The translations under genes were made by a program, and so were the position numbers. DNA of 64,000 nucleotides, from NCBI GenBank assembly GCA_963799845.1, contig CAWCYI010000006.1, forward strand, positions 1,504,001-1,568,000. The letters run 5' to 3'. The stretch is from an uncultured Nitrososphaerota archaeon (GTDB lineage Archaea; Thermoproteota; Nitrososphaeria; Nitrososphaerales; CADDZS01). The stretch's first letter is position 1. Each line of letters opens with the position of its first letter. The notes under the pieces are model-generated. The model saw only the letters and a list, made by a program, of their open reading frames with translations. It was not told where the DNA came from and did not search any database. Of this stretch, positions 1-64,000 are shown one piece after another.

Positions 1-511
1 CAGCCGAGGAAGGAGGCAGAGGTAAACTCCAGACAGTTACTTCTTCACGGCGAGGAGGCCATTCGAAGCTTTTTAGAAATAAGGGAGGAGGCGCTTGCCT
101 TTTTATCCAACCTCCAGACTAATCCCAGAAAAACAATGCTGGAGCTTTCCACGCGGCTCGCAGAAGAGCAAGTCAATGATCCGATTGATGCGATGACGAA
201 GCTGTACTTCGAGAGACTCGCAAAATCCATGGACGATCTCAATTTCAGCTATCTCTGAAGTTGAAACTCAGGTCGGAAAAGATCAGGCCAGCAGGTTGTA
301 TGCCGTGCTTTATTTCATAGGAAAGCTGCAGGATGTTATTTTCGAAGGAAGAGATCCGAAGAAACTGGAGGTCCTGAAGGACTTTGCGCTCGAGCTTGGA
401 TTTAATGAAACACTGATTGAAGGGCTCGAAAGAAAGAATGCTGACGACGACTTGCTAAATCTTTTCCGTAACATCCGTCTGATTTACTTGGCCCAGCCAG
501 TATCGCAGTGA
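1..511 (+). CDS. Hypothetical protein, 5'-truncated by window edge, apparent frameshift near 240
   Basis: Frame 1 is open 1-258 (QPRKEAEVNSRQLLL...); frame 2 continues SISAISEVETQVGKDQASRLYAVLYF... to the stop at 511. Confidence 0.45.
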
Positions 512-753
512 CTGCGCAACTGAAGGAATGTCATGGTCTACTAATAACAACAGAACCGGTGTCAGTCAGGAGTAACCCAATCGTGATGCAGCATCAAAGA
601 TCTTGCGCAAGTCAATCTTCCATTTCGGGATGACCACCAGATAGTCATCTCGCTTGATCAAGTGCCCTCACTCGTCACTTGCACCACCAATCAGATGTTA
701 GCAGGATAGATTCGTTCCCTCCGAACTTCTTTAACGCTCAGTCTATTTGGTAC

Positions 754-1115
754 TCACCAACGAAAGTAATAACCCCTCCCTCGGAGTTCGAAATCCAACT
801 CCTGTTTCCTTGCTCTGACATGCCTTGCCGCAGTGAGAACATCTGAGTCAGCCCATTGTCTGAGGTCTTCTCTAGTCAGAGGTTTGGGATGGATGACGAG
901 TTCGAAGGGTGATGATTCGAGGTAATCATCCATTTTCTTTGATCGAGCCTCCTGAGAACCTTCCTGACGTATCCCAACATATTCTTTCAGAGCGGTTCGA
1001 ATGAGAGTAGTTATTTCGGTCCCATCTGCCTTGGCAATAGCAAACGCAGGTCTAGCACAGGTTTGTCCTGCTTCCTGATGTTCACGGGAATGGTCCACCT
1101 AGGTTGAGGACTCAT
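754..1115 (-). pseudogene. RHH/CopG-like DNA-binding protein with a 1-nt frameshift near 1049; paralog of 60144-60497
   Basis: ATG at 1115 gives MSPQPRWTIPVNIRKQDKPVLD, then a shift into AFAIAKADGTEITTLIRTALKEY...RGYYFRW; aligns end to end with 60144-60497. Confidence 0.7.
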
Positions 1116-1212
1116 AGACTAGTTCCCTACGTCCTTTCAGCAGTGCATTGGTGCACTGCATGCATGTGTCGTGTATCCAGGAGGATATCCATGAAAACCA
1201 CCTTCGTCACAT

Positions 1213-1710
1213 TCAGTCTTCGTCGACGTTCAAGAATGATTGGTGAGCGAAAGTGTTATCATAATCCTGTACGATGGCAGAATGTTCACTGTAGCTCGCT
1301 ATCCAGCTCGCTCCCTCCTGTAGCAACCTTTCGACTCCAAGATTCGTTATCTTCCACACACCAGCGTCGCATTTCTCACCGATAGGACGGACCTGCCTTT
1401 TGAGAACTAGCTGCTTTCGCGAGTATTTTATTACAGAATCGACAATGTTCTTCCTTGAACGTGAATAGAGTGCAGCAAGGTCTTCTTCGTTAAGGTCAGG
1501 GAACCACCTTGGGCTTCTCACCTCTCGCAACACCAGTTTCGTCTTAATACCACTAGCCTGAAACTTGGACAGAACGTCTAATATTGGCACTTCGGCGCTG
1601 TTTCTCGCTGGCGCCCTTGACGATATGTTCCTTATCTTCGGACATTGCTGCCTACTGTGGAATGGCGTCTCTTTCAGACGTACTGTATGGATCCCATTAG
1701 AATCGTCCAT
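1213..1710 (-). CDS. Winged-helix protein resembling the Mrr N-terminal domain (no nuclease domain)
   Basis: PILDVL...DLNEEDL...IKYSRKQLV...GVWKITNLG pattern typical of Mrr_N. Confidence 0.55.
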   Translation of the reverse strand: MDDSNGIHTVRLKETPFHSRQQCPKIRNISSRAPARNSAEVPILDVLSKFQASGIKTKLVLREVRSPRWFPDLNEEDLAALYSRSRKNIVDSVIKYSRKQLVLKRQVRPIGEKCDAGVWKITNLGVERLLQEGASWIASYSEHSAIVQDYDNTFAHQSFLNVDED

Positions 1711-2147
1711 CCTTTAGATTCAGAACAGACGGCTGAAAGAAGGGTGGCATTAGCGTTGTCGTCTGGTTCTTCAGGCAACTGGTCTGCAGCCTGTACAAAG
1801 GTCAGCAATAGCCTGTTTTGCATGACCCTTCAGCTGGTTTCGCTTTGAGACTCTGATTCGTCTTTGTGTTGACTTCGAAAAACATCGCTTGTTAGAACGT
1901 GCCACTTCTCCCAAAACGCAAAAAACGAAACGGAAGTCTGTCGCCATTATGCATGTCGATGCCGATTGACTCGTAGGCGTGCCCGGCTTGGCCCCTGTTT
2001 CATCGCGACGACAGACGTTCATTTCATGCGAAGTAGCACGATCGACTGTTGTTCACAATAACACGCTCAGATCGTGCTTGATCTGGGAATTGAAAATTGG
2101 GTCAAAAATTGCATCCAAACAACACTTTTCTTGCTATTGCAATGACC

Positions 2148-2240
2148 ATGTGGACGAAAACGACGACGATGTGGACGCCCTCGACGCATACAGGTTACGA
2201 AACTGACGAATTGGACGGCAAGCTCTAAAACTTGGACGGA
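2148..2240 (+). repeat. Four short direct repeats (TGGACG core)
   Basis: TGGACG at 2151, 2172, 2212 and 2233; ATGTGGACG x2 and TTGGACGG x2. Confidence 0.5.
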
Positions 2241-2261
2241 GCTTTCATCTAGTGATATTGC

Positions 2262-3517
2262 GTGCCGATCGTTTTTGATGATAGAGAGCTTCCCTCTTGC
2301 ACGGCTTATTTGACTCTAAGAAGGGACGACGCGGTCTCAACGCTGCACGTAGGGGCAGGTACTATTTCGAGAACGTGGGCAAAGCTCCTGGAGCTAATGG
2401 GACCTGGAATTGAGGATCTTAAGGAACTTTCCTTCCAGCTCAAGGAGGGCAGGGCGACTGTCGGCGAGGCGCTCGCAGGAATCAAGCTGCGTAACTCCTT
2501 GAAGGATAATGGGATCGACGATCCACTGGAAGTCGACACTATCGTAAAAGCCGCCAGCAAAATTACCAAAGACAAGACGACTAATGTCTCGGAATTGATG
2601 GGCTGCGCCAAAAGGATGCTCGAACTCGAAGGGACGAACGGAGTCTCGTATTCAGAACTAGAGAAGTCATTCAATGACTTAGTTACTAAGAAAGAAAAGC
2701 TGGCGGGGGGGTTGTCAAAGAGCTCAATGATCAAGTTCAACAAGCAGAGTCTCGCAAGAAGATAGCGCTTGATGGTGAGAAGACAACGGAGATTCAACTC
2801 AAAGATTACGTTCAGGCACGAGACGGTCTTAGTTCACTCGGAGTTGACGTAGAAAATCTGCCCAAATTGAGAAACATGCTACTCAATGGCGTCGAAGTTG
2901 ACTTTGATCAACATAAGATGATTACTAACATTTCCAAATCCGAATCTCTAATCGAAGTTATGTCTGATCTCGACAAGAAGATTGAGGTGAAAAAGTTAGT
3001 TGATGCTGGACTAGATCATAAAATAAAGGCTTCCAATCGCGAGTTGGAAGTATTGCAAAACGCTATCACGAATTTGGCAGTCGCAATCAAAAAGTCCAAT
3101 GACTACGTGGAGGAGTTTAGAAAAACTACAGATTCGATCAAGGAACTTGCAGAAACGTCTGTCCAGGGTGCAAAAACTCAAATTAAAGACATTGCCGATT
3201 CCGTAAATACAAATCTAAAGATAGTCAATGCTGCTCTTAATGAAGCTAAACCCGTCATTGAGGAATTCTCCAAGGTAATTGAAGAGGCTGACAAGTCTGC
3301 CGCAGAGATGGCAAAAGAGGCTACACTTTGGCCGCTTCTTCAACTTATCAAGGAGGGCAGCGGGTCAGATGTTGAGGTCAAAACCTCAATGATGCTTCTA
3401 TTGAATGGCTTCGAGATGTGGTTGAGAGCGAAGCCGGTAGTGACGTCAGATATATTGGATTATTCCGAAAAGATCAACCAATGGGCAAGAGATCAGGTCC
3501 CGGCAATTGGAAAGTAA
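2262..3517 (+). pseudogene. Long coiled-coil protein split at a G7 run (about 2705-2711); paralog of 22494-24419
   Basis: Alternative frame after the G run reads VVKELNDQVQQAESRKK...QLKDYVQARDGLSSLGVDVENLPKLRNML and joins ORF 2867-3517; C-terminal PLLQLI..G.G motif shared with 22494-24419. Confidence 0.7.
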
Positions 3518-3641
3518 ATTTCGAGACTTGATTAGAGAGCGCTTTGATCTCTCACCCGAAGTGAAACGGCTTTGATTTAACCTGAGAACAATAACAGAAC
3601 CAAAATTCTGCAGTTTCGCAACCGCTCGTACTCTTTTCACT

Positions 3642-3727
3642 GAAGAGCTCGTTCAAGCTCTGTTCAATTGAATCAGCTTGTTTCACCTTTCTGGAGCTTA
3701 AACAGAGGTCGAATGTAGCTGAACGGA
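3642..3727. repeat. Dispersed ~87-bp repeat, copy 1
   Basis: GAAGAGCTCGTTCAAGCTCTGTTCAATTGAA...GCTGAACGGA; near-identical to 5012-5098. Confidence 0.85.
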
Positions 3728-3894
3728 ACTTGGGCTTCGAATACATTGCTGTATAAGCATGATTCAGAGGGAAGCCTCAAGCCGCTGCACGATCTCGGAT
3801 GTCGCGATTTGAAAATATTATTCCTCGAATTGAGCACCTCGATGCCCGCTATCTGTGCGTCTTTGTCGTACCTCGATCCTAACATCTTCATCAA
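3673..3894 (-). pseudogene. DUF2283-like fragment
   Basis: RYDKDAQIAGIEVLN matches the DUF2283 C-terminal motif; N-terminal half missing. Confidence 0.45.
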
Positions 3895-3976
3895 GCCTTG
3901 CCTCCGAACGAGAATTTCGATTTTCTTGACGAGAAAACCTTAGTTATGAGCGAGCACGAATTATTCTCCGAAGCGT

Positions 3977-4186
3977 TTGGGTAAGGCCTCTCTCGAGCTG
4001 ATTTACAATGAAGTCAAATCTGTGAGTCAAAGGCTCGACTTCTTGGAGCAGGTTGTGGAAGAGATAGTCCTGAGCGACCTGCCGAGGGCACGCCTTCGAA
4101 AGGGCCAAAAAAAGGAGCTCAGGAGCCGGCTGGCCGAAATGAAACGCAGCGAGCGATTCACACTGGATGAAATGAGACGGGCGTGA
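3977..4186 (+). CDS. Putative RelB-type antitoxin
   Basis: 69 aa ending ERFTLDEM, overlapping a RelE-like fragment. Confidence 0.55.
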   Translation: MGKASLELIYNEVKSVSQRLDFLEQVVEEIVLSDLPRARLRKGQKKELRSRLAEMKRSERFTLDEMRRA

Positions 4187-4340
4187 ATACTCTGTATTCT
4201 TGTACAAGAAAGCTCTAAAGTTTCTGGAAGGGCTTCGAAATCAAGAAGGAAAAAAGATAAGAGGTTTTTCAGTCGTATCCGAACACTTTTTCATACTCTT
4301 TGTGGGTCAGAAATATGTCCAAGATTCTGACGATACGTGA
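4177..4340 (+). pseudogene. RelE/ParE toxin N-terminal remnant
   Basis: Frame EYSVFLYKKALKFLEGLRNQEGKKIR resembles a RelE N-terminus, then degenerates; no clear start codon. Confidence 0.5.
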
Positions 4341-4495
4341 ATCATCCACGTCGATTATTGATACGATAATCTTGATCCCCAATTCGAAATCGCGCGCGCT
4401 TGGGTCCTCTCCGCCCTGATATTTGGATTTTAAAGCAGAGCTAGCCGGGAGAAAGGACGAGTTACTTTAAAACTAATGTTGGTGTTGATACTGGC

Positions 4496-4714
4496 ATGAA
4501 AGTAAACGGGCGCAAATATTCTTATGTCGTGACGAAGGCTGAAGACGGCGGATACTTAGCTAAATGCATTGAGCTCCCACAGGTGCATACGGAGGGAGAA
4601 ACTCTTGCCGAGGTGAAGAAGAACATGCGGAATGCGTTATCGCTTGCGGTAGATTATCTCAAAGAGAGAGCGAAGAAAGAGAAAGGAGAAGTAGTGGAGA
4701 TTACCATAAGGTGA
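4496..4714 (+). CDS. hicB: HicB family antitoxin (short form)
   Basis: EDGGYLAKCIELPQVHTEGETLAEVKKNMRNAL motif. Confidence 0.9.
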   Translation: MKVNGRKYSYVVTKAEDGGYLAKCIELPQVHTEGETLAEVKKNMRNALSLAVDYLKERAKKEKGEVVEITIR

Positions 4715-4926
4715 GCCTAAGAAACCAAGACTGGAGACATGTCGTCAAGGCTCTTGGCAAACTTGGTTTCGTTGCGAAGAGACAGTCCGGGAGTCATATT
4801 ATTCTGGAACACCCCGACGGAAGATGGACTGTTGTTCCCAGACATGATCCTATCAAGATAGCCACTCTCAAGAGCATAATCGAGGATGTTGGAATTTCCA
4901 TCGATAAATTCCTCGATCTAATATAG
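4711..4926 (+). CDS. hicA: HicA family mRNA interferase toxin
   Basis: LGFVAKRQSGSHIILEHPDGRWTVVPRH motif; 4-bp overlap with hicB. Confidence 0.92.
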   Translation: MSLRNQDWRHVVKALGKLGFVAKRQSGSHIILEHPDGRWTVVPRHDPIKIATLKSIIEDVGISIDKFLDLI

Positions 4927-5011
4927 TTGTTAGGACATAAGATGTCAATTTGCTATAGGTTCTTTTAATACCAGTTTTCATTAATTCACTAAGAAAAAAA
5001 ATTTTTTGGCC

Positions 5012-5098
5012 GAAGAGCTCGTTTCAAGCTCTGTTCAATTGAAACAGCTTGTTTCATCTATCTATAGCTCAAACAGAGCTCGAACGTGGCTGAACGGA
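5012..5098. repeat. Dispersed ~87-bp repeat, copy 2
   Basis: Direct repeat of 3642-3727 with nested inverted repeats (AGCTCTGTT...AACAGAGCT; TGAAACA-GCT-TGTTTCA). Confidence 0.85.
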
Positions 5099-5284
5099 TG
5101 TGCCTGAACAGAGATACTGTTTGATCAGCGGTTTTGATTCGGGAGTTCTCGAAGGCCCTGAGTAAGGCCTCAACACTCCTGTCAAGGGATTATGGCCTCC
5201 CAGTTCTCAGCCCGAAGCTCGTCGAGTATCTGAGAGAGTTTTTCCGAAATCTTGACGTACTTTGAATCAACAGATTTGAAATTC

Positions 5285-5659
5285 TCACTCGTCGAGTCTC
5301 TTTTCTTTCCCCCAGTCTCCAAATACAGATGCCCATGAGCCGAACCCTTCGAGGGCCTCACGTGCAGGTGTTCCTACCACAATTTCAAACCCTTTCAACC
5401 CAGGCCTCACTCTGGCTTTCTTCGACAAGATGCTCTCGACCAATATGGGTTCTGGGGCATTTTTGATTTCGCTTACAAAATTTCCAAGCTTATCTTTAGA
5501 ACCCTGCGCTAAAATTTTCACGGTACCATCTTTCATGTTCTCGACGAAACCGACTATCGAAAATCGTCTAGCAGTTCTTTCGGTAAAACTACGAAACCCG
5601 ACTCGTTGAACAGTTCCATCCACAAGAATTATCGTGGCAGAAACATCATCGCTTGTCAT
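5285..5659 (-). CDS. acyP: Acylphosphatase; C-terminal helical extension broken
   Basis: GTVQRVGFR...GFVENMKDGTV motif; out-of-frame continuation FKSVDSKYVKISEKLSQILDEL after the stop. Confidence 0.8.
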   Translation of the reverse strand: MTSDDVSATIILVDGTVQRVGFRSFTERTARRFSIVGFVENMKDGTVKILAQGSKDKLGNFVSEIKNAPEPILVESILSKKARVRPGLKGFEIVVGTPAREALEGFGSWASVFGDWGKEKRLDE

Positions 5660-5662
5660 CCT

Positions 5663-5869
5663 TCAACTCTTCCCTTCTTCCCTATGTTCAATTTCGAGCT
5701 CTTTAACCCCCGAGATCAAAAGATCGGATTTCTCCTTTCCTGCACCCCTCAATTCACGAAGCGTCCTGAGAGGAACCATAAGCAGACCCTGCTCGACTTC
5801 GACGAATTCGACTTTGCTTCCCTGCCAAAGACTGTATTTCTTTCTTATTTTCGAAGGAATCGTTACCAT
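5663..5869 (-). CDS. AbrB/MazE/SpoVT DNA-binding protein (orphan antitoxin)
   Basis: MVTIPSKIRKKYSLWQGSKVEF motif; 5' end may be frameshifted (alternative ATG near 5912). Confidence 0.75.
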   Translation of the reverse strand: MVTIPSKIRKKYSLWQGSKVEFVEVEQGLLMVPLRTLRELRGAGKEKSDLLISGVKELEIEHREEGKS

Positions 5870-5956
5870 GCTCTTGATGGTAACCGTTACGATTTACCCC
5901 TTTGGTAACCATGCATCTGTCATAGTACTATACATTTAAGCAAGCTGAATTGGTAC

Positions 5957-6987
5957 TAGTCTGTGGCCCAATTCTCTTCGGTGATAATTTGACTCTTTGA
6001 ATCGATTGAATTGCTATTCGCTACACAGAAAGGAACCTGTTGTATAACATGACTTTCAGCGAAGCTTCGGCCTTCTGGGAGATGAATCTCTTAGAACGAA
6101 GAGCCTCTCCAAGCACTCTTTTGAACGAGGAGAAAATGATCTCTACGATCCACCTCTGACCATATTCCTTGAGCCGCTTCCAGCCTTCCAGCCCGAGTTT
6201 CTTTGTGAGTAGGGTTTCTTGTCTGCGAAGGGGAGAGCCTCTTGCAAGCGTCCCGGCATTTTTCCTGACCTTGATTGCTGGCTCTATTCCCATGTCATCC
6301 AGGACGTTGAAATTCTTTCGTGAATCGTACGTGGTGTCGGCATACGCCTTCTTGATTTTCGTTTTCTTCGACACTTCCTTTACGAGCGGAACGAACTTCT
6401 TCGAGTCGCCAGTGTGCTCAGATGTCACTCGAAAGCCCACGATCTTCTTTGTCTTCTTGTCAGCCATAACGTGCAGCTTGACGAATTTTTTCTTCTCCTT
6501 CGTCCACATTGCCTCTATGTAGGACCCTTTGCTAGTTGTTGAAAGCCCCGTTGAATCGACCACCACAGTGATCGGCTCCGCGTCGTCATCACGCGATTGA
6601 ATTATTATTTCCGAAGGCTTCTTTCCCTTCACGAGACGAACCATCCTCCTCCTTATCTGCGTGAAGCAGATGTCTCGTATAAACGAGATATACTCTGAGA
6701 GCGCGTCAACTGCGCCCTCGACCATCCTGTAAGGAATGTCAAATCCGACCTTGAGAAACGAGAGGAACTCGATGTATGAATTCGGGAAATCAAACGGTCT
6801 TCCAACCTTGTTCTTGTTCATCGAGGTGAGCTCTTTCTTCCACGAGCCTGCAAATCCCAGATCAAAGATGATCCTTCCTCGTTCCACCAAAGACTCGTTG
6901 TAATCGTGCCAGCACATTCCCAGAGGCATGCCTTGTAAGATAAGCAGGAAAGCTGAAAGCTTTCCTTCATGATTGGGCTACAAAGTA
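5957..6987 (-). mobile_element. Complete IS5-family element (IS903-like), 1031 bp
   Basis: TIRs TAGTCTGTGGCCCAAT / TACTTTGTAGCCCAAT (13/16); 9-bp target duplication AATTGGTAC at 5948-5956 and 6988-6996. Confidence 0.9.
6021..6929 (-). CDS. IS5-family DDE transposase
   Basis: WHDYNESLVERG, VVDSTG, KLHV, ADTTYD, YGQRWIVEIIFSSFKR motifs. Confidence 0.92.
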   Translation of the reverse strand: MPLGMCWHDYNESLVERGRIIFDLGFAGSWKKELTSMNKNKVGRPFDFPNSYIEFLSFLKVGFDIPYRMVEGAVDALSEYISFIRDICFTQIRRRMVRLVKGKKPSEIIIQSRDDDAEPITVVVDSTGLSTTSKGSYIEAMWTKEKKKFVKLHVMADKKTKKIVGFRVTSEHTGDSKKFVPLVKEVSKKTKIKKAYADTTYDSRKNFNVLDDMGIEPAIKVRKNAGTLARGSPLRRQETLLTKKLGLEGWKRLKEYGQRWIVEIIFSSFKRVLGEALRSKRFISQKAEASLKVMLYNRFLSV

Positions 6988-7081
6988 AATTGGTACCAGA
7001 AATTTACATCCTTTTGATCCATGAGAATCGAAAAAGCTCACGCTGGCGCAGGAATGCCTAAAAAGAAAATGAGTTCTGAAG

Positions 7082-7258
7082 CTACCGAAGGGAAGTATAG
7101 ACTTCCTTGATAGCCTGTTGAAACTCTCGGTCCGTCAGGTTCCCCTTTCGATATTCATCTTGAAGGAGCTGCCCGACTTGTTCTCTTGATTTCGCTTTGA
7201 CCCAAAGGTCGTTCTGCCATTTCTCTATCCGTGAACTTACTGATATTCCATTTCTCAA
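7082..7258 (-). CDS. Small hypothetical protein (58 aa; below ORF-track cutoff)
   Basis: TTG-start ORF MRNGISVSSRIEKWQNDLWVKAKSREQVGQLLQDEYRKGNLTDREFQQAIKEVYTSLR. Confidence 0.4.
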   Translation of the reverse strand: MRNGISVSSRIEKWQNDLWVKAKSREQVGQLLQDEYRKGNLTDREFQQAIKEVYTSLR

Positions 7259-7560
7259 TCCGCCCTTACCTTCTACGATTTGTCTATTTGCGATATTTCG
7301 CTATCCTTGTATAATGGCCGTATGAGCATTTTAGTCTTCTCTATTTAGTTACTTGAGTCACCAATAGTAGAAGCAGACACGAGTACAGGTCAATATCAGA
7401 CGTCCATTTGAGCGTGAAATACACGTAATTTTCACCGATAAAAGAGAAAAAGTGTCTCCGAGAGTGATCGTACCTGATCTTCTTGTCAAACCATTTTGAT
7501 TCGGTCGATTAGATATACGCATCCGATTCTCTCATGCATTCTAAACAAGTGTAATACGTC

Positions 7561-8205
7561 TTGAGTTCAGTCGAAGAAATCACCGGCGAGATGAAGAGAC
7601 TAATCCTGAAGTGCAGGGCGCTTGAAACTAAACTCGAGCAATCTGTGCCGAAGAAAGCCTACCAGGATGCCATCGCAAAATTGCAGGCCAACATCGACAA
7701 GCTGACCGAGGACCTCCAGCGGACTCGCGACGATCTCGGCCGGACAGAGTCTCTCGGCGGCAGGCTGAACAACCTCTCCACCGTCGTTCTCACGCTGAGC
7801 AATCAGATTTCAACTCAAAACGATGTAATCAAGGGTCTGACGGAGAAGTACCAAGTTCCGCAGGACCTTCACAACAAGGCCCTCTCGAAGATCAAAGACC
7901 TCGAGCAGTCGATCTCGAAAAGGGCTGCAGACTCGGAAGCAGCACGAGCGCGCATCGCCGAGCTTGAGACTAGACTTTCAGAATCTGTCCCCAAGGAAAA
8001 ATACACCAAGCTGATGGATCAGATTTCGGGACTGGTCTCATTCACCGGAGAAAACTCTCTTCTTGCAGAACCGCGGGCCGATCAGCACGAAGTTCCGGGA
8101 GACGCTGTTCTCAACAGTTTCCCGGAGGCCCAAATAGGCCAGGAAATCCTGTCGAGCCTGCCCGAAATTCAGGCATCCGAGAAAGTCGAGACCACCGCTG
8201 CTTGA
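7561..8205 (+). CDS. Coiled-coil hypothetical protein with internal repeats
   Basis: LETKLEQSVPKKAY / LETRLSESVPKEKY repeat; TATA-like GATATATA upstream. Confidence 0.7.
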   Translation: MSSVEEITGEMKRLILKCRALETKLEQSVPKKAYQDAIAKLQANIDKLTEDLQRTRDDLGRTESLGGRLNNLSTVVLTLSNQISTQNDVIKGLTEKYQVPQDLHNKALSKIKDLEQSISKRAADSEAARARIAELETRLSESVPKEKYTKLMDQISGLVSFTGENSLLAEPRADQHEVPGDAVLNSFPEAQIGQEILSSLPEIQASEKVETTAA

Positions 8206-8499
8206 AACCGATACCCAGTATCTAGTCAACAAAGTTCATACGAATAGATCAACTTTCGTTGATCTAGTCACAAAATATTCGTTGGCCTGTAAACACCTTC
8301 ATCAAGAGTAGTATTTCCACTCGAGGTCTTGAATTCTTAATGCGATTCCTCCCTTTGACAGAAAAGAAGGCACTTTCTTCAATTCAGCTGCAAACTTTTG
8401 TCCCTTTATACGGAGAAAAAAAGTTGTACACCCCTTCCAAAAACGTATGATTAAACACCTACCCTGTATCTTACTCAATTGAAAGAGATCTGAATCGAC

Positions 8500-8838
8500 A
8501 TGTCCACACAAACCGTTTTGGGGATTCCGCAACCTACCGCGGTTGCGCTAAGTTCGATCTCGAACTTTGGAAGTTTTGAGATGCTGCTCCACCACCGAAG
8601 GAGACGTGAGGTTCGCTCTCAACAGGTCATCATGGTTGCAATTCTTGAGGCGTGCAGGACACCAACTGTGCAACACTGGATTATGGTAAAGGCACGACTG
8701 GGATACGATACTTTCCGAAAACACATGAACCAACTTGTTTCGCTCGGCATGATGAATACCCTGAGCGACGGCAACAAGACCCTGTACTCGATCAACGACC
8801 GGGGCCTTTCTTTGCTTCAGCAGCTATCTGTAGAGTAG
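8500..8838 (+). CDS. Winged-helix transcription regulator (archaeal HTH_45-like); start may be 8581
   Basis: RS..V..AILEAC...IMVKARLGY...YSINDRGLSLL pattern. Confidence 0.75.
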   Translation: MSTQTVLGIPQPTAVALSSISNFGSFEMLLHHRRRREVRSQQVIMVAILEACRTPTVQHWIMVKARLGYDTFRKHMNQLVSLGMMNTLSDGNKTLYSINDRGLSLLQQLSVE

Positions 8839-8953
8839 GAATGCCGCGGGCTGAAGCATGGATTCAGCACACCAATACAGGATCAATTCTCCGATTTATT
8901 CATCCAAAAACCGATCATTTAATACACCGATTTGCCCGTTTTGAAGACGAGAA

Positions 8954-10096
8954 ATGCAATCTGACGAGAAGCTCGTCTCTACTTCTCAGCAGCAGGGCAG
9001 TCGCGCTATCAAGCAATCATTCTCCTCGCTGGTGGACGCGATGCGGTTTGCCTACCAAAAAGAGCAACTGGAAGGCCGGGTCAGCGACATCGAGTCGAAA
9101 TCGAAGAAAAGTCTCGACGATCTCGGCGAACTGAATGGGAAAATTCGAGCTTTGGTAGAGTCGCTGGGGGATGAAATTAGCAAGGATACCCTCTCAGAAC
9201 TTTCAACTCAGATCTCCGGATTTTCTCATCTAGCTATCGAACAGACAAAGACCAAATTGGAGCAGAAAATAAACGCGGAACTTTCCGGTTACCGGGCTTC
9301 CCTCGATTCTGAGATAACGAAAACCCGAAAAAGCATTGAGGCATTCATCGCAACTTCTCCCTTCCAGGTTTTAGACAAGGTACTGAGCGTGAAGCTCGTG
9401 GACGGCGCATATGATGCGAAAGGCGCGTACAGATGCGCCGACGACATCCAGTACGAATTTTCTTACGATACCAAGAAGAGCAGAGTCTTCAGCAAGGAGT
9501 TCAGGCTTTCAACCTTCGAGCGGGATTTTCGCGTCCCGATATCAATCGGCAAGACCTGGCTCCGGAGGGATCAGGTTCCTGATTACGAGCGGATTGACCA
9601 ATACGCGCTCGTTTCCGCCGAATCTTCGGAGTCGAATTTGATCGTGATTTTCAAGCACATGGAAAAAGATTCTAGCCTTCGGGTAGTTTATTCAAAGCAC
9701 GACTCGCACGCTTCCCTGTCGATAGTCTATTCAGATTCTCAGAGGACGGTTGACATTACTTCGACTCCGAGCCTGAACCGCTTTCTGGACTCTGAACCGC
9801 TGGAAAGAACGATGGACCGATTGTGGCTTTCGATCATCGATCTTGAAAACTACAAGGTCGGTCTTACTAAATTAGTTTCAGAAGATGTCAACGTCCTCGA
9901 CAAGCTCGATTGTTTTGAATTCTTCGCAAAATCCTGGCGGTTGATTGCGCCCAAAGTAATACAGGAGATGAAATCATCCGTCGATTCGCAAACGTCGGAT
10001 GAAAAATTGACGGTCCCGTTCGCCCTTGAAAGAGTCGGGCTACTCGGGGAGAATGCCGATCCTATTTTGGAAATTCTCGAACTCAACAAAAGTTAG
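8954..10096 (+). CDS. Hypothetical protein (N-terminal coiled coil plus beta-rich domain)
   Basis: 380-aa ORF with TTTAATA upstream; no family recognised. Confidence 0.7.
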   Translation: MQSDEKLVSTSQQQGSRAIKQSFSSLVDAMRFAYQKEQLEGRVSDIESKSKKSLDDLGELNGKIRALVESLGDEISKDTLSELSTQISGFSHLAIEQTKTKLEQKINAELSGYRASLDSEITKTRKSIEAFIATSPFQVLDKVLSVKLVDGAYDAKGAYRCADDIQYEFSYDTKKSRVFSKEFRLSTFERDFRVPISIGKTWLRRDQVPDYERIDQYALVSAESSESNLIVIFKHMEKDSSLRVVYSKHDSHASLSIVYSDSQRTVDITSTPSLNRFLDSEPLERTMDRLWLSIIDLENYKVGLTKLVSEDVNVLDKLDCFEFFAKSWRLIAPKVIQEMKSSVDSQTSDEKLTVPFALERVGLLGENADPILEILELNKS

Positions 10097-10103
10097 AGAA
10101 ATA

Positions 10104-10412
10104 TTACTCGCGCCTGTTATTCAGCTTCCACGATAGGGCCGACGCAATCTCTTGCTTTGACTTGCCGTTTGTATCGATCCCTTCGCGCTGCGCCGCTTCG
10201 ATCAACGGGTCGGGTGAAGTTGTCTCGGTCTTTGGGACAGCGACCTGAACTTTTGCACTCTGGCTATCTTCAAAATTTCCCTTCATTGCTTTGTCAAATT
10301 CCCTTCTCGCAGTTCCGAGAGATTTCGCAAATGCCGGAATCCGGCCCGCTCCAAAGAGAAACACCACCGCCGCAAGTATCAAGACGATTACTACTGGATC
10401 ATCAAAGCCCAT
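10104..10412 (-). CDS. tatA: Twin-arginine translocase TatA
   Basis: One TM helix then FLFGAGRIPAFAKSLGTARREF. Confidence 0.92.
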   Translation of the reverse strand: MGFDDPVVIVLILAAVVFLFGAGRIPAFAKSLGTARREFDKAMKGNFEDSQSAKVQVAVPKTETTSPDPLIEAAQREGIDTNGKSKQEIASALSWKLNNRRE

Positions 10413-10606
10413 GATTCCATTCAGGCATAAATTTTGTATTTAGGCATTTTCCCAAATCAAAATTTCCTGATATGATTCATTCTCACAGGTCAAATTCGAC
10501 ATATTTTTTCTACATAGAATTACTTAGTATTGGGTCAACAAGCCGTTTGGTTTTGGGCTAGATTCTGGCATGACGATATATAGTACCGAACTACCCTGCC
10601 GTTCTC

Positions 10607-10927
10607 ATGTCCGAAGATCAGAAGCAGGTAAATGACGCGCCTTCGCGTAGAACCTTTTTGAAAGTTTCAGCAGTCGCTGGAGCAGCAGTTGCCGCGGTTG
10701 CAGCTGGCGCCGGCATGATTCCTAAGTTAGCTTCCAGTGCTGCAAAATCTTCTGCTGCAGTCTCCAAGCCCGAAGCAAAAGCGGCTTCGATGTCATCGAA
10801 GGAACCGCTAATTCTGGTACTTAGAGGAGATTCGGTGGACGTTTACAGGGGAGAGATAAAGTATGCGATCCAAGATTCGTCGTTATCTCGTGAGATAGCG
10901 TCGCACGTGGCGGCAAAGATGGAGTAG
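10607..10927 (+). CDS. Small Tat-signal protein
   Basis: SRRTFLK followed by a hydrophobic stretch. Confidence 0.8.
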   Translation: MSEDQKQVNDAPSRRTFLKVSAVAGAAVAAVAAGAGMIPKLASSAAKSSAAVSKPEAKAASMSSKEPLILVLRGDSVDVYRGEIKYAIQDSSLSREIASHVAAKME

Positions 10928-10934
10928 ATAGAAG

Positions 10935-12395
10935 ATGACATCTCACAGAGAAGCGCCGGGAATTTCCCAAGATCCGGTTGCTGACAATACTGACGTTTAT
11001 GCGTTCGTAAGTCCAGACAAACAATCCACGGTAACTCTAATCGCAAACTACATTCCGTTGGAGTTACCTCCAGGAGGCCCTAACTTTTTCGAGTTTGGCG
11101 AGAATGTCCAGTACTCGATCTACATAGACAACGATGCGGACGCGCTTCCAGACATTACCTACAATTTCCAGTTCAAGACAAATGTCATCAACGAGCAAAC
11201 CTTTCTCTACAATCTCGGCCCCATTAGCTCGCTGACAGATCCTAACTGGAATGTTAGACAGACCTACACCGTTTGGCGCATCGACAAGAATGGAACCAAA
11301 GTGCTTGGCAGCAATATTCCGTGTCCGCCGGTTAACATTGGCCCTAGATCTACTCCCAACTACGCGACTCTTGCAAGCGCTGCGATTAACACTCTCAGCG
11401 ACGGCTCACAGGTCTTCGCAGGACAAAGGGGCGAGGGCTTTGCTCTAGACCTCGGTTCCATCTTCGACCTGCTGACTTTGAGACCGTTCGAAAGTTTGAG
11501 CGCCTTCCAAGGACCCGGAATTCCTAGTACTGATTTTCCGCAGGGCGTTGACACCACAGTAGATCTCAACGTACACACGATCGCCCTCCAAGTTCCAAAA
11601 ACTCTACTCACTGTCGACGGATCAAATCCAACGAACGTGCTAGATCAAAAATCCGTCATTGGAGTGTGGGCAGCGGCAAGCAGGCAGGAAGTATCCATAA
11701 ACAACGTCGAGGGTGCTTCTCCCACTCGCTCCGGTCCGTGGAAACAGGTCTCGAGATTGGGCAACCCTCTCATCAATGAGCTGTTCATTTTCCTCGGACA
11801 GAAAGACTATTGGAATACTCAACAGCCCCACAAAGACAAACAATTCCTCCAGTACTACCTGAATCTCCAAGTCGCAGGACTAATGCCAGTCATTTATCCC
11901 GCGGCACTGCCTGCCCAGACAGCAACCACCGGAGTTCCGAATGGACCGCTGAACCCAAGGACGGATTTGGAAGTACTTTTGCTTACGGGGCTTCCGGCTT
12001 CTGTTCTGACGGTATTCCAGAACTATACAGGGCCAACTCTGGCTGATATGCTCCGCCTCAACATGGCGGTTCCACCTGCGTCAACTCCTAGCAGACTTGG
12101 CATAGTAAACAACTTCCCAACCGGTCCACCTGACCTTGCAGGATTCCCGAACGGACGCCGGCCTCTCGATGACGTAGTAGATATCTACCTACAGGTAGCT
12201 GCCGGTCTAGTCTACCCTCTGATAAAGCCTGGATTCACTCCTCCCGCAGCAGCCGGACTGCTGAGCGATGGAGTAAACGAGCCACGCGCCCCGTACTTGA
12301 CCAGTTTCCCGTACCTACCGACGCCGTTCGATGGCTATTTCTACGAAGCAGACGGTACTGGAGCCCCCGAATCAGACGCAACCGGCGGCCCGTAA
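10935..12395 (+). CDS. DUF4331 domain protein lacking its own signal peptide
   Basis: SHREAP.I..DP.ADNTDVYAF, QVSRLGNPLINE, GFPNGRRP.DDVVD motifs. Confidence 0.88.
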   Translation: MTSHREAPGISQDPVADNTDVYAFVSPDKQSTVTLIANYIPLELPPGGPNFFEFGENVQYSIYIDNDADALPDITYNFQFKTNVINEQTFLYNLGPISSLTDPNWNVRQTYTVWRIDKNGTKVLGSNIPCPPVNIGPRSTPNYATLASAAINTLSDGSQVFAGQRGEGFALDLGSIFDLLTLRPFESLSAFQGPGIPSTDFPQGVDTTVDLNVHTIALQVPKTLLTVDGSNPTNVLDQKSVIGVWAAASRQEVSINNVEGASPTRSGPWKQVSRLGNPLINELFIFLGQKDYWNTQQPHKDKQFLQYYLNLQVAGLMPVIYPAALPAQTATTGVPNGPLNPRTDLEVLLLTGLPASVLTVFQNYTGPTLADMLRLNMAVPPASTPSRLGIVNNFPTGPPDLAGFPNGRRPLDDVVDIYLQVAAGLVYPLIKPGFTPPAAAGLLSDGVNEPRAPYLTSFPYLPTPFDGYFYEADGTGAPESDATGGP

Positions 12396-12593
12396 GAAAG
12401 CATAGCACCCGTTAGGATGAGGTACCCCGTCGTACCTCTTCTCCCTTTTTTCTCAAATCCTTGCAACCGTGCATCCTGTAGGTCTTTTACCCGTACCTCC
12501 GGACCTACTCTAATCTCTAAAGCCATAGATTCACTTTCATTGATTTATTATGCAATTTTCTTCTTTTTCTACACGGGGGCCCATTTCTGCGTA

Positions 12594-12619
12594 CCGAAGA
12601 GCTCGTTTCAAGCTCTGTT
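12594..12619. repeat. Partial third copy of the dispersed repeat
   Basis: CCGAAGAGCTCGTTTCAAGCTCTGTT is identical to 5010-5035; imperfect inverted partner AGCTTGAAAGTGCTC near 12735-12749. Confidence 0.75.
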
Positions 12620-12823
12620 GGCCACCGATAGCTTGATTTTGATACTTCTAGTTAGAGCATTTCGCTCCAAAGCATTTTATGAAAATCATTGAGGTACGCA
12701 GGTCTTTGCATCGCACCTGAAACGGAGACGGAGCAGCTTGAAAGTGCTCGGCCGATCTCAAATCAGCTTGATTCGAATTGAACTGTATCTTACGACTCGA
12801 ACCCCCCTCAAGCTTGAAAATTT

Positions 12824-13564
12824 CTACTCGATCTTTGATTTTGGAATCCGTCCGCCTGCAATTAGAGTGTTGATCATCTTCTCCGCCGAGTTCTTGTCAA
12901 ACTTGCCCGACGCAACCAAGCCGTCGAGAAAGGCTTCCTTCTTTATCGATCCCTCGTTTTTTCGAGAAAGCTCCTCTAAACGCTGAATCGCAAATAGTGT
13001 CTTCTCGCGAAATTCTAGACGGGTGTGCGGTCCATGTTTCGGCTTGTAAATGACTACCCTGAACGTTCTACCAGGGTGGCTCGTATTGAAACCATCAACA
13101 TAGAAATCCAGTCCGAGCTTGTCGCAGAATCTGACCAGTTCCCTAAAATCCTCCATCCACATGCTCGAGGGCTGCGAGACGGTTAACAGATCGTCGCTAA
13201 GTTGAGAGGATCCACGCTCCCTAGCGAAAAATAAATTGTCGACCTCGAAACCAAAGAACTCGCGTCCTAAATCAACCCAGGGCCGTCCCTCGTTCTTCTC
13301 CTCCTTTTCTATATGCTCCTTGAGCCACGAAGGTCGCGGCTGCCCGCCTTCAATCTTATCGAGTTTCTTCGCCCACTGCGCGAGAAGCATGCCAAGCTTG
13401 TGATAGCACTCGAGCATCAACTCCTCCTTTGAAACTCCCTCAGCATGGGCGACAGTCTCGTCAGCGAAATCGTAGACTTCATGTGCTATGCGATTGGTCC
13501 GTCCCTTCGAAATGTCCTTTTCTTTCTCATCCTTCGATAGATTGATCACTCTGCGGTGGCTCAA
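12824..13564 (-). CDS. Hypothetical protein with possible C-terminal winged helix
   Basis: 246-aa ORF co-oriented downstream of the permease. Confidence 0.65.
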   Translation of the reverse strand: MSHRRVINLSKDEKEKDISKGRTNRIAHEVYDFADETVAHAEGVSKEELMLECYHKLGMLLAQWAKKLDKIEGGQPRPSWLKEHIEKEEKNEGRPWVDLGREFFGFEVDNLFFARERGSSQLSDDLLTVSQPSSMWMEDFRELVRFCDKLGLDFYVDGFNTSHPGRTFRVVIYKPKHGPHTRLEFREKTLFAIQRLEELSRKNEGSIKKEAFLDGLVASGKFDKNSAEKMINTLIAGGRIPKSKIE

Positions 13565-13630
13565 GGTACTGCTCGAGACCGCGATCGGAGCTATTATCCA
13601 TTTTCCCAGATTTCAGTCCGAAAAGGAAAG

Positions 13631-15490
13631 TCAACTCGCGGCCACTGCGACAATCGGTTTGCTCCGCGTCTTCGGACGGAATATGTTGTCGGCAATGACA
13701 TTGGCAAACAAGAACACCGCGCATACGGCCAGAAATGCCGAAAGTATTCCGGTGTCAAAGCTCTGGATGTTGAACCAGCTCAAGAGGAAAAATGCCTGAG
13801 ACGTGAAATCATGCGGGTAGACTACTAGCAATAAACTGACGATTGCGTCTAGTATCCCGAGGAAAAGTTGCGAGCCCAAATATCCAAGCTCATAGACTAC
13901 GTACACAAGATATGAGATCACTATCCCCACCGATCCAAAGACTGCAACCGACGGACTGATGTCGTATATCGCGGCGCCAGCCGCAAAGCAGCTCACTCCT
14001 ACGATCAGCGGGAGGATGTCGAGCCGGCTCAAAGTCGAAAAGCTGTGCCCCCGGAGCCAGATAGCGGATAGAGAGATTATGCCCAAACTGATCAGTACGA
14101 GAAAATCCGTAATATCGATCAAAAAGTTCTGGTTTCCGAGAGCTAGTATCAGGATCGCGCCTAGCGTGAAAACGTACGACAGTCTTGAAATGCTCCGAGG
14201 AATAAACCCGTCAATGGCGAGCGCTTCCAAGTGTCTGGATGCAGCTAGAAAGGCGGGTACAAAAGTTGTAATTGTTGCGATGAGAAAGACGATGGCGGTT
14301 AACAGCTCCTGCCCGGGACCGATCGCAAGGTTACTTATGTAGAGAGCAGGAATTGAAGATTGATTCAGGGCGGCAAAGCTCGGATGGAGACTGAAAACTG
14401 CGAGGCCGTAAAGTATGTTGATTATCGACGCTATGACGACGCTTCCAACCATCGCCAGTCCGAGGTACTTGAACTTGGAAATCGTAAAACCCTTCTTGAT
14501 CCAGGAAATTATCGGCACTGATGAATAATCCAGCGCATCACGTTCAAGAGCCTGAATTTCCTGAAACCCGAAAAACAACAGGTAAAGATATCCAGTGTTA
14601 ACAACGAGAGCGAGGGGCCAGTTTCCCCCGGCCGAGCCGGTGTGGAAAATTCCCGAAAGATTCCAGGATCCCCTGTTGCCCAAGAGAATGCTCTGGTAGA
14701 CTAGTATTACCACCATCGCCGAAGTTAGAGCGATCTGTAGATAACCGATCAATTTGAGGAACCGGACTTCAAATAACGCATTTAGTACTGTCCACGCTAG
14801 GAAAACACCTGTGATCAGATAGACGATTATCGTCGAGGAAATCCCAGTTATTCCAAAATTTGCAAGTACTTGCGGCATCAGTTCGAAGTCAAATACAACA
14901 AAGACGATTTTCGAATACGCTGCAAGAGCGGTGTTAGCAATCCACATCGACAGGCGGGAGATAAAGTACCGCACGCTTCGTCCTCCAGTGGCCGCTTTTG
15001 TGAAGGAAGGCCCGCCGACAGCGCCGAGACCCATTCTGGCGGCCTCTGTATACATATCGGCATAGACTTTGGCCATCAGAACCGAAAGAATTGTTGCTAA
15101 TACTAGCGAACCAACAGAAACGAGTTCAAACTGAATTATGTTGAGGGGAATCAGGATGAAAAGAGGCGAGCCTAGAGTGGCTCCGAGTCCTATTGCGAGC
15201 ATGGTACTGAACCCATAGGTTGGTTTTACTACAGATTCCTTCCTTAGACGCTGGAAACGGACCCTCGTTGAGCTTGGGAGAGTCGCGATGAGCGCCACGC
15301 TCGAAAGAATAATTGCAACGAGGGCAGAAATTAGGATGATATCGCCAAATCCGAAATTCACTGAGGCGAGATACGAATATTCATTGACAACGAAAACTAG
15401 CGCAACAAACGCCGCAATGCTGCCTACGACGACTGCAAAGTACTTGAAGAATAGAATTCCATCGCGGAGTGAAGCAGCTCTGGAACCCAA
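13631..15490 (-). CDS. APC-superfamily permease with extra TM segments
   Basis: IGLGATLGSPLF, GGPSF, LFFGFQEI, ASRHLEALAIDGFIP; many TM helices. Confidence 0.8.
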   Translation of the reverse strand: MGSRAASLRDGILFFKYFAVVVGSIAAFVALVFVVNEYSYLASVNFGFGDIILISALVAIILSSVALIATLPSSTRVRFQRLRKESVVKPTYGFSTMLAIGLGATLGSPLFILIPLNIIQFELVSVGSLVLATILSVLMAKVYADMYTEAARMGLGAVGGPSFTKAATGGRSVRYFISRLSMWIANTALAAYSKIVFVVFDFELMPQVLANFGITGISSTIIVYLITGVFLAWTVLNALFEVRFLKLIGYLQIALTSAMVVILVYQSILLGNRGSWNLSGIFHTGSAGGNWPLALVVNTGYLYLLFFGFQEIQALERDALDYSSVPIISWIKKGFTISKFKYLGLAMVGSVVIASIINILYGLAVFSLHPSFAALNQSSIPALYISNLAIGPGQELLTAIVFLIATITTFVPAFLAASRHLEALAIDGFIPRSISRLSYVFTLGAILILALGNQNFLIDITDFLVLISLGIISLSAIWLRGHSFSTLSRLDILPLIVGVSCFAAGAAIYDISPSVAVFGSVGIVISYLVYVVYELGYLGSQLFLGILDAIVSLLLVVYPHDFTSQAFFLLSWFNIQSFDTGILSAFLAVCAVFLFANVIADNIFRPKTRSKPIVAVAAS

Positions 15491-15520
15491 TACTCTTCCC
15501 CCCAGATTTTCAGTTTGATT

Positions 15521-16003
15521 CTAATTTCGAGCATCCTGTCGTTTTTGTTCCATGGCTTTTAGATTCGATGCTGCGATTCGAAGATTATAGAAGGCGCCTA
15601 TTAGAAGCAGGACCGCGATGATAAATTCGCCTACCGGTATTATCGGATTTGAAAGTGACTTTGGCGAGATCGTACTTGCGATCTGGCTAAAATACGAGGA
15701 TAGCTGACCGGGGGAGCTGAATCCTACTACCGACGGGGCAAGAAGCGCTAAACCGACTACTGCCAGAATGGAGGCAAGAACCATCTCACTGATGGCAATG
15801 AGGAGGGACGCCAATCCGCTTTCGGGCTTACGCGAGTTTATCATCGAGACAAACTTCACGATCTCCTCGTCGTGAGAAGAGACGATTTTTTCATTCACGA
15901 GAGTTTGTAACGAAGCATTTGAACCGCTGAGCAGCATCAGAGCTTTTATGTCCAGAAGGAGCCGGCTAAGTACTTCGTCTGTTGAACTCGCAGTGCTTGC
16001 CAT
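15521..16003 (-). CDS. Two-TM hypothetical membrane protein
   Basis: Two hydrophobic segments; co-oriented with the permease. Confidence 0.65.
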   Translation of the reverse strand: MASTASSTDEVLSRLLLDIKALMLLSGSNASLQTLVNEKIVSSHDEEIVKFVSMINSRKPESGLASLLIAISEMVLASILAVVGLALLAPSVVGFSSPGQLSSYFSQIASTISPKSLSNPIIPVGEFIIAVLLLIGAFYNLRIAASNLKAMEQKRQDARN

Positions 16004-16114
16004 TCCGACCCACTTCGGGTCAGCAAGCGGAAATATCTCTTTCGTATTCGTAATATTCCGGAAATCTGAGCGCTAAGCTCCGATTAGTAAAATTTCGACG
16101 TGTTGTAGATTATC

Positions 16115-16690
16115 TTACAGCGAAAAGTTGAGATCTTTCAAACTCTCGATCAAGATCCTGGCAGATTCTTCAGGTGACCCGAGCTCAGTCGCTATCGTGA
16201 TGTCCGGAAACTCGGGTGGCTCGTAAGGATCCTGTATCCCGGTCATATTTTTGATCTCGCCCTTTCTCGCCTTTGCATACAGGCCCTTCGGGTCTCTCTG
16301 TTCGCAGGTAGCAAGAGACGCCTTGACGTAAACCTCAACGAACCTCTCCTTGCCAATAGTTTCTCGAGCACTCTCCCTCGAAACTTTGTACGGAGAAATC
16401 AGTGCGACTATTGAGATGACTCCATTTCGCGAAAGGACCTTTGCGAGATAAGACACTCTTCTGGCGTGTTCTTCCCTATCCTCTCTTGACAAACCAAGAT
16501 CTCTAGACAGGCCCTTTCTTATCTCATCCCCGTCCAAAATCTCAACAAAGCGACCGTAATCGTCCTCTAACATTTTCTTCAGAACGCCGGCCAGAGTAGA
16601 TTTACCGGAACCTGAGAGTCCGGTCATCCAGATTGCAAAGCCCTGTGGCCTCTGGGATTTTGAGCGCTCGCTTATCGCAACGCTGGTCAT
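16115..16690 (-). CDS. cysC: Adenylyl-sulfate (APS) kinase
   Basis: WMTGLSGSGKST, LDGDEIR, ISPY, RDPKGLY, TGIQDPYEPP. Confidence 0.97.
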   Translation of the reverse strand: MTSVAISERSKSQRPQGFAIWMTGLSGSGKSTLAGVLKKMLEDDYGRFVEILDGDEIRKGLSRDLGLSREDREEHARRVSYLAKVLSRNGVISIVALISPYKVSRESARETIGKERFVEVYVKASLATCEQRDPKGLYAKARKGEIKNMTGIQDPYEPPEFPDITIATELGSPEESARILIESLKDLNFSL

Positions 16691-16692
16691 GC

Positions 16693-18096
16693 TTAGGAGA
16701 ACACCTCAGGGATGACTTTGCCGTCCATCCCGTCTTCTGCTGGCATGCCGTACATTTTCAGAACCGTGGGAGCCATGTCTTCTACCTTCGCACCCTTCAA
16801 CGCTCTCGAATTCATGTTCTTTTTCGGATTGTACATTAGGAAGATACCCATCATGGAATGGACAGAGTCATCCGGCCCCGTATCATTCTCGAAAAGATAC
16901 AGCGAATCGTGCCCGACTGTACCTGCCGATCTCCAGTTGAGATCGTCAAAGTATACCATGAGATCCGGTTTATCTCCGATCGCTGTCCCATAAAGTTGAT
17001 CAGGTTCAAAAACCACGTTTTTCATCGGCCGCCCGTTGTTATCCTTTATCGACATGATTTTTGAGGAAAGTTTTTTCTTTTCGGTTTCGAGGTCTTTCCT
17101 TTCGATCACTCCGTTCGGCTCGCGACCCTTTACGTTAAAGAAAATTCTCGCGTAATAACCGCCCCAACCCCAAGCTTTCGTTCTGGACCAGTCGACTTCA
17201 GCCTTGTCGATGTCAGTCATCTTTGTCGGTTTTGTCTTGAACGCAATGTATCCCTCTTGCTCTAACCACTGATTTACGCAAAAGGCGCCAATCATTCCTT
17301 TTGAGCCGTGATCCGAGACGATGAAGGTGATGCAATCGTCTCCAAAGAGTTTCACCAGCCGGCCGATTCTCTCGTCGACCAACTTGTAGTATTCCTCGTC
17401 TAGGTGTTCGTACTGGTTACCCTTCACATACTTTGGATGCTTTGGGTCAAAGAACTTCCAGAAAGCGTGGTGCAGCCTGTCGAACCCAATTTCGTGCATG
17501 ATGAAAAAGTCCCATGGTTTGTTCTTTGCGAGATATTCAGCAACATCAAAGCGTTTTTGCGTCATTTCAAAGAGCTCCTTTCTAATGGCCTCCCTATCCT
17601 CCGTGCGAAAAGTTACGTCAAAAATATACTTCCCTCCGGCGGCGGCTAGTACTTCTTCCTTGAGCTCAGGTGGATTAGTGAATTGCTTGTCTTGACCTGG
17701 AGTAATAAAGCACGAAATGATATCAGTGTTCTCAATCTGCTTTGGTGGATATCCTGGCGGGACTCCAAGAACGATGGATCTTTTTCCTTGTCTTGAAAGA
17801 ATCTGCCAGACCGTGTCTTCCTTTACCGTAGTTGAATTGACTATGTATCCGTCGTTGTAAGAAAAACCTCTCCTATGCCTAAATCCGTAGATTCCCAGCT
17901 TGCCGGGATTTTTTCCCGTCATCATAACCATCCAAGCTGGAACGGTAATTGGAGGATGGCAGGTCTCAAGGTTTCCGTGCATGCCTCTGTCATACATTCG
18001 CTTTATGTTAGGAAGTTTGTCCAAGAGTTTGTCAAACATCATTTCAGGAGGGACGGAATCCAGCCCAATTATCGCTACTCGCTTTCCGCTGCTCAA
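16693..18096 (-). CDS. AlkP-superfamily / type I phosphodiesterase-like enzyme (COG3379-like)
   Basis: IGLDS, PPITVPAW (Thr nucleophile), DRLHHAFW, VSDHG; lies between sat and cysC. Confidence 0.88.
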   Translation of the reverse strand: MSSGKRVAIIGLDSVPPEMMFDKLLDKLPNIKRMYDRGMHGNLETCHPPITVPAWMVMMTGKNPGKLGIYGFRHRRGFSYNDGYIVNSTTVKEDTVWQILSRQGKRSIVLGVPPGYPPKQIENTDIISCFITPGQDKQFTNPPELKEEVLAAAGGKYIFDVTFRTEDREAIRKELFEMTQKRFDVAEYLAKNKPWDFFIMHEIGFDRLHHAFWKFFDPKHPKYVKGNQYEHLDEEYYKLVDERIGRLVKLFGDDCITFIVSDHGSKGMIGAFCVNQWLEQEGYIAFKTKPTKMTDIDKAEVDWSRTKAWGWGGYYARIFFNVKGREPNGVIERKDLETEKKKLSSKIMSIKDNNGRPMKNVVFEPDQLYGTAIGDKPDLMVYFDDLNWRSAGTVGHDSLYLFENDTGPDDSVHSMMGIFLMYNPKKNMNSRALKGAKVEDMAPTVLKMYGMPAEDGMDGKVIPEVFS

Positions 18097-18118
18097 TCCA
18101 ATGACCTTCTAGTACAGA

Positions 18119-19264
18119 TCATTCTACGAAAGGAGTCTTTGACTTCAGAATGATTTCTGATACTTCGGGGCGCATGAACTCTTTGGGCGGAGTCTCGCCG
18201 GATTGGAACATTTTCCTCAGTTTTGTCCCACTGAATGTCAATCTGTCAGATTCGGAATGTGGGCAAATCTTCTCATTCGCAATTCCGGCGCACTTGTTGC
18301 AGTAAAAGAATTCACGGAAAAATACGGCCTGGATGCCAAGATCCGGAAATTCCTTGAAAATCTCGTGCGCCGCATATGGGCCGTAATAATTCCCTACTCC
18401 CGCATGATCTCTGCCGATTGCAATGTGAGTACATCCAAAGTTCTTCCTCATAATTGCGTGCATTATTGCTTCTTTTGGCCCCGCATACTGCATCTCGTAA
18501 TGCAGTACGCTCAAAACGACAGAGTTCTTGGGGTAGTAATTCTTGACGAGCGCCTGGTATGTTTCTAGTATGACCTCGTCAGTGAAATCTCCAGCTTTTT
18601 TCTTCCCCAAGACGGGATTTATGAAAATTCCATCGGCGAAAGCAAGACCTGTCTTTTGTACATATTCGTGCCCTATGTGTGGTGCATTCCTAGTTTGAAA
18701 GGCAATGATCTCCTTCCATCCTTTTTCTTTGAAGAGTACTCTTGTTTCCTTTGGACTGAGGGTGAAATTCTCGAAAGGTCCTTTGTCGAACTTAACGACT
18801 GACTTTAGCCTTCCACCGACAACCCGATCAGATGATGCGTAAATTTTTGCTACGCCCGGATGCGCTTCGTCTTCAGTTCCGAATACCTTCTTGGCATATT
18901 CTTTCTTTGAAATCGAAAACAATTCTCCAAATTCGAGCAGCCCCACCGCGCGCCCGCCGTCATCAACCAATGTAATTTCATCGCTCGCCCCCGCGCTGAA
19001 ACTATCCGGAACGTGGAGCAAAACGGGAATCGTCCAGGGCGTATCGTCTGCGAGCCTCATGTTTTCAATCACGTTTTCGTAATCTGTCTTCCCCATAAAT
19101 CCGGTCAGTGGACTCAGGACACCGGTTGAAATGTTGAACATCTGGACCATTGTCTCATGCGAAACCTGAACGACCACGTTCTCTGCAAGCTCATTCTCCT
19201 TCTCTTGCGAACTTTCGATTGCCCTCACCTGGACAAGTCTTCCGCCGTGTGGAGATAACGACAT
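18119..19264 (-). CDS. sat: Sulfate adenylyltransferase (ATP sulfurylase)
   Basis: PHGGRL, SPLTGFM, AFQTRNAPHIGHE, GRDHAGVG, SGTKLR. Confidence 0.97.
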   Translation of the reverse strand: MSLSPHGGRLVQVRAIESSQEKENELAENVVVQVSHETMVQMFNISTGVLSPLTGFMGKTDYENVIENMRLADDTPWTIPVLLHVPDSFSAGASDEITLVDDGGRAVGLLEFGELFSISKKEYAKKVFGTEDEAHPGVAKIYASSDRVVGGRLKSVVKFDKGPFENFTLSPKETRVLFKEKGWKEIIAFQTRNAPHIGHEYVQKTGLAFADGIFINPVLGKKKAGDFTDEVILETYQALVKNYYPKNSVVLSVLHYEMQYAGPKEAIMHAIMRKNFGCTHIAIGRDHAGVGNYYGPYAAHEIFKEFPDLGIQAVFFREFFYCNKCAGIANEKICPHSESDRLTFSGTKLRKMFQSGETPPKEFMRPEVSEIILKSKTPFVE

Positions 19265-19286
19265 ACGAAAAACACCCACTATTCCT

Positions 19287-19523
19287 CTACAAATAGCCCA
19301 AAGCTTTCAGCCTTGCTTTGATCTCTTCCACATCTGTACTCGTAAAAGGCTCGGGTATGTCTTTCGTCTCGTGCATCGCAACAACCTCTCTCAAGACATA
19401 GGTCACATAATCAGAGACAGATTTGAAACCGCTTTTCTTTATGATCATCTTTTCAATTCTATCATGCAAAGTGATCGGGATAGAAACCGTAGTGTATTTT
19501 GACTGGGTAGTAGTTTGAGGCAT
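19287..19523 (-). CDS. RHH (CopG-like) protein with C-terminal LKALGYL tail
   Basis: TTVSIP...GFKSVSDYVTYVLRE...EEIKARLKALGYL; first gene of the sat operon. Confidence 0.85.
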   Translation of the reverse strand: MPQTTTQSKYTTVSIPITLHDRIEKMIIKKSGFKSVSDYVTYVLREVVAMHETKDIPEPFTSTDVEEIKARLKALGYL

Positions 19524-19574
19524 GATGAAAGTACAAACATAAAATTTGATTATATATAATTAGTGCAGTTTAGG

Positions 19575-19591
19575 GTATCGAACATCGATGC
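19575..19591. promoter_or_regulatory. Palindromic operator A (GTATCGA-ACA-TCGATGC)
   Basis: Just upstream of the TATA box (TTATATAT, about 19550-19558) of the RHH-sat operon; same motif at 45940, 47736, 49253. Confidence 0.6.
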
Positions 19592-20124
19592 ATATCTTCT
19601 TCTGACACATTTGAATAAATCAAGAATGTTTTTGGACCTCTTCCGGTGAATTAAGTTATTACTCTAGCATAGAATTTTCGCTTACACAATTGAGGGGATA
19701 AGCAAAAAAGCGGAGACAGCTCGCAGGGATAAAATAGGATGACTTTGACCGCCTAAAACCAAGCTCGGCAATTGGATTCCGATTTCTGTTTTAGTTCGAG
19801 AATCTTGAATATTGGGTGATACCCCCATGTCGAAGACTCATTGGATCGTGAACATTCCTTCTCCAACCAAATCCTCGAACCTCGAAGCTGCAAACCCTTA
19901 CCTTATCTGTAGAGTTGAATTTTTCCCGATTATCTCTAAACTTAAGATCGGAGAAAAATCTTACATGTAGTTGTTCAAAACCTCGCATATTCTGCACCCA
20001 ATCTGCATATATATTACGAATAAATACAGTGGTCGGGAAATACATTCTTGATGGTTGCAAGATGCCATAGGCTATTCCCGGAAAAACAACTAACAGTTCC
20101 CGAAATAGGAGAAATAGAATCGAA

Positions 20125-21102
20125 TTGAGCGATCAGTATCGGAGAAGGCTTTCCACTAGAATTACCATGGTCATTGATCGGCTGTATGGGCTTGTTCGGG
20201 AGGAGTTCGATCAAATATCCGAACACGTCGACATTGTCGAAATAGGATGGGGCCTCCCGCTCATATGGAAAGAAGAAGCACTCGCTTCGAGAATCAAATA
20301 CTATCGAAAGAACGGCATTCGAGTTTCCACATCAGGCACTCTTCTGGAACACTCCATTTTCCATAATTCTGTTGAGGCGACCCTGAAGAAAGTTCACAAG
20401 CTAGGATTTGACCTGGTCGAAATATCGGATGGAATTATTGATCTCTCGCAGGAGGACAAGATCAGATTTTCCAAGGAAGTAAAGTCGCACGGCTTTGACA
20501 CTCTCATCGCCGTAGGGAAGAAGGATCCCGCAAGTCAGCTTTCTCCCGCGGAGACCGTTTCACAAATCGAAACCGCGCTTTCTTTGAACCCAGTCAAGGT
20601 GGTTTTGGAGGGACGGGAGCGCGGGCGCGGCGTAGGAATTTACGATGAAAACGGTATCATAAAGTGGAACGATTTGAGGTCGATCACGAATAGGATCGAT
20701 CAAAAAGACATCATATTTGAAGCCCCGAGCGAGACCCAACAGGCATCGTTAATCCTCGAGCTTGGTTCGGATGTGAACATCGGCAACGTGGCACTGACGT
20801 CGGTTGCCTCTCTGGAATCTGAGCGCCAGGGATTGAGGTTCGACACGTTCGGGATTGACAGGCCGCAAAAAAACGTCACTGGAGGGCCGTCAGTAAAATT
20901 CGTCTTGTTTGCAATAAGAAATTACCAGCCAGTCGATCAGCAGCAGCTGGTATCAATGACGCGTCTTCCACTGAGAACAGTGCAAAAAGCCCTTGAGCAG
21001 TTGCTAAAGAATAAACTGATCACCGAACATCCAGACTTTGAAGACAGAAGAAGCCGTATTTACAGGACGACCGGAGCTTCGTCTCCAATTTCAAGAAGGT
21101 AG
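20125..21102 (+). CDS. comA: Phosphosulfolactate synthase (ComA)-like TIM barrel fused to a C-terminal MarR-type winged helix
   Basis: TMVID, GWG, VEISDG, VGKK, EGRE, IFEAP, GLRFDTF, then SVKFVLFAI...LPLRTVQKALEQL...DRRSRIY. Confidence 0.85.
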   Translation: MSDQYRRRLSTRITMVIDRLYGLVREEFDQISEHVDIVEIGWGLPLIWKEEALASRIKYYRKNGIRVSTSGTLLEHSIFHNSVEATLKKVHKLGFDLVEISDGIIDLSQEDKIRFSKEVKSHGFDTLIAVGKKDPASQLSPAETVSQIETALSLNPVKVVLEGRERGRGVGIYDENGIIKWNDLRSITNRIDQKDIIFEAPSETQQASLILELGSDVNIGNVALTSVASLESERQGLRFDTFGIDRPQKNVTGGPSVKFVLFAIRNYQPVDQQQLVSMTRLPLRTVQKALEQLLKNKLITEHPDFEDRRSRIYRTTGASSPISRR

Positions 21103-21904
21103 AGTGTTTACTTAATTAGAGCAAGGCCGACATCCATGGCCCAAATTAAACGTCAAGCTAGTTCGAGAGTAATCGAAAGACTGGTGGGCAATCTTTCCGT
21201 TACGCACGACAAAAAAGTTCTAGTCGAGCATTCGCTTCATCTCAGTCTCATGAAGCTGCCAGTCACAGGTGAGACAGAGAAATTGCTTGTGATCAGAACA
21301 GTATGAAACCTCCTCATCGTAACCGCATTTCTCGCAGAAACTGTAAGTTACCAACTAGCTCATGCACGAACTCTCGTTGGACCGCCCTATTTACACTAGA
21401 AGATCGTTTTTGAAATTCGTAATCGGATGATCAGAAATCCCGTCGGAGTGCCTAAATTTACTCCATCTCTGGACATTCAAGATTTCAAAGAATCTGTGAC
21501 TTGATTTAGAATTCTTTGTCTCCTAAATTGGAGTCATCAAGTGGCATTCTCTTTGGAAGAAAAACGATTGGCCAAATCTGGGGCTTTGCGGATTGTAGGG
21601 CCAAGAGAGGGTCTGGAGTTATCGCAAGATTAGTCCTGAGCCGCTCCACGTGACTTCGTACATTCAATTTTCTTCCAAAGGGGTGGTCAAGGCCTGGACC
21701 GAAATAAATCCTCAAGGGACGGGCCTGAGGCGAGTAATCGAAATTTGTGAAGTTGCCAGAAATCTTCTGTAAAACGGGTTCTCGGAATCCTTTCGAAATC
21801 TCTCCGGCCCTCAAAAATGGCGATTCCGTAATCTTGCCTAAAGCGGAAAGTATGAAATCGTTCTGTATAGCCCCTTAAGAACTAAAAATTATGCAGAAAA
21901 ATGA

Positions 21905-21930
21905 AATTAACCCAATAAATTGGGTTAATT
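21905..21930 (-). terminator. Perfect 12-bp hairpin followed by a T-run
   Basis: AATTAACCCAAT-AA-ATTGGGTTAATT directly after the stop at 21931. Confidence 0.55.
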
Positions 21931-22149
21931 CTAGTCGAAATATAGAGGATTTAATTTGGAAACCCTTGACGGTATACCCAATCTAGCGCTGGTCCTTCGG
22001 CGCGAAGCGGTCTGCTGACATTGCTTGGAACAGTACTTTCTCCTGAGGCCGAAAATAGCCGATTCGTTCTCCGAGAGCTTTTCGCCGCAAAAGTCGCAAA
22101 ATCTGTCCTTGACTTCTTCTTTCTTTTGTTTCAATTTTACTTCTGCCAT
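21931..22149 (-). CDS. Small Zn-finger protein
   Basis: CDFCG...RKYCSKQC. Confidence 0.7.
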   Translation of the reverse strand: MAEVKLKQKKEEVKDRFCDFCGEKLSENESAIFGLRRKYCSKQCQQTASRRRTSARLGIPSRVSKLNPLYFD

Positions 22150-22493
22150 GCATCAACACGTTCCTTTACTTTCTAGAATCTCAATGATCTGATGAGTAAA
22201 GGCGAGAATTTTATCCGCTATATACTTGACGGCTCGCTTGCGAAAATTCCATTTCACATGTAGAGGTCGTGCCGTTGCAATACAAAGTCCTCTTTTTTAC
22301 GATTAAATTGTCGATAACTGGAGAAAATTGGAATGTCCCTCGACTGGAGACGAACGTGTGCACTTTTTAAGAAAATAGTATGCTAATCATGAAATTAGAA
22401 GCCAAAATTCAACCATTAGGATTGCAGATAATAAGACGAAATCAGGAGTTAGAAATCGTACCTCTAAAATAAGACTTTAGGGCATCAATTCTC

Positions 22494-24419
22494 GTGCAGC
22501 GCGGATTATCGAAATCAACTAAAAGGGTGGTTGTGAAAAATCACCTTCGCGGCTTGGACGAAGCCGAAAATGCCAAGAGTTCAAGCTCTTTATCTAGAAC
22601 TGTGTTGACCACAGGAGAAATTAATTCCGTTATCAGTGAATTTGAGTCCGAGGCTGAGAAGAAGGGACTCGAATCAGTTTCAAAGGACTATGGAGTTAAT
22701 AACTTGACTAGAGACCTATGGGAGGTTGCGAGCTTCAAGCGCAAAAACAAAATCGAGTTGTCTTCCATGCTTGAAGGGGGGAGTATTGCGGTCGCCCTCA
22801 AGAAATTTGGCGCCGGCATGCCAGAATTTGAACAGTTTTTGAATTCAGTCTACACCAGATCTCTGGAAAAGGGTTACACTCCAAATGAAATAATTTCTCA
22901 GAGTGCCAAACTAGAGGCTCTGGAAAAAAAGTACGGGATGAAGTTTGACTCTCTAAAGACAACCTACGAAGATATAGGCAAATCTCTCGCCGGTAGGAAG
23001 AAAGAGAAAACTGATCTCGAGTCAGGGATCGCACAGCTTTCTCAGAGAAAGACCGATCTTATGGCTCGCTATACCCTGGATGAGCAAAAGATCCAGGATT
23101 ATGCAAGCACCAAACAGCAACTTGCACTTGCAGGACTCGATATCATCAGCCTGCAAAATTTGAAGAATTTCTTGGTGGCTCTGAAGAGCGAGAAGTTTGA
23201 CTCCAAGAAGATAATCGACAAGCTAAATTCGATAACAGATCTCCAGGCTCAGTTAACACGGATCCAGCAGGAAGCAAAGGTTGCCAGGCAGGACTTGGAT
23301 GAAAAAAAATCTCTTCTCTCCGAAATCAAGAAGCTAGAAGAATTGAAGCTGACCGTCGAGCAAGTTGAAAGACTCCGAGGTCTCATAGTGAGAATCTCTT
23401 CTGATCATAAAGTCGATCCGCTTCAGGCGTATAATCGATTTGAGCAGGATATATTGCAGAGCTACAATACGATACTGGGGCTGAGACCTGAAGCTTCGAG
23501 GCTGGAGGAAAACAAAAGGAGAATCGAAGCCGAAATCAGCACCAAAAAGAAGGATCTGGAATCTGTTGAAGCGACAGTCTCGGACAAAATCAAGAAGCTT
23601 GACGAAAAGTACTCCAAACAGAAAGAGGAAGTTGAAGCTTACAACCAGCTGAGGGCGCTGGGAATCGACGGCAAGAGAATCTTGTCATGGAATCAAATAA
23701 TGAAGTCTGCCAATCTCGACTATGGAACTATCGAGGGGGAGCTGAGAAATCAAGCAAACCTCAAGGGCCTGGAAGACAAGACGAGCGCGAAGATCAAAGA
23801 GCTCGTAGCAGAGGAGCTGAGACTTTCGCAGTCGGTCTCTCAACTCAATCAAGAAAAACAGAAAATAGAATCCTCGATTTCGGTGATGCGAGAGAGCGCT
23901 CTGAGCGGAATCGGCGAATTGAGCTCGAAAATACTAACGTCGATCTCCACTCTCAAGGAACAGGCCGAGGAAAGATTGACAGAAACTGCCAGCGAGAGTC
24001 AAAAGTCGCTGGAAGATATGAGAAATTCAACTCAACAACAAATCAAACAGGTCTCTGATTCAGCACTTTCCGACCTGAAGAAGACAGTTTCCGAGCTAAG
24101 GTCGTCGACCGAGGATTTTTCGAAAGAGCTCAAGAGTTCAATTCAACTGGCGGGTCCGGAAATCAAGAATGTCGGACTGGCTCTTGAAGCCGGTGAAAAG
24201 CTTGGAAAATATAGGAACATCCTGCCTCTGTTGCAGTTGATCGATGGAAATGGCAATGGAGACGAGTCCGAAGCGCTAATTGCGATGTGGAATCTGTCCA
24301 GTCGGTTTCATGCATGGCTCGAGAACCATTACCCGGACTCGAAAAAGGACATGTCTGAACCGCTTGCCGAACTTCTGAAATCGATAAACGACGAAATACA
24401 AAGAGTTGGCGTGGATTAA
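22494..24419 (+). CDS. Long coiled-coil protein; intact paralog of 2262-3517
   Basis: 641 aa, heptad-rich, no Walker A motif; C-terminal LPLLQLIDGNGNG. Confidence 0.8.
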   Translation: MQRGLSKSTKRVVVKNHLRGLDEAENAKSSSSLSRTVLTTGEINSVISEFESEAEKKGLESVSKDYGVNNLTRDLWEVASFKRKNKIELSSMLEGGSIAVALKKFGAGMPEFEQFLNSVYTRSLEKGYTPNEIISQSAKLEALEKKYGMKFDSLKTTYEDIGKSLAGRKKEKTDLESGIAQLSQRKTDLMARYTLDEQKIQDYASTKQQLALAGLDIISLQNLKNFLVALKSEKFDSKKIIDKLNSITDLQAQLTRIQQEAKVARQDLDEKKSLLSEIKKLEELKLTVEQVERLRGLIVRISSDHKVDPLQAYNRFEQDILQSYNTILGLRPEASRLEENKRRIEAEISTKKKDLESVEATVSDKIKKLDEKYSKQKEEVEAYNQLRALGIDGKRILSWNQIMKSANLDYGTIEGELRNQANLKGLEDKTSAKIKELVAEELRLSQSVSQLNQEKQKIESSISVMRESALSGIGELSSKILTSISTLKEQAEERLTETASESQKSLEDMRNSTQQQIKQVSDSALSDLKKTVSELRSSTEDFSKELKSSIQLAGPEIKNVGLALEAGEKLGKYRNILPLLQLIDGNGNGDESEALIAMWNLSSRFHAWLENHYPDSKKDMSEPLAELLKSINDEIQRVGVD

Positions 24420-24933
24420 GGAGGCCGAAGGTATGTCGGTCCCCGAAAGCTCCAGTGAAGACAAATTCCAGGAAATCTTTCAGATTTTTGAATCTTCCGA
24501 CCGTGATCTGGGAGAAGACCTGTGGTTAATTGCGGAAAGGATCATGCTGTACAGACTCACCAGAGCCGGCGAACAAAAGCGGATAGAGCTCGCTTCCATG
24601 GTTCATTTGATTCATGAAATAATGTCAGAAACCGAAGCGGCAGAGAAGCTATCTCCGGAAATTGTTCAGCTTAATAATTCAGCTTCGGACGGATTCAAAG
24701 GCGATTCAGAGGCGAACCTTTCTCTGGTCTTCACGACTGTGGTCGACGAAACGGAAAAAATGAACCCCGAGCAGTTGTATCGACTCATCTCGGCGCTGAG
24801 AAAGTTCGAATTGCCACCGCAAAACGATCTTGCTATCGAGCCCTTGGAGAAGGCGCAGGAGTATCTCGGCGAAAGTCTCACGCAAGATTCTCAGTGGGAC
24901 TATCTAGCTGATGACGCCAGCTCTTTGACATAA
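24406..24933 (+). CDS. Acidic hypothetical protein coupled to the coiled-coil gene
   Basis: 175-aa ORF overlapping the upstream stop. Confidence 0.65.
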   Translation: MAWIKEAEGMSVPESSSEDKFQEIFQIFESSDRDLGEDLWLIAERIMLYRLTRAGEQKRIELASMVHLIHEIMSETEAAEKLSPEIVQLNNSASDGFKGDSEANLSLVFTTVVDETEKMNPEQLYRLISALRKFELPPQNDLAIEPLEKAQEYLGESLTQDSQWDYLADDASSLT

Positions 24934-25088
24934 TCTTCAATTCTCACAATCTACTAGAACCGATACATTGGGCTAAAGACTGATTTTCGCCTTCCTTCGT
25001 TGTTCAACTTGTTGAACAGAAGAATTTGACACGATGGTGATGTGTTCAAAATAGATTGTTCTAATATGGTCTTTGACAGCATACTGGT

Positions 25089-26312
25089 ATGAGCTCCAGC
25101 CGAAGTCTGGTTTTTTCCGCGGTTATCGCTGCCGTGATAGCCATAGCTCTAGTTTCGGGAGTTGTCGCGATAGGCGTCCTCAACACGACGCAGACTACTT
25201 TGAGACATACTGGTGTTACCTCTTCTGTTGAAAGCAATAGTTCGGTTCAGGTTGGGCCTGCCAGCCAGTTGTCGGCTACAGTGACAACCAATTCTCAATC
25301 AACTTCTAGCATTGTAGCGGGACAGGGTGGCTCGCTCGCGGTATTGATGACTGACCCTCCCACTGTTCCGGACGGCGTTACCTCGGTTTTCATAAATTAT
25401 TCCAATCTGGCAATCCACATTAGCAGCGCTGGAAACGCCACAGGCTGGCATTCTTTGGGCGTTGCTGGGCAAATTGATCTCATGAGCGTGATCAACTCTA
25501 CGCAGACTGTCGCGGAGGCAAACATTACCTCGGGCAATTTCAATGCGCTCGCGTTCAATATAACCTCAGCCGTCGTGACATTTCAAGGGGTGAACTATTC
25601 TGCTGACCTGGTCTATCAAGACCACGAGCTCTTTGTGCCTATTGTTGGCGGGATTGACATAACCGATGGTCAGACGTCTGCTGCGGTCATCGACCTGACG
25701 CCAACGGTGCTTCTTTTGGGCAACGTTTCTGACCCCGTCTTTGCTTTCATCCCCTCTGCGAGAGCATACACCATCCCTGCGCAATCGGTCAGCACGCTCC
25801 ATCTGCAGGTAGGCGATAGGGATAAGATCCAAAATGCTTCCTGGTGGGTGAAGATCCTTCACGGTTCGAAGTTTGGGATCACCGGAATTACGCTAACTTC
25901 TTCCTCGCTGTCGTTCACCATCTCGAATAGTGGAAATTCGGCACTAGTATTTAGAATCGCGGACCTTTCCTCCACCATGTCCCCCGCCGGCGGGAATATC
26001 CCGATTTCAAATCTTGCGTCCACTTTGTCCATATCGGAGGTCTTTGTAATCGAGCACAATTCGACCCTTGTGCCGATAACAGTAGTTGGAAATGGAGTAG
26101 CGGACAAGTTGATTGATTCCTCCGGGTATCTTCTTCCGATTGGCAATTTGACTTCATTTTCTTACTCCGGCTCGATTACCCTTGGAGCGGCGCAGGTGCA
26201 GACAACAACTTTCAGGCACATGCCGGTTCAGGAGATAGTCCCGGGGCAGAAGTACGTCCTGACGTTGATCGGGAACGGATTGGTCGCGCAGGCGATTGTG
26301 ACGGCGTCCTAG
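25089..26312 (+). CDS. DUF4382-domain surface protein
   Basis: N-terminal TM, S/T-rich linker, LAVLMTDPPTVPDGVT motif. Confidence 0.8.
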   Translation: MSSSRSLVFSAVIAAVIAIALVSGVVAIGVLNTTQTTLRHTGVTSSVESNSSVQVGPASQLSATVTTNSQSTSSIVAGQGGSLAVLMTDPPTVPDGVTSVFINYSNLAIHISSAGNATGWHSLGVAGQIDLMSVINSTQTVAEANITSGNFNALAFNITSAVVTFQGVNYSADLVYQDHELFVPIVGGIDITDGQTSAAVIDLTPTVLLLGNVSDPVFAFIPSARAYTIPAQSVSTLHLQVGDRDKIQNASWWVKILHGSKFGITGITLTSSSLSFTISNSGNSALVFRIADLSSTMSPAGGNIPISNLASTLSISEVFVIEHNSTLVPITVVGNGVADKLIDSSGYLLPIGNLTSFSYSGSITLGAAQVQTTTFRHMPVQEIVPGQKYVLTLIGNGLVAQAIVTAS

Positions 26313-26554
26313 CAATTCGGAACTAAGCGGTTGCAATTCAGTTAGGTCAGAACTTTTACTAGATTCTCCAACATACTCGTATAGGATAGAGTGGATGATT
26401 TACCCTTTATCCCTCAGCGACCCCTCGTCTTCAATAGACGTGAATTGCTGACGAGCCACAGCGATGGGCGTTTTCGTAGCGATTGGATACCTTTTCGATT
26501 TGCTCGTTAGTATTATTCTGAGAACGACCGTTAGACCCAGGAGTGAAATGCAAG

Positions 26555-26809
26555 TTAAAGTCCGCGTTTGTAATCTACAAACAAAATGACCAGATATGGG
26601 GCTGGTATCATTCTCGTGATGGGAAATACGAATCTAAAGTCAAAATTGTAAACTGGACCCAGCGCGTGATGAACCACCGAGCAATTTGCTGGAGAGCAGT
26701 TGTAGTAATAGTTCAGGAGCAGGAGACAAGCCAGAAAGAAACTGGCGATTGCGAAAACAGCCTCCGTAAGAAAACCAGCAACCTTCGATACCCTCCCGCT
26801 TAACGCCAA
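26555..26809 (-). CDS. Small two-TM hypothetical protein
   Basis: Two hydrophobic segments flanking a Cys pair. Confidence 0.4.
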   Translation of the reverse strand: MALSGRVSKVAGFLTEAVFAIASFFLACLLLLNYYYNCSPANCSVVHHALGPVYNFDFRFVFPITRMIPAPYLVILFVDYKRGL

Positions 26810-26905
26810 TTTGTCGAAGTAGAACTACTTGAGGTATTTTTCAAGCATTTTCTATATAGAATAAATTCCAACTTTGGACTAGGGTATAGCATGCTCGGGC
26901 CGAGA

Positions 26906-27397
26906 TTAATGTCGAATGGGCTTATTGTAAAACCACTGCATTGGAGGAGGTTCGATGTCATCCTGCCAAAACAAGCAGATCAGCTCACCGAGGTGGTAGA
27001 GCTGCTCCGTGAAGGATTGGAATAAACACTCCTCAACTGTCAGGTCAAATTTTTTTCCTGAAGACAATTCAAAAGACACTTTCCTTTTGAGCTCGTCTGC
27101 GGTCGCCTTTGAAAAATAATCCAGTGTCTTTTTTTCAACTTCAGAGAGATGTTCTAGAATCATGCTCATATTGGTGTAATCGTTCGAGCTTCTTCGAGAA
27201 TATTCCTTCGACTTTTCATGGATAGCGTAGTTCACGATCCAATCTTCGTTGTCGATCATGTGGAGGAGAACGTTTTTCATCGAGTAGAAACTGGCTTCCC
27301 TGTTCTTCACAACTTCCTCCCAAGAAAGCTCCGACAGCTTGTTTGAGAAGCGTCTCCGCACGGTACGCGAGTATTCGTACAGTTCTGCTATGTCCAA
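26906..27397 (-). CDS. DinB/YfiT-family four-helix-bundle protein
   Basis: SMKNVLLHMIDNEDW...EQLYHLGEL; TTG start inferred. Confidence 0.8.
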   Translation of the reverse strand: MDIAELYEYSRTVRRRFSNKLSELSWEEVVKNREASFYSMKNVLLHMIDNEDWIVNYAIHEKSKEYSRRSSNDYTNMSMILEHLSEVEKKTLDYFSKATADELKRKVSFELSSGKKFDLTVEECLFQSFTEQLYHLGELICLFWQDDIEPPPMQWFYNKPIRH

Positions 27398-27500
27398 AGA
27401 TCTCACCTGAATTTCTGGAATTGTGAAATAAAAAATGAAATGGAAGGTAGTGTGGAAGTCCGGTGCCTCAAAATATAGGAGCACGGGTCCTAAAGACCCG

Positions 27501-27920
27501 TTATTTCCATGCTCGTTTCTGCCTTATTTGTTTAGGCCATATCGAGTCAGCTATCTTCACAATGATGAAGATTACCAGGGCGACGATTATGAAAGTTATT
27601 ACAGCAACCGCAAAGTCTCCAAGCCCAAAAATTTGACTGCGAAAAGTAGTGGAATAAGTTGCGAGGTTTCCTAGCCCTGGAGCCACTAACCCTATAACCG
27701 GCATGATCAGATCTTTCACTAGAGACTGCACGACAGCACCGAGATAGAGACCCAAAATAAATGCGACCGCAAGTCCCAACACCTTGTACTGCTCCAAGAA
27801 GTTCACAAATTCCTTCCTCATTCCCTTTGCGGGCGGAGGGGCAGGCGCGGGTGTCAGCAACTTTATGATTTGGTCTAGTTTCTCCAGCACTTTGTCATCA
27901 CTTAATGTACCATCCGTCAT
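27501..27920 (-). CDS. mscL: Large-conductance mechanosensitive channel
   Basis: EFVNFL...VLGLAVAFILG...SLVKDLIMP...GDFAVAVITFIIVA. Confidence 0.9.
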   Translation of the reverse strand: MTDGTLSDDKVLEKLDQIIKLLTPAPAPPPAKGMRKEFVNFLEQYKVLGLAVAFILGLYLGAVVQSLVKDLIMPVIGLVAPGLGNLATYSTTFRSQIFGLGDFAVAVITFIIVALVIFIIVKIADSIWPKQIRQKRAWK

Positions 27921-28207
27921 ATTGATTGTCAGGGGCAACGAGTCAAATGCTACTAAATAAATAAGATCGTAATCCTTCGTTCGAATCTTTCTTTCTAACG
28001 GAAATCCGGAGACGCTGGATGCGAGCGTCATGTCAAGCGGAAAACCGGTCTCGACATTCTCTTAGGTAGTGGCCCATTGATGATAAGACAAGGAGAGTAG
28101 CGGGCCCTATTTTTCAGAGTGCGAATAACAAGTCTGTTCCGATTTGCAATATATTCTAGAGAATCTGTTTATATCTCCCGAGACTGTTTCATGGAAGGGA
28201 AAGTCTC

Positions 28208-28429
28208 GTGGAAGGCGAAGAATCATACAACGTGGAAGTTACGATGCGGGTCTCAAGACAGGGAAAGGACATCGATAGAAAGAGGGTCGATTTTGGCATG
28301 CTGAAGGAAGCGCAGGTCAAAGGACTCGCAGATCTTTTTTCGATGATGGCCGCGAATGTTGAGTACATCAAGAACCTGACTCCGCAATTTGAGAAGATTG
28401 ACAAAACTAAGCCCGCTTACCTTCAGTAG
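28208..28429 (+). CDS. Small hypothetical protein
   Basis: 73-aa ORF with TTTATATC TATA box upstream. Confidence 0.55.
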   Translation: MEGEESYNVEVTMRVSRQGKDIDRKRVDFGMLKEAQVKGLADLFSMMAANVEYIKNLTPQFEKIDKTKPAYLQ

Positions 28430-28507
28430 TTTTTCAGTTTCAACGAAAGAGGAAAACTTTCTTCGATAAATCCTTCAAACTAAGTTTTCTGGAATTTGAT
28501 CTCCATC

Positions 28508-28792
28508 ATGATACTAGTCCACATCAGCGGACATTTGAAAGATTATACTGGCAAGAAAAGGGACATTGAGATTTCGGAAAATGTAGAGGATGTCTCTTCG
28601 CTAATTGAGAAATTGAACCTGATGTTTCCAGGAATCAAGGATAGAATTTTTGATGATCAGGATAGGACAAGGCAGTTCGTAAATATTTTTGTGAACGGAA
28701 CAAGCATTCGTGACGCTGGCCAAGAGGACACAAAACTTAAGGACGGTGATGCAGTGCACATCCTTCCATCAGTGGCTGGTGGCTATGCCTAA
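28508..28792 (+). CDS. MoaD/ThiS/SAMP ubiquitin-like protein ending VAGG-YA
   Basis: FVNIFVNG...LKDGDAVHILPSVAGG. Confidence 0.88.
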   Translation: MILVHISGHLKDYTGKKRDIEISENVEDVSSLIEKLNLMFPGIKDRIFDDQDRTRQFVNIFVNGTSIRDAGQEDTKLKDGDAVHILPSVAGGYA

Positions 28793-29876
28793 AAATCCAG
28801 AGCTTTCTCTGCTTCTCGTTGGCACGAAAAAAGGCGCTTTTGTGTTTTCGTCCAAGGATGGGCGAAGATCGTGGAAAGTATCCGGCCCTCACTTCAAAGG
28901 GAAGGAGGTCTACCACATCGCTTATGACAAGAGAAACAAGATACTCCTCGCTTCTGTGAATGACGAGCAATGGGGTCCGAGCATTGCAAGAAGTTTTGAT
29001 CTCGGGAAAAGCTGGAAGTTATCAAACCCTCCAAAGTTTCCAAAGAACGAAAATGGCGAGGCCGTGAAACGTGTTTGGCATATCAGGCCTGGACCGGAGA
29101 GTGAACCGGAGGTACTTTACTGCGGCGTGGAACCCGCGACGCTCTTCAGGAGCGATGACAGGGGCGAGAGCTGGACGGTTAACGAGGCACTGTTCACCCA
29201 TGAAACAAGATCAAAGTGGCAGCCCGGATTCGGTGGCCTTTGTCTCCACACGATTCTGGTGGATGAGAGAGACCCGAGAAATATTCACGTTGGTATCTCG
29301 GCAGTTGGAGCGCTGAATACCAAGGATGGCGGCGAGACGTGGAAATTTCAAAACAAGAACGTTCTGGCGGATTTCTCTCCCGAAAAATATCCTGAGTTCG
29401 GTCAGTGCGTGCACAAGATGGCGAGGAATGCTATGAGACCAGAAGTTCTGTTCCAGCAAAATCACTGCGGAATTTACCGGAGTGATGACGGAGGAGAAAA
29501 CTGGAAGGATATCAGGAATAACCTGCCTTCGAGGTTCGGCTTCCCGATTGCGGTAGACGCAAATAATCCCAAGAGGGTCTATGTGATTCCCTTGGAGGGA
29601 GATTTTTCCAGGGTCGTTCCCGGTGGAAAGTTTTCCGTCTGGGCTACGGACAATTCCGGAAGGGAATGGTTCTCTCTCGGAAGGGGGCTTCCGAAGCCAG
29701 CTTACTTTTCGGTTCTTCGAGATGCTATGAGCTCTGATCTGGAAGATCCCTGTGGTTTGTATGTTGGCACGACGACGGGTCACCTGTATGCCAGTCGGAA
29801 TCAGGGGAATTCATGGTCGAGCGTTAGCGACACGCTACCCTCGATCCTTTCGGTATCGGTCTCGGCTGCGGCCTGA
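28785..29876 (+). CDS. BNR/Asp-box beta-propeller protein
   Basis: LLVGTKKGAF start; repeated SxDxGxxW boxes (SKDGRRSW, SFDLGKSW, SDDRGESW, TKDGGETW, SDDGGENW). Confidence 0.88.
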   Translation: MPKNPELSLLLVGTKKGAFVFSSKDGRRSWKVSGPHFKGKEVYHIAYDKRNKILLASVNDEQWGPSIARSFDLGKSWKLSNPPKFPKNENGEAVKRVWHIRPGPESEPEVLYCGVEPATLFRSDDRGESWTVNEALFTHETRSKWQPGFGGLCLHTILVDERDPRNIHVGISAVGALNTKDGGETWKFQNKNVLADFSPEKYPEFGQCVHKMARNAMRPEVLFQQNHCGIYRSDDGGENWKDIRNNLPSRFGFPIAVDANNPKRVYVIPLEGDFSRVVPGGKFSVWATDNSGREWFSLGRGLPKPAYFSVLRDAMSSDLEDPCGLYVGTTTGHLYASRNQGNSWSSVSDTLPSILSVSVSAAA

Positions 29877-29989
29877 GAACGGCGAAAAGTGTTGGACAGA
29901 AAATCCAGACTGGCGCTTTACGCTTTCATCGCGGCAATTGTCGCGATTTCGGTTCTAGGTTTTGTTACGGCGTTTATCGCTTCGAGGGC

Positions 29990-30482
29990 CTAGGATTGCG
30001 CGATTAGCGTCTCGTTCAAAGTCTGTCCGTTGCTGAATTCTATGAAGCAATAGTACGCCGAAGTGTATCTTAAAGCAACATCGGCGTATCCTTCAAGCTG
30101 ATAATCCCCGCCACCAGGAATAACTGGCGAACTTTCAGCGATCGTCAAACACGCATTCGTTAGGGCGACGAAGACTGTCGCATTTTTTACTCCTGATCCT
30201 GATATGCTCACATTCTCAACTGTGATATTGTCAGCAGTCGGGTTTTGAATGAAAACTTCAAACTGAGCGTCTCCCTGACAGGTTAAATTCAGAGAGTGTG
30301 TGGAGGGGGGGCCACCAAAAAGCGCTATCTCTTCGTAAGCTCAGCTGATTAGATTGCGGCGCACTCGGCGCGACGCTCGCCCATACGAGGGCGATAACTA
30401 CCAATCCGACGAATCCCCCCACTACAATTCCAGTCAACAAGTTGCTGGAGATGGCGCTTCTCCGGGTCCTCGCGAATTTCAT
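29990..30482 (-). pseudogene. Archaeal type IV pilin-like protein split by a frameshift (about 30300-30345)
   Basis: Class III signal-like RRSA|ISS plus TM; alternative frame YEEIALFGGPPSTHSLNLTCQGDAQFEVFIQNP joins ORF 29990-30211. Confidence 0.6.
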
Positions 30483-30575
30483 CAGGAGAAATTGATCCGT
30501 TTTTCGGGTATTTCACATCTTTCATTGAGTATGCCCATAATTTAAATTCCAAATTGAAGAATCGTCGGAAGTAGA

Positions 30576-31352
30576 TTGTCCAAGGCCTCAAAGAAAAAGG
30601 AAGCCCGGAGGGAGAGGAGAAAAGAGACTGGGAAATCTCGGCAAACCGCCTTTCTAGTGCTCGGGGTCGTAATTGCAATCATTGTGTTATCAGCGCTAGT
30701 CCTTTCTCTTGGAGTGAAGCACGGCACGTCGACCACATCTAGTCAGACTACTTTTTCCAATCCCTCCAACAAGTCGGTCATCCTCTACGTGAATCAGGGG
30801 AACGCGCTCGTTGACAGGAGTAATTTTTCCGAGCTTTTGACCTATGCAAAGTCGCAACACTTCAACACAATCTTCTTTCAGGTCTACAGGAGCGGGCAGG
30901 TTCTGTTCAATCAAAGTGATCTGACCTTTTTCGAGGAAAACGCCCATCTCCAAAAATTCAGCATATACTTTGCGCTCTACTTTACCAGTCCAACGCAACA
31001 GATTCCCAGCTCGATTTACACGCTGGGAGAAGACGGAATTAACCTGGATATGTCTACCCTGCCCGTTTCAGACCAGAATAACCTGCTCGCCGCGCTAAAG
31101 CAGAATTTTGACGGAAAAACGGCTGTCACCACGACAAACTTGACTTCTATTCTAAAGCCTGATTTGCTGATTTTGGAGACCTACAATTTTCAGGCCGATG
31201 AACAGTATATCCACTCCGGGATCATAGCTTCGGTCGAACCGCTGACTATCTCGACATCGCAGGGATACCAGCAGCAGTTCCAGTACGCCCTGACAAACAG
31301 TGATGGCGTGATGGTCTTTGACTATTATGGCCTGCTTAAGACTGGTTACTAA
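30576..31352 (+). CDS. Membrane-anchored putative glycoside-hydrolase-like TIM barrel; paralog of 35493-36188
   Basis: HFNTIFFQVY, GINLDM, SDGVMVFDYY. Confidence 0.65.
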   Translation: MSKASKKKEARRERRKETGKSRQTAFLVLGVVIAIIVLSALVLSLGVKHGTSTTSSQTTFSNPSNKSVILYVNQGNALVDRSNFSELLTYAKSQHFNTIFFQVYRSGQVLFNQSDLTFFEENAHLQKFSIYFALYFTSPTQQIPSSIYTLGEDGINLDMSTLPVSDQNNLLAALKQNFDGKTAVTTTNLTSILKPDLLILETYNFQADEQYIHSGIIASVEPLTISTSQGYQQQFQYALTNSDGVMVFDYYGLLKTGY

Positions 31353-31433
31353 CCGCGGATTAGCGCGGAAAGTGGGAATTTCTTATTATAGGCGAATCGT
31401 GCTGATTTCTGAGCAATAGGAACGCTTCCGCTC

Positions 31434-32291
31434 TTGAGTGACTCGGGAAAAGCCCAGCAGGGCCAGACGAAAGCTGGTGACTCGACCGTTGAGGGAGCGA
31501 GGATGTCCTTCTTTGAGCACCTCAGCGAGCTTGCGAGCCGATTGAAGAAGGCGCTTTTGGCTTTCATCGTAGCGTTTGTCGTAGTCTCTTCCCTCCCCAA
31601 TCCGCTCCACCCGATTGGAGGACCGGGTAATCTATTTGGATATGATTTTCTAGTAATCGCGCTCGTTCGGGATGCCGAAGCCTATGGCGCCAAGAATTTC
31701 AGATTCATAGCGCCCAATCCGATAACGCCGATTACTGTTTTCATCAACGTTTCTCTTGTCCTCGCGGTCGTAATTTCGCTGCCCATCATTTTCTATGAAA
31801 TCTATGGCTTTGTCGCGCCTGGGCTTTATCAAAGGGAAAAGAAGGCTGTAAGAAAGTACATTGCACCGTTTTCCGGATTATTTGCTATAGGAGCAGCCTT
31901 CGGTCTACTCCTAATATTTCCGACGATTATGCGAATATTACTGACTTTTTACACGGCGTTCAATCTTCAAAACCTCATATCTGTTGAGGACTTTATCAAC
32001 CTCCTTTTGCTGATCCCAGTCTTAACCGGACTGGCATTCACATTCCCGGTCTTTCTAGTTCCTCTAGTGGAATTCAAAGTTATCAGCGCGAAGCAGCTCT
32101 CAAAGGCTAGAAAATGGGTCTACATAATTGTCGCGCTTGGTGTAAGCATCGCGAACCCCGATCCGACCGATATTTCGAGCCTGCCGATAATAATTCCAAT
32201 TTTCGTCTTGTACGAGATTACGATACTGATAGCGAAGAGAGTCGAGAAAAATCGTCTAAAAACTTCGGCCGAGGCTACGGTACCAGCTTAA
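31434..32291 (+). CDS. tatC: Twin-arginine translocase TatC
   Basis: MSFFEHLSELASRL, GFVAPGLYQREKK, NPDPTD, LYEITI. Confidence 0.95.
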   Translation: MSDSGKAQQGQTKAGDSTVEGARMSFFEHLSELASRLKKALLAFIVAFVVVSSLPNPLHPIGGPGNLFGYDFLVIALVRDAEAYGAKNFRFIAPNPITPITVFINVSLVLAVVISLPIIFYEIYGFVAPGLYQREKKAVRKYIAPFSGLFAIGAAFGLLLIFPTIMRILLTFYTAFNLQNLISVEDFINLLLLIPVLTGLAFTFPVFLVPLVEFKVISAKQLSKARKWVYIIVALGVSIANPDPTDISSLPIIIPIFVLYEITILIAKRVEKNRLKTSAEATVPA

Positions 32292-32349
32292 GATTTCAAG
32301 CTTGGCTGTAGTCGCCCTAACTTTCCAGGCTAATTGAGGCAGCGGCAAC

Positions 32350-33291
32350 ATGCTGGATTCCCCTGAAATTTCTGTCGGAGTTGGAGGCTGGGCGTACTTT
32401 CCGGTCAGGCAGAACAAACTTGCGCTGTGCTCCAAGATATTTGATTTCGTGGAGGTGAACTCGACTTTTTACAAACTGCCCGCCGTCAAATTAGCGCTAA
32501 AGTGGCGAGCAACCGTGCCGGAAGAGTTCGAATTCAGCATGCGCGCTAACGGAAAGCTCACGCACGAGAACCACCTCGAACCTTCGGAAGAGAATTTTCG
32601 GGAGTATGAGAAGAATATCGTGATATGCAGATCTCTGCAAGCTTTTGTTCTTCATTTTCAGTTCCCGCCATCCTTCGAGGTGAGTCGCCAGGTGGTAGAT
32701 AAATGGAAAGACTTCTTTTCATCAGCGAAGAAGGAGCGGGGTCTAAGTATTGCGATAGAAGTCCGAAATCCGAGTACCGCAAGCGCGAATTACCTCCAAT
32801 CATTCTTCAAGGACTACGATATTGTGACCACCTCTGACGCATCCAAGAACGAGGTTAGATCATCCAGCCGCTCTAAAATATTGTATTCGCGGGTTTTCGG
32901 TCTCGGCGACCACACAAAATGGAGTTTTTCCACCAGCGAGTTAGAGGCGCTGAAGGAACGGGTAGAGAAAGTTTCTGCCACAAAGAGGTACATAACATTT
33001 CACAACATCACCATGTACGAAGACGGCGCGAGGCTGAAAAATTTGATCAGGGAGGGCGTCGACCTGGCTCCCGAAAGACCCTTTGGTCGTGATTCTCTCA
33101 AGCAGACGATCGTCTCCGCGAGAGTAACTTTTCCCATTTCGAAGGAGGAGTTACTTTCTGATCTTTCGTGGCGGGTAATCACGGCGGAGAATGGGCTCAG
33201 AATACGCGCCAATCAGGCCTTAGGACAAGTACCCGAAGGGTTCAAGTTCAACTCAATTGATGAGATTGTGAAGGCTTACCTGGGTCCTTGA
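32350..33291 (+). CDS. DUF72 protein with C-terminal extension
   Basis: VGVGGW, FDFVEVNSTFY, QFPPSF, IEVR. Confidence 0.85.
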   Translation: MLDSPEISVGVGGWAYFPVRQNKLALCSKIFDFVEVNSTFYKLPAVKLALKWRATVPEEFEFSMRANGKLTHENHLEPSEENFREYEKNIVICRSLQAFVLHFQFPPSFEVSRQVVDKWKDFFSSAKKERGLSIAIEVRNPSTASANYLQSFFKDYDIVTTSDASKNEVRSSSRSKILYSRVFGLGDHTKWSFSTSELEALKERVEKVSATKRYITFHNITMYEDGARLKNLIREGVDLAPERPFGRDSLKQTIVSARVTFPISKEELLSDLSWRVITAENGLRIRANQALGQVPEGFKFNSIDEIVKAYLGP

Positions 33292-33524
33292 TCTGGAAAT
33301 ATTGTTATCATCCAGCATAACCTTTTCTGAAAGGAGTTCTAGCGCTGAACCATCTCCTTCTATTATTAGGAATCAGGAGGTAACGGTTTTTTCTATGATT
33401 CCATCCGTCTAGAATGAGTTGATCCTGACCTTCGAGTTTTGATATCTCTATGACCGACTGGAATCGTTTACTTTATCGCTGTCCTAATATAGCTCGATCA
33501 ATACCGCAACATGTTGATGATTAA

Positions 33525-33980
33525 TTGGGCAAACGCATTGCGCACTTTGAAATCCCAGTAACTGACCTAGAGAGGATGAGCAAGTTCTACGGCGACCTGT
33601 TCGGATGGAAGTTCAATAGGGATGCCATGCCTGGCATGGACTATTGGATGATCGAAACAACGGGTTCGGGTGTAAATGATCTTGGAGGCGGGATGTATCG
33701 AAAGCAGGGAGTCCCTGCTGAGATGCCGAGATTTTACATCAATGTCGACGACATTGACCAACACACCGAGATGTTCAGGCAAGCCGGAGGAACGGTGCTA
33801 GTCGAAAAGATGGAGGTTCCCGGTTTCGGTTGGAGCGTACTGGGTACTGATCCTGAAGGAAATGTCTTGGGTCTGTTCCAGCCGACGCGACCGCCGCCCG
33901 CTCCGAGAAAAGCGAGCACTCCCAAGAGAGCAAGCAAAGCGAAAAAGTCTTCGAAATCAGCGAAGAAGCGAAAGAAGTAA
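33525..33980 (+). CDS. VOC/glyoxalase protein with basic C-terminal tail
   Basis: HFEIPVTD...FYGDLFGW...DPEGNVLGL. Confidence 0.9.
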   Translation: MGKRIAHFEIPVTDLERMSKFYGDLFGWKFNRDAMPGMDYWMIETTGSGVNDLGGGMYRKQGVPAEMPRFYINVDDIDQHTEMFRQAGGTVLVEKMEVPGFGWSVLGTDPEGNVLGLFQPTRPPPAPRKASTPKRASKAKKSSKSAKKRKK

Positions 33981-34020
33981 GCTGTTGCAGCTTACTTTCC
34001 TTTTTTACGGACGGGTAAAC

Positions 34021-34260
34021 TCACATCGAGTTGTTCATTAATTCCTGAACTTTCTCGACCCGGATCGATACAAAAACTAGGACGTATGTGAAAACTATCG
34101 AAGTGATCAGCCCGATGATGTTCAATTCGTGGTTTGGAGGATCGGAACATCGGCAGAGACTGATAATCGGACAACTGCATGGAGTAGAAGTAGAACCGAA
34201 AAGCGCGATAGCCGTGCCAAGGATTATCAGTGGTAGGGGCCACAACTTTCTTAATCGCAA
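34021..34260 (-). CDS. Small membrane protein with Cys cluster
   Basis: TM-PCSCPIISLCRC-TM. Confidence 0.45.
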   Translation of the reverse strand: MRLRKLWPLPLIILGTAIALFGSTSTPCSCPIISLCRCSDPPNHELNIIGLITSIVFTYVLVFVSIRVEKVQELMNNSM

Positions 34261-34977
34261 ATCATAATTCGGCCATTTACTCGTTACTCAACGTGTTTGC
34301 TTTAGTTCTAGTCATTAGAACAGGGATCTTCAGAGAAAAAAGTGTACACACGCCGAATGAGATTCTGACCAATTCAAATGAAATAAACTAGTACAGCGTA
34401 TCCAGCTGATTTTTGAGCGCGGTTTGAGTCGGTCATTATGAAGGAAAGTAACCAATTCGACAATTGCAGAAGGAGCGCTCTCGGCAATCTTTGATGGTTA
34501 TATATCCGCAATGGAAGGGTGCGTAGAATCAGGCCAATGCCAAACATCAGAGAAAGAATCCAGAGAGTGCGAATTCGACAAAAAAGAATTCGTAAAGTCT
34601 ACAATGGTTTTGATCCCGAATTTTACGGCTTTTAGCAAATCCAGAGATTTCATTCAGGGATGGTGAAGCCAGCTCGCCTCTCTTAGGAAGTTTGGCATCC
34701 ATTTGATTTTAGATCGCAATAGCCTTCCTTTCTAGCTGTGTTTCCGACAATCTAGCTCTGAAGCTGATTTCCGCTCTTGACCCGAAATGTACTGCGGAAA
34801 TCTTGCCGCGCAAGACCATCCGGAGAAAGAGACCTGTCAAAACACGGTTATTTGCATCGTATACATATCAATGTTCTACATGAGAGATCCATTCGATCGA
34901 CAAATCGATACGAATAAAGGGAGTGAATTACAATTGCTTTCGAGACTCAATCTAGTTTCAATGGTGTCACAGCAACT

Positions 34978-35436
34978 TTGTCCAATGAACGCGACGCCGG
35001 CGCGGAGAAAAAAACAATCGCGGAGTCCCAGCTGAAGGGGAATACCCTTCGCACCTACATTTACGTGGTCACCCACAAAAAGAGCGGCGTCCGGGAAGTT
35101 CAAAGAGAACTCCATCTCTCCAGCTCCTCTCTCGCTCAGTACCACCTGAGCAAGCTCGTTGATCTCGGTCTCCTGACCGAGAACGGGGGAGAATACTTTG
35201 TGGCTGACCAGATCAAGGTTGATGTCCTCAAGGACTTTTTGAAATTCGGGACGCTGATTGTCCCGAGATTCATATTCTACGCAGTTTTCTTTACGATTAT
35301 CTCAGGTTTTTTCGGGGTTATAGTGCTTCAGCGTTCCTTCAGCGAGCTTGACATCTTCTTCGTGCTGATGTTGATACTTGCGAGCGTCTTGTTCTGGTAT
35401 GAGGCGCTGAGAGCGTGGATTCGAGGGCCTGTTTGA
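34978..35436 (+). CDS. Membrane-anchored winged-helix regulator
   Basis: LKGNTLRTY...GVREVQREL.LSS.SLAQYHLSKL plus two C-terminal TMs. Confidence 0.85.
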   Translation: MSNERDAGAEKKTIAESQLKGNTLRTYIYVVTHKKSGVREVQRELHLSSSSLAQYHLSKLVDLGLLTENGGEYFVADQIKVDVLKDFLKFGTLIVPRFIFYAVFFTIISGFFGVIVLQRSFSELDIFFVLMLILASVLFWYEALRAWIRGPV

Positions 35437-35492
35437 TCGCTTGAGAAATCAGATATAGATCGCTACCTACTATTCACTATCATATTCGGCTA

Positions 35493-36188
35493 ATGTCAAA
35501 GAAACGGAAACTAGCCATAACATTAGTAACGATCCTCATCCTTGGTGTCTTCCTTTTCTTAATCTTCCCCCCATGTTTCTCTGGCAAACAATCTTCTGAG
35601 CCGATCATCCTCTACTACGACTACGAAAATCTGCCATTTTCTCCCTCGCAATTCCCGCAGATCGTGAACGTGACTCTGCAACACCACTTCAACACCCTGA
35701 TGCTGCTCGTTTACGTTGACCACAAACCAATTTTCAATTCCTCGACCATCCAGTACTTTCTTTCATACTCGTATTCGAGAAACCTAACTTTCGTACCGAG
35801 CTACTATATCGAATCTCTCAGCGATAATATCAATGTCTCAGGTCTCCGCTGGATAAACCTGGACATGGAGCGAATCTCTCCGGACCTCCAACGCTTTTTC
35901 TATGCACGTACTTTAGCGCAAGGGGTCGGAAAAATTTCCGTAACATCTCCCTACGGACAACCTGCCGAGTTTAGCCCTTCGATTAACATAGCAGAGACGT
36001 ACGCCGGGTCTCCCTGGTTTTGGTTGTTGCAGCTAACCTATCTCCATTACAATCATATCTGCTCGGTCGGCATTTGGCTACTGCACAGTCAACAGGAATA
36101 TGATTCCGAAAAGGGATACTGCTTGAAGTATTCAGACGGCGTGATGGTCTTCGATTACTACAATCTAATCAAATCCGGTTTTGACTAG
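35493..36188 (+). CDS. Membrane-anchored putative TIM barrel; paralog of 30576-31352
   Basis: HFNTLMLLVY, WINLDME, SDGVMVFDYY. Confidence 0.65.
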   Translation: MSKKRKLAITLVTILILGVFLFLIFPPCFSGKQSSEPIILYYDYENLPFSPSQFPQIVNVTLQHHFNTLMLLVYVDHKPIFNSSTIQYFLSYSYSRNLTFVPSYYIESLSDNINVSGLRWINLDMERISPDLQRFFYARTLAQGVGKISVTSPYGQPAEFSPSINIAETYAGSPWFWLLQLTYLHYNHICSVGIWLLHSQQEYDSEKGYCLKYSDGVMVFDYYNLIKSGFD

Positions 36189-37635
36189 ACCTCCGCGCCC
36201 AAGGCAAAACCATCTAATACGGGCCGGAGAGGTCGTGTTAGATCGACGCCGGTTTTCACACTTGTCCGACCCCGCAGCGACCGCCCCTCCAAAGATATCA
36301 GATAGGACTGTCGGGTCATCGCCCGCTTCCGAAAAGGGTGCGAAGAGCAGTAAGAAGCCCAGCTGGTTTTACAGCGCTCTGCCGTTCAACGTGGCATCGG
36401 GGCCACTGAGCACATTCATACAGCTGGCTCTGCTTCATTACTACGGCCTATCGACCGGTACCGTCTACATAGGCTTGATCGTGACGCTTTACAACGGCGT
36501 TACGATTCCGGCCGCGATGCTATGGGGATTTGCAACCGACAGGTTTCACCGGAGGAAGCCGATCATCGCCATTAGCTTCGTCATAGTCGCAATCGACCTA
36601 GCTGCTCTATTGTTCACAAAATCCGTAATTGGCGTTGGACTGCTTTACAGCCTGTTCGGTCTCTTTGCGACTGCCTCGGCAACCCCCTACAACCTGCTCA
36701 TCATGGAGACGCAGCCGAAGCACAGTTGGGCCGCGGCATTTGCAAAATTCTCGATGATCGGAACGTTGGGTAACGTTTTCGGACTGTTTCTCAGCCTGGT
36801 GTGGGTGGCGTTCTTGCCGTTCGAGTTGCTTGTGATCCCGCTATCAGCGCTTTGTCTTGTTTCAGCAGCACTGGCGGTCTGGCTGATCGACGAGCCCAGC
36901 TTTGTTTTCGAGCGACAGATGATAGTCATGCAAAAGCCCAGCTTTTCTCACAGGTTGCAAGCGGTTCCGATGATGTTTCTGCACGTTCCCAGACCGCATG
37001 ATTTCAAAGGAGTTTTCAACGGGCTTCGCCACGAGTTGACCAGTCAGGTCCCGGTACTCTATCTTTCAATCGTTTTTTTCAATGTCGCGGGCGGCATCTT
37101 CAACACTTCACTGATTCCGTCGATGTCCCGGAACGACCTGAGCCAGAGTGATATCTACTTGGTCTATCTGGTGGCGATGGTGATCCAGGTGATAGCGTTC
37201 CGTTACGCGGCCCCCTACATCGCAAGGCGGACTCTAGTCAAGACCGCGGTGGGAGGACTCGTAATCAGATCCATTTGCTACGCATCGATGGGAGTTTCCG
37301 TTTATCTGGTATCGGGGATCTGGTACATTGTCCCGTCGATCATATTCTACCCGATTGCGGCGGGGATAGCATACGCGATCTACTATACTTCATCGAGTAC
37401 GATGGTGTTCAACTCCCTCGGCTCCAGGAGCCACGGATCTTCGCTGGGTGTCTACAGCGCTCTTGTCGGGATCGCATCTATGGCCGGGTCGCTGATCTCC
37501 GGTTTTACTTCTGTCTATCTGGGCTACTATGTTACTTTCGTACTCGCGGCCTTTTTCCTCGTGTCAGCAGCCGCGCTGACTGCCAGCCTCTCAAGATTCG
37601 AGCAGAGCACGAAAATTGCACGGGCCAGCGCTTAG
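36181..37635 (+). CDS. MFS transporter (start uncertain)
   Basis: About 12 TMs; WGFATDRFHRRK motif A. Confidence 0.88.
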   Translation: MTRPPRPRQNHLIRAGEVVLDRRRFSHLSDPAATAPPKISDRTVGSSPASEKGAKSSKKPSWFYSALPFNVASGPLSTFIQLALLHYYGLSTGTVYIGLIVTLYNGVTIPAAMLWGFATDRFHRRKPIIAISFVIVAIDLAALLFTKSVIGVGLLYSLFGLFATASATPYNLLIMETQPKHSWAAAFAKFSMIGTLGNVFGLFLSLVWVAFLPFELLVIPLSALCLVSAALAVWLIDEPSFVFERQMIVMQKPSFSHRLQAVPMMFLHVPRPHDFKGVFNGLRHELTSQVPVLYLSIVFFNVAGGIFNTSLIPSMSRNDLSQSDIYLVYLVAMVIQVIAFRYAAPYIARRTLVKTAVGGLVIRSICYASMGVSVYLVSGIWYIVPSIIFYPIAAGIAYAIYYTSSSTMVFNSLGSRSHGSSLGVYSALVGIASMAGSLISGFTSVYLGYYVTFVLAAFFLVSAAALTASLSRFEQSTKIARASA

Positions 37636-37752
37636 GCGATCTTATTTCCGGAGATGCAATCCAAAAACTGCCCATCTTTCTATAGGCCAACCCCATCAAC
37701 TTTAATTCATGCGCCGCAATACCATTGAGGCACGCAAAGAGAACTATCAAAA

Positions 37753-38280
37753 ATGTCTCTAATAGGCCAACTCCCGCTTGCCGCCGTCGAGCTATCATGC
37801 AAGGATATCGATGGTAGCAAGCGCTTCTACAAAGATATTGTCGGGTTAAAACCGATTGAAGAAGAGTATGGCGGTTCTGGAAGACATAAAGAAGAATCTC
37901 CGAAGAATGTTCATTTTGATCTGGGAAACATCAGGCTCACCCTTTCGCAGATGGCGGTGTCGAAAGTGGGAGACGGCGGTAAGAGCACGGCGCCCGTTTC
38001 TAGCAGACATTTTGTGTTTGTTGTGGAGAACGCGATCGACGCGGTATATGCCGACCTGACAAAACGCGGCGTCAAATTCAAGTCGAGAAAGATCTACGAG
38101 GACTCTTCCGGGAAGGCCATCTGGTTTTCCGATCCCGACGGAAACCTGATTTACGTCTGGCAGCCTCCGCACAGAGAGTCCAAGAATTTCAAAGACGTCG
38201 AGGCCATCGTCAAGCACTACGAACTTGTTTCTAGGGCGCTTGCAGATCTTCGAGAGTCTGAAGAAGTTCAGGGAGAATAG
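37753..38280 (+). CDS. VOC/glyoxalase protein
   Basis: DIDGSKRFYKDIVGL...WFSDPDGN. Confidence 0.85.
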   Translation: MSLIGQLPLAAVELSCKDIDGSKRFYKDIVGLKPIEEEYGGSGRHKEESPKNVHFDLGNIRLTLSQMAVSKVGDGGKSTAPVSSRHFVFVVENAIDAVYADLTKRGVKFKSRKIYEDSSGKAIWFSDPDGNLIYVWQPPHRESKNFKDVEAIVKHYELVSRALADLRESEEVQGE

Positions 38281-38283
38281 TCC

Positions 38284-39378
38284 CTAGTCTTCTCGCCATT
38301 TGAAGAACCTGACCGCCAGAGCGAAAACGATCGCCGATAAAACGACCAGCACTGCGATATCGATCAATGCCCGCGAGTAGTTGTTGTACACCATTACGTT
38401 GTTCAGTCCTTCAATCAGGTAAAATAGCGGCAGGATGTGGGCAATCTCCTGAAGGTAAGTCGGCATCAGGCTGATCGGGAAAAATGTTCCCGACAGGAAC
38501 ATCATTGGAAAAGTTACAATATTCCCGACCACTCCCGCAGATTCGACACTTTTCGTCACTGATCCAACAAGCATTCCCAACGAAACAAAGAATAACGGTC
38601 CAACTAAGAGAAATGGAATCACCGCAGCATTGATTGAAATTTGCGCATTGAATAACAATCTCCCAAATGTGGTCATCAGGAAGAATGAGATGATCGATAG
38701 GATTGTATACCATATGACCTTTGAGGTTAGCCACTCGCCCTTTGTCAGAGGAGTGAGCGAGAGTTGCTTGAAAAACTTGGACTTTTTGTACTCAGAGGAA
38801 ATGTTGACCATCGAAAACATGGGGCTTGTAAGAATGGAAAAACCGATCAGACCTGGAATCAAGAAATCGATATAGGTGTACGACTTTGAGACGACGTTCT
38901 GCGTCTGAAGGCTGATTACTGAGCTTCCATTGACTCTTTTCAGATTGAACGCGTTAACAACTCCGTTCGCGACTCCCAGGACTATCTGCCCCGAAGTATC
39001 GGAGGGATTGCTGTAGACAGTGACGTTCACCGGGGTACCTAAAATGAAGTCGGAAGTGAAATTCGCGGGTATGTAAAGACCTATGTCGCCGGAGTTGGAT
39101 TGGAGGTACTGGGTCAGGCTCTCGTTGTTTGGCAGGATCGTTATTTGAGTCACGTTGGTAGAATTCATGACGCGCATGAACTGCGCTCCAACCGGACCGG
39201 TGTCGTGATTTTGGGCAACGACGGATATAGGCCCGCTGCTGCCGCCCGAAAATATTGCACCGAAAATCAAAATCAGGATAACCGGAAACACAAGTGCAAA
39301 GAAGAAACCCGTCCTGTTTCGCAGGTACTCCCGACGGTATATCGAGAGATCAGAAAAAATTCTCTTAAAGCTGACCAA
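38284..39378 (-). CDS. ABC-2 type exporter permease
   Basis: YIDFLIPG, FPMMFLSGTFFP. Confidence 0.92.
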   Translation of the reverse strand: MVSFKRIFSDLSIYRREYLRNRTGFFFALVFPVILILIFGAIFSGGSSGPISVVAQNHDTGPVGAQFMRVMNSTNVTQITILPNNESLTQYLQSNSGDIGLYIPANFTSDFILGTPVNVTVYSNPSDTSGQIVLGVANGVVNAFNLKRVNGSSVISLQTQNVVSKSYTYIDFLIPGLIGFSILTSPMFSMVNISSEYKKSKFFKQLSLTPLTKGEWLTSKVIWYTILSIISFFLMTTFGRLLFNAQISINAAVIPFLLVGPLFFVSLGMLVGSVTKSVESAGVVGNIVTFPMMFLSGTFFPISLMPTYLQEIAHILPLFYLIEGLNNVMVYNNYSRALIDIAVLVVLSAIVFALAVRFFKWRED

Positions 39379-39389
39379 ATATCTTCGAC

Positions 39390-40160
39390 CTACGAACTTG
39401 TCTTAACCACGTTTCCTTCTTCCTCGATCGGAGCTCCAACAAGCTTCACGAACACATCTTCGAGGGTGTCGCTGACCATGACCTGCCTCTTACCCGAACC
39501 GTACCTGTTGATCAGTTCTTCTGGACTCCCCATGGCAATAATCTTTCCCTTGTTCATAATGGCGACTTTGTCCGCGAGCAGCTGAGCTTCCTCGAGATAG
39601 TGGGTGGTCAAAAGAATCGTTCTGCCCTGCCGCTTCAAAGATCTCATCACGTCCCACATCGTTCTCCTCGCCTGAGGATCCAGTCCAGTAGTGGGTTCGT
39701 CCAAGAAAAGTAGTTCCGGGTTGTTAACCAGCGCCAGCGCTAGGCCGACTTTTTGCTTCTGACCTCCAGACAGGCTCTCAAAAATAACGTTCTTCGCGTC
39801 ATCCAAGACTACCTCCTTTACGATCTGATCGGGGTCAACCTTGACGTCGAACAGGTCAGCGTAGTACTTTACGGCTTCCATTGGCGTGGACTTGTCGAAG
39901 AATCGAAAGCCCTGTGGAATAACCCCGATTTTTCTATGCAGGGCATAGCCATCCTTCCAGGGATCAAATTCCAGCACTTTGACATCTCCTGAATTACGCT
40001 CCCTCAAGCCCTCTAGTATCTCGACCGTAGTCGTCTTTCCTGCTCCGTTCGGGCCCAGAAGGGAAAAAATTTCGCCCTGATCGACGGTAAACGAAATATC
40101 GTCCACTGCTTTCAGCTGACCGTAATATTTCTTGAGCGAAGTGACTTCGATTGCAGGCAT
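39390..40160 (-). CDS. ABC transporter ATP-binding protein
   Basis: GPNGAGKTT, LSGGQ, FLDEPTTGLD, TTHY. Confidence 0.96.
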   Translation of the reverse strand: MPAIEVTSLKKYYGQLKAVDDISFTVDQGEIFSLLGPNGAGKTTTVEILEGLRERNSGDVKVLEFDPWKDGYALHRKIGVIPQGFRFFDKSTPMEAVKYYADLFDVKVDPDQIVKEVVLDDAKNVIFESLSGGQKQKVGLALALVNNPELLFLDEPTTGLDPQARRTMWDVMRSLKRQGRTILLTTHYLEEAQLLADKVAIMNKGKIIAMGSPEELINRYGSGKRQVMVSDTLEDVFVKLVGAPIEEEGNVVKTSS

Positions 40161-40350
40161 GCGTGCTCGCGTCTGTTATTTGGCTGGAATTCTGCCTTGA
40201 TTGCGCACGGTTATTCAAGGTTTCGTGCCTGAAAGAAATAGGTTGATACCTCTTCTATCAGATGGCGCGCGAAAAATTCGAGTAGATTCGTCCGTGAATG
40301 AACCCCAGCCTAATTCATAAAAGAAACGACCTTTTGATTTTTCAAATCAT

Positions 40351-40920
40351 ATGTCTGGACAAGAACCTCCGAAGGCAAAGAAGAAGACGTCTTCCTCGAA
40401 GAAATCTAAAGCTGTAGATCCGATTCCGAAGGGCTTTCACATGGTCACCCCTTACCTTGTGGTGAACAATGGGTCGTCGGCGATCGAGTTTTACAAAAAT
40501 GCATTTGGGGCTAAAGAGATGCTCAGGCACGAGACCCCGGATGGAAAGATTTTGAACGCTCAATTGAAAATTGGTGATTCGATGGTTTTGCTATCGGACG
40601 AATTCCCGGGTGCGGACACAAAGTCTCCAATATCTCTGGGTACATCGACAGTGACTCTGCATGTATACACAAAGGATGTCAACAAACTTTGGGAACAGGC
40701 GGTATCTGCGGGCGCGCGGATCGTCATGCCACTGAACAATCAGTTTTGGGGCGAACGATACGGACAGCTTGTGGATCCGTTTGGTCACCGCTGGTCGCTG
40801 TCCCAGCAAGTGAAGATGAGCGAGGAGGAGATGGAAGCACTTGAGAAAGCTTCCATGGAAATGATGGCCCAGGGGCAACATCCGGGAAAATCGGAAGAGC
40901 CGCCGATCGGCGTGGGCTGA
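40351..40920 (+). CDS. VOC family protein (PhnB-like)
   Basis: VTPYL...AIEFYKNAFGA...QFWGERYGQLVDPFGHRW. Confidence 0.92.
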   Translation: MSGQEPPKAKKKTSSSKKSKAVDPIPKGFHMVTPYLVVNNGSSAIEFYKNAFGAKEMLRHETPDGKILNAQLKIGDSMVLLSDEFPGADTKSPISLGTSTVTLHVYTKDVNKLWEQAVSAGARIVMPLNNQFWGERYGQLVDPFGHRWSLSQQVKMSEEEMEALEKASMEMMAQGQHPGKSEEPPIGVG

Positions 40921-40939
40921 GGTGCTAACTAGGTCTCTT

Positions 40940-41314
40940 TCAGCAGGGGCCTGATTTTTTCACGATCTGATCGATATCAGTCGTTTTCTTAGTGAGCAAC
41001 GTAGCCATAAATTTTCTCGACGGAAATGGAATGAGTATTAGTTTCACATCGGCATAAATGCGTACGACCGCCTTGGTTTCTCCGAATATCTTTTCAGGCT
41101 CGGTGGCGATGCCGAAAATTAGGGCCGAGAAAAGTCCAGCTCTGTTTCGGATTTCTTTTGCAAGCTCCAGGTATTTCTTTTCGTATGCCGGACCGTAAGC
41201 CCTGCCCACGACCTCACCCCTGTCGTCATTTATCGTGAGGGAAAGTATTGATTTTTCTGACTTTAGTATTTTCATGCCCAGAGTGTCAAACCGGTTTGCA
41301 GAATCTTTCATCAA
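40940..41314 (-). CDS. Roadblock/profilin-like thaumarchaeal protein
   Basis: ILSLTINDDRGEVV...FGETKAVVRIY..VKLILIP pattern. Confidence 0.55.
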   Translation of the reverse strand: MMKDSANRFDTLGMKILKSEKSILSLTINDDRGEVVGRAYGPAYEKKYLELAKEIRNRAGLFSALIFGIATEPEKIFGETKAVVRIYADVKLILIPFPSRKFMATLLTKKTTDIDQIVKKSGPC

Positions 41315-41436
41315 TTCTTTCTATCGAGAAACTCCCTTTGTTGCGCGGCCAAACCCAATAATCGCCGCATATTAAGAGTTTAACCTTAATACCGATCGGT
41401 CAGGTAATTGGTACAGAGGTCGTGCCGGAAGGATAA

Positions 41437-42285
41437 ATGTCCGAGGCAGACAAATTCCGTGTCGGGACAAGCGGTTGGTCCTACGAGGACTGGGTTGGTC
41501 CCTTCTATCCAAAGCAGGCAAAACCGAAGGACTTCCTGCGGATCTACTCTTCAGTTTTCGACGCCGTTGAGATTGATTCCTCTTTTTACCGCATTCCGAA
41601 TCAATCCATGATCTCGCAGTGGGACAAGAACACCCCATCGAATTTTGTTTTTTGCCCGAAATTCCCAAAGAAGATAACTCACGATTTCAAGCTGGAGAAT
41701 GTCGAAACGACACTCAACTTCTTTTACAAGACCGTTGCGGGCCTGGGGGACAAGCTGGGTCCGCTGGTAGTTCAGCTCCCGCCTTCGTTCAAGTATGAAA
41801 AGGGGTTTCCGGTCCTTGAGAATTTCATTGCGACAGAAATGAAGACTTCCGCCTTCAGACACGCGATAGAATTTAGGCATAAGTCCTGGTTTAGGGATGA
41901 TGTTTACAAACTTCTCGAGAGCAATAACGTCTCTTTTTGCTGGTCGATTACCCAGTATGTCACGACGCCCACGAAACTCACTTCGGACTTTATCTACACC
42001 CGGATGGTCGGAGAAAGGGACATTACAAAATTCAATGAGACGCAGAAAGATCGAAGCAAGCTCATGGGTGAGATGTCGCAGGCCGTCAAGAGCTCCATCG
42101 GATCGGTCGACGATGCGTTCATCTTTTTCAACAATCACTTCGCGGGGTTTGGACCGGAGTCTGTAAACGAATTCAGGAGACTGCTTGGTCTAATGGAAAT
42201 GGATCTGGGCAAGACCCAGTTGCCCAGCGAGAATTTGCCACCGGATACATCCTCGGCACAACAGAAAAGTCTCATGGACTTTTGA
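41437..42285 (+). CDS. DUF72 protein
   Basis: VGTSGWSY.DW...VEIDSSFY...QLPPSF...IEFRH...FFNNH. Confidence 0.92.
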   Translation: MSEADKFRVGTSGWSYEDWVGPFYPKQAKPKDFLRIYSSVFDAVEIDSSFYRIPNQSMISQWDKNTPSNFVFCPKFPKKITHDFKLENVETTLNFFYKTVAGLGDKLGPLVVQLPPSFKYEKGFPVLENFIATEMKTSAFRHAIEFRHKSWFRDDVYKLLESNNVSFCWSITQYVTTPTKLTSDFIYTRMVGERDITKFNETQKDRSKLMGEMSQAVKSSIGSVDDAFIFFNNHFAGFGPESVNEFRRLLGLMEMDLGKTQLPSENLPPDTSSAQQKSLMDF

Positions 42286-42343
42286 TCATGGTCCATTTGA
42301 GAGATAAGCGGCGGAATCTCTTACGCAAAACAAGAACGATTCA

Positions 42344-43462
42344 GTGCAAAGTCGCGTAATTTTTCACGTCGATGTGAATTCGTTCTATCCCTCGGTTGAG
42401 ATAAGACAGAACCCCGACCTTAGGGGCAAGCCTGTCATCGTCGGCGCAGATCCGAAGGAAGGCAAAGGACGCGGTGTTGTGGTTTCATGCTCGTACGAAG
42501 CGCGGAAGTCAGGAATACGTTCTGGGATGCCGATCTCTAGGGCCTATGCAATATTGCCGGATGCCGTCTACCTGCGGCCGAACTTCCCACTTTACTCGAA
42601 AGTATCCAAAAGGATAATGGATCTCCTTCGGTCATACGGAGACAAGTTCGAGCAGGTGAGCATCGATGAGGCTTTCCTTGACACAAGCGAGAGAGTCGGA
42701 GGGGATTACGGCCGGGCAAGAGAGCTCGCGGTTGCTATCAAGGCTGATCTTGAAGGCAAGGAGGGGCTTACAAGCTCCATCGGGGTTGCGCCGAACAAGT
42801 CCAGCGCGAAGATAGCTTCCGAGTTTCAAAAACCGGACGGGTTAACGGTAATTCGGCCCGATGAGCTTCGCAGTTTTCTTGCCCCGCTTAAAGTTTCAGC
42901 GATCAGTGGTGTAGGGAAAAAGACTGAGGAGTTTCTAGGTTCGATCGGAGTCAAGACGATAGGAGACCTGCAGAAAGTTCCCGGGAAAGAACTGGTCAAG
43001 TACTTTGGGAAGACGGGGGTATGGCTCTGGGGAGTTGCAAACGGTCTGGAGAGAATCGAGGTCAAGGAGAGACCTATGAGGTCTCTCAGCGCGGAGCATA
43101 CTTTCGAGAAAGATCTTTCAGATAAGGGGGAGGTTGTATCGAAATTGGAAGAACTCGGACAGCGACTCCACGGCCGGGTGCTGTCTGCAAACGTGGAATT
43201 CAGGGTCGTCGGAATCAAGGTCAGGTTTTCGCACTTTCAGACTTTTACGCGGGAAAACACACTCCAGTTTTACACGAACAAGCTTGAAGTAATCCGTCAA
43301 GAAGCGACGAATCTGTTCCGGGAGTTCGAAAATAACCCGCGAAAGGTCCGGCTGATCGGAGTTTTCGTCGCCGATTTCAACAAGGACCACGGAGAGCAGG
43401 AAGACGATCGCAGCTCACTCGAATCGTGGGTTCCGTCGGAAGAACTCAGGTCGTCTCAATGA
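42344..43462 (+). CDS. dinB: Y-family DNA polymerase IV
   Basis: HVDVNSFY, SYEAR..G, SIDEAFLD, KIASEFQKPDG. Confidence 0.96.
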   Translation: MQSRVIFHVDVNSFYPSVEIRQNPDLRGKPVIVGADPKEGKGRGVVVSCSYEARKSGIRSGMPISRAYAILPDAVYLRPNFPLYSKVSKRIMDLLRSYGDKFEQVSIDEAFLDTSERVGGDYGRARELAVAIKADLEGKEGLTSSIGVAPNKSSAKIASEFQKPDGLTVIRPDELRSFLAPLKVSAISGVGKKTEEFLGSIGVKTIGDLQKVPGKELVKYFGKTGVWLWGVANGLERIEVKERPMRSLSAEHTFEKDLSDKGEVVSKLEELGQRLHGRVLSANVEFRVVGIKVRFSHFQTFTRENTLQFYTNKLEVIRQEATNLFREFENNPRKVRLIGVFVADFNKDHGEQEDDRSSLESWVPSEELRSSQ

Positions 43463-43499
43463 TGATGGTCGCGCTGGGAGTTACAGTTTATGATAGAGG

Positions 43500-43874
43500 C
43501 TAGTCTGCGTTTTCCAATAGGGAAATTTTATGCATCGCCGCTTTGATTATCGCAACGAGACTTCCGGATTCGAGGATGTCGAGCTCGAACCGCTTCTTGA
43601 TCTCCTGGGTGATTGCCCGCTCGATGGCCCATGCTCCAATGCCGAAGGTGGCTTCGATCGATTTGAGAAAGCCTTCCGGATCCCTCAAAATTCCCTTGTC
43701 GCTCGTTCCGTTTTCCTTCATCTTGCTGATCAGCAGCATCCTCCAGTAGATCTTCCTCTCACCGTCCCGTCCCAAAACTCCCAACCCCTCATCAATACAC
43801 TCGATGAGAGCCATCTCGTCCAGACTGTTCACTATGGAACGAGGTTTCGGTTTGATTTTGGAATCTGGACTCAA
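43500..43874 (-). CDS. DUF3227-like protein
   Basis: IDEGLGVLG...PEGFLKSIEATFGIGA..IE..I. Confidence 0.7.
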   Translation of the reverse strand: MSPDSKIKPKPRSIVNSLDEMALIECIDEGLGVLGRDGERKIYWRMLLISKMKENGTSDKGILRDPEGFLKSIEATFGIGAWAIERAITQEIKKRFELDILESGSLVAIIKAAMHKISLLENAD

Positions 43875-43954
43875 GTAATTGCAAACGCTCGTTTAGGGTA
43901 ACGGCTAATGGTTTGAAATATCCCGCTCATGCCGTTTATTGCCTTAGGGAGTGA

Positions 43955-44165
43955 TAATCTATGTTAGGAATCCGGGTTCTGTCCAGTCTTCGTCGTGTGG
44001 ATAAGAAGCTGCGCCAATGACTTATCCCCGCGATTACGACATAACTTGGAAGCATCAACTTTCAGGAGTACTCCGTCTTTACAAGGTTCCTGTACCATCG
44101 CTTCACCTGCTTCCCCTTTCTTAGACTGGAGGAACCTCAGCCAGCCTCTGTGAGAAATGTTCATG
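43955..44165 (-). ncRNA. Putative omega-RNA (reRNA) overlapping the tnpB 3' end
   Basis: Expected position; hairpin GGATAAG...CTTATCC; boundaries suggested by homology with 49269-49470. Confidence 0.65.
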
Positions 44166-45232
44166 ACAGCGGCGACATCTCTATCCCACCATCTCCCACA
44201 CCTTACACACCAGAGCTTACTTCTGTGTACTCTACTGAATCTGTCCTCTTGGAGTCTCTCCCCGCATATTGGACAGAGTTTAGAAGTACCTCTGGTCTCT
44301 GCTTTAGTTAACTGAATTACTGGAACTCCTTCCCATGCAGCCATGTATTCTATTTGTCTTTTGATCTCGTTCCATGGTACCGAATTCATCCTCGCGCGAA
44401 AGTTCTTACCTTGATAATTCCCTTTTCTGTACAGGTTACGCAGTCCATCAATTTGTTCAAATACGATCGCTCCTCGGCCTTCCTTGGCTAGATCTACGAC
44501 ATTCTTCGAAACTTTGTGAAGAATCTGATTTACTCTTTCAGATCTCCGCCTTCCGTATTTTATTGTCAAGATTCTTCGTATTCTGTCATCGTTTCGCTTG
44601 AACGACCTCAACACATCTCTTGTCGATTTTGCAATTTCCTCGACTTTCTTCATGTCGAATAGTACCACTTTATCTGCATTCCCGCAGGTAACATTCGATG
44701 CGTTTCTGTCAATGCCGAAGAAACATTCAGGTTTGAAAGACGCAACAACCTTTCTGAGGGAAAACGAAAGACTGGTGGGAGTCAATGTGAACGACCTCAC
44801 TTCAATTCTTTCCTTTTCGATTGTCTGGATTGTGTGGTTCGTGAGTGGAATTCTTACGATCTTATCTTTCTTGGATATTCGAAAACAAAGGGATTGATCT
44901 TTGATCTTGAACTGAGAGCACGACACCAAAAGCGGTTTCTTGAGACGTGGGTCCTTTGACGTTATTCCCCTCCGTTCTGACTTCTTTCTCGACGAGAGAA
45001 TACCTGCAGCTTTTGAAATTGCGGTCAACCGGTAATAGGATAGAACGTGGAAATACTTCTGCTTCATGTTGGAGTAAGCAAGCAAAGATAGTCTCTTTAA
45101 CGAGGAAACATTTGTTTCGAGTCCAATCCTGATACAATCATTTACCATAGACCTGAATTCATTCATCAGTTCCAGTAACTGCGGAGATGGACTGGCAAGT
45201 GACTGTCTTACTGACTTCAGGGCGAAGACCAT
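43964..45232 (-). CDS. tnpB: RNA-guided endonuclease TnpB with intact RuvC triad
   Basis: GIDRN, VFEQI, TSKLCPICG...CVRCG..WDRDVAAVMNI. Confidence 0.93.
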   Translation of the reverse strand: MVFALKSVRQSLASPSPQLLELMNEFRSMVNDCIRIGLETNVSSLKRLSLLAYSNMKQKYFHVLSYYRLTAISKAAGILSSRKKSERRGITSKDPRLKKPLLVSCSQFKIKDQSLCFRISKKDKIVRIPLTNHTIQTIEKERIEVRSFTLTPTSLSFSLRKVVASFKPECFFGIDRNASNVTCGNADKVVLFDMKKVEEIAKSTRDVLRSFKRNDDRIRRILTIKYGRRRSERVNQILHKVSKNVVDLAKEGRGAIVFEQIDGLRNLYRKGNYQGKNFRARMNSVPWNEIKRQIEYMAAWEGVPVIQLTKAETRGTSKLCPICGERLQEDRFSRVHRSKLWCVRCGRWWDRDVAAVMNISHRGWLRFLQSKKGEAGEAMVQEPCKDGVLLKVDASKLCRNRGDKSLAQLLIHTTKTGQNPDS

Positions 45233-45399
45233 CTTCTTGAGACTTCCGCTAGAGAGATCGACGAACAGCTAGGGGTGCAATAAAATTCGAGCGTTTGATG
45301 AAACTACACCATGGGTAAAGAATAAGCCATGATCCCCTTGGAAATTGGTAAGAAGCTTCAATTCGTTACTCATCTCAAAACCGACAAAGACTGGACAGA
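43975..45399 (-). mobile_element. Non-autonomous tnpB element with terminal inverted repeats and an 8-bp flanking direct repeat
   Basis: TCTGTCCAGTCTTCGTCG (43978-43995) vs reverse complement of CGACAAAGACTGGACAGA (45382-45399): 17/18; GGAATCCG at 43967-43974 and 45400-45407. Confidence 0.7.
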
Positions 45400-45584
45400 G
45401 GAATCCGCAAGAATCTCTCGATACTTTCGTAGACAAGCAAAACTGAATTTTTCAAAATGAGTAAAAGAAATCTGCGTATATGAAACGAAAGAAATTTCGG
45501 AAAGTTTGACGATAAACAGAAGAATGTTCTATTGAATTCAGACAGGAACTGTCTCTTTCGAAGGATGATTTTTAGATCAAAGGC

Positions 45585-45845
45585 TTACGGGTAGAGGGAG
45601 TAGCTCTTTATTTCTTCTCTAACATTTTCCAACTCTTTCTCAGTGAAAGGATTGTATTTCCTTCGGGCGGGCTGTCCATTTTCCAGTTGAGAAACGAATT
45701 CGTCGAGCATGTATGAGATGTAGGAATCCATCGAATCCTTCTGGCCGTAAGGAGCGATATTTCGAATTCTAGCCGCCAGCGTCTTCGGAATCCTTACTTC
45801 CTGCAAGTTTTCGATGACTTTTTGAGACGACAACGTTTCTCGCAA
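45585..45845 (-). CDS. RHH protein; divergent paralog of 19287 and 48905 with a degenerate tail
   Basis: EVRIPKTLAARI...SMDSYISYML...PFTEKELENVREEIKSYSLYP. Confidence 0.75.
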   Translation of the reverse strand: MRETLSSQKVIENLQEVRIPKTLAARIRNIAPYGQKDSMDSYISYMLDEFVSQLENGQPARRKYNPFTEKELENVREEIKSYSLYP

Positions 45846-45939
45846 GAAGGCAGTATGTCAAATTCTGATTTAACCCCTAGGTAGATGCAGTACGGAGCAC
45901 GGATCCATGTTTTCTCGAGTCATTTGGTATAAGTGAATT

Positions 45940-45956
45940 CGATCGAAACTCGATCG
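45940..45956. promoter_or_regulatory. Palindromic operator C (CGATCGA-AAC-TCGATCG)
   Basis: Perfect 7-3-7 palindrome upstream of RHH 45585-45845. Confidence 0.55.
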
Positions 45957-46000
45957 TAATCCACACCTATACGCGACAGTGAGAAAAAGGCTTTGAGGAC

Positions 46001-47671
46001 CTATATCCTCATCTTGCCAGATCGGAGAACTCTTTGGGTAATCTCGCGGATGCTGGTTGCCTTGCTCTCGTCGTAGAACTGAACCTTCCGAGCTGAAAAC
46101 TCGCTTGCTGGGTCGAATACCTCTGCCAATACTTTGCCATCCATGTCGGTTGGCACGTTCAACCCCAGCATGTGGAGGATCGTCGGAGCGAGGTCGATCA
46201 GATTCATGTTCATGTAGATTTTGTGAGTAATGTCCGGCCCGGCTCCCATGAACACTCCCTCCATCCTGTGCGCACCGGTGTAGATCGGATTTGGGGCGAT
46301 CAGCTTTCTGCTTCCGAATTCAAAGACACGTAGCGGATAATTCAGCCAGGTGCTGTCGAAGTAAATGATGTCAGGCGCAGTGTCGTAGAATTGTCCTGAG
46401 TAGATACGATCCTTCGTGTAAATGAGGTCGAATAGAGAGCGGCCTGTCTTTGGATCGTGGACCTGCTTTAGTTTGACGATGAGCTCCGCGATCAAAGATT
46501 CATAGTCATCGCCCCTCTCGACCCTGCCGTTCGGCTCGCGTCCCTTGAGGTTCGCGTAGATTGGACCGTAATTTCCCGAGGCGTAAGCGAGAGTTTCGTC
46601 CCAGTCGATGTCGTCGGTTGAGAGGGTCAATTTCTTCGCAAAAGCTACCTTCTTTGAATCCTTGGAATAGGTGTTGGTCTTGGTATCGACGATGTGCAAT
46701 TTCTTGACCGTGTTGAAGAGGAACTCGCTCGTCACACCCATGTCGAAAAGTCCCTTCCTGAATCTTGTGCCAGTGGTGCGCTTCAGCTTGAGATAATTGT
46801 TGTCGATCAACCAGTTGTTCATGTAGACTGCATAGTAGACTGGACCGAATCCGTGATCTGAGATGACGAAAATGTTGTCCTTTGGATCGAGAACCTTGAG
46901 CAGTTCTCCTACATTTTGGTCGAGTTGCTCGTAGACTCCGTACAGGAGGGGGCCGTAAATTTTCGCCTTCTCCGCGTCATACTTCGGGTGGTTCGGATCG
47001 ATGTGATGCCAGAAAAAGTGGCTCACGACATCAGTCGCGTCGAAAACTGAAATAACGAGATTCCATGCTTCTTCTTTTTTCTTCAGATAGTATTTCAGAA
47101 TCTCAGTTTGATTTTTCGAAATCTCGTTGACCTCGGCTGCGATCCTTTTCTCGTCGCCCTCCTTCAAAAACTGTGGATTTGGTTTGAGGATCGTCGAAAT
47201 ACCTAATTCATTCTTGATCTCGTCTATAACTTCTCTGGGCCACGCAAAATCCCTTCTCGACTCTGGATATGGAAAACCCGAGATCATAACACCATTGACT
47301 TTTTCCGGTGGATAGGTAAGAGGCACGTTTACGATCAGGCATCTCTTCCCCGCTTCTGAAGCGTATTCCCAGATCGCCTTCGCTCCCCTGTCAAGAGATG
47401 TAACCGGGGCATAGTTGTACGTGCCATCTACTCGCTTCGAGAAATCATACATCCCATGCTTTGCCGGATTGCGACCGCAAGCAAACGAGCTCCAAGCAAC
47501 GGAAGACAGAGGAAGTATTGTCGAAATCAGATTACCGGAGCTGCCGCGATCAACCAATCGCGAGAAATTTTTAAGCCGACCCTCGGCAATCATTGGTCTA
47601 ATAATATCAAATGTTGCGCCGTCGAGACCAAGTACGACGACTTTCTTATCAGGATCACTGGTACTAATCAT
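46001..47671 (-). CDS. AlkP-superfamily / type I phosphodiesterase-like enzyme (COG3379-like), second copy
   Basis: LGLDGAT, PLSSVAW, DVVSHFFW, ISDHG, NLKGREPNG, GAHRMEG. Confidence 0.9.
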   Translation of the reverse strand: MISTSDPDKKVVVLGLDGATFDIIRPMIAEGRLKNFSRLVDRGSSGNLISTILPLSSVAWSSFACGRNPAKHGMYDFSKRVDGTYNYAPVTSLDRGAKAIWEYASEAGKRCLIVNVPLTYPPEKVNGVMISGFPYPESRRDFAWPREVIDEIKNELGISTILKPNPQFLKEGDEKRIAAEVNEISKNQTEILKYYLKKKEEAWNLVISVFDATDVVSHFFWHHIDPNHPKYDAEKAKIYGPLLYGVYEQLDQNVGELLKVLDPKDNIFVISDHGFGPVYYAVYMNNWLIDNNYLKLKRTTGTRFRKGLFDMGVTSEFLFNTVKKLHIVDTKTNTYSKDSKKVAFAKKLTLSTDDIDWDETLAYASGNYGPIYANLKGREPNGRVERGDDYESLIAELIVKLKQVHDPKTGRSLFDLIYTKDRIYSGQFYDTAPDIIYFDSTWLNYPLRVFEFGSRKLIAPNPIYTGAHRMEGVFMGAGPDITHKIYMNMNLIDLAPTILHMLGLNVPTDMDGKVLAEVFDPASEFSARKVQFYDESKATSIREITQRVLRSGKMRI

Positions 47672-47735
47672 TGGTGTAGATTAGAGATCCGTCAATCTAT
47701 ATAAAAAAACCTTCCGTGGATTTACGAAAAGATTA

Positions 47736-47752
47736 GTATCGAAAATCGATAC
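47736..47752. promoter_or_regulatory. Palindromic operator B (GTATCGA-AAA-TCGATAC)
   Basis: Perfect 7-3-7 palindrome about 30 bp upstream of the TTTATATA box (47698-47705, minus strand). Confidence 0.6.
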
Positions 47753-47993
47753 ATCATTCGTGAATAAGCTTTGATAAATGTGTTTAGGGCGCTCAACGTG
47801 ATCAATTGATTTTGACCTAGAAAATGAATTTCCTTGTCTCTTTTGAACAAGTCATTCGTTTTGCAGAATATTCTTCGAGAACATGTTTTACGGAAGCGAA
47901 CCAAATTCATAAATCCCTTATATTGATCAAGTCGTCTGAATCCCTATTAATGGGGTTATCCGATCTTCCAGCGATTTTTGGCGAAATAAAATA

Positions 47994-48887
47994 ATGTTTG
48001 TTATTCCGTACTTGGTAGTTGTCTTGGGGATATTCATCCTGGGAGTGATCACTGGTGGTTTATCTAACGTGACCAGCGGTGGCGCAGGTGTCCTCACAAT
48101 CTACGTCCTCGTAAATTTCGCCAGCATTGAGCTGCAGAGCGCGACCGGCACGGTTCTTGCGGCGTCTGCAGTCTTCGTATTAATCGGCGTTGTCACTTTT
48201 TTCAGAAGAGGTCAGGTAGATACCCGGCTCGGCATCACTGTAGGACTGTCCGGCGTAGTGGGCGCCTTTTTTGCGGCAAGATGGGCATCGACAATAGATT
48301 CAGCTTCACTTGAACACATTTTTGGAGCGTTTACTCTCGCGCTGGCGTTTTTCACCTCTTACCTCTTCTTATCAGACTGGAAGAAAAGCAAGGCTATCAA
48401 AGTTGGCAACTCGGCCCCGAAAATCGCCCAAACTGCGGATGTGAAACTGCCAGTTCAGCTCCAGATGCAACAACCGGTCTCACGGTTCTCGGGAACCAGC
48501 CCGATGGCTCTGAGCGTCCAGATCGTAAAGGGAGTCCTGATAGGGATCGCCACCGGCCTCTTCGGCGTCGGACTGGCCAGCCTCAGCGTAGTCCTCTTCC
48601 TGCTGTTGTTCAAGCTGGATACGAAGATGGTTTTGGGAACTAGTCTTTTTGCGTCATTTTTCAGGTACGCTGGAGGTTCGCTCGGGTACCTCTCCACGGG
48701 ACAGATTGATACTTTTTACTTCCTGATACTCGTGGTGGGAGGTGGAATTGGGAGTGTTATCGGCGCGAGGATGGTACTTGGAACTGGAATCGCGTCAAAA
48801 GACATTCTGATAAAGATGGTTCAGGTCGCTATCCTGATTTTCATCAGCTACGAATTTCTGCTAAAATACCTTATCTTCGGACATTAA
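47994..48887 (+). CDS. TauE/SafE sulfite exporter family protein
   Basis: Two repeats of G..G..SGG.G / G..TGLFGVG; ATGT and LGTSL; about 8 TMs. Confidence 0.85.
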   Translation: MFVIPYLVVVLGIFILGVITGGLSNVTSGGAGVLTIYVLVNFASIELQSATGTVLAASAVFVLIGVVTFFRRGQVDTRLGITVGLSGVVGAFFAARWASTIDSASLEHIFGAFTLALAFFTSYLFLSDWKKSKAIKVGNSAPKIAQTADVKLPVQLQMQQPVSRFSGTSPMALSVQIVKGVLIGIATGLFGVGLASLSVVLFLLLFKLDTKMVLGTSLFASFFRYAGGSLGYLSTGQIDTFYFLILVVGGGIGSVIGARMVLGTGIASKDILIKMVQVAILIFISYEFLLKYLIFGH

Positions 48888-48904
48888 ATTTAGAGCGCTT
48901 CTGA

Positions 48905-49141
48905 TCACATGTAGCCCAGAGACCTCAGGTGTTCCTCGACGTCTCCCTGCTCCTTCGCAGAAAAGACTTCCTCGGTCTTGGGTTTCGTACCTTCGATTTC
49001 GTCAAGCATTTCAGTCAAAACGTACACCACGTAATCGTCCATACTCTTGAAATCGCTTTTCTGTAGACGGCGACGAATCCTCTCCGCGAGCTCTTTCGGA
49101 AGATGTACCGTTGTTGTGTCGATTTCGGAATTGTTATCCAA
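48905..49141 (-). CDS. RHH protein with C-terminal LRSLGYM tail
   Basis: TTVHLP...DFKSMDDYVVYVL...DVEEHLRSLGYM; inferred TTG start gives 78 aa, the same length as 19287-19523. Confidence 0.85.
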   Translation of the reverse strand: MDNNSEIDTTTVHLPKELAERIRRRLQKSDFKSMDDYVVYVLTEMLDEIEGTKPKTEEVFSAKEQGDVEEHLRSLGYM

Positions 49142-49252
49142 TACTAGACTACAGCCCGAAGCAAGGATGTATTTTTGTCGATTAGATATATGAATCTGCC
49201 GTGGTCGGTTTTTGTAATCGAGATTCAATTTATTCTTGAATGCGATACTGGA

Positions 49253-49269
49253 TATTCGAAAGTCGATAT
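49253..49269. promoter_or_regulatory. Operator-like site D (TATTCGA-AAG-TCGATAT)
   Basis: One-mismatch core copy upstream of RHH 48905-49141; weaker copy ATCGA-GAT-TCAAT at 49217. Confidence 0.45.
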
Positions 49270-49470
49270 ATTCCGTCGAGTATTCGTCGGTTGGATAAGA
49301 AGTCGTGTCAGCTACTTATTCCCCTGATGGCTAGTGAACTTGGAAGCATCGACTTCCAAGATGAGAGGTGGATCATCTGTATGTCGTCGTTCCAGGATCA
49401 TCGTTTCACCTGTGCCCCTCTTAGACTGGTCGAAGCTCGGCCAGCCTTTGTGAACACGTTTCGGCTATCA
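49269..49470 (-). ncRNA. Orphan omega-RNA / tnpB 3'-end derivative with no TnpB ORF
   Basis: Colinear with 43975-44165: TTCGTCG..TGGATAAGAAG, AACTTGGAAGCATC, CATCG.TTCACCTG, TCTTAGACTGG, GCCAGCCT.TGTGA. Confidence 0.8.
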
Positions 49471-49629
49471 ATCTAGGAATATGGAAAGTAAAGGCCTGTG
49501 GCTGTCCTGTAAGTTCGAAGAAGAAAAATTTCCGACTATAGAAATTCAGGCCATCGTAGATGAAACACGCACGTTTTCCATTGTTGACAAAAAAATGGTT
49601 AAATAATTCAGATTCTCGGTTCTCCTGAC

Positions 49630-51008
49630 GTGCAAAGGATTGGGCACACCACTAGATTAGTGGTGATAGTTACTTTGATTTTGATGTTCGTCGTTCCATC
49701 GCTAATGGCGTTCTCGATAACACCTGTAGCCAGCTTCGCGTATTCGCCAGCTACGGCTTCGCAGTCTGAATCAGTTACCAATGGTACCAGTTCTTCAGGG
49801 CACGGCGCGCACCCACAATCGCATCCGATGATCCGTGTATCGCAATCAACCGGAGAATCATCAAACTGGGCTGGATACGTCGTAGCTACAAGTCTATCTT
49901 CGCCCCAGCCGGGCGTGACAGCCGTGTACGGTACCTGGGTTGTTCAAACCGTTACAAAAAGCAATCCGACAACTTACTCTTCGCAGTGGATCGGAATCGG
50001 GGGAGCCTTTGACAGCACTCTGGTTCAAACCGGCACGGAATCTGATGCGACTTCAACTACTACTTCTTACAATGCTTGGTACGAGATCCTTCCTAATTCG
50101 GAGACTTCGCTGTTCACGGTTTCATCCGGCGATGTTATGACGGCAAGCGTAGTCTGTACCAGTTCTCCCTGTAGCACATCCTCATCTCATCATCAATCAA
50201 AACAATCATGGACGATAACGATAACAGACCTTACCTCCGCCAAGTCCTCCGTCATCAAACTGAGCTACGCTTCGAGTCTAAAATCGGCGGAGTGGATTGA
50301 GGAAAGACCGACGGTGGGAGGCCGAGCTGAGCACGCTCGCGAACTTTGGAACTGCGGACTATGGTTTGTTCTATGCCCCGAGTGCAAGAACCAGTGATCT
50401 TGCGAGAATCGCCGGGTCGACCGGACCAATCGGCTCTTTTCAATGGGATGCAATCACGATGGTTGGAAGCAGCGGGACGCTAGCGTCTCCTCAGCCGCTT
50501 TACACTGACAAAGCAAGTTTTCAAGTACCTGTACGAAGGCCCGAGCACCACACCGGTTACACCATCGTACTACTTCTCACCGACTAGCGCAGACACAACT
50601 TGGATCTCGGGCTGTGCGTCCTCCCCATCAAGTACGTATGGAGTGTTTAACCCATGCACTGATGCAGGCTCGGGAGATAACCAGGTCGTGGGTCAACTGC
50701 TCACTGCTCCGAGCTACAGCAGTTCCACTATAGTCATCTCCGGCTCGACATCCTCTGATCCCTATACGCGCGATCTGTACGTCTCGGTGCAGAGTCCAAC
50801 GGGATGGGTCTCTCTTACACCATCGGCAATAGTGGTTAGCGGAAGCTTCAGCGAAGACCTCACTGTGCCCGCAGGAGCTCTTCCGACGACGACTTGCGCG
50901 GTTGGTTCAACCAGCTGTTCGTACGTCGTGGAGTTCGAGTTGACAACCTTCGTTACGTCGACATTGCACGATTCGTGGAGCGTCGTTCTCGGAATTGCCG
51001 GATCCTAG
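49630..51008 (+). pseudogene. Secreted G1 (A4) glutamic peptidase with C-terminal beta domain, split by two frameshifts (about 50320 and 50530)
   Basis: Signal peptide, SSNWAGY, WIGIGG, VQTGT, AWYE, SAEWIEERP; frames rejoin via LSTLANFG and YEGPSTTPV. Confidence 0.8.
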
Positions 51009-51014
51009 TTTGGA

Positions 51015-51330
51015 TTAAGAGACTGGCGGGCTAGCATTCGGACGTATCAAATTTTTTTGATGCGAATAAAGCTCACCTAGATCAAGAATTTCAATGGCGA
51101 CTATGCCGCTATTATCACGATGTACTACTACGAGACCATCATCGGTGAGCTCCCCTTCGGTGTGGAACGCCTCCTTGAAGCGAATGTAGAGGTCTCCTTC
51201 TTTGACATCATAATCTGCCATGACAACCTTCGATGGAATAGAAAGATGATACTTTCGGGCAACCTTTCTTATTATTTCTCTCAGATCTACGTCTAAGAGA
51301 GTTCTAGCCTTTTGAATCTCCGATACCTCC
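51015..51330 (-). CDS. DUF2283 domain protein (start uncertain)
   Basis: DYDVKEGDLYIRF...GIVAIEILD; AGGAGG at about 51326-51331 but no canonical start codon follows. Confidence 0.65.
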
Positions 51331-51342
51331 TTATGTGACTTA

Positions 51343-52078
51343 TCAGCCAAGACTCGCACCGCAATTAGGGCAGAACTTGGTCGCAGGGTCGTCAATCCTG
51401 ATCCCACACTGCGGACAGTATCGAGCGGTCGCCTGGGTTGTTGACGAAGGAGGATTTACAGGAACAGCTGAAGCTGGAGGAGTACTCTTGGACCAGCCAA
51501 CAAATTGGTGCCCGCTGCGATGTCTCTTTTCAAAGCCGTCCTGAGTCCAGAAACCTAACACTCCCATCAGGATGGAAATAACTAGAGCAACCAAGATGGG
51601 AAAATGGAAGAATGCGAGCGCGCGGAAAAGGAGCAAACTCCCGAATACCACGGTTGCAAGAGATAGCAACTTCATCGAGAGGACAACTCCGAGGATGAAG
51701 AATACAACACCAACGATTACAGAGACAGTGTAAACGTGGACAAATGTTTGAGCTGAGATCGTATGCTACGAGACCGCTGGCCACCCCGATTGCGAGCGGG
51801 AGAAGAACGAAGCTCAGGAAACCGCCGACGAGAAAACCGATTGCCCCGCCGATAACGAAGCCGACGATTCCCAGAATTGCGGCGCCGACAGAAGCTGCAG
51901 CCGCGGCAAACACTACCCCGACTCCGAAAAATGCGACCACCCTGATCACAAAGCGCCCGGCAAAAATCAGAGCCAGGGCCACCACGAGCACGACCAAGGC
52001 AGAACTGACCGAGGCTATCCTTGGGATAATAGTGATGATCGCTAAAGCTGCGATTTCTTCCAAATTCTGCGGAATCAA
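51343..52078 (-). pseudogene. DUF4203-like membrane protein with C-terminal Zn ribbon, frameshift near 51745
   Basis: Hydrophobic ORFs 51530-52078 and 51343-51675 are contiguous; YCPQCG...FCPNCG. Confidence 0.65.
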
Positions 52079-52333
52079 TTACCCTCAGAATTAACGTTAG
52101 CGATCCGAAGTATTTTTCATTTTATCCCAATCGGGCATCGAATTGGATTCTGTTAAGTTAGAGTACATACTAAAGGGAATATGACCCCTTCTAAAGGCAT
52201 GAAAATTCGAGATAAACAATGGAGCGTTCCTCTTCGTTTCCATGTTCAAAGTGTACAGACGAATCACTCTTGACGAAGTAAGAGCCATACGAGACGAGAT
52301 CGAAAAGAGAGTTATTGAGCCTTCCAAACAGAA

Positions 52334-52996
52334 CTAAATTTTCTTGACGGCTTTGATATGCGAGCTATAGTACGGGAAGGGGTACTCCCCGATATTTGTC
52401 GTTGAGACATGATCGATAGAGACATTTTGAAACCCGGCCGCTTCAAGCAAACTAGCATATTCAGAGTCTGTTAATGCTCCAGCAATGCAAGCTGACCACG
52501 AATCCATATCCTTTAGAGCTTCTTCGGGAATCTCTTTCGGCAGAGTTACATCTGCTACCGCAAATGTACCGTTTTTCTTCAGTACTCGATATGATTCTCT
52601 AAAAACTTGAAGTTTATCCGGGGATAGGTTGATCACGCAATTTGAAATTACATAATCAATAGAGCTTGAGGCAACTGGTAGATGTTCGATTTCTCCTAAT
52701 CTGAACTCTGCATTTCGGTACTTATCTCCGTACTTTCTAGCAGTATCTCTAGCTCTCCAAATCATTTCCGCGGTTGCATCAATCCCGATAGCCTTTCCGC
52801 TTTCGCCTATGATTTGTGAAGCTCGGAAAACATCGATACCGCCGCCGCTTCCGAGATCAATAACCGAATCGCCTTCCTTCAAAGTCACAAGCTGAAGAGG
52901 AGAACCACAACCGGCATTAATGGAGCTAGCCTCAACCGGGATTTCTTCTCCGATCTGGAGTTCGTGAAGTTCATCAGATGGCGTATTCAGAGCCAC
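52334..52996 (-). CDS. arsM: Arsenite methyltransferase-like SAM-dependent enzyme, N-terminus short or truncated
   Basis: GCGSP, DLGSGGGIDVF, FRLGEIEHLP, ISNCVINLSPDK, WSACIAGAL. Confidence 0.85.
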   Translation of the reverse strand: MALNTPSDELHELQIGEEIPVEASSINAGCGSPLQLVTLKEGDSVIDLGSGGGIDVFRASQIIGESGKAIGIDATAEMIWRARDTARKYGDKYRNAEFRLGEIEHLPVASSSIDYVISNCVINLSPDKLQVFRESYRVLKKNGTFAVADVTLPKEIPEEALKDMDSWSACIAGALTDSEYASLLEAAGFQNVSIDHVSTTNIGEYPFPYYSSHIKAVKKI

Positions 52997-53731
52997 GTGG
53001 TTTATCGCCGAAATAATGTCCTCTCCCAGAATATCCGAGCGATAGGCTCACAAGGGGCATATCAAATACAGGGCAAGCGACTTTTTCGGGGTTCGAAATC
53101 TAGTCTATTTTTATGATCCGGAACGCAAGGAATTAATCGAAAAGCGTCTGGGGAGCCGGTTCCTCTCAAGAAATCCTATTCCTTCAAGAGCGAAAAGAAT
53201 AGCTTTTACAAAACTCTTACACAATCATTCTCTTCATTGGAAAGAGTGCGGGCATGCTAACGCACGCGAAGGCAATGTAAGACCAAGAAAGCAATGTCCA
53301 ATCTGCAAAGGTTTTGTCCATTCTAACGATTGTCCTAAGAAACAAAAACGTAGGCAGAAACTCCTAACTCCAGAAATTCTAGAAAGGTTCCGGCAACTTA
53401 CAGATGCCAGATCCTAATTTTTGACGGGATCAGTAACCCCAATTTGAAACTTTCAGAGATTGTGATCCGATAGGCTATTGTTTTGGCTTTGTTCATCGTC
53501 TGTTTTTCCCCGTATTAACTGGGAGACCGAAAGAAAGTTAAGATATCATTTCAGGAAGAAAGACAGTCCAATTCTCAAAGGACTTCTGATTCAAAGGGAC
53601 AGAGAAATATTTGTCGAGTTTTTTTTCTAGAGATGAAGAAGTCGTAAAACGGGAGATAAAGGAAAAACTTCTGAGTGGCTGGCTAATCGTTAGTGGTAAC
53701 GATGAGCTGAATTGAGCTGTTTGAAAAAACT

Positions 53732-54037
53732 GTGTATCCTCCGGACACGCCCAAGAACAGTGATTTTGTTCTATATTTAGGAGAGACTTTTTCGAAGAAA
53801 AAACCTAGAATCGGTTACCTCTACCTTGAAAGGAAGAACGAAGATCTTTTTTCCTTTCTGAAACGATTAGATGTGACTTTAACTGATGAACAGGAGCGAG
53901 TTATTGAAATTCACCTAATACCTGCAGAACTTGAGTTTGCAGACATGGCGGTCGTAATTGATTACATCCAGGAGCCTACGACCACACAGTGTGATGTTGA
54001 GGCCGTGATGGATAGATTCCTCAGTAGCGGAAATTAA
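53732..54037 (+). CDS. Hypothetical protein
   Basis: 101-aa acidic ORF; no family recognised. Confidence 0.45.
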   Translation: MYPPDTPKNSDFVLYLGETFSKKKPRIGYLYLERKNEDLFSFLKRLDVTLTDEQERVIEIHLIPAELEFADMAVVIDYIQEPTTTQCDVEAVMDRFLSSGN

Positions 54038-54062
54038 GCTAAATTGAATTATTTCTGATTCT

Positions 54063-54575
54063 TCAAATCTTGTGGTGAATCCATCTGCTTGTGTGAAACG
54101 TTGAGTCGTTGACCCAGTCAGGCCAGCCGCCCCCAAGCGTCGGTGAGAAGGCTTCTCTGTGTTGATCTACAATCAGATGGAAAAGTTGGCGGATATTTGG
54201 GGTAAAACCCGGCCAGGTCTTCTTTAGACTCCCACTCTGCGAGATAACGTTGCTAATTCCGAACAACTGGACGAGAGCTATCTGACTAGGCATCTCGGAA
54301 TCGCGAGTTTCCAGATTATGATTTAGACGCAGATAGGCGCTCACAGCATAAGTTACAGCAGCTTTAATCGTAGCTTTGTTCTTACTTGCGAACATAATTG
54401 GATCAGAAAGGTATAACCGAGCCAGGACTTTCAGAATTGATTTTGCATTGCTTTCGCTGAAACCAAATCGTATGAGCTCTGAGAAAAATATCTCGGGCTC
54501 AATCCGCCAGCACAAGAGAATTTCTTCTTTGGTGAGCCCCAACGGTTCCGACGGTATGTCCGCCAAAAGAATCAC
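54063..54575 (-). CDS. Hypothetical protein with a possible TFIIB/cyclin-like repeat
   Basis: SKNKATIKAAVTYAV...SQIALVQLFGIS resembles the TFB repeat consensus. Confidence 0.4.
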   Translation of the reverse strand: MILLADIPSEPLGLTKEEILLCWRIEPEIFFSELIRFGFSESNAKSILKVLARLYLSDPIMFASKNKATIKAAVTYAVSAYLRLNHNLETRDSEMPSQIALVQLFGISNVISQSGSLKKTWPGFTPNIRQLFHLIVDQHREAFSPTLGGGWPDWVNDSTFHTSRWIHHKI

Positions 54576-54712
54576 CTATGAGATGATGACTACGCGAAAA
54601 GATTGTGCAATCCCAATTCCTAAACCGAAATTCACTTGATTTTCTGCATTCGATAATGTGGGCCCTTTGGGAGACTTCAATAATTCACAATGAGAGGAAC
54701 GATTCTCTCGTC

Positions 54713-55348
54713 TTATTTTCTTGGACTTCTTTCGCCTGTTACAATGTAGACCACAGATTCGCCTATGTATGCACAATGATCTGATATTCTTTCGAGATAT
54801 CTCATAATTAAAATGGTGGAAACCGCGCACTTGATATCTGGATTTGATTGTTTTATCGCACTCGAGACACTCGCTCGATACTTCTCATCTACGTAATCAT
54901 CCATCTTCGCAATACTTTTCGCAAGATCGACGTCCTTCTTTGTAAAGGCATCAATGCTCATACGAATCATCTCCTCTGTCGTCTTTGATGTCAATTCTAC
55001 AATTGTGTGATCACAGTTTGGAACATTTCCAACAGTCTCGAGCACCTCAGCAATATCGAGGGCGTAACGCCCTAATCGCGAAAAACCGTACGAGATCTCC
55101 AAGCAGGATTGGATGAATCGAAGATCCGACGCGACCGGTTGATAGCGTGCGATTATTTCTGTTCCAAGTTCGTCCACGTCATCTTCGCGAGCTCTGAGCT
55201 CGTCTGACCACGCGCGAATCTCCGGTAGGACGCTCCTTCCATTTTCGTACGCCTCAATGGATGTCGAGACTGATTTTTCAGAGAGCTCGGCCATGCTGAG
55301 CAAGGTATCGTTAAGTCGCTCTAGCCCTACATCCATCAGCCTTGGCAA
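54713..55348 (-). CDS. phoU: Phosphate uptake regulator PhoU
   Basis: ARYQPVASDLR, DDYVD, RYLERISDH. Confidence 0.93.
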   Translation of the reverse strand: MPRLMDVGLERLNDTLLSMAELSEKSVSTSIEAYENGRSVLPEIRAWSDELRAREDDVDELGTEIIARYQPVASDLRFIQSCLEISYGFSRLGRYALDIAEVLETVGNVPNCDHTIVELTSKTTEEMIRMSIDAFTKKDVDLAKSIAKMDDYVDEKYRASVSSAIKQSNPDIKCAVSTILIMRYLERISDHCAYIGESVVYIVTGERSPRK

Positions 55349-55403
55349 ATCGGCTATCTATGACTCCTTTGTCTAGTCGAAGTCGGATTATATCGCGATG
55401 TCC

Positions 55404-56237
55404 TTATCCGAATTTACCGGTAATGTACCGCTCAGTCAATTCATTCTTGGGATTTTCGAACATTACGTGAGTATCATCGAATTCGATAAGATCTCCGAGG
55501 TACATGAAGGCTGTATAGTCAGCGACCCTCGCCGCTTGCTGCATGTTGTGAGTCACGATAACAATCGTGTATTCGTTTTCGAGCTGGACCATCATTTCTT
55601 CTATCTTCTGGGTTGCGTTCGGATCAAGCGCGGAGCATGGCTCGTCCATCAATATGATTTCGGGTTCTACTGCGAGTGCTCTGGCGATGCACAATCTCTG
55701 TTGCTGACCTCCGGAGAGCCGGGCACCCGACTCTTTCATCCTGTCCTTCACTTCTTCCCATAGAAATGAGAGTTTGAGGGACCTTTCAACCGCTTCGTTG
55801 AGACGCTTTCGATCTCGAACTCCATTTAGTTTGAGTCCTGCCGCCACATTGTCGTAGATCGACATCGTTGGAAATGGATTTGCCTTTTGAAAAACCATGC
55901 CGATTCTCTGCCTAACTCTGACGGCATCCATATATGACGCGTAGATGTTCTCGCCGTCCAGAAGAATCTCGCCTTCGACCCGAGCTGTGGGTGTAAGTTC
56001 ATGCATCCTGTTCATGCACCGCAAAAGTGTAGATTTTCCGCAGCCGGAGGGACCGATGATTGCAGTGATTTTTCTTTCTGGGATCTTGACGTTGATGCCT
56101 TTCAAGGCTTCTGTTTTGCTAAAGAATGCCTTGAGACTTCTGACTTCCAATTTGGGCTGTCCGCTTGCCGGAGGCATTTCTCTCTTGATTTCCTCGGCAC
56201 CTTGCATTTGGCCCAACTCCGTCACGATCATCGACAT
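55404..56237 (-). CDS. pstB: Phosphate ABC transporter ATPase
   Basis: [40 protein letters not shown]. Confidence 0.97.
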
Positions 56238-56240
56238 ATC

Positions 56241-57104
56241 TTACTCAACTACTGTAATGAATTTACCTCTTGTTAGGGCCTTTACTGAAAGATTCAAGGC
56301 CAGCACTACCAAGATTAGAACTAGAGATGCACCCCAGGCCTTGTCCTGCCAATCTCTGAACGGGGATATCCCGTAAGTGTAAATCAGAAGAGGGAGCGCG
56401 GCAGTGGGTTGCAATAGACCAGTCAGCGCAAGCGTGCTTCCGAGAGCTGTAAGCAATAGTGGAGCAGTTTCCCCCGCAGCTCTTGCAACGGACAACAAAA
56501 CTCCCGTAATTAGGCCACCGCGGCCTGTGCTCAATACAACCCGTGTAATGGTCCTCCAACGCGAAACTCCCAAAGCCATGGAAGCCTCCCGCAGTGATCT
56601 TGGGACAAGCTTCAACGACTCCTCGGTCGTCCTGGCAATAATTGGAATCATGATGATTGCGAGAGCAAAACCGCCCGCAAGAGCCGAAAAAGTATGAGTA
56701 GTGAGAACGATTATCACGTATACGAATATTCCGATTACGATCGATGGGAATTCGGCCAAAACGTCGTTCGTGAAACTTGCAAATACTGCGAATCTCATTT
56801 CTGCCCATTCAGAAAGAAAAATGCCTGCTCCTATTCCAATGGGAAGCGAGATCAAAGAAGCGAAAGCAACCATCACGAAGCTGCCTTCGATCGCGTTTAC
56901 TACTCCCCCTCCTGCAACGTTGACGGGAGTCGGTAGCTTGGTAAGAAATGTCAGATTTATTTCTGGCGCGCCCTTGATTATGACATCAGCCAGAATAAAG
57001 AAGAGAGGGATTATTGCGACAACTACAGCTGCAAAGATAGCGCCGATTGCTATGCGGTTTATGATCTTTCTCACCGCTACGTTTGATTTTTGTTTTGTTT
57101 CCAT
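56241..57104 (-). CDS. pstA: Phosphate ABC transporter permease
   Basis: PSIVIGIF, LREASMALG, ARAAGETAPL. Confidence 0.95.
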   Translation of the reverse strand: METKQKSNVAVRKIINRIAIGAIFAAVVVAIIPLFFILADVIIKGAPEINLTFLTKLPTPVNVAGGGVVNAIEGSFVMVAFASLISLPIGIGAGIFLSEWAEMRFAVFASFTNDVLAEFPSIVIGIFVYVIIVLTTHTFSALAGGFALAIIMIPIIARTTEESLKLVPRSLREASMALGVSRWRTITRVVLSTGRGGLITGVLLSVARAAGETAPLLLTALGSTLALTGLLQPTAALPLLIYTYGISPFRDWQDKAWGASLVLILVVLALNLSVKALTRGKFITVVE

Positions 57105-57115
57105 TTTCTCCCCGT

Positions 57116-58085
57116 CTAAGTCCTAACCTTGCTGAATCTGGTGATACGCCAGACCAGAAACCTTGCAAAAACATTGATGACGAGCGCGAGAAGGAATAGA
57201 GTCAAGCCGATTTCAATCAGAGATGAAATGTAAATCGGAGAAGCAGACTTCTGTAAACTCGTTCGCAATTACACTAGCCAAAGTATATCCAGGATGTAAA
57301 AGAGAGGCCGTAATGCTTGGGATATTTCCGATCACCATCGTGACGGCCATTGTTTCACCTACGGCGCGGCCAAGTCCGAGGATTATCGCGCCAAATAGAC
57401 CAGATCTGGCGTATGGAAGAACGCTATGCCTTACTGTTTCCCACCTCGTCGCTCCGAGTCCGATCATCACTTCTCTCTGACTACTGGGCACTGCCCTCAA
57501 CACTTCTCTGGAGATAGCAGAGACGGTCGGAATTATCATGATCGAGAGAATAATTCCTGCAGTCAAGAAATCCAATCCGAATGGAGTTCCCTTGAAGACT
57601 GGAAGGAAACCGAGGTATTGGTGGAGTGGCTTTTCGATGTAATCCCGTACAATCGGGCTTAGGATGAAAAGTGCCCACAAACCGTAAACGACGCTCGGAA
57701 CTGCGGCTAGCAACTCGACGATTGAACCCAAGAAATCAGCGGCCCTCCTTCTCTCCCTCATGATCTCTGACAGGAAAAGCGCGACACCCAAGCTAATTGG
57801 AACGCCAATAATTAGGGCAATTACCGATGTTAAGATAGTCCCGTAGACGAAGGGGAGCGCCCCGAACACACTTGTGACTGGATTCCAGACGGTACTAGTG
57901 AAAAAACCGAGTCCAAATTTCGAAAGGGATTGGCTCGATCCCTGTATGAGTTCTACTGCAAGAGCCGCCAAGAGGACTACGATGGCAATAGCTGCCGCCA
58001 TTACGAGGCCCTTGAAGATGCCGTCGCCGAGTTTTAAGCGAGTCCGGGGTTGTTTCTCCTTTACGGCTTCAGGCAGCTGTGCCAT
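57116..58085 (-). CDS. pstC: Phosphate ABC transporter permease with apparent 1-nt frameshift near 57250
   Basis: ELLAAVPSVVYG, GRAVGETMAV, IANEFTE; last TM (SSLIEIGLTLFLLALVINVFAR) is in another frame ending at 57116. Confidence 0.9.
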
Positions 58086-58167
58086 AAAGAATCATATTCG
58101 CTCCAAGATTACAATAAAAGAAAAGAGTGGAGGTAAAGCTCCTCCAGATTTCTATTCTGTCGAGTCT

Positions 58168-59418
58168 CTACATCGGTGGAGTGGTGAATGCCTGTCCGTT
58201 GTAGTTCATTGAACTGATTGTTGCATCGTCGATAGTAACAACCGAGGCTGGCAAGGGGATATAGCCGAGACCGCCGGCAGCGACATTGTTAGTATTGACT
58301 ATCCACCACAGAAAGTTGACGAGCGCCTGTCCTGTTACTTGATTTGTCTGTCCGCGGTAGACCATGATGTATGTGAATGTGGTAATTGGATACGCATTTG
58401 TTGCAGTCGTGTTGCTGAAAATTGTATCAACTATTGAGACGTTCGTCCAGCTCTGATTCCCGGCTGGGAGTTTCTCTGATGCTGCTGCTGCAACCGCGGC
58501 TGCTGCTGTCGTCGAATTCGCAAGTATGAAATTGCCCGCCGCATTTTGGACTTCACCATAGGTAAGCTTGTCAGAAGTAGCGTACGCAGATTCCATGTAT
58601 CCTAGAGAGTATTTGTTACCCTGGATAACCCCACTGACTCCTTCGCTTCCCTTCGCACCAATACTAGATGCTACAGGCGGCCAACTGACTGAGGTGGCCT
58701 TACCAACTGTCGTGTTCCATACTGAACTGGCGTGGGACAGATAATCGGTCCAGACAAAAGTCGTTCCGCTGCCATCAGATCTGTGGACAACAAAGATCGT
58801 GTTGTTTGGCAGATTGACTCCCGGGTTCAATTGTACAAGCGCAGGATCATTCCAGGTTGTGATCTTTCCAAGATAAATGTCAGCGAGAACCGTTCCGTTG
58901 AATTTCAGTCCGGTTGCTATTCCGGGTAGATTGTAAGCAGGGACCACGGCTCCGGCAATCTCTGGTATCTGCAGTATGCCTTGTGAAGAGAGATTGCCAT
59001 ATTGAGCTGCACTCAGTGGCGCGTCGCTTGCACCAAAGTTCACTGTTTTTGCCGTGATCTGGGCAATTCCCGCTCCGCTGCCAACGCTTGCGTAATTAAT
59101 GCGAACATTTGGATTCAGAATCGTGTAGTTATACGTCCAACTAGACATTAGCGGAAATACCAAGGTCGAGCCTGCCCCGTTGAGAGTAACGGAAGGCCCA
59201 GCCGACGAAGCGACGGTGGCTGTGGATGTCGTACCGGTGGTAACTACAGATGTAACATTGGTTGAAAAAGTCGAAGTAACTGTCTTAGTTCCGCCTGACA
59301 CTGCAACATAGGCACCTACTATAATGATTAGGATCACGATAACGACTACTGCAACTAGTACCGTGGTTGCAAGAGCGCTACGTTTACCGAATTTTTTCCC
59401 TGAAAGAGATCTAGTCAT
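58168..59418 (-). CDS. pstS: Phosphate-binding protein
   Basis: GAGSTLVFP, GSGAG, FGASDAPL, VHRSDGSGTT, YPITTFTY. Confidence 0.96.
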   Translation of the reverse strand: MTRSLSGKKFGKRSALATTVLVAVVVIVILIIIVGAYVAVSGGTKTVTSTFSTNVTSVVTTGTTSTATVASSAGPSVTLNGAGSTLVFPLMSSWTYNYTILNPNVRINYASVGSGAGIAQITAKTVNFGASDAPLSAAQYGNLSSQGILQIPEIAGAVVPAYNLPGIATGLKFNGTVLADIYLGKITTWNDPALVQLNPGVNLPNNTIFVVHRSDGSGTTFVWTDYLSHASSVWNTTVGKATSVSWPPVASSIGAKGSEGVSGVIQGNKYSLGYMESAYATSDKLTYGEVQNAAGNFILANSTTAAAAVAAAASEKLPAGNQSWTNVSIVDTIFSNTTATNAYPITTFTYIMVYRGQTNQVTGQALVNFLWWIVNTNNVAAGGLGYIPLPASVVTIDDATISSMNYNGQAFTTPPM

Positions 59419-59728
59419 TTATGACACAGGAAAACGGGATTTTATTCGGGAAATATGTATGATGAAAATAGAATAATTGGACTATATTGGTTAACGTATA
59501 CTATATAGTAGGCACGACCCTCGCTTGATCAGGACATGAAAATCTTGTTGGCCTGACGAACATTTCAGAGATCAAAGAAACTATTATTCCTGAACATTCC
59601 TGAACATTCATCCACGACGTTTCAGATAAACGACCTCTTATTGTCACGTACAGATCCAATCAACATAAACGTCATTAGCGACGGCCGTATACACGTTCAA
59701 GCTTACAAAGGTTGGGAACTCATTCCGC

Positions 59729-59983
59729 GTGACCATACCAAGACCTGCGTGTGACGGGCTTGGATGGAAACTGGGCAACAAGTTACTTCTTACTGTGGGA
59801 GAACATTCTATCACAATTACAAAAGCACCTACCCGCCATGCGAAGCCGATTTCCAAATCTCTCAGTGGTCCATACATCATTTCCAGTGATCGACAAACTG
59901 AAGAACGACTTCGGACTTGGAAGTTTGAATCAGTCAATAGTAAGAGGAAGGGCGCCGCCCCAAAATTACAAAGGATAATTTAA
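59729..59983 (+). CDS. AbrB/MazE-like DNA-binding protein (true start unclear)
   Basis: In-frame upstream FKLTKVGNSFR joins VTIPRPACDGLGWKLGNKL. Confidence 0.6.
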   Translation: MTIPRPACDGLGWKLGNKLLLTVGEHSITITKAPTRHAKPISKSLSGPYIISSDRQTEERLRTWKFESVNSKRKGAAPKLQRII

Positions 59984-60143
59984 TCTTCCCCAACTGACTT
60001 TCGTTCTCTGGATCGTGCAAATACAATATAAAAGTAGTCAGATCCTATAGGAGAATCTATTGAAATTCTCATCATATTGCACTTCTCGATCTAAAGAAAA
60101 CGGATTGTTGATGGAACCAAATCGCTCACAATTCAAATGAAAA

Positions 60144-60497
60144 TTACCACCTGATGAAGAGGCCGCGGTGACGAAGTTCGCTGTCGATTTCGTCTTTCCT
60201 AGATTTCAAGTGTTTGGCAAAATCAAGCAAATTATTATCGGGCCACTGTCGAAGCTCCTTTGGGGTCAACAACCGATTATAAATTGGATCTGAGGAAATT
60301 GAATTGTTTAGGAAATCGTCAATCTTTCGAATCCCAAATGTTTCGATCTTTCCAGTGACATAAACTTTTAGGGCATCCCTTATCACCGCCGTCAGATTAC
60401 TACCCTCATTCTTGGCGATCAAAATAGCTGCATCAAGAGTACCTTTATCAGATTCCCTGAAAGTTTGAGGATGAACGTATCTTGGTTTTAGAGTCAT
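60144..60497 (-). CDS. RHH/CopG-like protein; intact paralog of 754-1115
   Basis: MTLKPRYVHPQTFRESDKGTLDAAILIAKNEG...LTAVIRDALKVY...RGLFIRW; GGTGGGA upstream. Confidence 0.75.
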   Translation of the reverse strand: MTLKPRYVHPQTFRESDKGTLDAAILIAKNEGSNLTAVIRDALKVYVTGKIETFGIRKIDDFLNNSISSDPIYNRLLTPKELRQWPDNNLLDFAKHLKSRKDEIDSELRHRGLFIRW

Positions 60498-61039
60498 GAC
60501 TTCCCACCTAATGCAGTCACGTACGACGTGCATGCAGTACATACAATTCACTGACATGAATGGTAATTTTTTTTTCAATCCAATGCACCTTTCTTTAGGT
60601 TCATCGATTATCGAGCTCGATAATCACGGCATCATGCATCGAGTAACGCGGTCTCCAATTTTCTTTCTCCCTCAGGGCTCTTGCCAAACCTAATGGGGTG
60701 CTTGTCGGAGCCTTGGATGTTATTCTTCGTACGGTTTTCTTCCCCTTACGCGATTTATCGTCCATGCGGGTTGTCACCCCATTCATGTTTGCCCCTCTTT
60801 GGATCTCGGTTTTCAAAAGTTCTTTCATTTTCAGATTTCAGGGGACTCGCCAGGCTCTTACCGAGCCATTAGCCTTGTCGTCTGATCAATCAGACCTAGC
60901 CTGCAAAATTGTTGTCCTGGGAGTTATTCCAGAGGTACTATCAAAATTAAGTCAATAACTGCGCTCCTCTATTCCCTAACGAAAGACGCGACAGTTGCAC
61001 CAACCAACTCGAAAGCCTGCAATAGGCTCCGAAAAGAGG

Positions 61040-61442
61040 GCGGGGTGAGATCGATGCCGGCGATCCATTTTTCAAGATAAAGCCAGCCGGTGGGCCTCGT
61101 GATCTGTCGGCAAACCATGATAAATACCTCTATCCAGCAGGACTGCGTCGCCGGTCACCGAGAAGATCTAGATGAGACTTTTTGTGGATACGTCAGACTC
61201 TTCTTGCCCTGGTCAATTCCAAGGACGACAATCACGCGTCAGCAACGGAGTTTAGGGAACGTTTGAGAGCGGGGAGGACTCAATTCAACCTGCTTATTAT
61301 TTCGAACTACATCTTTGACGAAACCATCACTTTACTTGGGAGAAGAATCACCTGCATGTCATTAAGTGTCTGGTCTCCGTGGCTTCGTATTATCAATTCT
61401 GATAATCGTGTCTCCGTTATTTATGGTCGATTTTTGCGCTAA
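61040..61442 (+). pseudogene. Decayed VapBC module
   Basis: Antitoxin tail DPFFKIKP..GPRDLSANHDKYLY; ATG at 61172 gives MRLFVDTS, then a shift into LLALVNSKDDNH...SNYIFDETITLL (PIN), truncated. Confidence 0.7.
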
Positions 61443-61517
61443 TCTTCTAGCGATTATGGAATCTTTTCGGAAAGAGGATAATATTCGCAGGATTATTCAA
61501 AGGTCTGATGTTAGAGG

Positions 61518-61847
61518 ATGCAAAAGCTAGTAGAATCTGAAATTCGCACTCCGCTAGAAGCAAGTGAAACGCGGACTCGGGACAAATTGGTGGAAGTCCC
61601 GGTTTGTCCTAGCTGTGGACTGGAACTTCGCAAAAATTACAAAGGGCAGTGGTTCTGCCTAGAGTGCAATGTCTCTTTCGCCGACTCGAAACTGTCGTTG
61701 CGTATAGCCGAAGAAAAAGCAGAGTTTCTGGTCTTCTCTGGGCTCCGTGATCAACTGAAGGCAGATGACCTAGTCGATCCAAGATTCGCAACCACCAATG
61801 AAGTCTGGCAGGTCGATGATAATGAAGGAGCAAACGTAGGAGACTAA
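61518..61847 (+). CDS. Zn-ribbon protein
   Basis: CPSCG...WFCLEC. Confidence 0.65.
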   Translation: MQKLVESEIRTPLEASETRTRDKLVEVPVCPSCGLELRKNYKGQWFCLECNVSFADSKLSLRIAEEKAEFLVFSGLRDQLKADDLVDPRFATTNEVWQVDDNEGANVGD

Positions 61848-62078
61848 ATGCCTATAGCATTCGTTCTAGTCAACGTCGAAGCAGGTTTGGAGGATGAAAC
61901 CATCCGGGAGTTAAAAGGCACGGAGAACATCAGGGAAGTCTATTTGGTTTATGGAGTGTATGATTTTGTGGTAAAGGTGGAAGATGAAACACTGCAGAAA
62001 GTCAAAGAAACAATTACATCGAAGATAAGAAAGACAGACATGATCAGATCCGCTCAGACTCTCATGATTTCTAACTAA
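61848..62078 (+). CDS. Stand-alone Lrp/AsnC ligand-binding (RAM) domain
   Basis: AFVLVNVEAG...VYGVYDFVVKVE...TSKIRK. Confidence 0.9.
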   Translation: MPIAFVLVNVEAGLEDETIRELKGTENIREVYLVYGVYDFVVKVEDETLQKVKETITSKIRKTDMIRSAQTLMISN

Positions 62079-62388
62079 TTTTAACAAAATAGAAACAGGA
62101 GGAATAGCTTCGAACAGTACACCGATCCTGACGGCTTGAAACCCATAGAGACGCACTTTTAGCCAAAGCCGACTACCCCAAGGAATAAATTTACACATCG
62201 GATTTGCAGCTGAGCTCGCAACAAAACTTGGGTTGTTTGACAAAATAGTACTTGTTTCTGAAATAATCTTGGGCCCGTAATTTTTGCCAATTTCTGGACG
62301 ACAGGTCTGCCGGAGATATTGTATCAAGGATTTCTACATGTGTACTACAATGAATAAATTAGATTCAAGGCTGAAAGGACATTTGGCA

Positions 62389-63168
62389 ATGCACCCGGCG
62401 CTCGATCGCAGAATCTTGGAGAACAGGTGGATTTTCGCTTTCGCTTTATCTGCTTTGGCGTTGTGCGTTTTTGAAATTCTGGACTGGTACGAACTACCTT
62501 TTGAGACTTTCAGAGGAACCATCTCTACGTTTCCCCTGTTTGGGAGTCTTATTGCGGTTCTTCTGGCTTCAGGATACATCGGGCTCTTTATTGCGATGTT
62601 CCTGGAAAATATGGCGCTCCCTATTCCGAGCGAATTATTCCTCCCTCTTGCTGGCTATTTTATATTTCTGGGAAGGATGACCTTTCCGATTGCGATCGCA
62701 ATTAGCACTGCAGCTGGCCTGCTTGGGAGCCTTGCGATATATTTTGTTGCCCTAAAACTCGGGCCGCCAGTCGTTTATTCTGTTGCACGTAGATTGGGAA
62801 TAAGTCAAGGCACCCTGGCAAGGTCTGAAGTCTGGCTCAGTGGAAGATACGGTTCAGCAATTATCCTTGCAGCACGATTTGTGCCGGGGTTGAGATCTTC
62901 AATTTCAATTCCCGCAGGAGTTCTAAGAATGAATCCGGTCAGATTTGCTACAACGACTTTGATAGGTTCATTTGGCTGGTCTGCGTTGTTAATGTATCTT
63001 GGTTACTCGGCGGGGCCATTGTGGGTCGCGAGCGAAAATATCATAACGAATGCTTTCATTCAGGCACTGCCTTACGCGGTGGCCATTGTTTCGTCTGGTT
63101 TCATCATCAATTATATGGTTCAGAAAACCCTAGTACTTCGCGCTGACCGAACATTATCAAATCTTTGA
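62389..63168 (+). CDS. DedA family membrane protein
   Basis: FLENMALPIPSEL, ARFVPGLRS.ISIPAG. Confidence 0.9.
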   Translation: MHPALDRRILENRWIFAFALSALALCVFEILDWYELPFETFRGTISTFPLFGSLIAVLLASGYIGLFIAMFLENMALPIPSELFLPLAGYFIFLGRMTFPIAIAISTAAGLLGSLAIYFVALKLGPPVVYSVARRLGISQGTLARSEVWLSGRYGSAIILAARFVPGLRSSISIPAGVLRMNPVRFATTTLIGSFGWSALLMYLGYSAGPLWVASENIITNAFIQALPYAVAIVSSGFIINYMVQKTLVLRADRTLSNL

Positions 63169-63208
63169 AGATCACTTTTCTCAGGATGAAGGAAGCAACT
63201 GATCAGTA

Positions 63209-64000
63209 GTGAGTAACAAGAATTACAAATCTCAAAAGACTCAGGATCAGGTACCAAGCAAACTAACAGTCTCAAGGTCTGAAGCGGGAAGACGCCTCGA
63301 CAGGTTTCAAGCTTTCATCGGATTCTCCCTTATCTTCTCTGCAGCTTTCGGGAGTTACCTGCTCGCGACCGATAAATCTCTCTGGATCCTCGCGATCTCA
63401 CACGCATACGGACTGCTGGCGATCTGTGCAATCGACTTGGTACTTGCGGCCTTAAATTTTCTCTCGGTCAGAAAGGTGCTTTTTCCCACACTTGGGTGGG
63501 CAATCCTTACCATATTGCTACAGGTCGGTGATATCGCGACTGCGCCGCAATTTGGAATGAAGATCCCGTATTTTGCGAGATACTTGTTCGGCCTCTGGGC
63601 ATTCGACGGAATACTATTGATGCAGGGAATAATAATCGTGATAGGACTGTCTGGAAGATCGTACCAGAGACTCCTAGCAAAGAGAAGAAGGCAGCAGTCT
63701 TACTTCGACATGGGCCTCAAGTCTTCTAGAAGAGATTTCTTGCAGATCGGAGGCACAATCGGGGCATTTTTTGTACTTGCTGCTGCTCTCGGAATATGGA
63801 CCACTCTGACCCCTCCAGAGAATCTTCCCACAACGTCTACTCCTTCAACCGGAGGCAATTCGGCGACAACCCAGACGTCTAACCTTCCGTCCGGTGCAAT
63901 AGCGAACATCAATGGCTTGCAGGTCGGCGTCCCGCAATACTTTGACTATCCTTCGTCTGGGTACACGAACATGCTGATGAAGAAAGCCGACGGTACCGTA
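63209..64000 (+). CDS. Polytopic membrane protein with internal twin-arginine motif, probable Rieske domain downstream (3'-truncated by window)
   Basis: GTG-start open frame to the window end: 4 TMs, SSRRDFLQ, TM, S/T linker, IANINGLQVGVPQYFDYP. Confidence 0.7.
   Translation, partial: MSNKNYKSQKTQDQVPSKLTVSRSEAGRRLDRFQAFIGFSLIFSAAFGSYLLATDKSLWILAISHAYGLLAICAIDLVLAALNFLSVRKVLFPTLGWAILTILLQVGDIATAPQFGMKIPYFARYLFGLWAFDGILLMQGIIIVIGLSGRSYQRLLAKRRRQQSYFDMGLKSSRRDFLQIGGTIGAFFVLAAALGIWTTLTPPENLPTTSTPSTGGNSATTQTSNLPSGAIANINGLQVGVPQYFDYPSSGYTNMLMKKADGTV

Follow-up and report, generated by a model that had tools for sequence, protein, structure and literature searches.

Many archaea (Thermoproteota, Asgard, Thermococcales) and several bacterial phyla carry genes for PAPS synthesis with no known consumer of the product. 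The locus described here raises the question of what such genes serve, and of why the small regulators beside them end in a short tail which is also found on enzymes. It lies in a window (the whole stretch of DNA that was analysed) of 64,000 nucleotides from an uncultured Nitrososphaerota archaeon, whose genome assembly measures 4.6 Mb and is 86.7% complete. The one uncharacterised enzyme of the operon is a member of a very large family for which neither a function nor a solved structure is known.

Gene content and spread of the module

The gene content of two loci had been read from the sequence in an earlier note, and ORF and Pfam calls agree with it: locus 1, on the minus strand, has the order RHH-sat-AlkP(PF01663)-cysC-membrane protein-permease, while locus 2 contains an RHH-like gene, an AlkP gene, TauE and an RHH gene. 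The features are the following.

13631..15490, minus strand: 619-aa permease, no Pfam match, APC-family-like atlas features; candidate sulfate importer
15521..16003, minus strand: ORF for a 160-aa membrane protein
16115..16690, minus strand: cysC, APS kinase (PF01583, 6e-61)
16693..18096, minus strand: AlkP1, COG3379/PF01663 NPP-like metalloenzyme (1.9e-42), tail-less
18119..19279, minus strand: sat, ATP sulfurylase with PUA_2 and ATP-sulfurylase domains (PF01747, 9e-92; NCBIfam NF003166, 2.4e-145)
19287..19523, minus strand: RHH1, putative ribbon-helix-helix regulator of 78 aa, heading the sat operon and ending in a helix-LGYL tail; C-terminal sequence EEIKARLKALGYL
19549..19560: palindrome ATTATATATAAT, about 25 nt upstream of RHH1
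19577..19589: candidate operator on the upstream side of RHH1, the inverted repeat ATCGA-N3-TCGAT
45585..45845, minus strand: 86-aa diverged RHH paralogue, tail ..EEIKSYSLYP, without LGY
45942..45954: inverted repeat ATCGA-N3-TCGAT between AlkP2 and the 86-aa RHH paralogue, candidate operator
46001..47671, minus strand: AlkP2, 556-aa PF01663 paralogue (3.3e-35), Ser nucleophile, tail-less
47738..47750: candidate operator, the inverted repeat GTATCGA-AAA-TCGATAC, upstream of both AlkP2 (by 73 nt) and TauE (by 250 nt)
47994..48887, plus strand: TauE/SafE-family anion transporter (7.5e-29)
48905..49141 (or to 49228), minus strand: RHH2, putative 78-aa RHH-LGY paralogue (..EEHLRSLGYM), ending DVEEHLRSLGYM

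The 78-aa form of RHH2 begins at a TTG codon at 49141, a start which is supported by the length of its orthologues (78-79 aa). The 160-aa membrane protein is kept alongside the operon in close relatives only (L007, L008, L065, L072, L101), and in other lineages the position of the permease is taken instead by TauE, a Na/sulfate symporter or an ABC transporter; TauE also recurs near the module, and in L046 it follows cysC in one operon.

The RHH-sat-AlkP1-cysC module is old and widespread. We considered the 80 best AlkP1 orthologue loci, which include Thermoproteota, Asgard and Bacteria, and found an RHH-LGY gene within 5 kb at 65 of them, sat at 60, cysC at 70 and all three at 52. None of these 80 orthologues carries a cis tail. 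Among the 20 best RHH loci of a 301-genome sample of the phylum, sat was present at 17 and an AlkP gene at 16, and the gene order of the host is repeated in L007-L015 and L065-L144. The partnership of RHH and AlkP is not obligatory, since RHH-sat pairs occur without AlkP at four loci (L023, L024, L058, L062; stretch examined at most about 8 kb on each side of RHH) and RHH, sat and cysC are all missing at five actinobacterial AlkP1 loci; RHH-sat also stands alone in L022, but on a contig of just 4.3 kb.

A cluster of this type has already been described. In the available parts of the report, Pyrococcus yayanosii carries copG-sat-pApase(DHH)-type I phosphodiesterase-cysC (pych_17520-17560), and comparable clusters are listed for Ferroglobus, Aciduliprofundum, Aeropyrum and Ignicoccus (Jin et al. 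2021, PMC8268124). Host locus 1, in which copG, sat, a PF01663 enzyme and cysC are clustered, belongs to the same type: a small CopG/RHH protein, ATP sulfurylase, the PF01663 enzyme, APS kinase and a nearby TauE are common to both, and like the host these organisms are described there as having no recognised sulfotransferase or sulfite-to-sulfide step. However, the DHH pApase of the P. yayanosii cluster is absent from the host operon, and three DHH genes lie elsewhere in the host genome. The cluster itself is thus already known, and the new part is the predicted coupling of regulator and enzyme; the available parts of that paper make no mention of a shared tail or of a regulator-enzyme contact (PMC8268124).

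The regulator tail and its modelled partner

RHH1 has 582 homologues (homologues are named Arc/MetJ-type RHH regulators by JGI), and among the matches listed (120, 74-99% identical) all 120 end in L.(A/S)LGY plus one last residue. The RHH proteins gave no Pfam or NCBIfam match in a domain search, and between their family profile and the RHH domain of NikR the match is weak (positions 9-51, E 0.028-0.036), so that the RHH fold of the tail-bearing regulators is at present a weakly supported assignment. The same profile recovers the 86-aa paralogue at E 8.5e-8, which has orthologues in L029 and L034. Residues F33, L72, L75, G76 and Y77 are the only invariant ones in the family alignment; the four tail residues among them are constant in 42 orthologues and paralogues, and the DNA-binding part is variable.

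A six-frame scan of the host genome for L..LGY.{0,3} at the C-terminus returned seven matches. Four are RHH proteins; the genome has six PF01663 genes, and each of the four is encoded at most two genes away from one of these. A further match is the C-terminal part of a fifth PF01663 gene (a tail in cis), and two are chance-like short ORFs of 42 and 61 aa. RHH-LGY adjoins a tail-less COG3379 paralogue in 4/4 cases, two of them at loci with no other sulfate gene; since RHH-LGY is always found beside PF01663, the pairing is not due to chance. Both AlkP enzymes of the window lack a tail, as had been read (ends ..KVIPEVFS in AlkP1 and ..RVLRSGKMRI in AlkP2). The statement of the earlier note that the tail is frequent on COG3379 proteins was also correct: among the best 150 representatives at 50% identity, 25 carry a cis copy, or roughly one homologue in six. 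A pattern of about 20 residues, [FY]S/TxxE/Dxx(I/V)xxRL(K/R)xLGY, recurs on enzymes of many phyla.

The complex of the RHH tail with AlkP1 was modelled, and in the model the tail lies in the catalytic cleft with an ipSAE of 0.67 (runs 0.70, 0.67 and 0.67), while all three docking controls gave 0.00. Of 80 solved complexes, 58 reach the mark of 0.67, as do 2 of 110 mismatched pairs; this calibration is only roughly valid for user-supplied alignments. The pLDDT of the partner is 76 and contacts agree by at least 89% among runs, all within one modelling method. Tail residues 64-78 are placed against AlkP1 residues 50, 71-78, 160, 206-207, 210, 311-314 and 325; the near-invariant ones at this interface are R75, D160, D206, R207, H210, G312/G313 and R325, although such conservation would be expected anyway of active-site residues. 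In a cis-tail homologue (P0127) the tail is likewise modelled as docked, with a pLDDT of 57 for the linker and 86 for the tail helix. The interaction suggested in the earlier note is therefore predicted, and the idea of a docking motif supplied in trans is supported by the invariance of the tail in the RHH family, by its cis copies and by a complex model with clean controls. Nothing, on the other hand, supports the tail tyrosine as a sulfo-carrier: it is L75, not Y77, that the model sets against the metal ligands D206/H210.

Two other readings of the tail have to be weighed. Tail-like ends are found on APS kinase too: the C-terminal helix of cysC (..LIESLKDLNFSL) resembles the tail and is native to APS kinase, and the APS kinases of these loci end L(K/E)xLG(F/Y)xL, on a helix native to solved APS kinases, so that the partner of the tail might be other than AlkP. 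The tail could then be an assembly tag that joins sulfate-pathway proteins (RHH, APS kinase, AlkP paralogues) in a complex or to a common partner, the fit to the AlkP1 cleft being incidental and AlkP1 a plain PPase or a PAP(S)/APS nucleotidase. The RHH-sat pairs without AlkP agree with this, as do the two RHH-LGY genes in one cluster at 10 of 53 archaeal loci outside Asgard; however, the placement of the tail in the AlkP1 cleft against controls at 0.00, the cis tails on the AlkP enzymes themselves, modelled as docked, and the AlkP gene beside every host RHH-LGY, including where no other sulfate gene is present, make it an unlikely explanation. RHH repressors, moreover, often oligomerise through C-terminal extensions, and the tail might serve RHH itself, in higher-order oligomerisation or cooperative DNA binding, with its likeness to enzyme tails convergent and the docking model an artefact, as the rough calibration of ipSAE would allow. 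We regard this as very improbable: the same pattern stands on enzymes of many phyla, the three controls scored 0.00, and where the tail has degenerated, in three RHH1-like paralogues (L019-L021), the region examined contains no AlkP, sat or cysC gene.

AlkP1 and the fate of PAPS

Both enzymes belong to PF01663, with 146.5 (AlkP1) and 122.8 bits (AlkP2) against a curated cut-off of 23, and the wider COG3379 family comprises 13,326 representatives at E <= 0.001. The catalytic residues of AlkP1 are intact: the nucleophile is Thr51, at a position where 95 of the 104 sequences aligned have T or S, and the metal ligands D13, D206, H210, D262, H263 and H413 are conserved in 92-98 of these sequences and in the host paralogues. 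A search of the PDB by sequence returned no match for AlkP1. Its AF2 model (pLDDT 97.4) is nearest to ENPP1 and the Xanthomonas NPP among solved folds (TM 0.55-0.59 at 13-14% identity), with which it has in common a two-metal site and a Thr nucleophile; AlkP1 differs from them in the additional conserved residues R75, D160, R207 and R325 and in a peptide-binding cleft in the model. These nearest folds are phosphodiesterases, a point against a PPi role. Formylglycine sulfatases (PF00884) were also considered and rejected, as the nucleophile motif is PPITVPAW in AlkP1 and PLSSVAW in AlkP2, not C/S-x-P-x-R; the Pfam search gave no PF00884 match in AlkP1.

The earlier note had reported no PAPS reductase, sulfite reductase or canonical sulfotransferase in the window, and this extends to the whole host genome: profile searches gave 0 matches to PAPS_reduct (PF01507), NIR_SIR (PF01077), Sulfotransfer_3 (PF13469) and Sulfotransfer_1 (PF00685), and also to Sulfotransfer_2 (PF03567), the last being of little weight as control genomes also gave 0. 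No gene of either locus has a canonical sulfotransferase domain in the Pfam search, and a conventional PAPS consumer elsewhere in the genome, which might have accounted for sat and cysC, was not found by the profile searches. Of 27 genomes that carry the RHH-AlkP pair, 19 of them with the full module confirmed, 4 have sulfite reductase, 2 have Sulfotransfer_3 (one over the cut-off) and 1 has Sulfotransfer_1; as 23 have no sulfite reductase and 25 no canonical sulfotransferase, the PAPS consumer is still missing.

It could be proposed, as the earlier note did, that the COG3379 enzymes are themselves non-canonical PAPS-dependent sulfotransferases working through a covalent sulfo-Thr/Ser, the tail docking as acceptor, carrier or switch. 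The scarcity of consumers beside sat and cysC, in the host and in the 27 genomes, is in favour of this, and the pApase in the same operon (in L053 and, from the available parts of the report, in P. yayanosii, PMC8268124) implies that PAP is made, AlkP1 being the sole uncharacterised enzyme there. Host AlkP paralogues A4 and A6 sit within glycosyltransferase clusters and one homologue is an AlkP-GT2 fusion (P0126), a setting akin to that of Agl30/Agl31, archaeal proteins of the alkaline-phosphatase-core superfamily that sulfate N-glycans in Halobacterium salinarum where canonical sulfotransferases are missing, as established by deletion and heterologous expression (Zaretsky et al. 2025, PMC11980604, as far as its available text goes). 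The likeness is one of superfamily only, since Agl30/31 are of a sulfatase-like branch (nearest structures sulfatases), whereas the host enzymes are of the PF01663/NPP-like kind, have a Thr/Ser nucleophile and lack C/SxPxR. Moreover, the AlkP1 sequences of archaea and of bacteria share about 50% identity, as would sooner be expected with one fixed small substrate than with varied acceptors, and in G257 a canonical Sulfotransfer_1 gene adjoins the module, which there therefore feeds an ordinary sulfotransferase. AlkP1-type domains occur in fusions with Sat (P0132, P0191), with a sugar-1-P nucleotidyltransferase (P0227) and with a pyruvate kinase barrel (P0191, P0246), and these fusions to PPi-releasing enzymes and pyruvate kinase suit a helper hydrolase instead. 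The model, with L75 and not Y77 at the metal ligands, gives no evidence for a tyrosine carrier. A sulfotransferase activity is possible, but we consider this reading as a whole unlikely. Its broadest form, in which COG3379 would provide the missing PAPS-using sulfotransferases of the many PAPS-making archaea and bacteria without a reductive pathway or canonical sulfotransferases, and the LGY helix would be a family-wide pseudo-substrate gating the active site, as a cis auto-inhibitor and, in trans, on the RHH repressor, switching sulfation capacity and transcription together, appears quite unlikely. A link between tail and enzyme could still narrow the hunt for archaeal sulfotransferases.

Sat and sugar-1-P nucleotidyltransferase both release PPi. 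The authors of the P. yayanosii study, in its available parts, speculate that the phosphodiesterase degrades PPi (PMC8268124), and this guess, taken with the fusion partners, makes the case for a by-product pyrophosphatase at least as strong as that for a sulfotransferase. AlkP1 would most likely remove a pyrophosphate-type by-product, and the PAP-phosphatase step is already filled where a DHH pApase is in the same operon (L053; P. yayanosii). The PPases of the host consist of an H+-PPase only, and a family-I soluble PPase was not found in its genome.

A putative trigger-enzyme circuit and its candidate operators

The explanation that we prefer, and to which we give about an even chance as a whole, is that of a conserved PAPS-synthesis module, copG(RHH)-sat-AlkP1-cysC, accompanied by paralogous RHH/AlkP pairs. 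The RHH proteins would be small Arc/MetJ/CopG-type operon regulators, and their invariant helix-LGY tail a peptide that docks in the catalytic cleft of the NPP-like AlkP enzymes of COG3379. If the tail docks in this way, regulator and enzyme would form a trigger-enzyme pair similar to CysE/CymR-CysK: an empty cleft would hold the tail and a substrate-filled cleft would let it go by competition, so that transcription from the ATCGA-N3-TCGAT candidate operators, presumably bound by the regulator, would track pathway flux. AlkP1 would act as a helper hydrolase, and by removing PPi it would pull ATP sulfurylase forward. Docking could in this way tie gene control to enzyme workload, and a 20-residue tail shared by a repressor and an enzyme family could lead to the function of the family and to a new trigger-enzyme circuit.

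Circuits of this logic are known: in CysE-CysK, in CymR-CysK of Bacillus subtilis and in TnrA/GlnR-glutamine synthetase, the C-terminal tail of a partner or regulator enters the active site and relays substrate occupancy. The folds are unrelated to those of RHH and AlkP1, whose contact comes from a model alone and whose tail, unlike those of the CysE/CymR-CysK type, is found in cis on members of the enzyme family as well. Type II antitoxins of the RHH class (ParD, CcdA, RelB) likewise combine an N-terminal RHH dimer with a flexible C-terminal tail that folds on the partner and modulates autoregulation, but there the partner is a toxin, whereas for RHH-LGY it would be a metabolic enzyme, and the RHH-LGY module is chromosomal and kept across phyla.

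Concerning the promoter of locus 1, the palindrome at 19549..19560 is likely a TATA box and possibly overlaps an operator. It has only 2 copies in the 4.6-Mb genome, and among eight aligned upstream regions TAATTATATATAAT is present in that of the host and in L007, L008 and L011, partly in L009, and as a variant in L010, L012 and L015. The inverted repeat ATCGA-N3-TCGAT has 16 exact copies in the genome, three of which fall in promoter regions of these loci; the copy at 19577..19589 is preserved in L007 and differs by one base in L008, and copies with one mismatch are found near RHH2 (49217-49229 and 49255-49267).

Gene content of the two loci and pairing within the genome

The genes that the earlier note had read at the two loci were borne out (G000:C6:1504001-1568000; host genome G000 of 4.6 Mb, 9 contigs, 86.7% complete), and the COG3379 enzymes AlkP1 and AlkP2 are both tail-less.

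Main features of loci 1 and 2
Locus 1
19287-19523, minus: RHH1, 78-aa RHH-like protein ending EEIKARLKALGYL
18119-19279, minus: ATP sulfurylase (sat)
16693-18096, minus: AlkP1, PF01663 enzyme, 467 aa
16115-16690, minus: APS kinase (cysC)
13631-16003, minus: 160-aa membrane protein and 619-aa permease
Locus 2
45585-45845: 86-aa RHH-like protein, tail ..SYSLYP
46001-47671: AlkP2, PF01663 enzyme, 556 aa
47994-48887: TauE
48905-49141: RHH2, ending EEHLRSLGYM, TTG start at 49141

The 619-aa permease has APC permease-like Atlas features, and neither it nor the 160-aa membrane protein matched any family in Pfam or NCBIfam. Both lie 3' of cysC in the closest relatives only, the same slot being occupied in other lineages by TauE, a Na/sulfate symporter or an ABC transporter, and possibly they form a new sulfate importer. 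Between the two loci, an ORF of 422 aa whose C-terminal part has CxxC pairs (43964-45232) looks by eye like an IS200/IS605-type TnpB/OrfB.

The genome encodes six PF01663 genes. A six-frame scan for the C-terminal L..LGY motif gave seven matches, namely four RHH proteins, a C-terminal piece of a fifth AlkP gene and, apparently by chance, two short ORFs. Each of these four RHH-LGY genes has a tail-less COG3379 paralogue at most two genes away (AlkP1, AlkP2, A4 and A6), a pairing that is not due to chance. The co-occurrence of free tails with tail-less enzymes, for which the earlier note had suggested a survey, is therefore observed in this genome in 4/4 cases. The two paralogues outside the window are as follows.

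C4:634734-636335: A4, with a convergent RHH gene overlapping its 3' end
C6:1475177-1476655: A6, with a convergent RHH gene overlapping its 3' end

Their neighbours encode GT2/GT4 glycosyltransferases, a DegT aminotransferase and a GFO/IDH/MocA oxidoreductase. The only cis LGY tail of the genome (..NLRRLGYT) belongs to the fifth AlkP gene, a COG3379 paralogue at G000:C4:1006995-1008504 (locus L044), which a frame change divides into ORFs of 377 and 124 aa. The split reflects either a pseudogene or an error in the assembly; orthologues at two other loci (L078, L099) are intact, with about 500 aa.

Distribution of the RHH-sat-AlkP1-cysC module

The gene cluster itself is already known. Jin et al. 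2021 (PMC8268124) describe, for P. yayanosii and further archaea, the cluster copG-sat-DHH pApase-type I phosphodiesterase-cysC with a TauE gene close by; there the pApase was characterised and the phosphodiesterase was "speculated" to degrade PPi, and KEGG showed neither a sulfotransferase nor a sulfite-to-sulfide enzyme. Our literature search on the cluster, on COG3379 and on AlkP-type sulfotransferases returned only this paper, for the cluster, and nothing was found on a shared tail or on a contact between regulator and enzyme. New here are the helix-LGY tail that regulators and enzymes share, its distribution in trans and in cis, the way in which the model fits it into the catalytic cleft, and the candidate operators.

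The module is old and widely distributed. An RHH match was obtained in 22 of 61 relatives and in 10 of 12 genomes of the window's own family, RHH-sat-AlkP1-cysC being syntenic in L007-L015 and L017 (loci of relatives), and a profile search detected the RHH in 75 of 301 genomes of the phylum. The 20 best RHH loci, all from distinct genomes, contain sat in 17 cases, AlkP1 in 14 and some AlkP gene in 16, and many of them carry two RHH-LGY genes. AlkP1 has 359 relatives in named genomes, the best 80 of which (48-93% identical) include Bathyarchaeia, Methanomethylicota, Asgard archaea, Aminicenantes and Acidobacteriota, as well as Eubacteriales, Paenibacillus, Desulfotomaculum and Rubrobacter. At these 80 loci, RHH-LGY occurs within 5 kb of AlkP1 in 65 cases, sat in 60, cysC in 70 and all three in 52, and a cis tail was found in none of the 80 orthologues. 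RHH-LGY is missing from this 5-kb range at 15 loci. Of these, 8 span less than 10 kb; five of the 15 are actinobacterial and have neither sat nor cysC, four of about 17 kb and one among the short ones.

A few neighbourhoods deserve separate mention. At L106, L107, L109, L111 and L116 (Thermoleophilia, Rubrobacter), AlkP1 orthologues of 52-55% identity lack sat, cysC and RHH in their vicinity; those of L109, L111 and L116 adjoin an ABC ATPase and a sulfatase-like gene, neighbours that are missing at L106 and L107. The operon is extended by an SDR gene in L123, L129, L131, L133-L135, L137, L139, L140 and L142 (Aminicenantes, Acidobacteriota, Eubacteriales). We considered the SDR gene following cysC in Aminicenantes as a UDP-sulfoquinovose synthase and rejected this assignment, its best matches being UDP-sugar 4-epimerases (TviC, GalE), below curated cut-offs. 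In Desulfotomaculum copahuensis (L121), AlkP1 has 777 aa, too long for the enzyme alone, and is followed by one ORF, an SDR gene and a nucleotidyltransferase.

Conservation, modelled docking and candidate operators of the tailed RHH proteins

RHH1 has 582 homologues, and in the 120 listed (74-99% identical) the C-terminus is invariably L.(A/S)LGY plus one last residue. Aligning 42 RHH orthologues and paralogues left F33, L72, L75, G76 and Y77 as the invariant columns, so that the tail is under stronger constraint than the DNA-binding part. A Pfam search of RHH1 gave no match and the RHH domain of NikR matched the family profile weakly (E 0.03); judging from sequence, an RHH fold is likely. RHH1-like paralogues at L019, L020 and L021 (51-56% identical) have tails decayed to LEALGAM, LEALRAL and LIALSVM, with G or Y lost, and AlkP, sat and cysC are absent from the fetched stretches of these loci.

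The tail also exists on enzymes. The AlkP1 family comprises 13,326 representatives at E <= 0.001, and among the best 150, inspected for this feature, 25 end in ..[FY]S/TxxE/Dxx(I/V)xxRL(K/R)xLGY(I/L/M); the statement in the earlier note that such tails are common on COG3379 proteins thus holds. In the AF2 model of one of these homologues (P0127), a linker with pLDDT 57 (461-470) precedes a tail helix with pLDDT 86 (471-484), the pattern that a docked helix would give. The APS kinases of the window (16115-16690), L007-L015 and L025 end in L(K/E)xL(G/N)(F/Y)xL, near the tail motif; solved APS kinases natively possess a tail-like C-terminal helix, the 5CB6 alignment reaching the last residues.

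AlkP1 was modelled with pLDDT 97.4, its nearest solved folds being ENPP1 and a Xanthomonas NPP (TM 0.55-0.59, identity 13-14%). No PDB entry matched AlkP1 by sequence, and NCBIfam and, for paralogue A6, the Atlas added nothing to PF01663. The complex of AlkP1 with RHH1 reached an ipSAE of 0.67 (runs 0.70, 0.67 and 0.67) against 0.00 for the best control, with a partner pLDDT of 76 and contacts agreeing between runs in at least 89%; an ipSAE at this mark was obtained for 58 of 80 solved complexes and for 2 of 110 mismatched pairs, counts that are only rough, with our own alignments supplied. RHH1 residues 64-78 are placed against AlkP1 50, 71-78, 160, 206-207, 210, 311-314 and 325, with L75 touching D206, R207 and H210, and G76 and Y77 touching 313, 314, 389, 71 and 72. 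Metal ligands are among the contacted residues, as are the near-invariant R75, D160, R207, G312/G313 and R325, so that in the model the tail plugs or covers the catalytic cleft; this supports binding of the RHH1 tail there. Two roles had been proposed for the tail in the earlier note: docking in trans is favoured by this modelled complex, while nothing supports a Tyr sulfo-carrier. The nearest working analogy is CysE/CymR-CysK, the AlkP1-RHH1 contact being so far a modelled one.

Sequences that might bind the RHH proteins were found upstream of the genes concerned.

Candidate operators and related copies
19549-19560: palindrome ATTATATATAAT, upstream of RHH1, candidate operator
19577-19589: inverted repeat ATCGA-N3-TCGAT, upstream of RHH1, candidate operator
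45942: exact ATCGA-N3-TCGAT, before the 86-aa RHH paralogue
47738: exact ATCGA-N3-TCGAT, 73 nt before AlkP2
49217 and 49255: one-mismatch copies of ATCGA-N3-TCGAT, before RHH2

In eight aligned upstream regions, the palindrome is kept in our sequence, L007, L008 and L011, partly in L009 and as a variant in L010, L012 and L015; the genome has only 2 copies. The inverted repeat has 16 exact copies in the genome, 3 of them in intergenic regions of loci 1 and 2. With one mismatch allowed, the window contains 8 copies against 4.5 expected, which is not significant alone, and the weight of this putative operator lies in where the exact copies sit and not in their count. The 13 exact copies outside the window fall within coding frames in 8 cases and in intergenic regions in 5. 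Next to these five lie genes for a thiolase-like and a TrmO-like protein and for a molybdopterin oxidoreductase, together with five ORFs that matched nothing in Pfam; a PAPS consumer, sought near these 13 copies as part of a regulon, was not found.

Possible chemistry of AlkP1

In 95 of 104 sequences AlkP1 position 51 is occupied by T or S, and D13, D206, H210, D262, H263 and H413 are kept; the catalytic core is intact. R75, D160, R207 and R325 are conserved within the AlkP1 group and vary in the paralogues, which therefore probably act on other substrates. Among nine long AlkP1 homologues, three have AlkP domains only, and the following fusions were seen.

P0132: Sat-AlkP
P0137: CysC-AlkP, with tail
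P0191: AlkP-pyruvate kinase barrel-Sat
P0246: AlkP-pyruvate kinase barrel, with tail
P0227: nucleotidyltransferase-AlkP
P0126: AlkP-GT2

PPi is released by Sat and by sugar-1-phosphate nucleotidyltransferases, and ATP is regenerated by pyruvate kinase; PPi removal and ATP regeneration are the helper activities that drive PAPS synthesis in vitro. A DHH/DHHA1 protein (pApase) lies between sat and AlkP1 in the same operon at L053. AlkP1 as a PAP phosphatase was accordingly marked down, given this gene and the DHH protein of the P. yayanosii cluster, a characterised pApase (PMC8268124). The genome yielded no soluble pyrophosphatase of family I and has an H+-pyrophosphatase match at G000:C4:138941-141005, split over two frames (155 aa and 615 aa). 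On account of the fusions, of the pApase already present in the operon (L053, P. yayanosii) and of this complement of pyrophosphatases, we rate highest a hydrolysis of PPi-type by-products by AlkP1, at slightly under an even chance.

The proposal of the earlier note, that AlkP1 is itself a PAPS-dependent sulfotransferase, appears unlikely to us. In its favour, none of five PAPS-consumer families matched in the genome, and in 27 genomes chosen for the RHH-AlkP pair (full module confirmed in 19; in the remaining 8 no more was seen than an RHH match about 3 kb or less from a PF01663 match) NIR_SIR occurs in 4, Sulfotransfer_3 in 2 (1 over the cut-off) and Sulfotransfer_1 in 1. PF01507 domains occur in 21 of the 27, mostly within proteins of 430-660 aa. 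Agl30 and Agl31, with a sulfatase-like AlkP core, are reported in PMC11980604 as genetically shown N-glycan sulfotransferases. However, a canonical Sulfotransfer_1 gene adjoins the module in one genome (G257), and AlkP1 is unusually conserved across domains. Compared with AlkP1, for which hydrolysis of PPi-type by-products is preferred, a sulfotransferase role is more open for the paralogues in glycan clusters. In Hfx. volcanii, Agl7 is required for sulfation of DolP-hexose (PMC3892788).

The Sulfotransfer_1 gene of G257 encodes 280 aa (L059 ~7063-7695; G257:C20:14562-15194) and stands directly before a second RHH-LGY gene, beside an AlkP2-like/AlkP1/RHH/sat/cysC cluster; it is the sole such gene among the 27 genomes. 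At L051 (G308:C65:4494-5084), a CysH-sized gene of 277 aa with a PAPS_reduct domain closely precedes two RHH-LGY genes and an AlkP6-like gene.

Follow-up and report, generated by a model that had tools for sequence, protein, structure and literature searches.

A solo archaeal tnpB between IS6-like inverted repeats and an 8-bp duplication, probably mobilised in trans

A solo tnpB gene lies between IS6-type ends

The window, a 64,000-nucleotide stretch of DNA from an uncultured soil archaeon, contains a minus-strand tnpB open reading frame of 422 amino acids at positions 43964–45232. The protein scores 54.2 bits against Pfam PF07282 (Cas12f1-like_TNB; cut-off 26.3), 57.2 bits against TIGR01766 (cut-off 32) and 84.8 bits against NF040570 (guided_TnpB), the last under that model's cut-off of 100, and matches the ISDra2 TnpB chains in the PDB with an E value of 1.4e-7. 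As first read from the sequence, the RuvC triad is intact: D175, E259 and D352 (DRDxN), together with the zinc-finger cysteines C320, C323, C342 and C345, fall in columns that are conserved among 16 aligned proteins, and the window TnpB has all of them. None of the open reading frames surrounding the element is a tnpA, again as predicted, and two Y1 transposase (Y1_Tnp) genes lie elsewhere in the genome (C4:750843–751196 and C6:729242–729595).

The gene sits between inverted repeats of 18 nt that are 94% complementary (43978–43995 and 45382–45399), exactly where the original prediction had placed them. The right-end repeat, in the orientation of tnpB, covers 43975–43996 on the minus strand; its tip reads GGTTCTGTCCAGTCTTCGTCGT on the plus strand and matches the family consensus GGTTCTGTTAACTCTTCG. 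Read from the tip, this end (GGTTCTGTCC...) carries the GG tip and the cTGTt motif of IS6-type short terminal inverted repeats. The left-end repeat (45382–45399, minus strand) lacks the three tip bases GGT, which at the right end occupy 43975–43977 and so have no left-end counterpart. The reading frame of tnpB runs across the right tip (...TGQNPDS*), and its stop codon at 43964–43966 lies in the flanking DNA, outside the element, in agreement with the read-through described earlier. At the other end, 45233–45399 on the minus strand forms a non-coding leader to tnpB that is kept in the genome's second copy (G000:C4:1515000–1516432). That copy is 83% identical, and its alignment bounds coincide with 43975–45399 (query 36–1460). 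Both junctions, including the one at which left-terminal bases had been reported missing, are spanned with 0 differences by DNA contigs of two runs (43700–44119, 45150–45700 and 45313–45700), which may be the samples behind the assembly itself.

Directly outside the repeats, GGAATCCG occurs at 43967–43974 (right-end copy, plus strand) and again at 45400–45407 (left-end copy), identical at 8/8 positions, with a chance of about 1.5e-5 for one such pair. In two congeners (G003:C92 and G004:C156) synteny extends to either side of the locus but the element is missing, in a tally that took in the unpublished genome G001. The G003 empty site aligns cleanly as ...CTATGTCAGGAATCTGCATGATTTT and carries the 8-mer once, not twice, so the proposed target-site duplication is real. 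No empty allele, that is, no joint across the element, was found among the contigs of 4 runs. In a contig of a relative (X3), the match to the window ends at 43974.

The same ends recur across a family of tnpB elements

We examined 190 tnpB loci, in 152 of which the right tip differed from ACAGAACC by at most one mismatch, a conservation that is partly built in because right tips were chosen by pattern. Among the 88 elements that could be scored (unique elements whose repeats reached 14/22 and whose flanks were usable), the in-register duplication was 8/8 in 25, 7/8 in 11 and 6/8 in 1, compared with 0/264 slid controls at 6/8 or better. The duplication was 5/8 or weaker in the other 51 elements, which would fit decay or rearrangement, and many relatives have a degenerate left tip. 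Inverted repeats with 8-bp duplications therefore recur family-wide (36/88 at 7/8 or 8/8), as the original prediction had proposed to check among homologues. The end pattern itself was present in 97/301 genomes of the order, a tally that took in the unpublished genomes G001 and G270, against about 6 matches in total for a reversed control; none of the conclusions depends on G001 or G270.

Cargo transposons with matching ends encode an IS6-like transposase

Related archaea have transposons that share these ends and carry their own transposase; these measure 3–4.6 kb. One (L297) is 2,955 bp long, with repeats of 22/22, a duplication of 8/8 and a 378-amino-acid transposase with SWIM and DDE_Tnp_IS240 domains; a second (L298) is 4,554 bp long, with the same repeat and duplication scores and a 376-amino-acid transposase of the same domain content; the third (L299) is 4,626 bp long, with repeats of 21/22, a duplication of 8/8 and a 412-amino-acid transposase with DDE_Tnp_IS240 and rve only, so that the SWIM finger is found in two of the three. 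The L297 repeat is the same as the window right end at 19/22 positions. Their transposases score 51–63 bits against PF13610 (cut-off 27) and have the IS6 model NF033587 as their best NCBIfam match, at 102–119 bits (118.7 for L297), under its cut-off of 125. Derivatives of 110 bp (L301) and 763 bp (L295) have perfect 8-bp duplications, and other cargo of these transposons includes restriction-modification genes, membrane proteins and a 205-amino-acid open reading frame.

Only 1/190 tnpB loci has a fragment of the partner transposase nearby, and mobilisation of the tnpB elements must thus be in trans. The window element encodes TnpB only and no IS240/IS6-type DDE transposase of its own, with ends and a duplication length as in the autonomous elements. 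We consider it very probable that 43975–45399 is a non-autonomous transposable element with tnpB as its sole gene, moved by an IS6-like DDE transposase acting in trans. It belongs to a family of inverted-repeat-bounded transposons of Nitrososphaerales and related archaea. Acting in trans, the transposase would bind the shared 18–22-nt terminal repeats, make cuts staggered by 8 bp in the target and link the element ends to it, by either a replicative or a cut-and-paste route, generating the GGAATCCG duplication. This was also the overall interpretation originally put forward; the observations behind it were confirmed in every detail, and the proposed transposase now has a candidate at the sequence level in the IS6-best-match DDE enzymes of same-ended transposons with 8-bp duplications. 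Sequence comparison supports the 376–412-amino-acid IS240-type DDE transposase of the 3–4.6-kb cargo transposons, and not a classical IS6 element of about 800 bp, as the best candidate partner.

The partner could instead be a small IS6-like element of classical size (670–760 bp, with a transposase of 207–241 amino acids). Such elements have about 13 outermost repeat nucleotides in common with the tnpB elements (consensus GGCTCTGTTAACT...), make 8-bp duplications (perfect in 32/59) and are abundant in these archaea. Three copies are present in the host genome, one of them (L074) with repeats on both sides. Two genomes (G016 and G036) have both tnpB elements bearing perfect duplications and this small element, but give no match to the SWIM-type query, in tallies that took in the unpublished genome G001. 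Past position 13, however, the small elements have TTAAG... in place of the TCTTCG... of the tnpB elements, whereas the elements with the longer transposase match the tnpB-element ends over 18–22 nt, and the tip of the host genome's own small element is divergent (TCTGCCGTTAAC). We therefore regard a small partner as improbable.

No intact transposase with these ends was found in the host genome (86.7% complete). It has a decayed copy of the partner transposase with 6 stops (C4:1943275–1944048) and short C-terminal fragments, so the matching transposase that a genome search was expected to find was recovered only in decayed form. Because these copies are decayed and its left tip is three bases short, the window copy may no longer move. 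A PF13610 search of the genome returned one decayed copy, three rve-like genes of 355 amino acids and two genes of 221 amino acids; a classical IS6 partner was rejected, as none of these genes has GGTTCTGT ends. In two other genomes (G005 and G011), no repeats were found within 500 bp of PF13610 genes of about 395 amino acids; elements with a PF13610 transposase of this type proved to be 3–4.6 kb long. Co-occurrence of the tnpB family with either transposase type was weak across 61 genomes, which are kin and hence not independent: the longer-transposase query matched 8/12 genomes with the family and 18/49 without it, in a tally that again took in G001.

The right end is predicted to be part of an omega-RNA

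The last ~170 nt of the element (43975–44146, minus strand), overlapping the 3' end of tnpB, is, by comparative folding, a predicted omega-RNA scaffold with three covarying helices. In an alignment of 46 sequences (RNAalifold), 93.8% of cells were paired, compared with 31–41% when partners were slid, and the covariation score was 0.668, compared with at most 0.171 in the slid controls. This predicted structured RNA at the tnpB 3' end reaches the right end of the element, and helix 3 of the family alignment includes positions 7–12 of the right-end repeat, numbered from its tip, among its paired bases. The right-end repeat is accordingly predicted to be the 3' end of the scaffold, in line with the earlier suggestion that one terminal repeat serves this role. 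No Rfam family matched the scaffold at E values up to 1.

The tnpB transcript would extend past the right end and take in part of the flank. If the right-end repeat supplies the omega-RNA with its 3' helix, the guide would begin with the 8-bp duplication and go on into flanking DNA (CGGATTCCTAACATAG...). The predicted guide region is 43951–43974 on the minus strand, read downwards from 43974, with the right-end duplication copy as its first 8 nt. A peat metatranscriptome contig of 163 nt covers 43951–44113 with 0 differences; it is a weak hint only, and does not inform on where the RNA ends, since a DNA unitig is likewise interrupted at 44112, 1 nt from the contig end.

A TAM-like motif precedes the left-end duplication

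Directly 5' of the left-end duplication on the tnpB strand lies TCTTG (45408–45412, minus strand), which had been proposed as a candidate target-adjacent motif (TAM) and which fits a family-wide preference: a TTG/TTA/ATG motif ('T then G/A' at −2/−1) precedes this duplication at 27/31 independent insertion sites of tnpB elements. These sites come from related genomes, with identical sites collapsed to one. The window copy was entered manually, since its left tip, 3 nt short, led the family pipeline to score its duplication 1/8. Small IS6-like elements showed the same dinucleotide pattern at 19/64 of their flanks (Fisher 1.6e-7 compared with tnpB elements), and it was present at 10/31 mirror positions at the right end of the tnpB elements themselves (Fisher 2e-5) and at 0/12 flanks of six tnpB-free cargo elements with the same ends.

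This one-sidedness bears on whether TnpB does anything for the element. TnpB might be inert or host-recruited cargo, with the motif due to the transposase's own choice of targets or to common descent of the sites, given that cargo other than tnpB (the restriction-modification and membrane-protein genes and the 205-amino-acid open reading frame) also travels on these transposons and that the insertion sites were drawn from related genomes. We think this unlikely: the motif is one-sided and missing from 12/12 tnpB-free flanks and from most small IS6-like flanks, the catalytic residues are conserved, the RNA scaffold covaries and identical sites were counted once.

An active TnpB would fit the arrangement of the sites. 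An unoccupied allele would read TAM (TTG/TTA/ATG), 8-mer and flank, and would therefore be a full TnpB target, whereas at an occupied locus the target would be split by the element. TnpB could thus cut empty alleles, with recombinational repair from the occupied copy then copying the element in, and such cutting and repair would explain why surviving tnpB elements adjoin the motif. We give roughly even chances to the fuller proposal that a large archaeal TnpB clade lives only as a passenger of trans-acting IS6-like DDE transposons, with the right repeat doubling as the omega-RNA 3' helix, the 8-bp duplication supplying the guide seed (its first 8 nt) and insertions occurring almost only after a TTG/TTA/ATG TAM. 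Were it correct, TAM-adjacent insertions would arise either through TnpB homing, which selects among sites, or, more boldly, through TAM reading by TnpB that steers DDE insertion. The one-sided TAM-like motif beside a variable duplication speaks directly, by comparison across sites, for a role of nuclease activity in a DDE-mobilised element.

Relation to known TnpB systems

The window TnpB resembles IS1341-type solo tnpB genes (ISDra2 and SisTnpB1 of Sulfolobus), which likewise have the RuvC triad, DRDxN and zinc finger and, as described in PMC10640517, a 3'-encoded omega-RNA that extends to the right end and takes its guide from the flank, features that are predicted here. The ends differ. 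IS200/IS605 elements are described in PMC13565253 as having hairpin ends, neither inverted repeats nor duplications, and a TAM that touches the left end, whereas the window family has 18–22-nt inverted repeats, an 8-bp duplication and a motif 8 bp off the left tip. IS605-type hairpins, which would have argued against the original reading, were not seen at the window element's ends, which fold no better than shuffles (DNA-fold z-scores −0.77 to +0.62). That the element is an ordinary IS1341-type solo tnpB, moved as single-stranded DNA by a distant Y1 TnpA, with repeats and 8-mer due to chance, would accord with what solo tnpB elements usually are (PMC10691335) and with the two Y1_Tnp genes in the host genome, but is already contradicted and most improbable, given the end features described for IS200/IS605 in PMC13565253, the recurrence of repeats and 8-bp duplications throughout the tnpB family, the single 8-mer in the empty site, the distance of the motif from the left tip and the lack of a fold signal at the ends.

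Mobilisation by an IS6-like DDE transposase, the preferred reading, has precedents among DDE-linked TnpBs. Altae-Tran et al. (2023; PMC10691335) describe DDE-transposase-associated TnpB branches in transposons with inverted terminal repeats, as well as solo TnpBs that have the ends of autonomous elements and for which mobilisation in trans is proposed; the DDE partners of TnpB named in PMC13565253 are ISL2, IS630 and IS1031. The criterion for the branches in PMC10691335 is a transposase gene adjoining tnpB, seen here as a fragment at 1/190 loci, and the partners named do not include IS6, whereas the partner here is IS6-like. The IS6 family (IS26, IS257 and archaeal clades) is characterised in PMC7986276 by GG tips, the cTGTt repeat motif and 8-bp direct target repeats, with classical members of 700–890 bp and one passenger-carrying member listed. 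The present transposons depart from these in their 3–4.6-kb cargo-bearing autonomous forms and in a partner transposase with an added zinc-binding N-terminus, a SWIM finger in most and an IS6 score of 118.7 against a cut-off of 125.

Fanzor proteins, the eukaryotic TnpB homologues, are also RNA-guided nucleases carried on duplication-making transposons that have inverted repeats and are linked to DDE transposases (PMC13565253). The short, fixed duplication of Fanzor elements (TA or TTAA) counts towards the TAM, whereas the 8-bp duplication of the window family is variable and would supply the first 8 guide nucleotides, with the motif outside it. DDE-linked TnpBs are therefore already published; the link to IS6-type ends is apparently new, as none was found in the literature searched, which extended to PMC10691335 up to its supplementary branch lists.

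On the current view, TnpB benefits IS605/IS607 elements by restoring them once they have excised without a scar, and a 2026 review (PMC13565253) argues that this role explains the rarity of TnpB–DDE linkage in prokaryotes. The family described here would be a whole tnpB clade with IS6-like DDE ends and an insertion scar, in which the transposase is almost never alongside (1/190 loci); because it is not carried beside tnpB, gene-neighbourhood surveys would class such elements as ordinary solo TnpBs. The system also offers a defined scaffold of ~170 nt, a predicted short TAM and a single sequence under both transposase-binding and RNA-folding constraints. Species-representative genomes contain 397 relatives in this TnpB clade, and metagenome contigs contain at least 529.

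A tnpB element with inverted repeats and a target-site duplication

The 422-amino-acid protein encoded on the minus strand (ORF 43964..45232) carries a TnpB/Cas12f nuclease domain (PF07282, 54.2 bits, cut-off 26.3), matches TIGR01766 (57.2 bits, cut-off 32) and ISDra2 TnpB chains in the PDB (E = 1.4e-7), and scores 84.8 bits with NF040570, below its cut-off of 100. Aligning 16 relatives showed conservation of RuvC residues D175, E259 and D352 (DRDxN) and of four cysteines of a zinc finger, all of them present in the window protein, in agreement with the intact triad of the original prediction. The predicted boundaries also held: the 18-nt inverted repeats (43978-43995 and 45382-45399) are 94% complementary, and copies of the 8-mer GGAATCCG lie on both sides of the element (43967-43974 and 45400-45407). 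Three additional tip bases occur only at the right end (the 3' end of tnpB), leaving the left end short as had been noted, and the tnpB ORF indeed runs past the tip into flanking DNA. DNA contigs from two runs, which may be source samples of the assembly, cover both junctions with 0 differences.

A second copy in the same genome (L002, C4:1515000-1516432) is 83% identical and frameshifted, and its alignment to the window spans 43975-45399 and stops there. Its frameshift lies near residue 323, ATA stands where the start codon is expected, and its flanks agree at 6/8 positions if the left tip is taken as TGTTCTG; this sister of the window element is probably older and no longer functional. A search for the empty site found two congeners in which synteny extends across both flanks and the element is missing, one of which, G003, reads ...CTATGTCAGGAATCTGCATGATTTT with the 8-mer present once. 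Insertion thus took place in this lineage, with duplication of 8 bp.

Ends and duplications across the family

Relatives were found in 397/458 candidate stretches from species genomes and in at least 529 from metagenome contigs (529/598 among the matches listed), and the best 80 of each set were retained for analysis. They are common in Nitrososphaerales, Gagatemarchaeum, Nitrosotalea, Nitrosotenuis, Nitrososphaera, Bathyarchaeia and others, and two remoter paralogues in the host genome (50-53% protein identity) also bear GGTTCTGT-type inverted repeats. The right tip is within one mismatch of ACAGAACC at 152 of 190 tnpB loci, a conservation that is partly built in because right tips were picked by pattern. 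Left ends, located solely via similarity to right ends, have the same consensus, GGTTCTGTTAACTCTTCG. Among 88 unique elements whose repeats agree at 14/22 positions or more and whose flanks could be used, the in-register duplication was 8/8 in 25, 7/8 in 11, 6/8 in 1 and at most 5/8 in 51; homologues were thus flanked by duplications of at least 7/8 in 36 of 88 cases, and none of 264 slid controls reached 6/8.

Two Y1 transposase genes in the genome would suit an element of IS200/IS605 type, but the ends, checked for IS605-type hairpins, fold no better than shuffles (z -0.77 to +0.62), and inverted repeats, duplication and an 8-bp motif offset are all foreign to IS200/IS605 in the available part of PMC13565253. 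The ends, duplications and partner elements instead support the proposed non-autonomous tnpB element mobilised in trans by an IS6-like DDE transposase.

A proposed IS6-like partner transposase

The original prediction had quoted the IS257 repeat for IS6-family ends and called for IS6-type transposases with the element's own ends. Small IS6-like elements of related genomes (670-760 bp, 207-241-aa transposase) have repeats that agree with those of tnpB elements over the first ~13 nt, and 32/59 have perfect 8-bp duplications. A better match came from searching 301 genomes of the order for the tnpB-type repeat pattern, which occurred in 97, versus about 6 hits with a reversed pattern as control. 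Paired ends from this search bound three autonomous elements with 8/8 duplications: L297 (2955 bp, repeats 22/22, 378-aa transposase), L298 (G152:C1:776236-780789; 4554 bp, 22/22, 376 aa) and L299 (G143:C1:1251536-1256161; 4626 bp, 21/22, 412 aa). All three transposases contain a DDE_Tnp_IS240 domain and, of the NCBIfam models, match the one for IS6 best, scoring 102-119 bits, below its cut-off of 125. A SWIM finger is additionally present in L297 and L298, and L299 showed none at E up to 0.001. The cargo of L298 and L299 consists of DNA-methylase and restriction-type genes: in L298 a fusion of an N6_N4 methylase with an Mrr-like nuclease domain and a 507-aa ORF without family, in L299 an 805-aa N6_Mtase/Eco57I-like protein. 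At the right flank of L297 (G158:C1) another GGTTCTGT-type end starts immediately past the duplication, apparently placing two family members back to back.

The same ends and perfect duplications delimit a 763-bp deletion derivative and a 110-bp miniature consisting of two ends only (L301, G109:C57:4120-4229; duplication CGTAGGTT). Because a fragment of the longer IS6-like transposase lies near tnpB at only 1/190 loci, tnpB elements would depend on this enzyme in trans. The host genome (assembly 86.7% complete) holds only decayed forms of it, one copy with stops and short fragments.

DDE-mobilised TnpB is already known. The available part of PMC10691335 distinguishes six TnpB branches that are associated with DDE transposases and bounded by inverted terminal repeats, and adds solo TnpBs that share such ends and are 'mobilized ... 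in trans'; that of PMC13565253 names ISL2, IS630 and IS1031 as DDE partners. For the IS6 family, the consulted portion of a review (PMC7986276) lists GG tips, a cTGTt motif and repeats of 8 bp; a single passenger-carrying member and two miniature elements are recorded, and TnpB is unmentioned there. TnpB linked to IS6-type ends was not found in the literature searched, parts of these papers included, and the clade may figure in the DDE-branch lists of PMC10691335. Our results support an in-trans IS6-like partner here, together with a terminal repeat that also belongs to the guide RNA and a duplication expected to supply the first bases of the guide.

The right-end repeat within the predicted omega-RNA scaffold

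The last 230 nt of 46 aligned elements form three helices, with 93.8% paired cells versus 31-41% when partners were slid and a covariation score of 0.668 versus at most 0.171 in controls; 0/500 shuffles reached 0.668. This family covariation places the structured RNA at ~44146-43975 on the minus strand. Positions 7-12 of the right-end repeat pair in helix 3 with the segment right after a conserved GAAG, and the repeat is therefore under two simultaneous constraints; its predicted role in the omega-RNA 3' end fits this covarying helix. A 163-nt metatranscriptome contig identical to 43951-44113 (scaffold plus 24 nt of flank) is a hint only, because contigs give no ends and a DNA unitig also stops at 44112.

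At 49271-49453 (minus strand), a ~190-nt remnant resembles only the tnpB 3' end and scaffold, at 70% to the element and with 44% protein identity across aa 361-419; its right tip is degenerate and no tnpB body precedes it. This remnant, ~3.9 kb away from the element, appears to be the fossil of a lone scaffold.

A one-sided motif at the target

At 31 unique sites with duplications of at least 7/8, the trinucleotide immediately 5' to the left-end duplication on the tnpB strand was TTG (9), TTA (8), ATG (6), GTA (2) or other (6); position -2 was T in 29/31, and position -1 was G or A in 29/31. 'T then G/A' occurred at 27/31 sites. Small IS6-like elements showed it at 19/64 flanks (Fisher 1.6e-7), and the mirrored right-end position at 10/31 (Fisher 2e-5), tests that overstate independence because the sites come from related organisms; flanks of six same-end elements without tnpB gave 0/12. 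The window site, TCTTG, fits this pattern as the predicted candidate TAM. The motif is a property of the target rather than the element, since the G003 empty site reads ATG there (reverse-complement reading of the alignment). A classical archaeal IS605-type TnpB has its TAM at the left end, according to the part of PMC10640517 consulted.

We propose that an IS6-like DDE transposase moves the tnpB element in trans. The tnpB transcript would extend into the flank, so that the guide would begin with the duplicated 8-mer; TnpB could then cut unoccupied alleles (TAM, 8-mer and flank), and repair from an occupied copy would spread or fix the element. More boldly, TnpB might influence where the transposase inserts through its recognition of the TAM.

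Related elements in the host genome

Three small IS6-like transposase genes (C6:1636052-1636714, C6:1357199-1357861 and C6:177718-178302; 221 aa; NF033587 64 bits, below cut-off) are present, one with ~20-nt inverted repeats and a divergent tip and one without a left end. A C-terminal fragment of the longer transposase (L304, C4:1252494-1252610; 62% identical to that of L297 across 39 aa) has a lone left-type end (GGTTCTTTCAAGTCTTCG) 2.6 kb upstream, at C4:1249857, for which a search revealed no right-end partner; the two may be a decayed cargo transposon. A 2371-bp element without tnpB (C6:336646-339016; L013:1001-3371) has same-type ends (22/24), a perfect 8-bp duplication (AAAAAATC) and an inserted IS110-family transposase gene. 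Its 205-aa ORF, which has no Pfam or NCBIfam match, contains an RNQYAH motif that may be HEPN-like.
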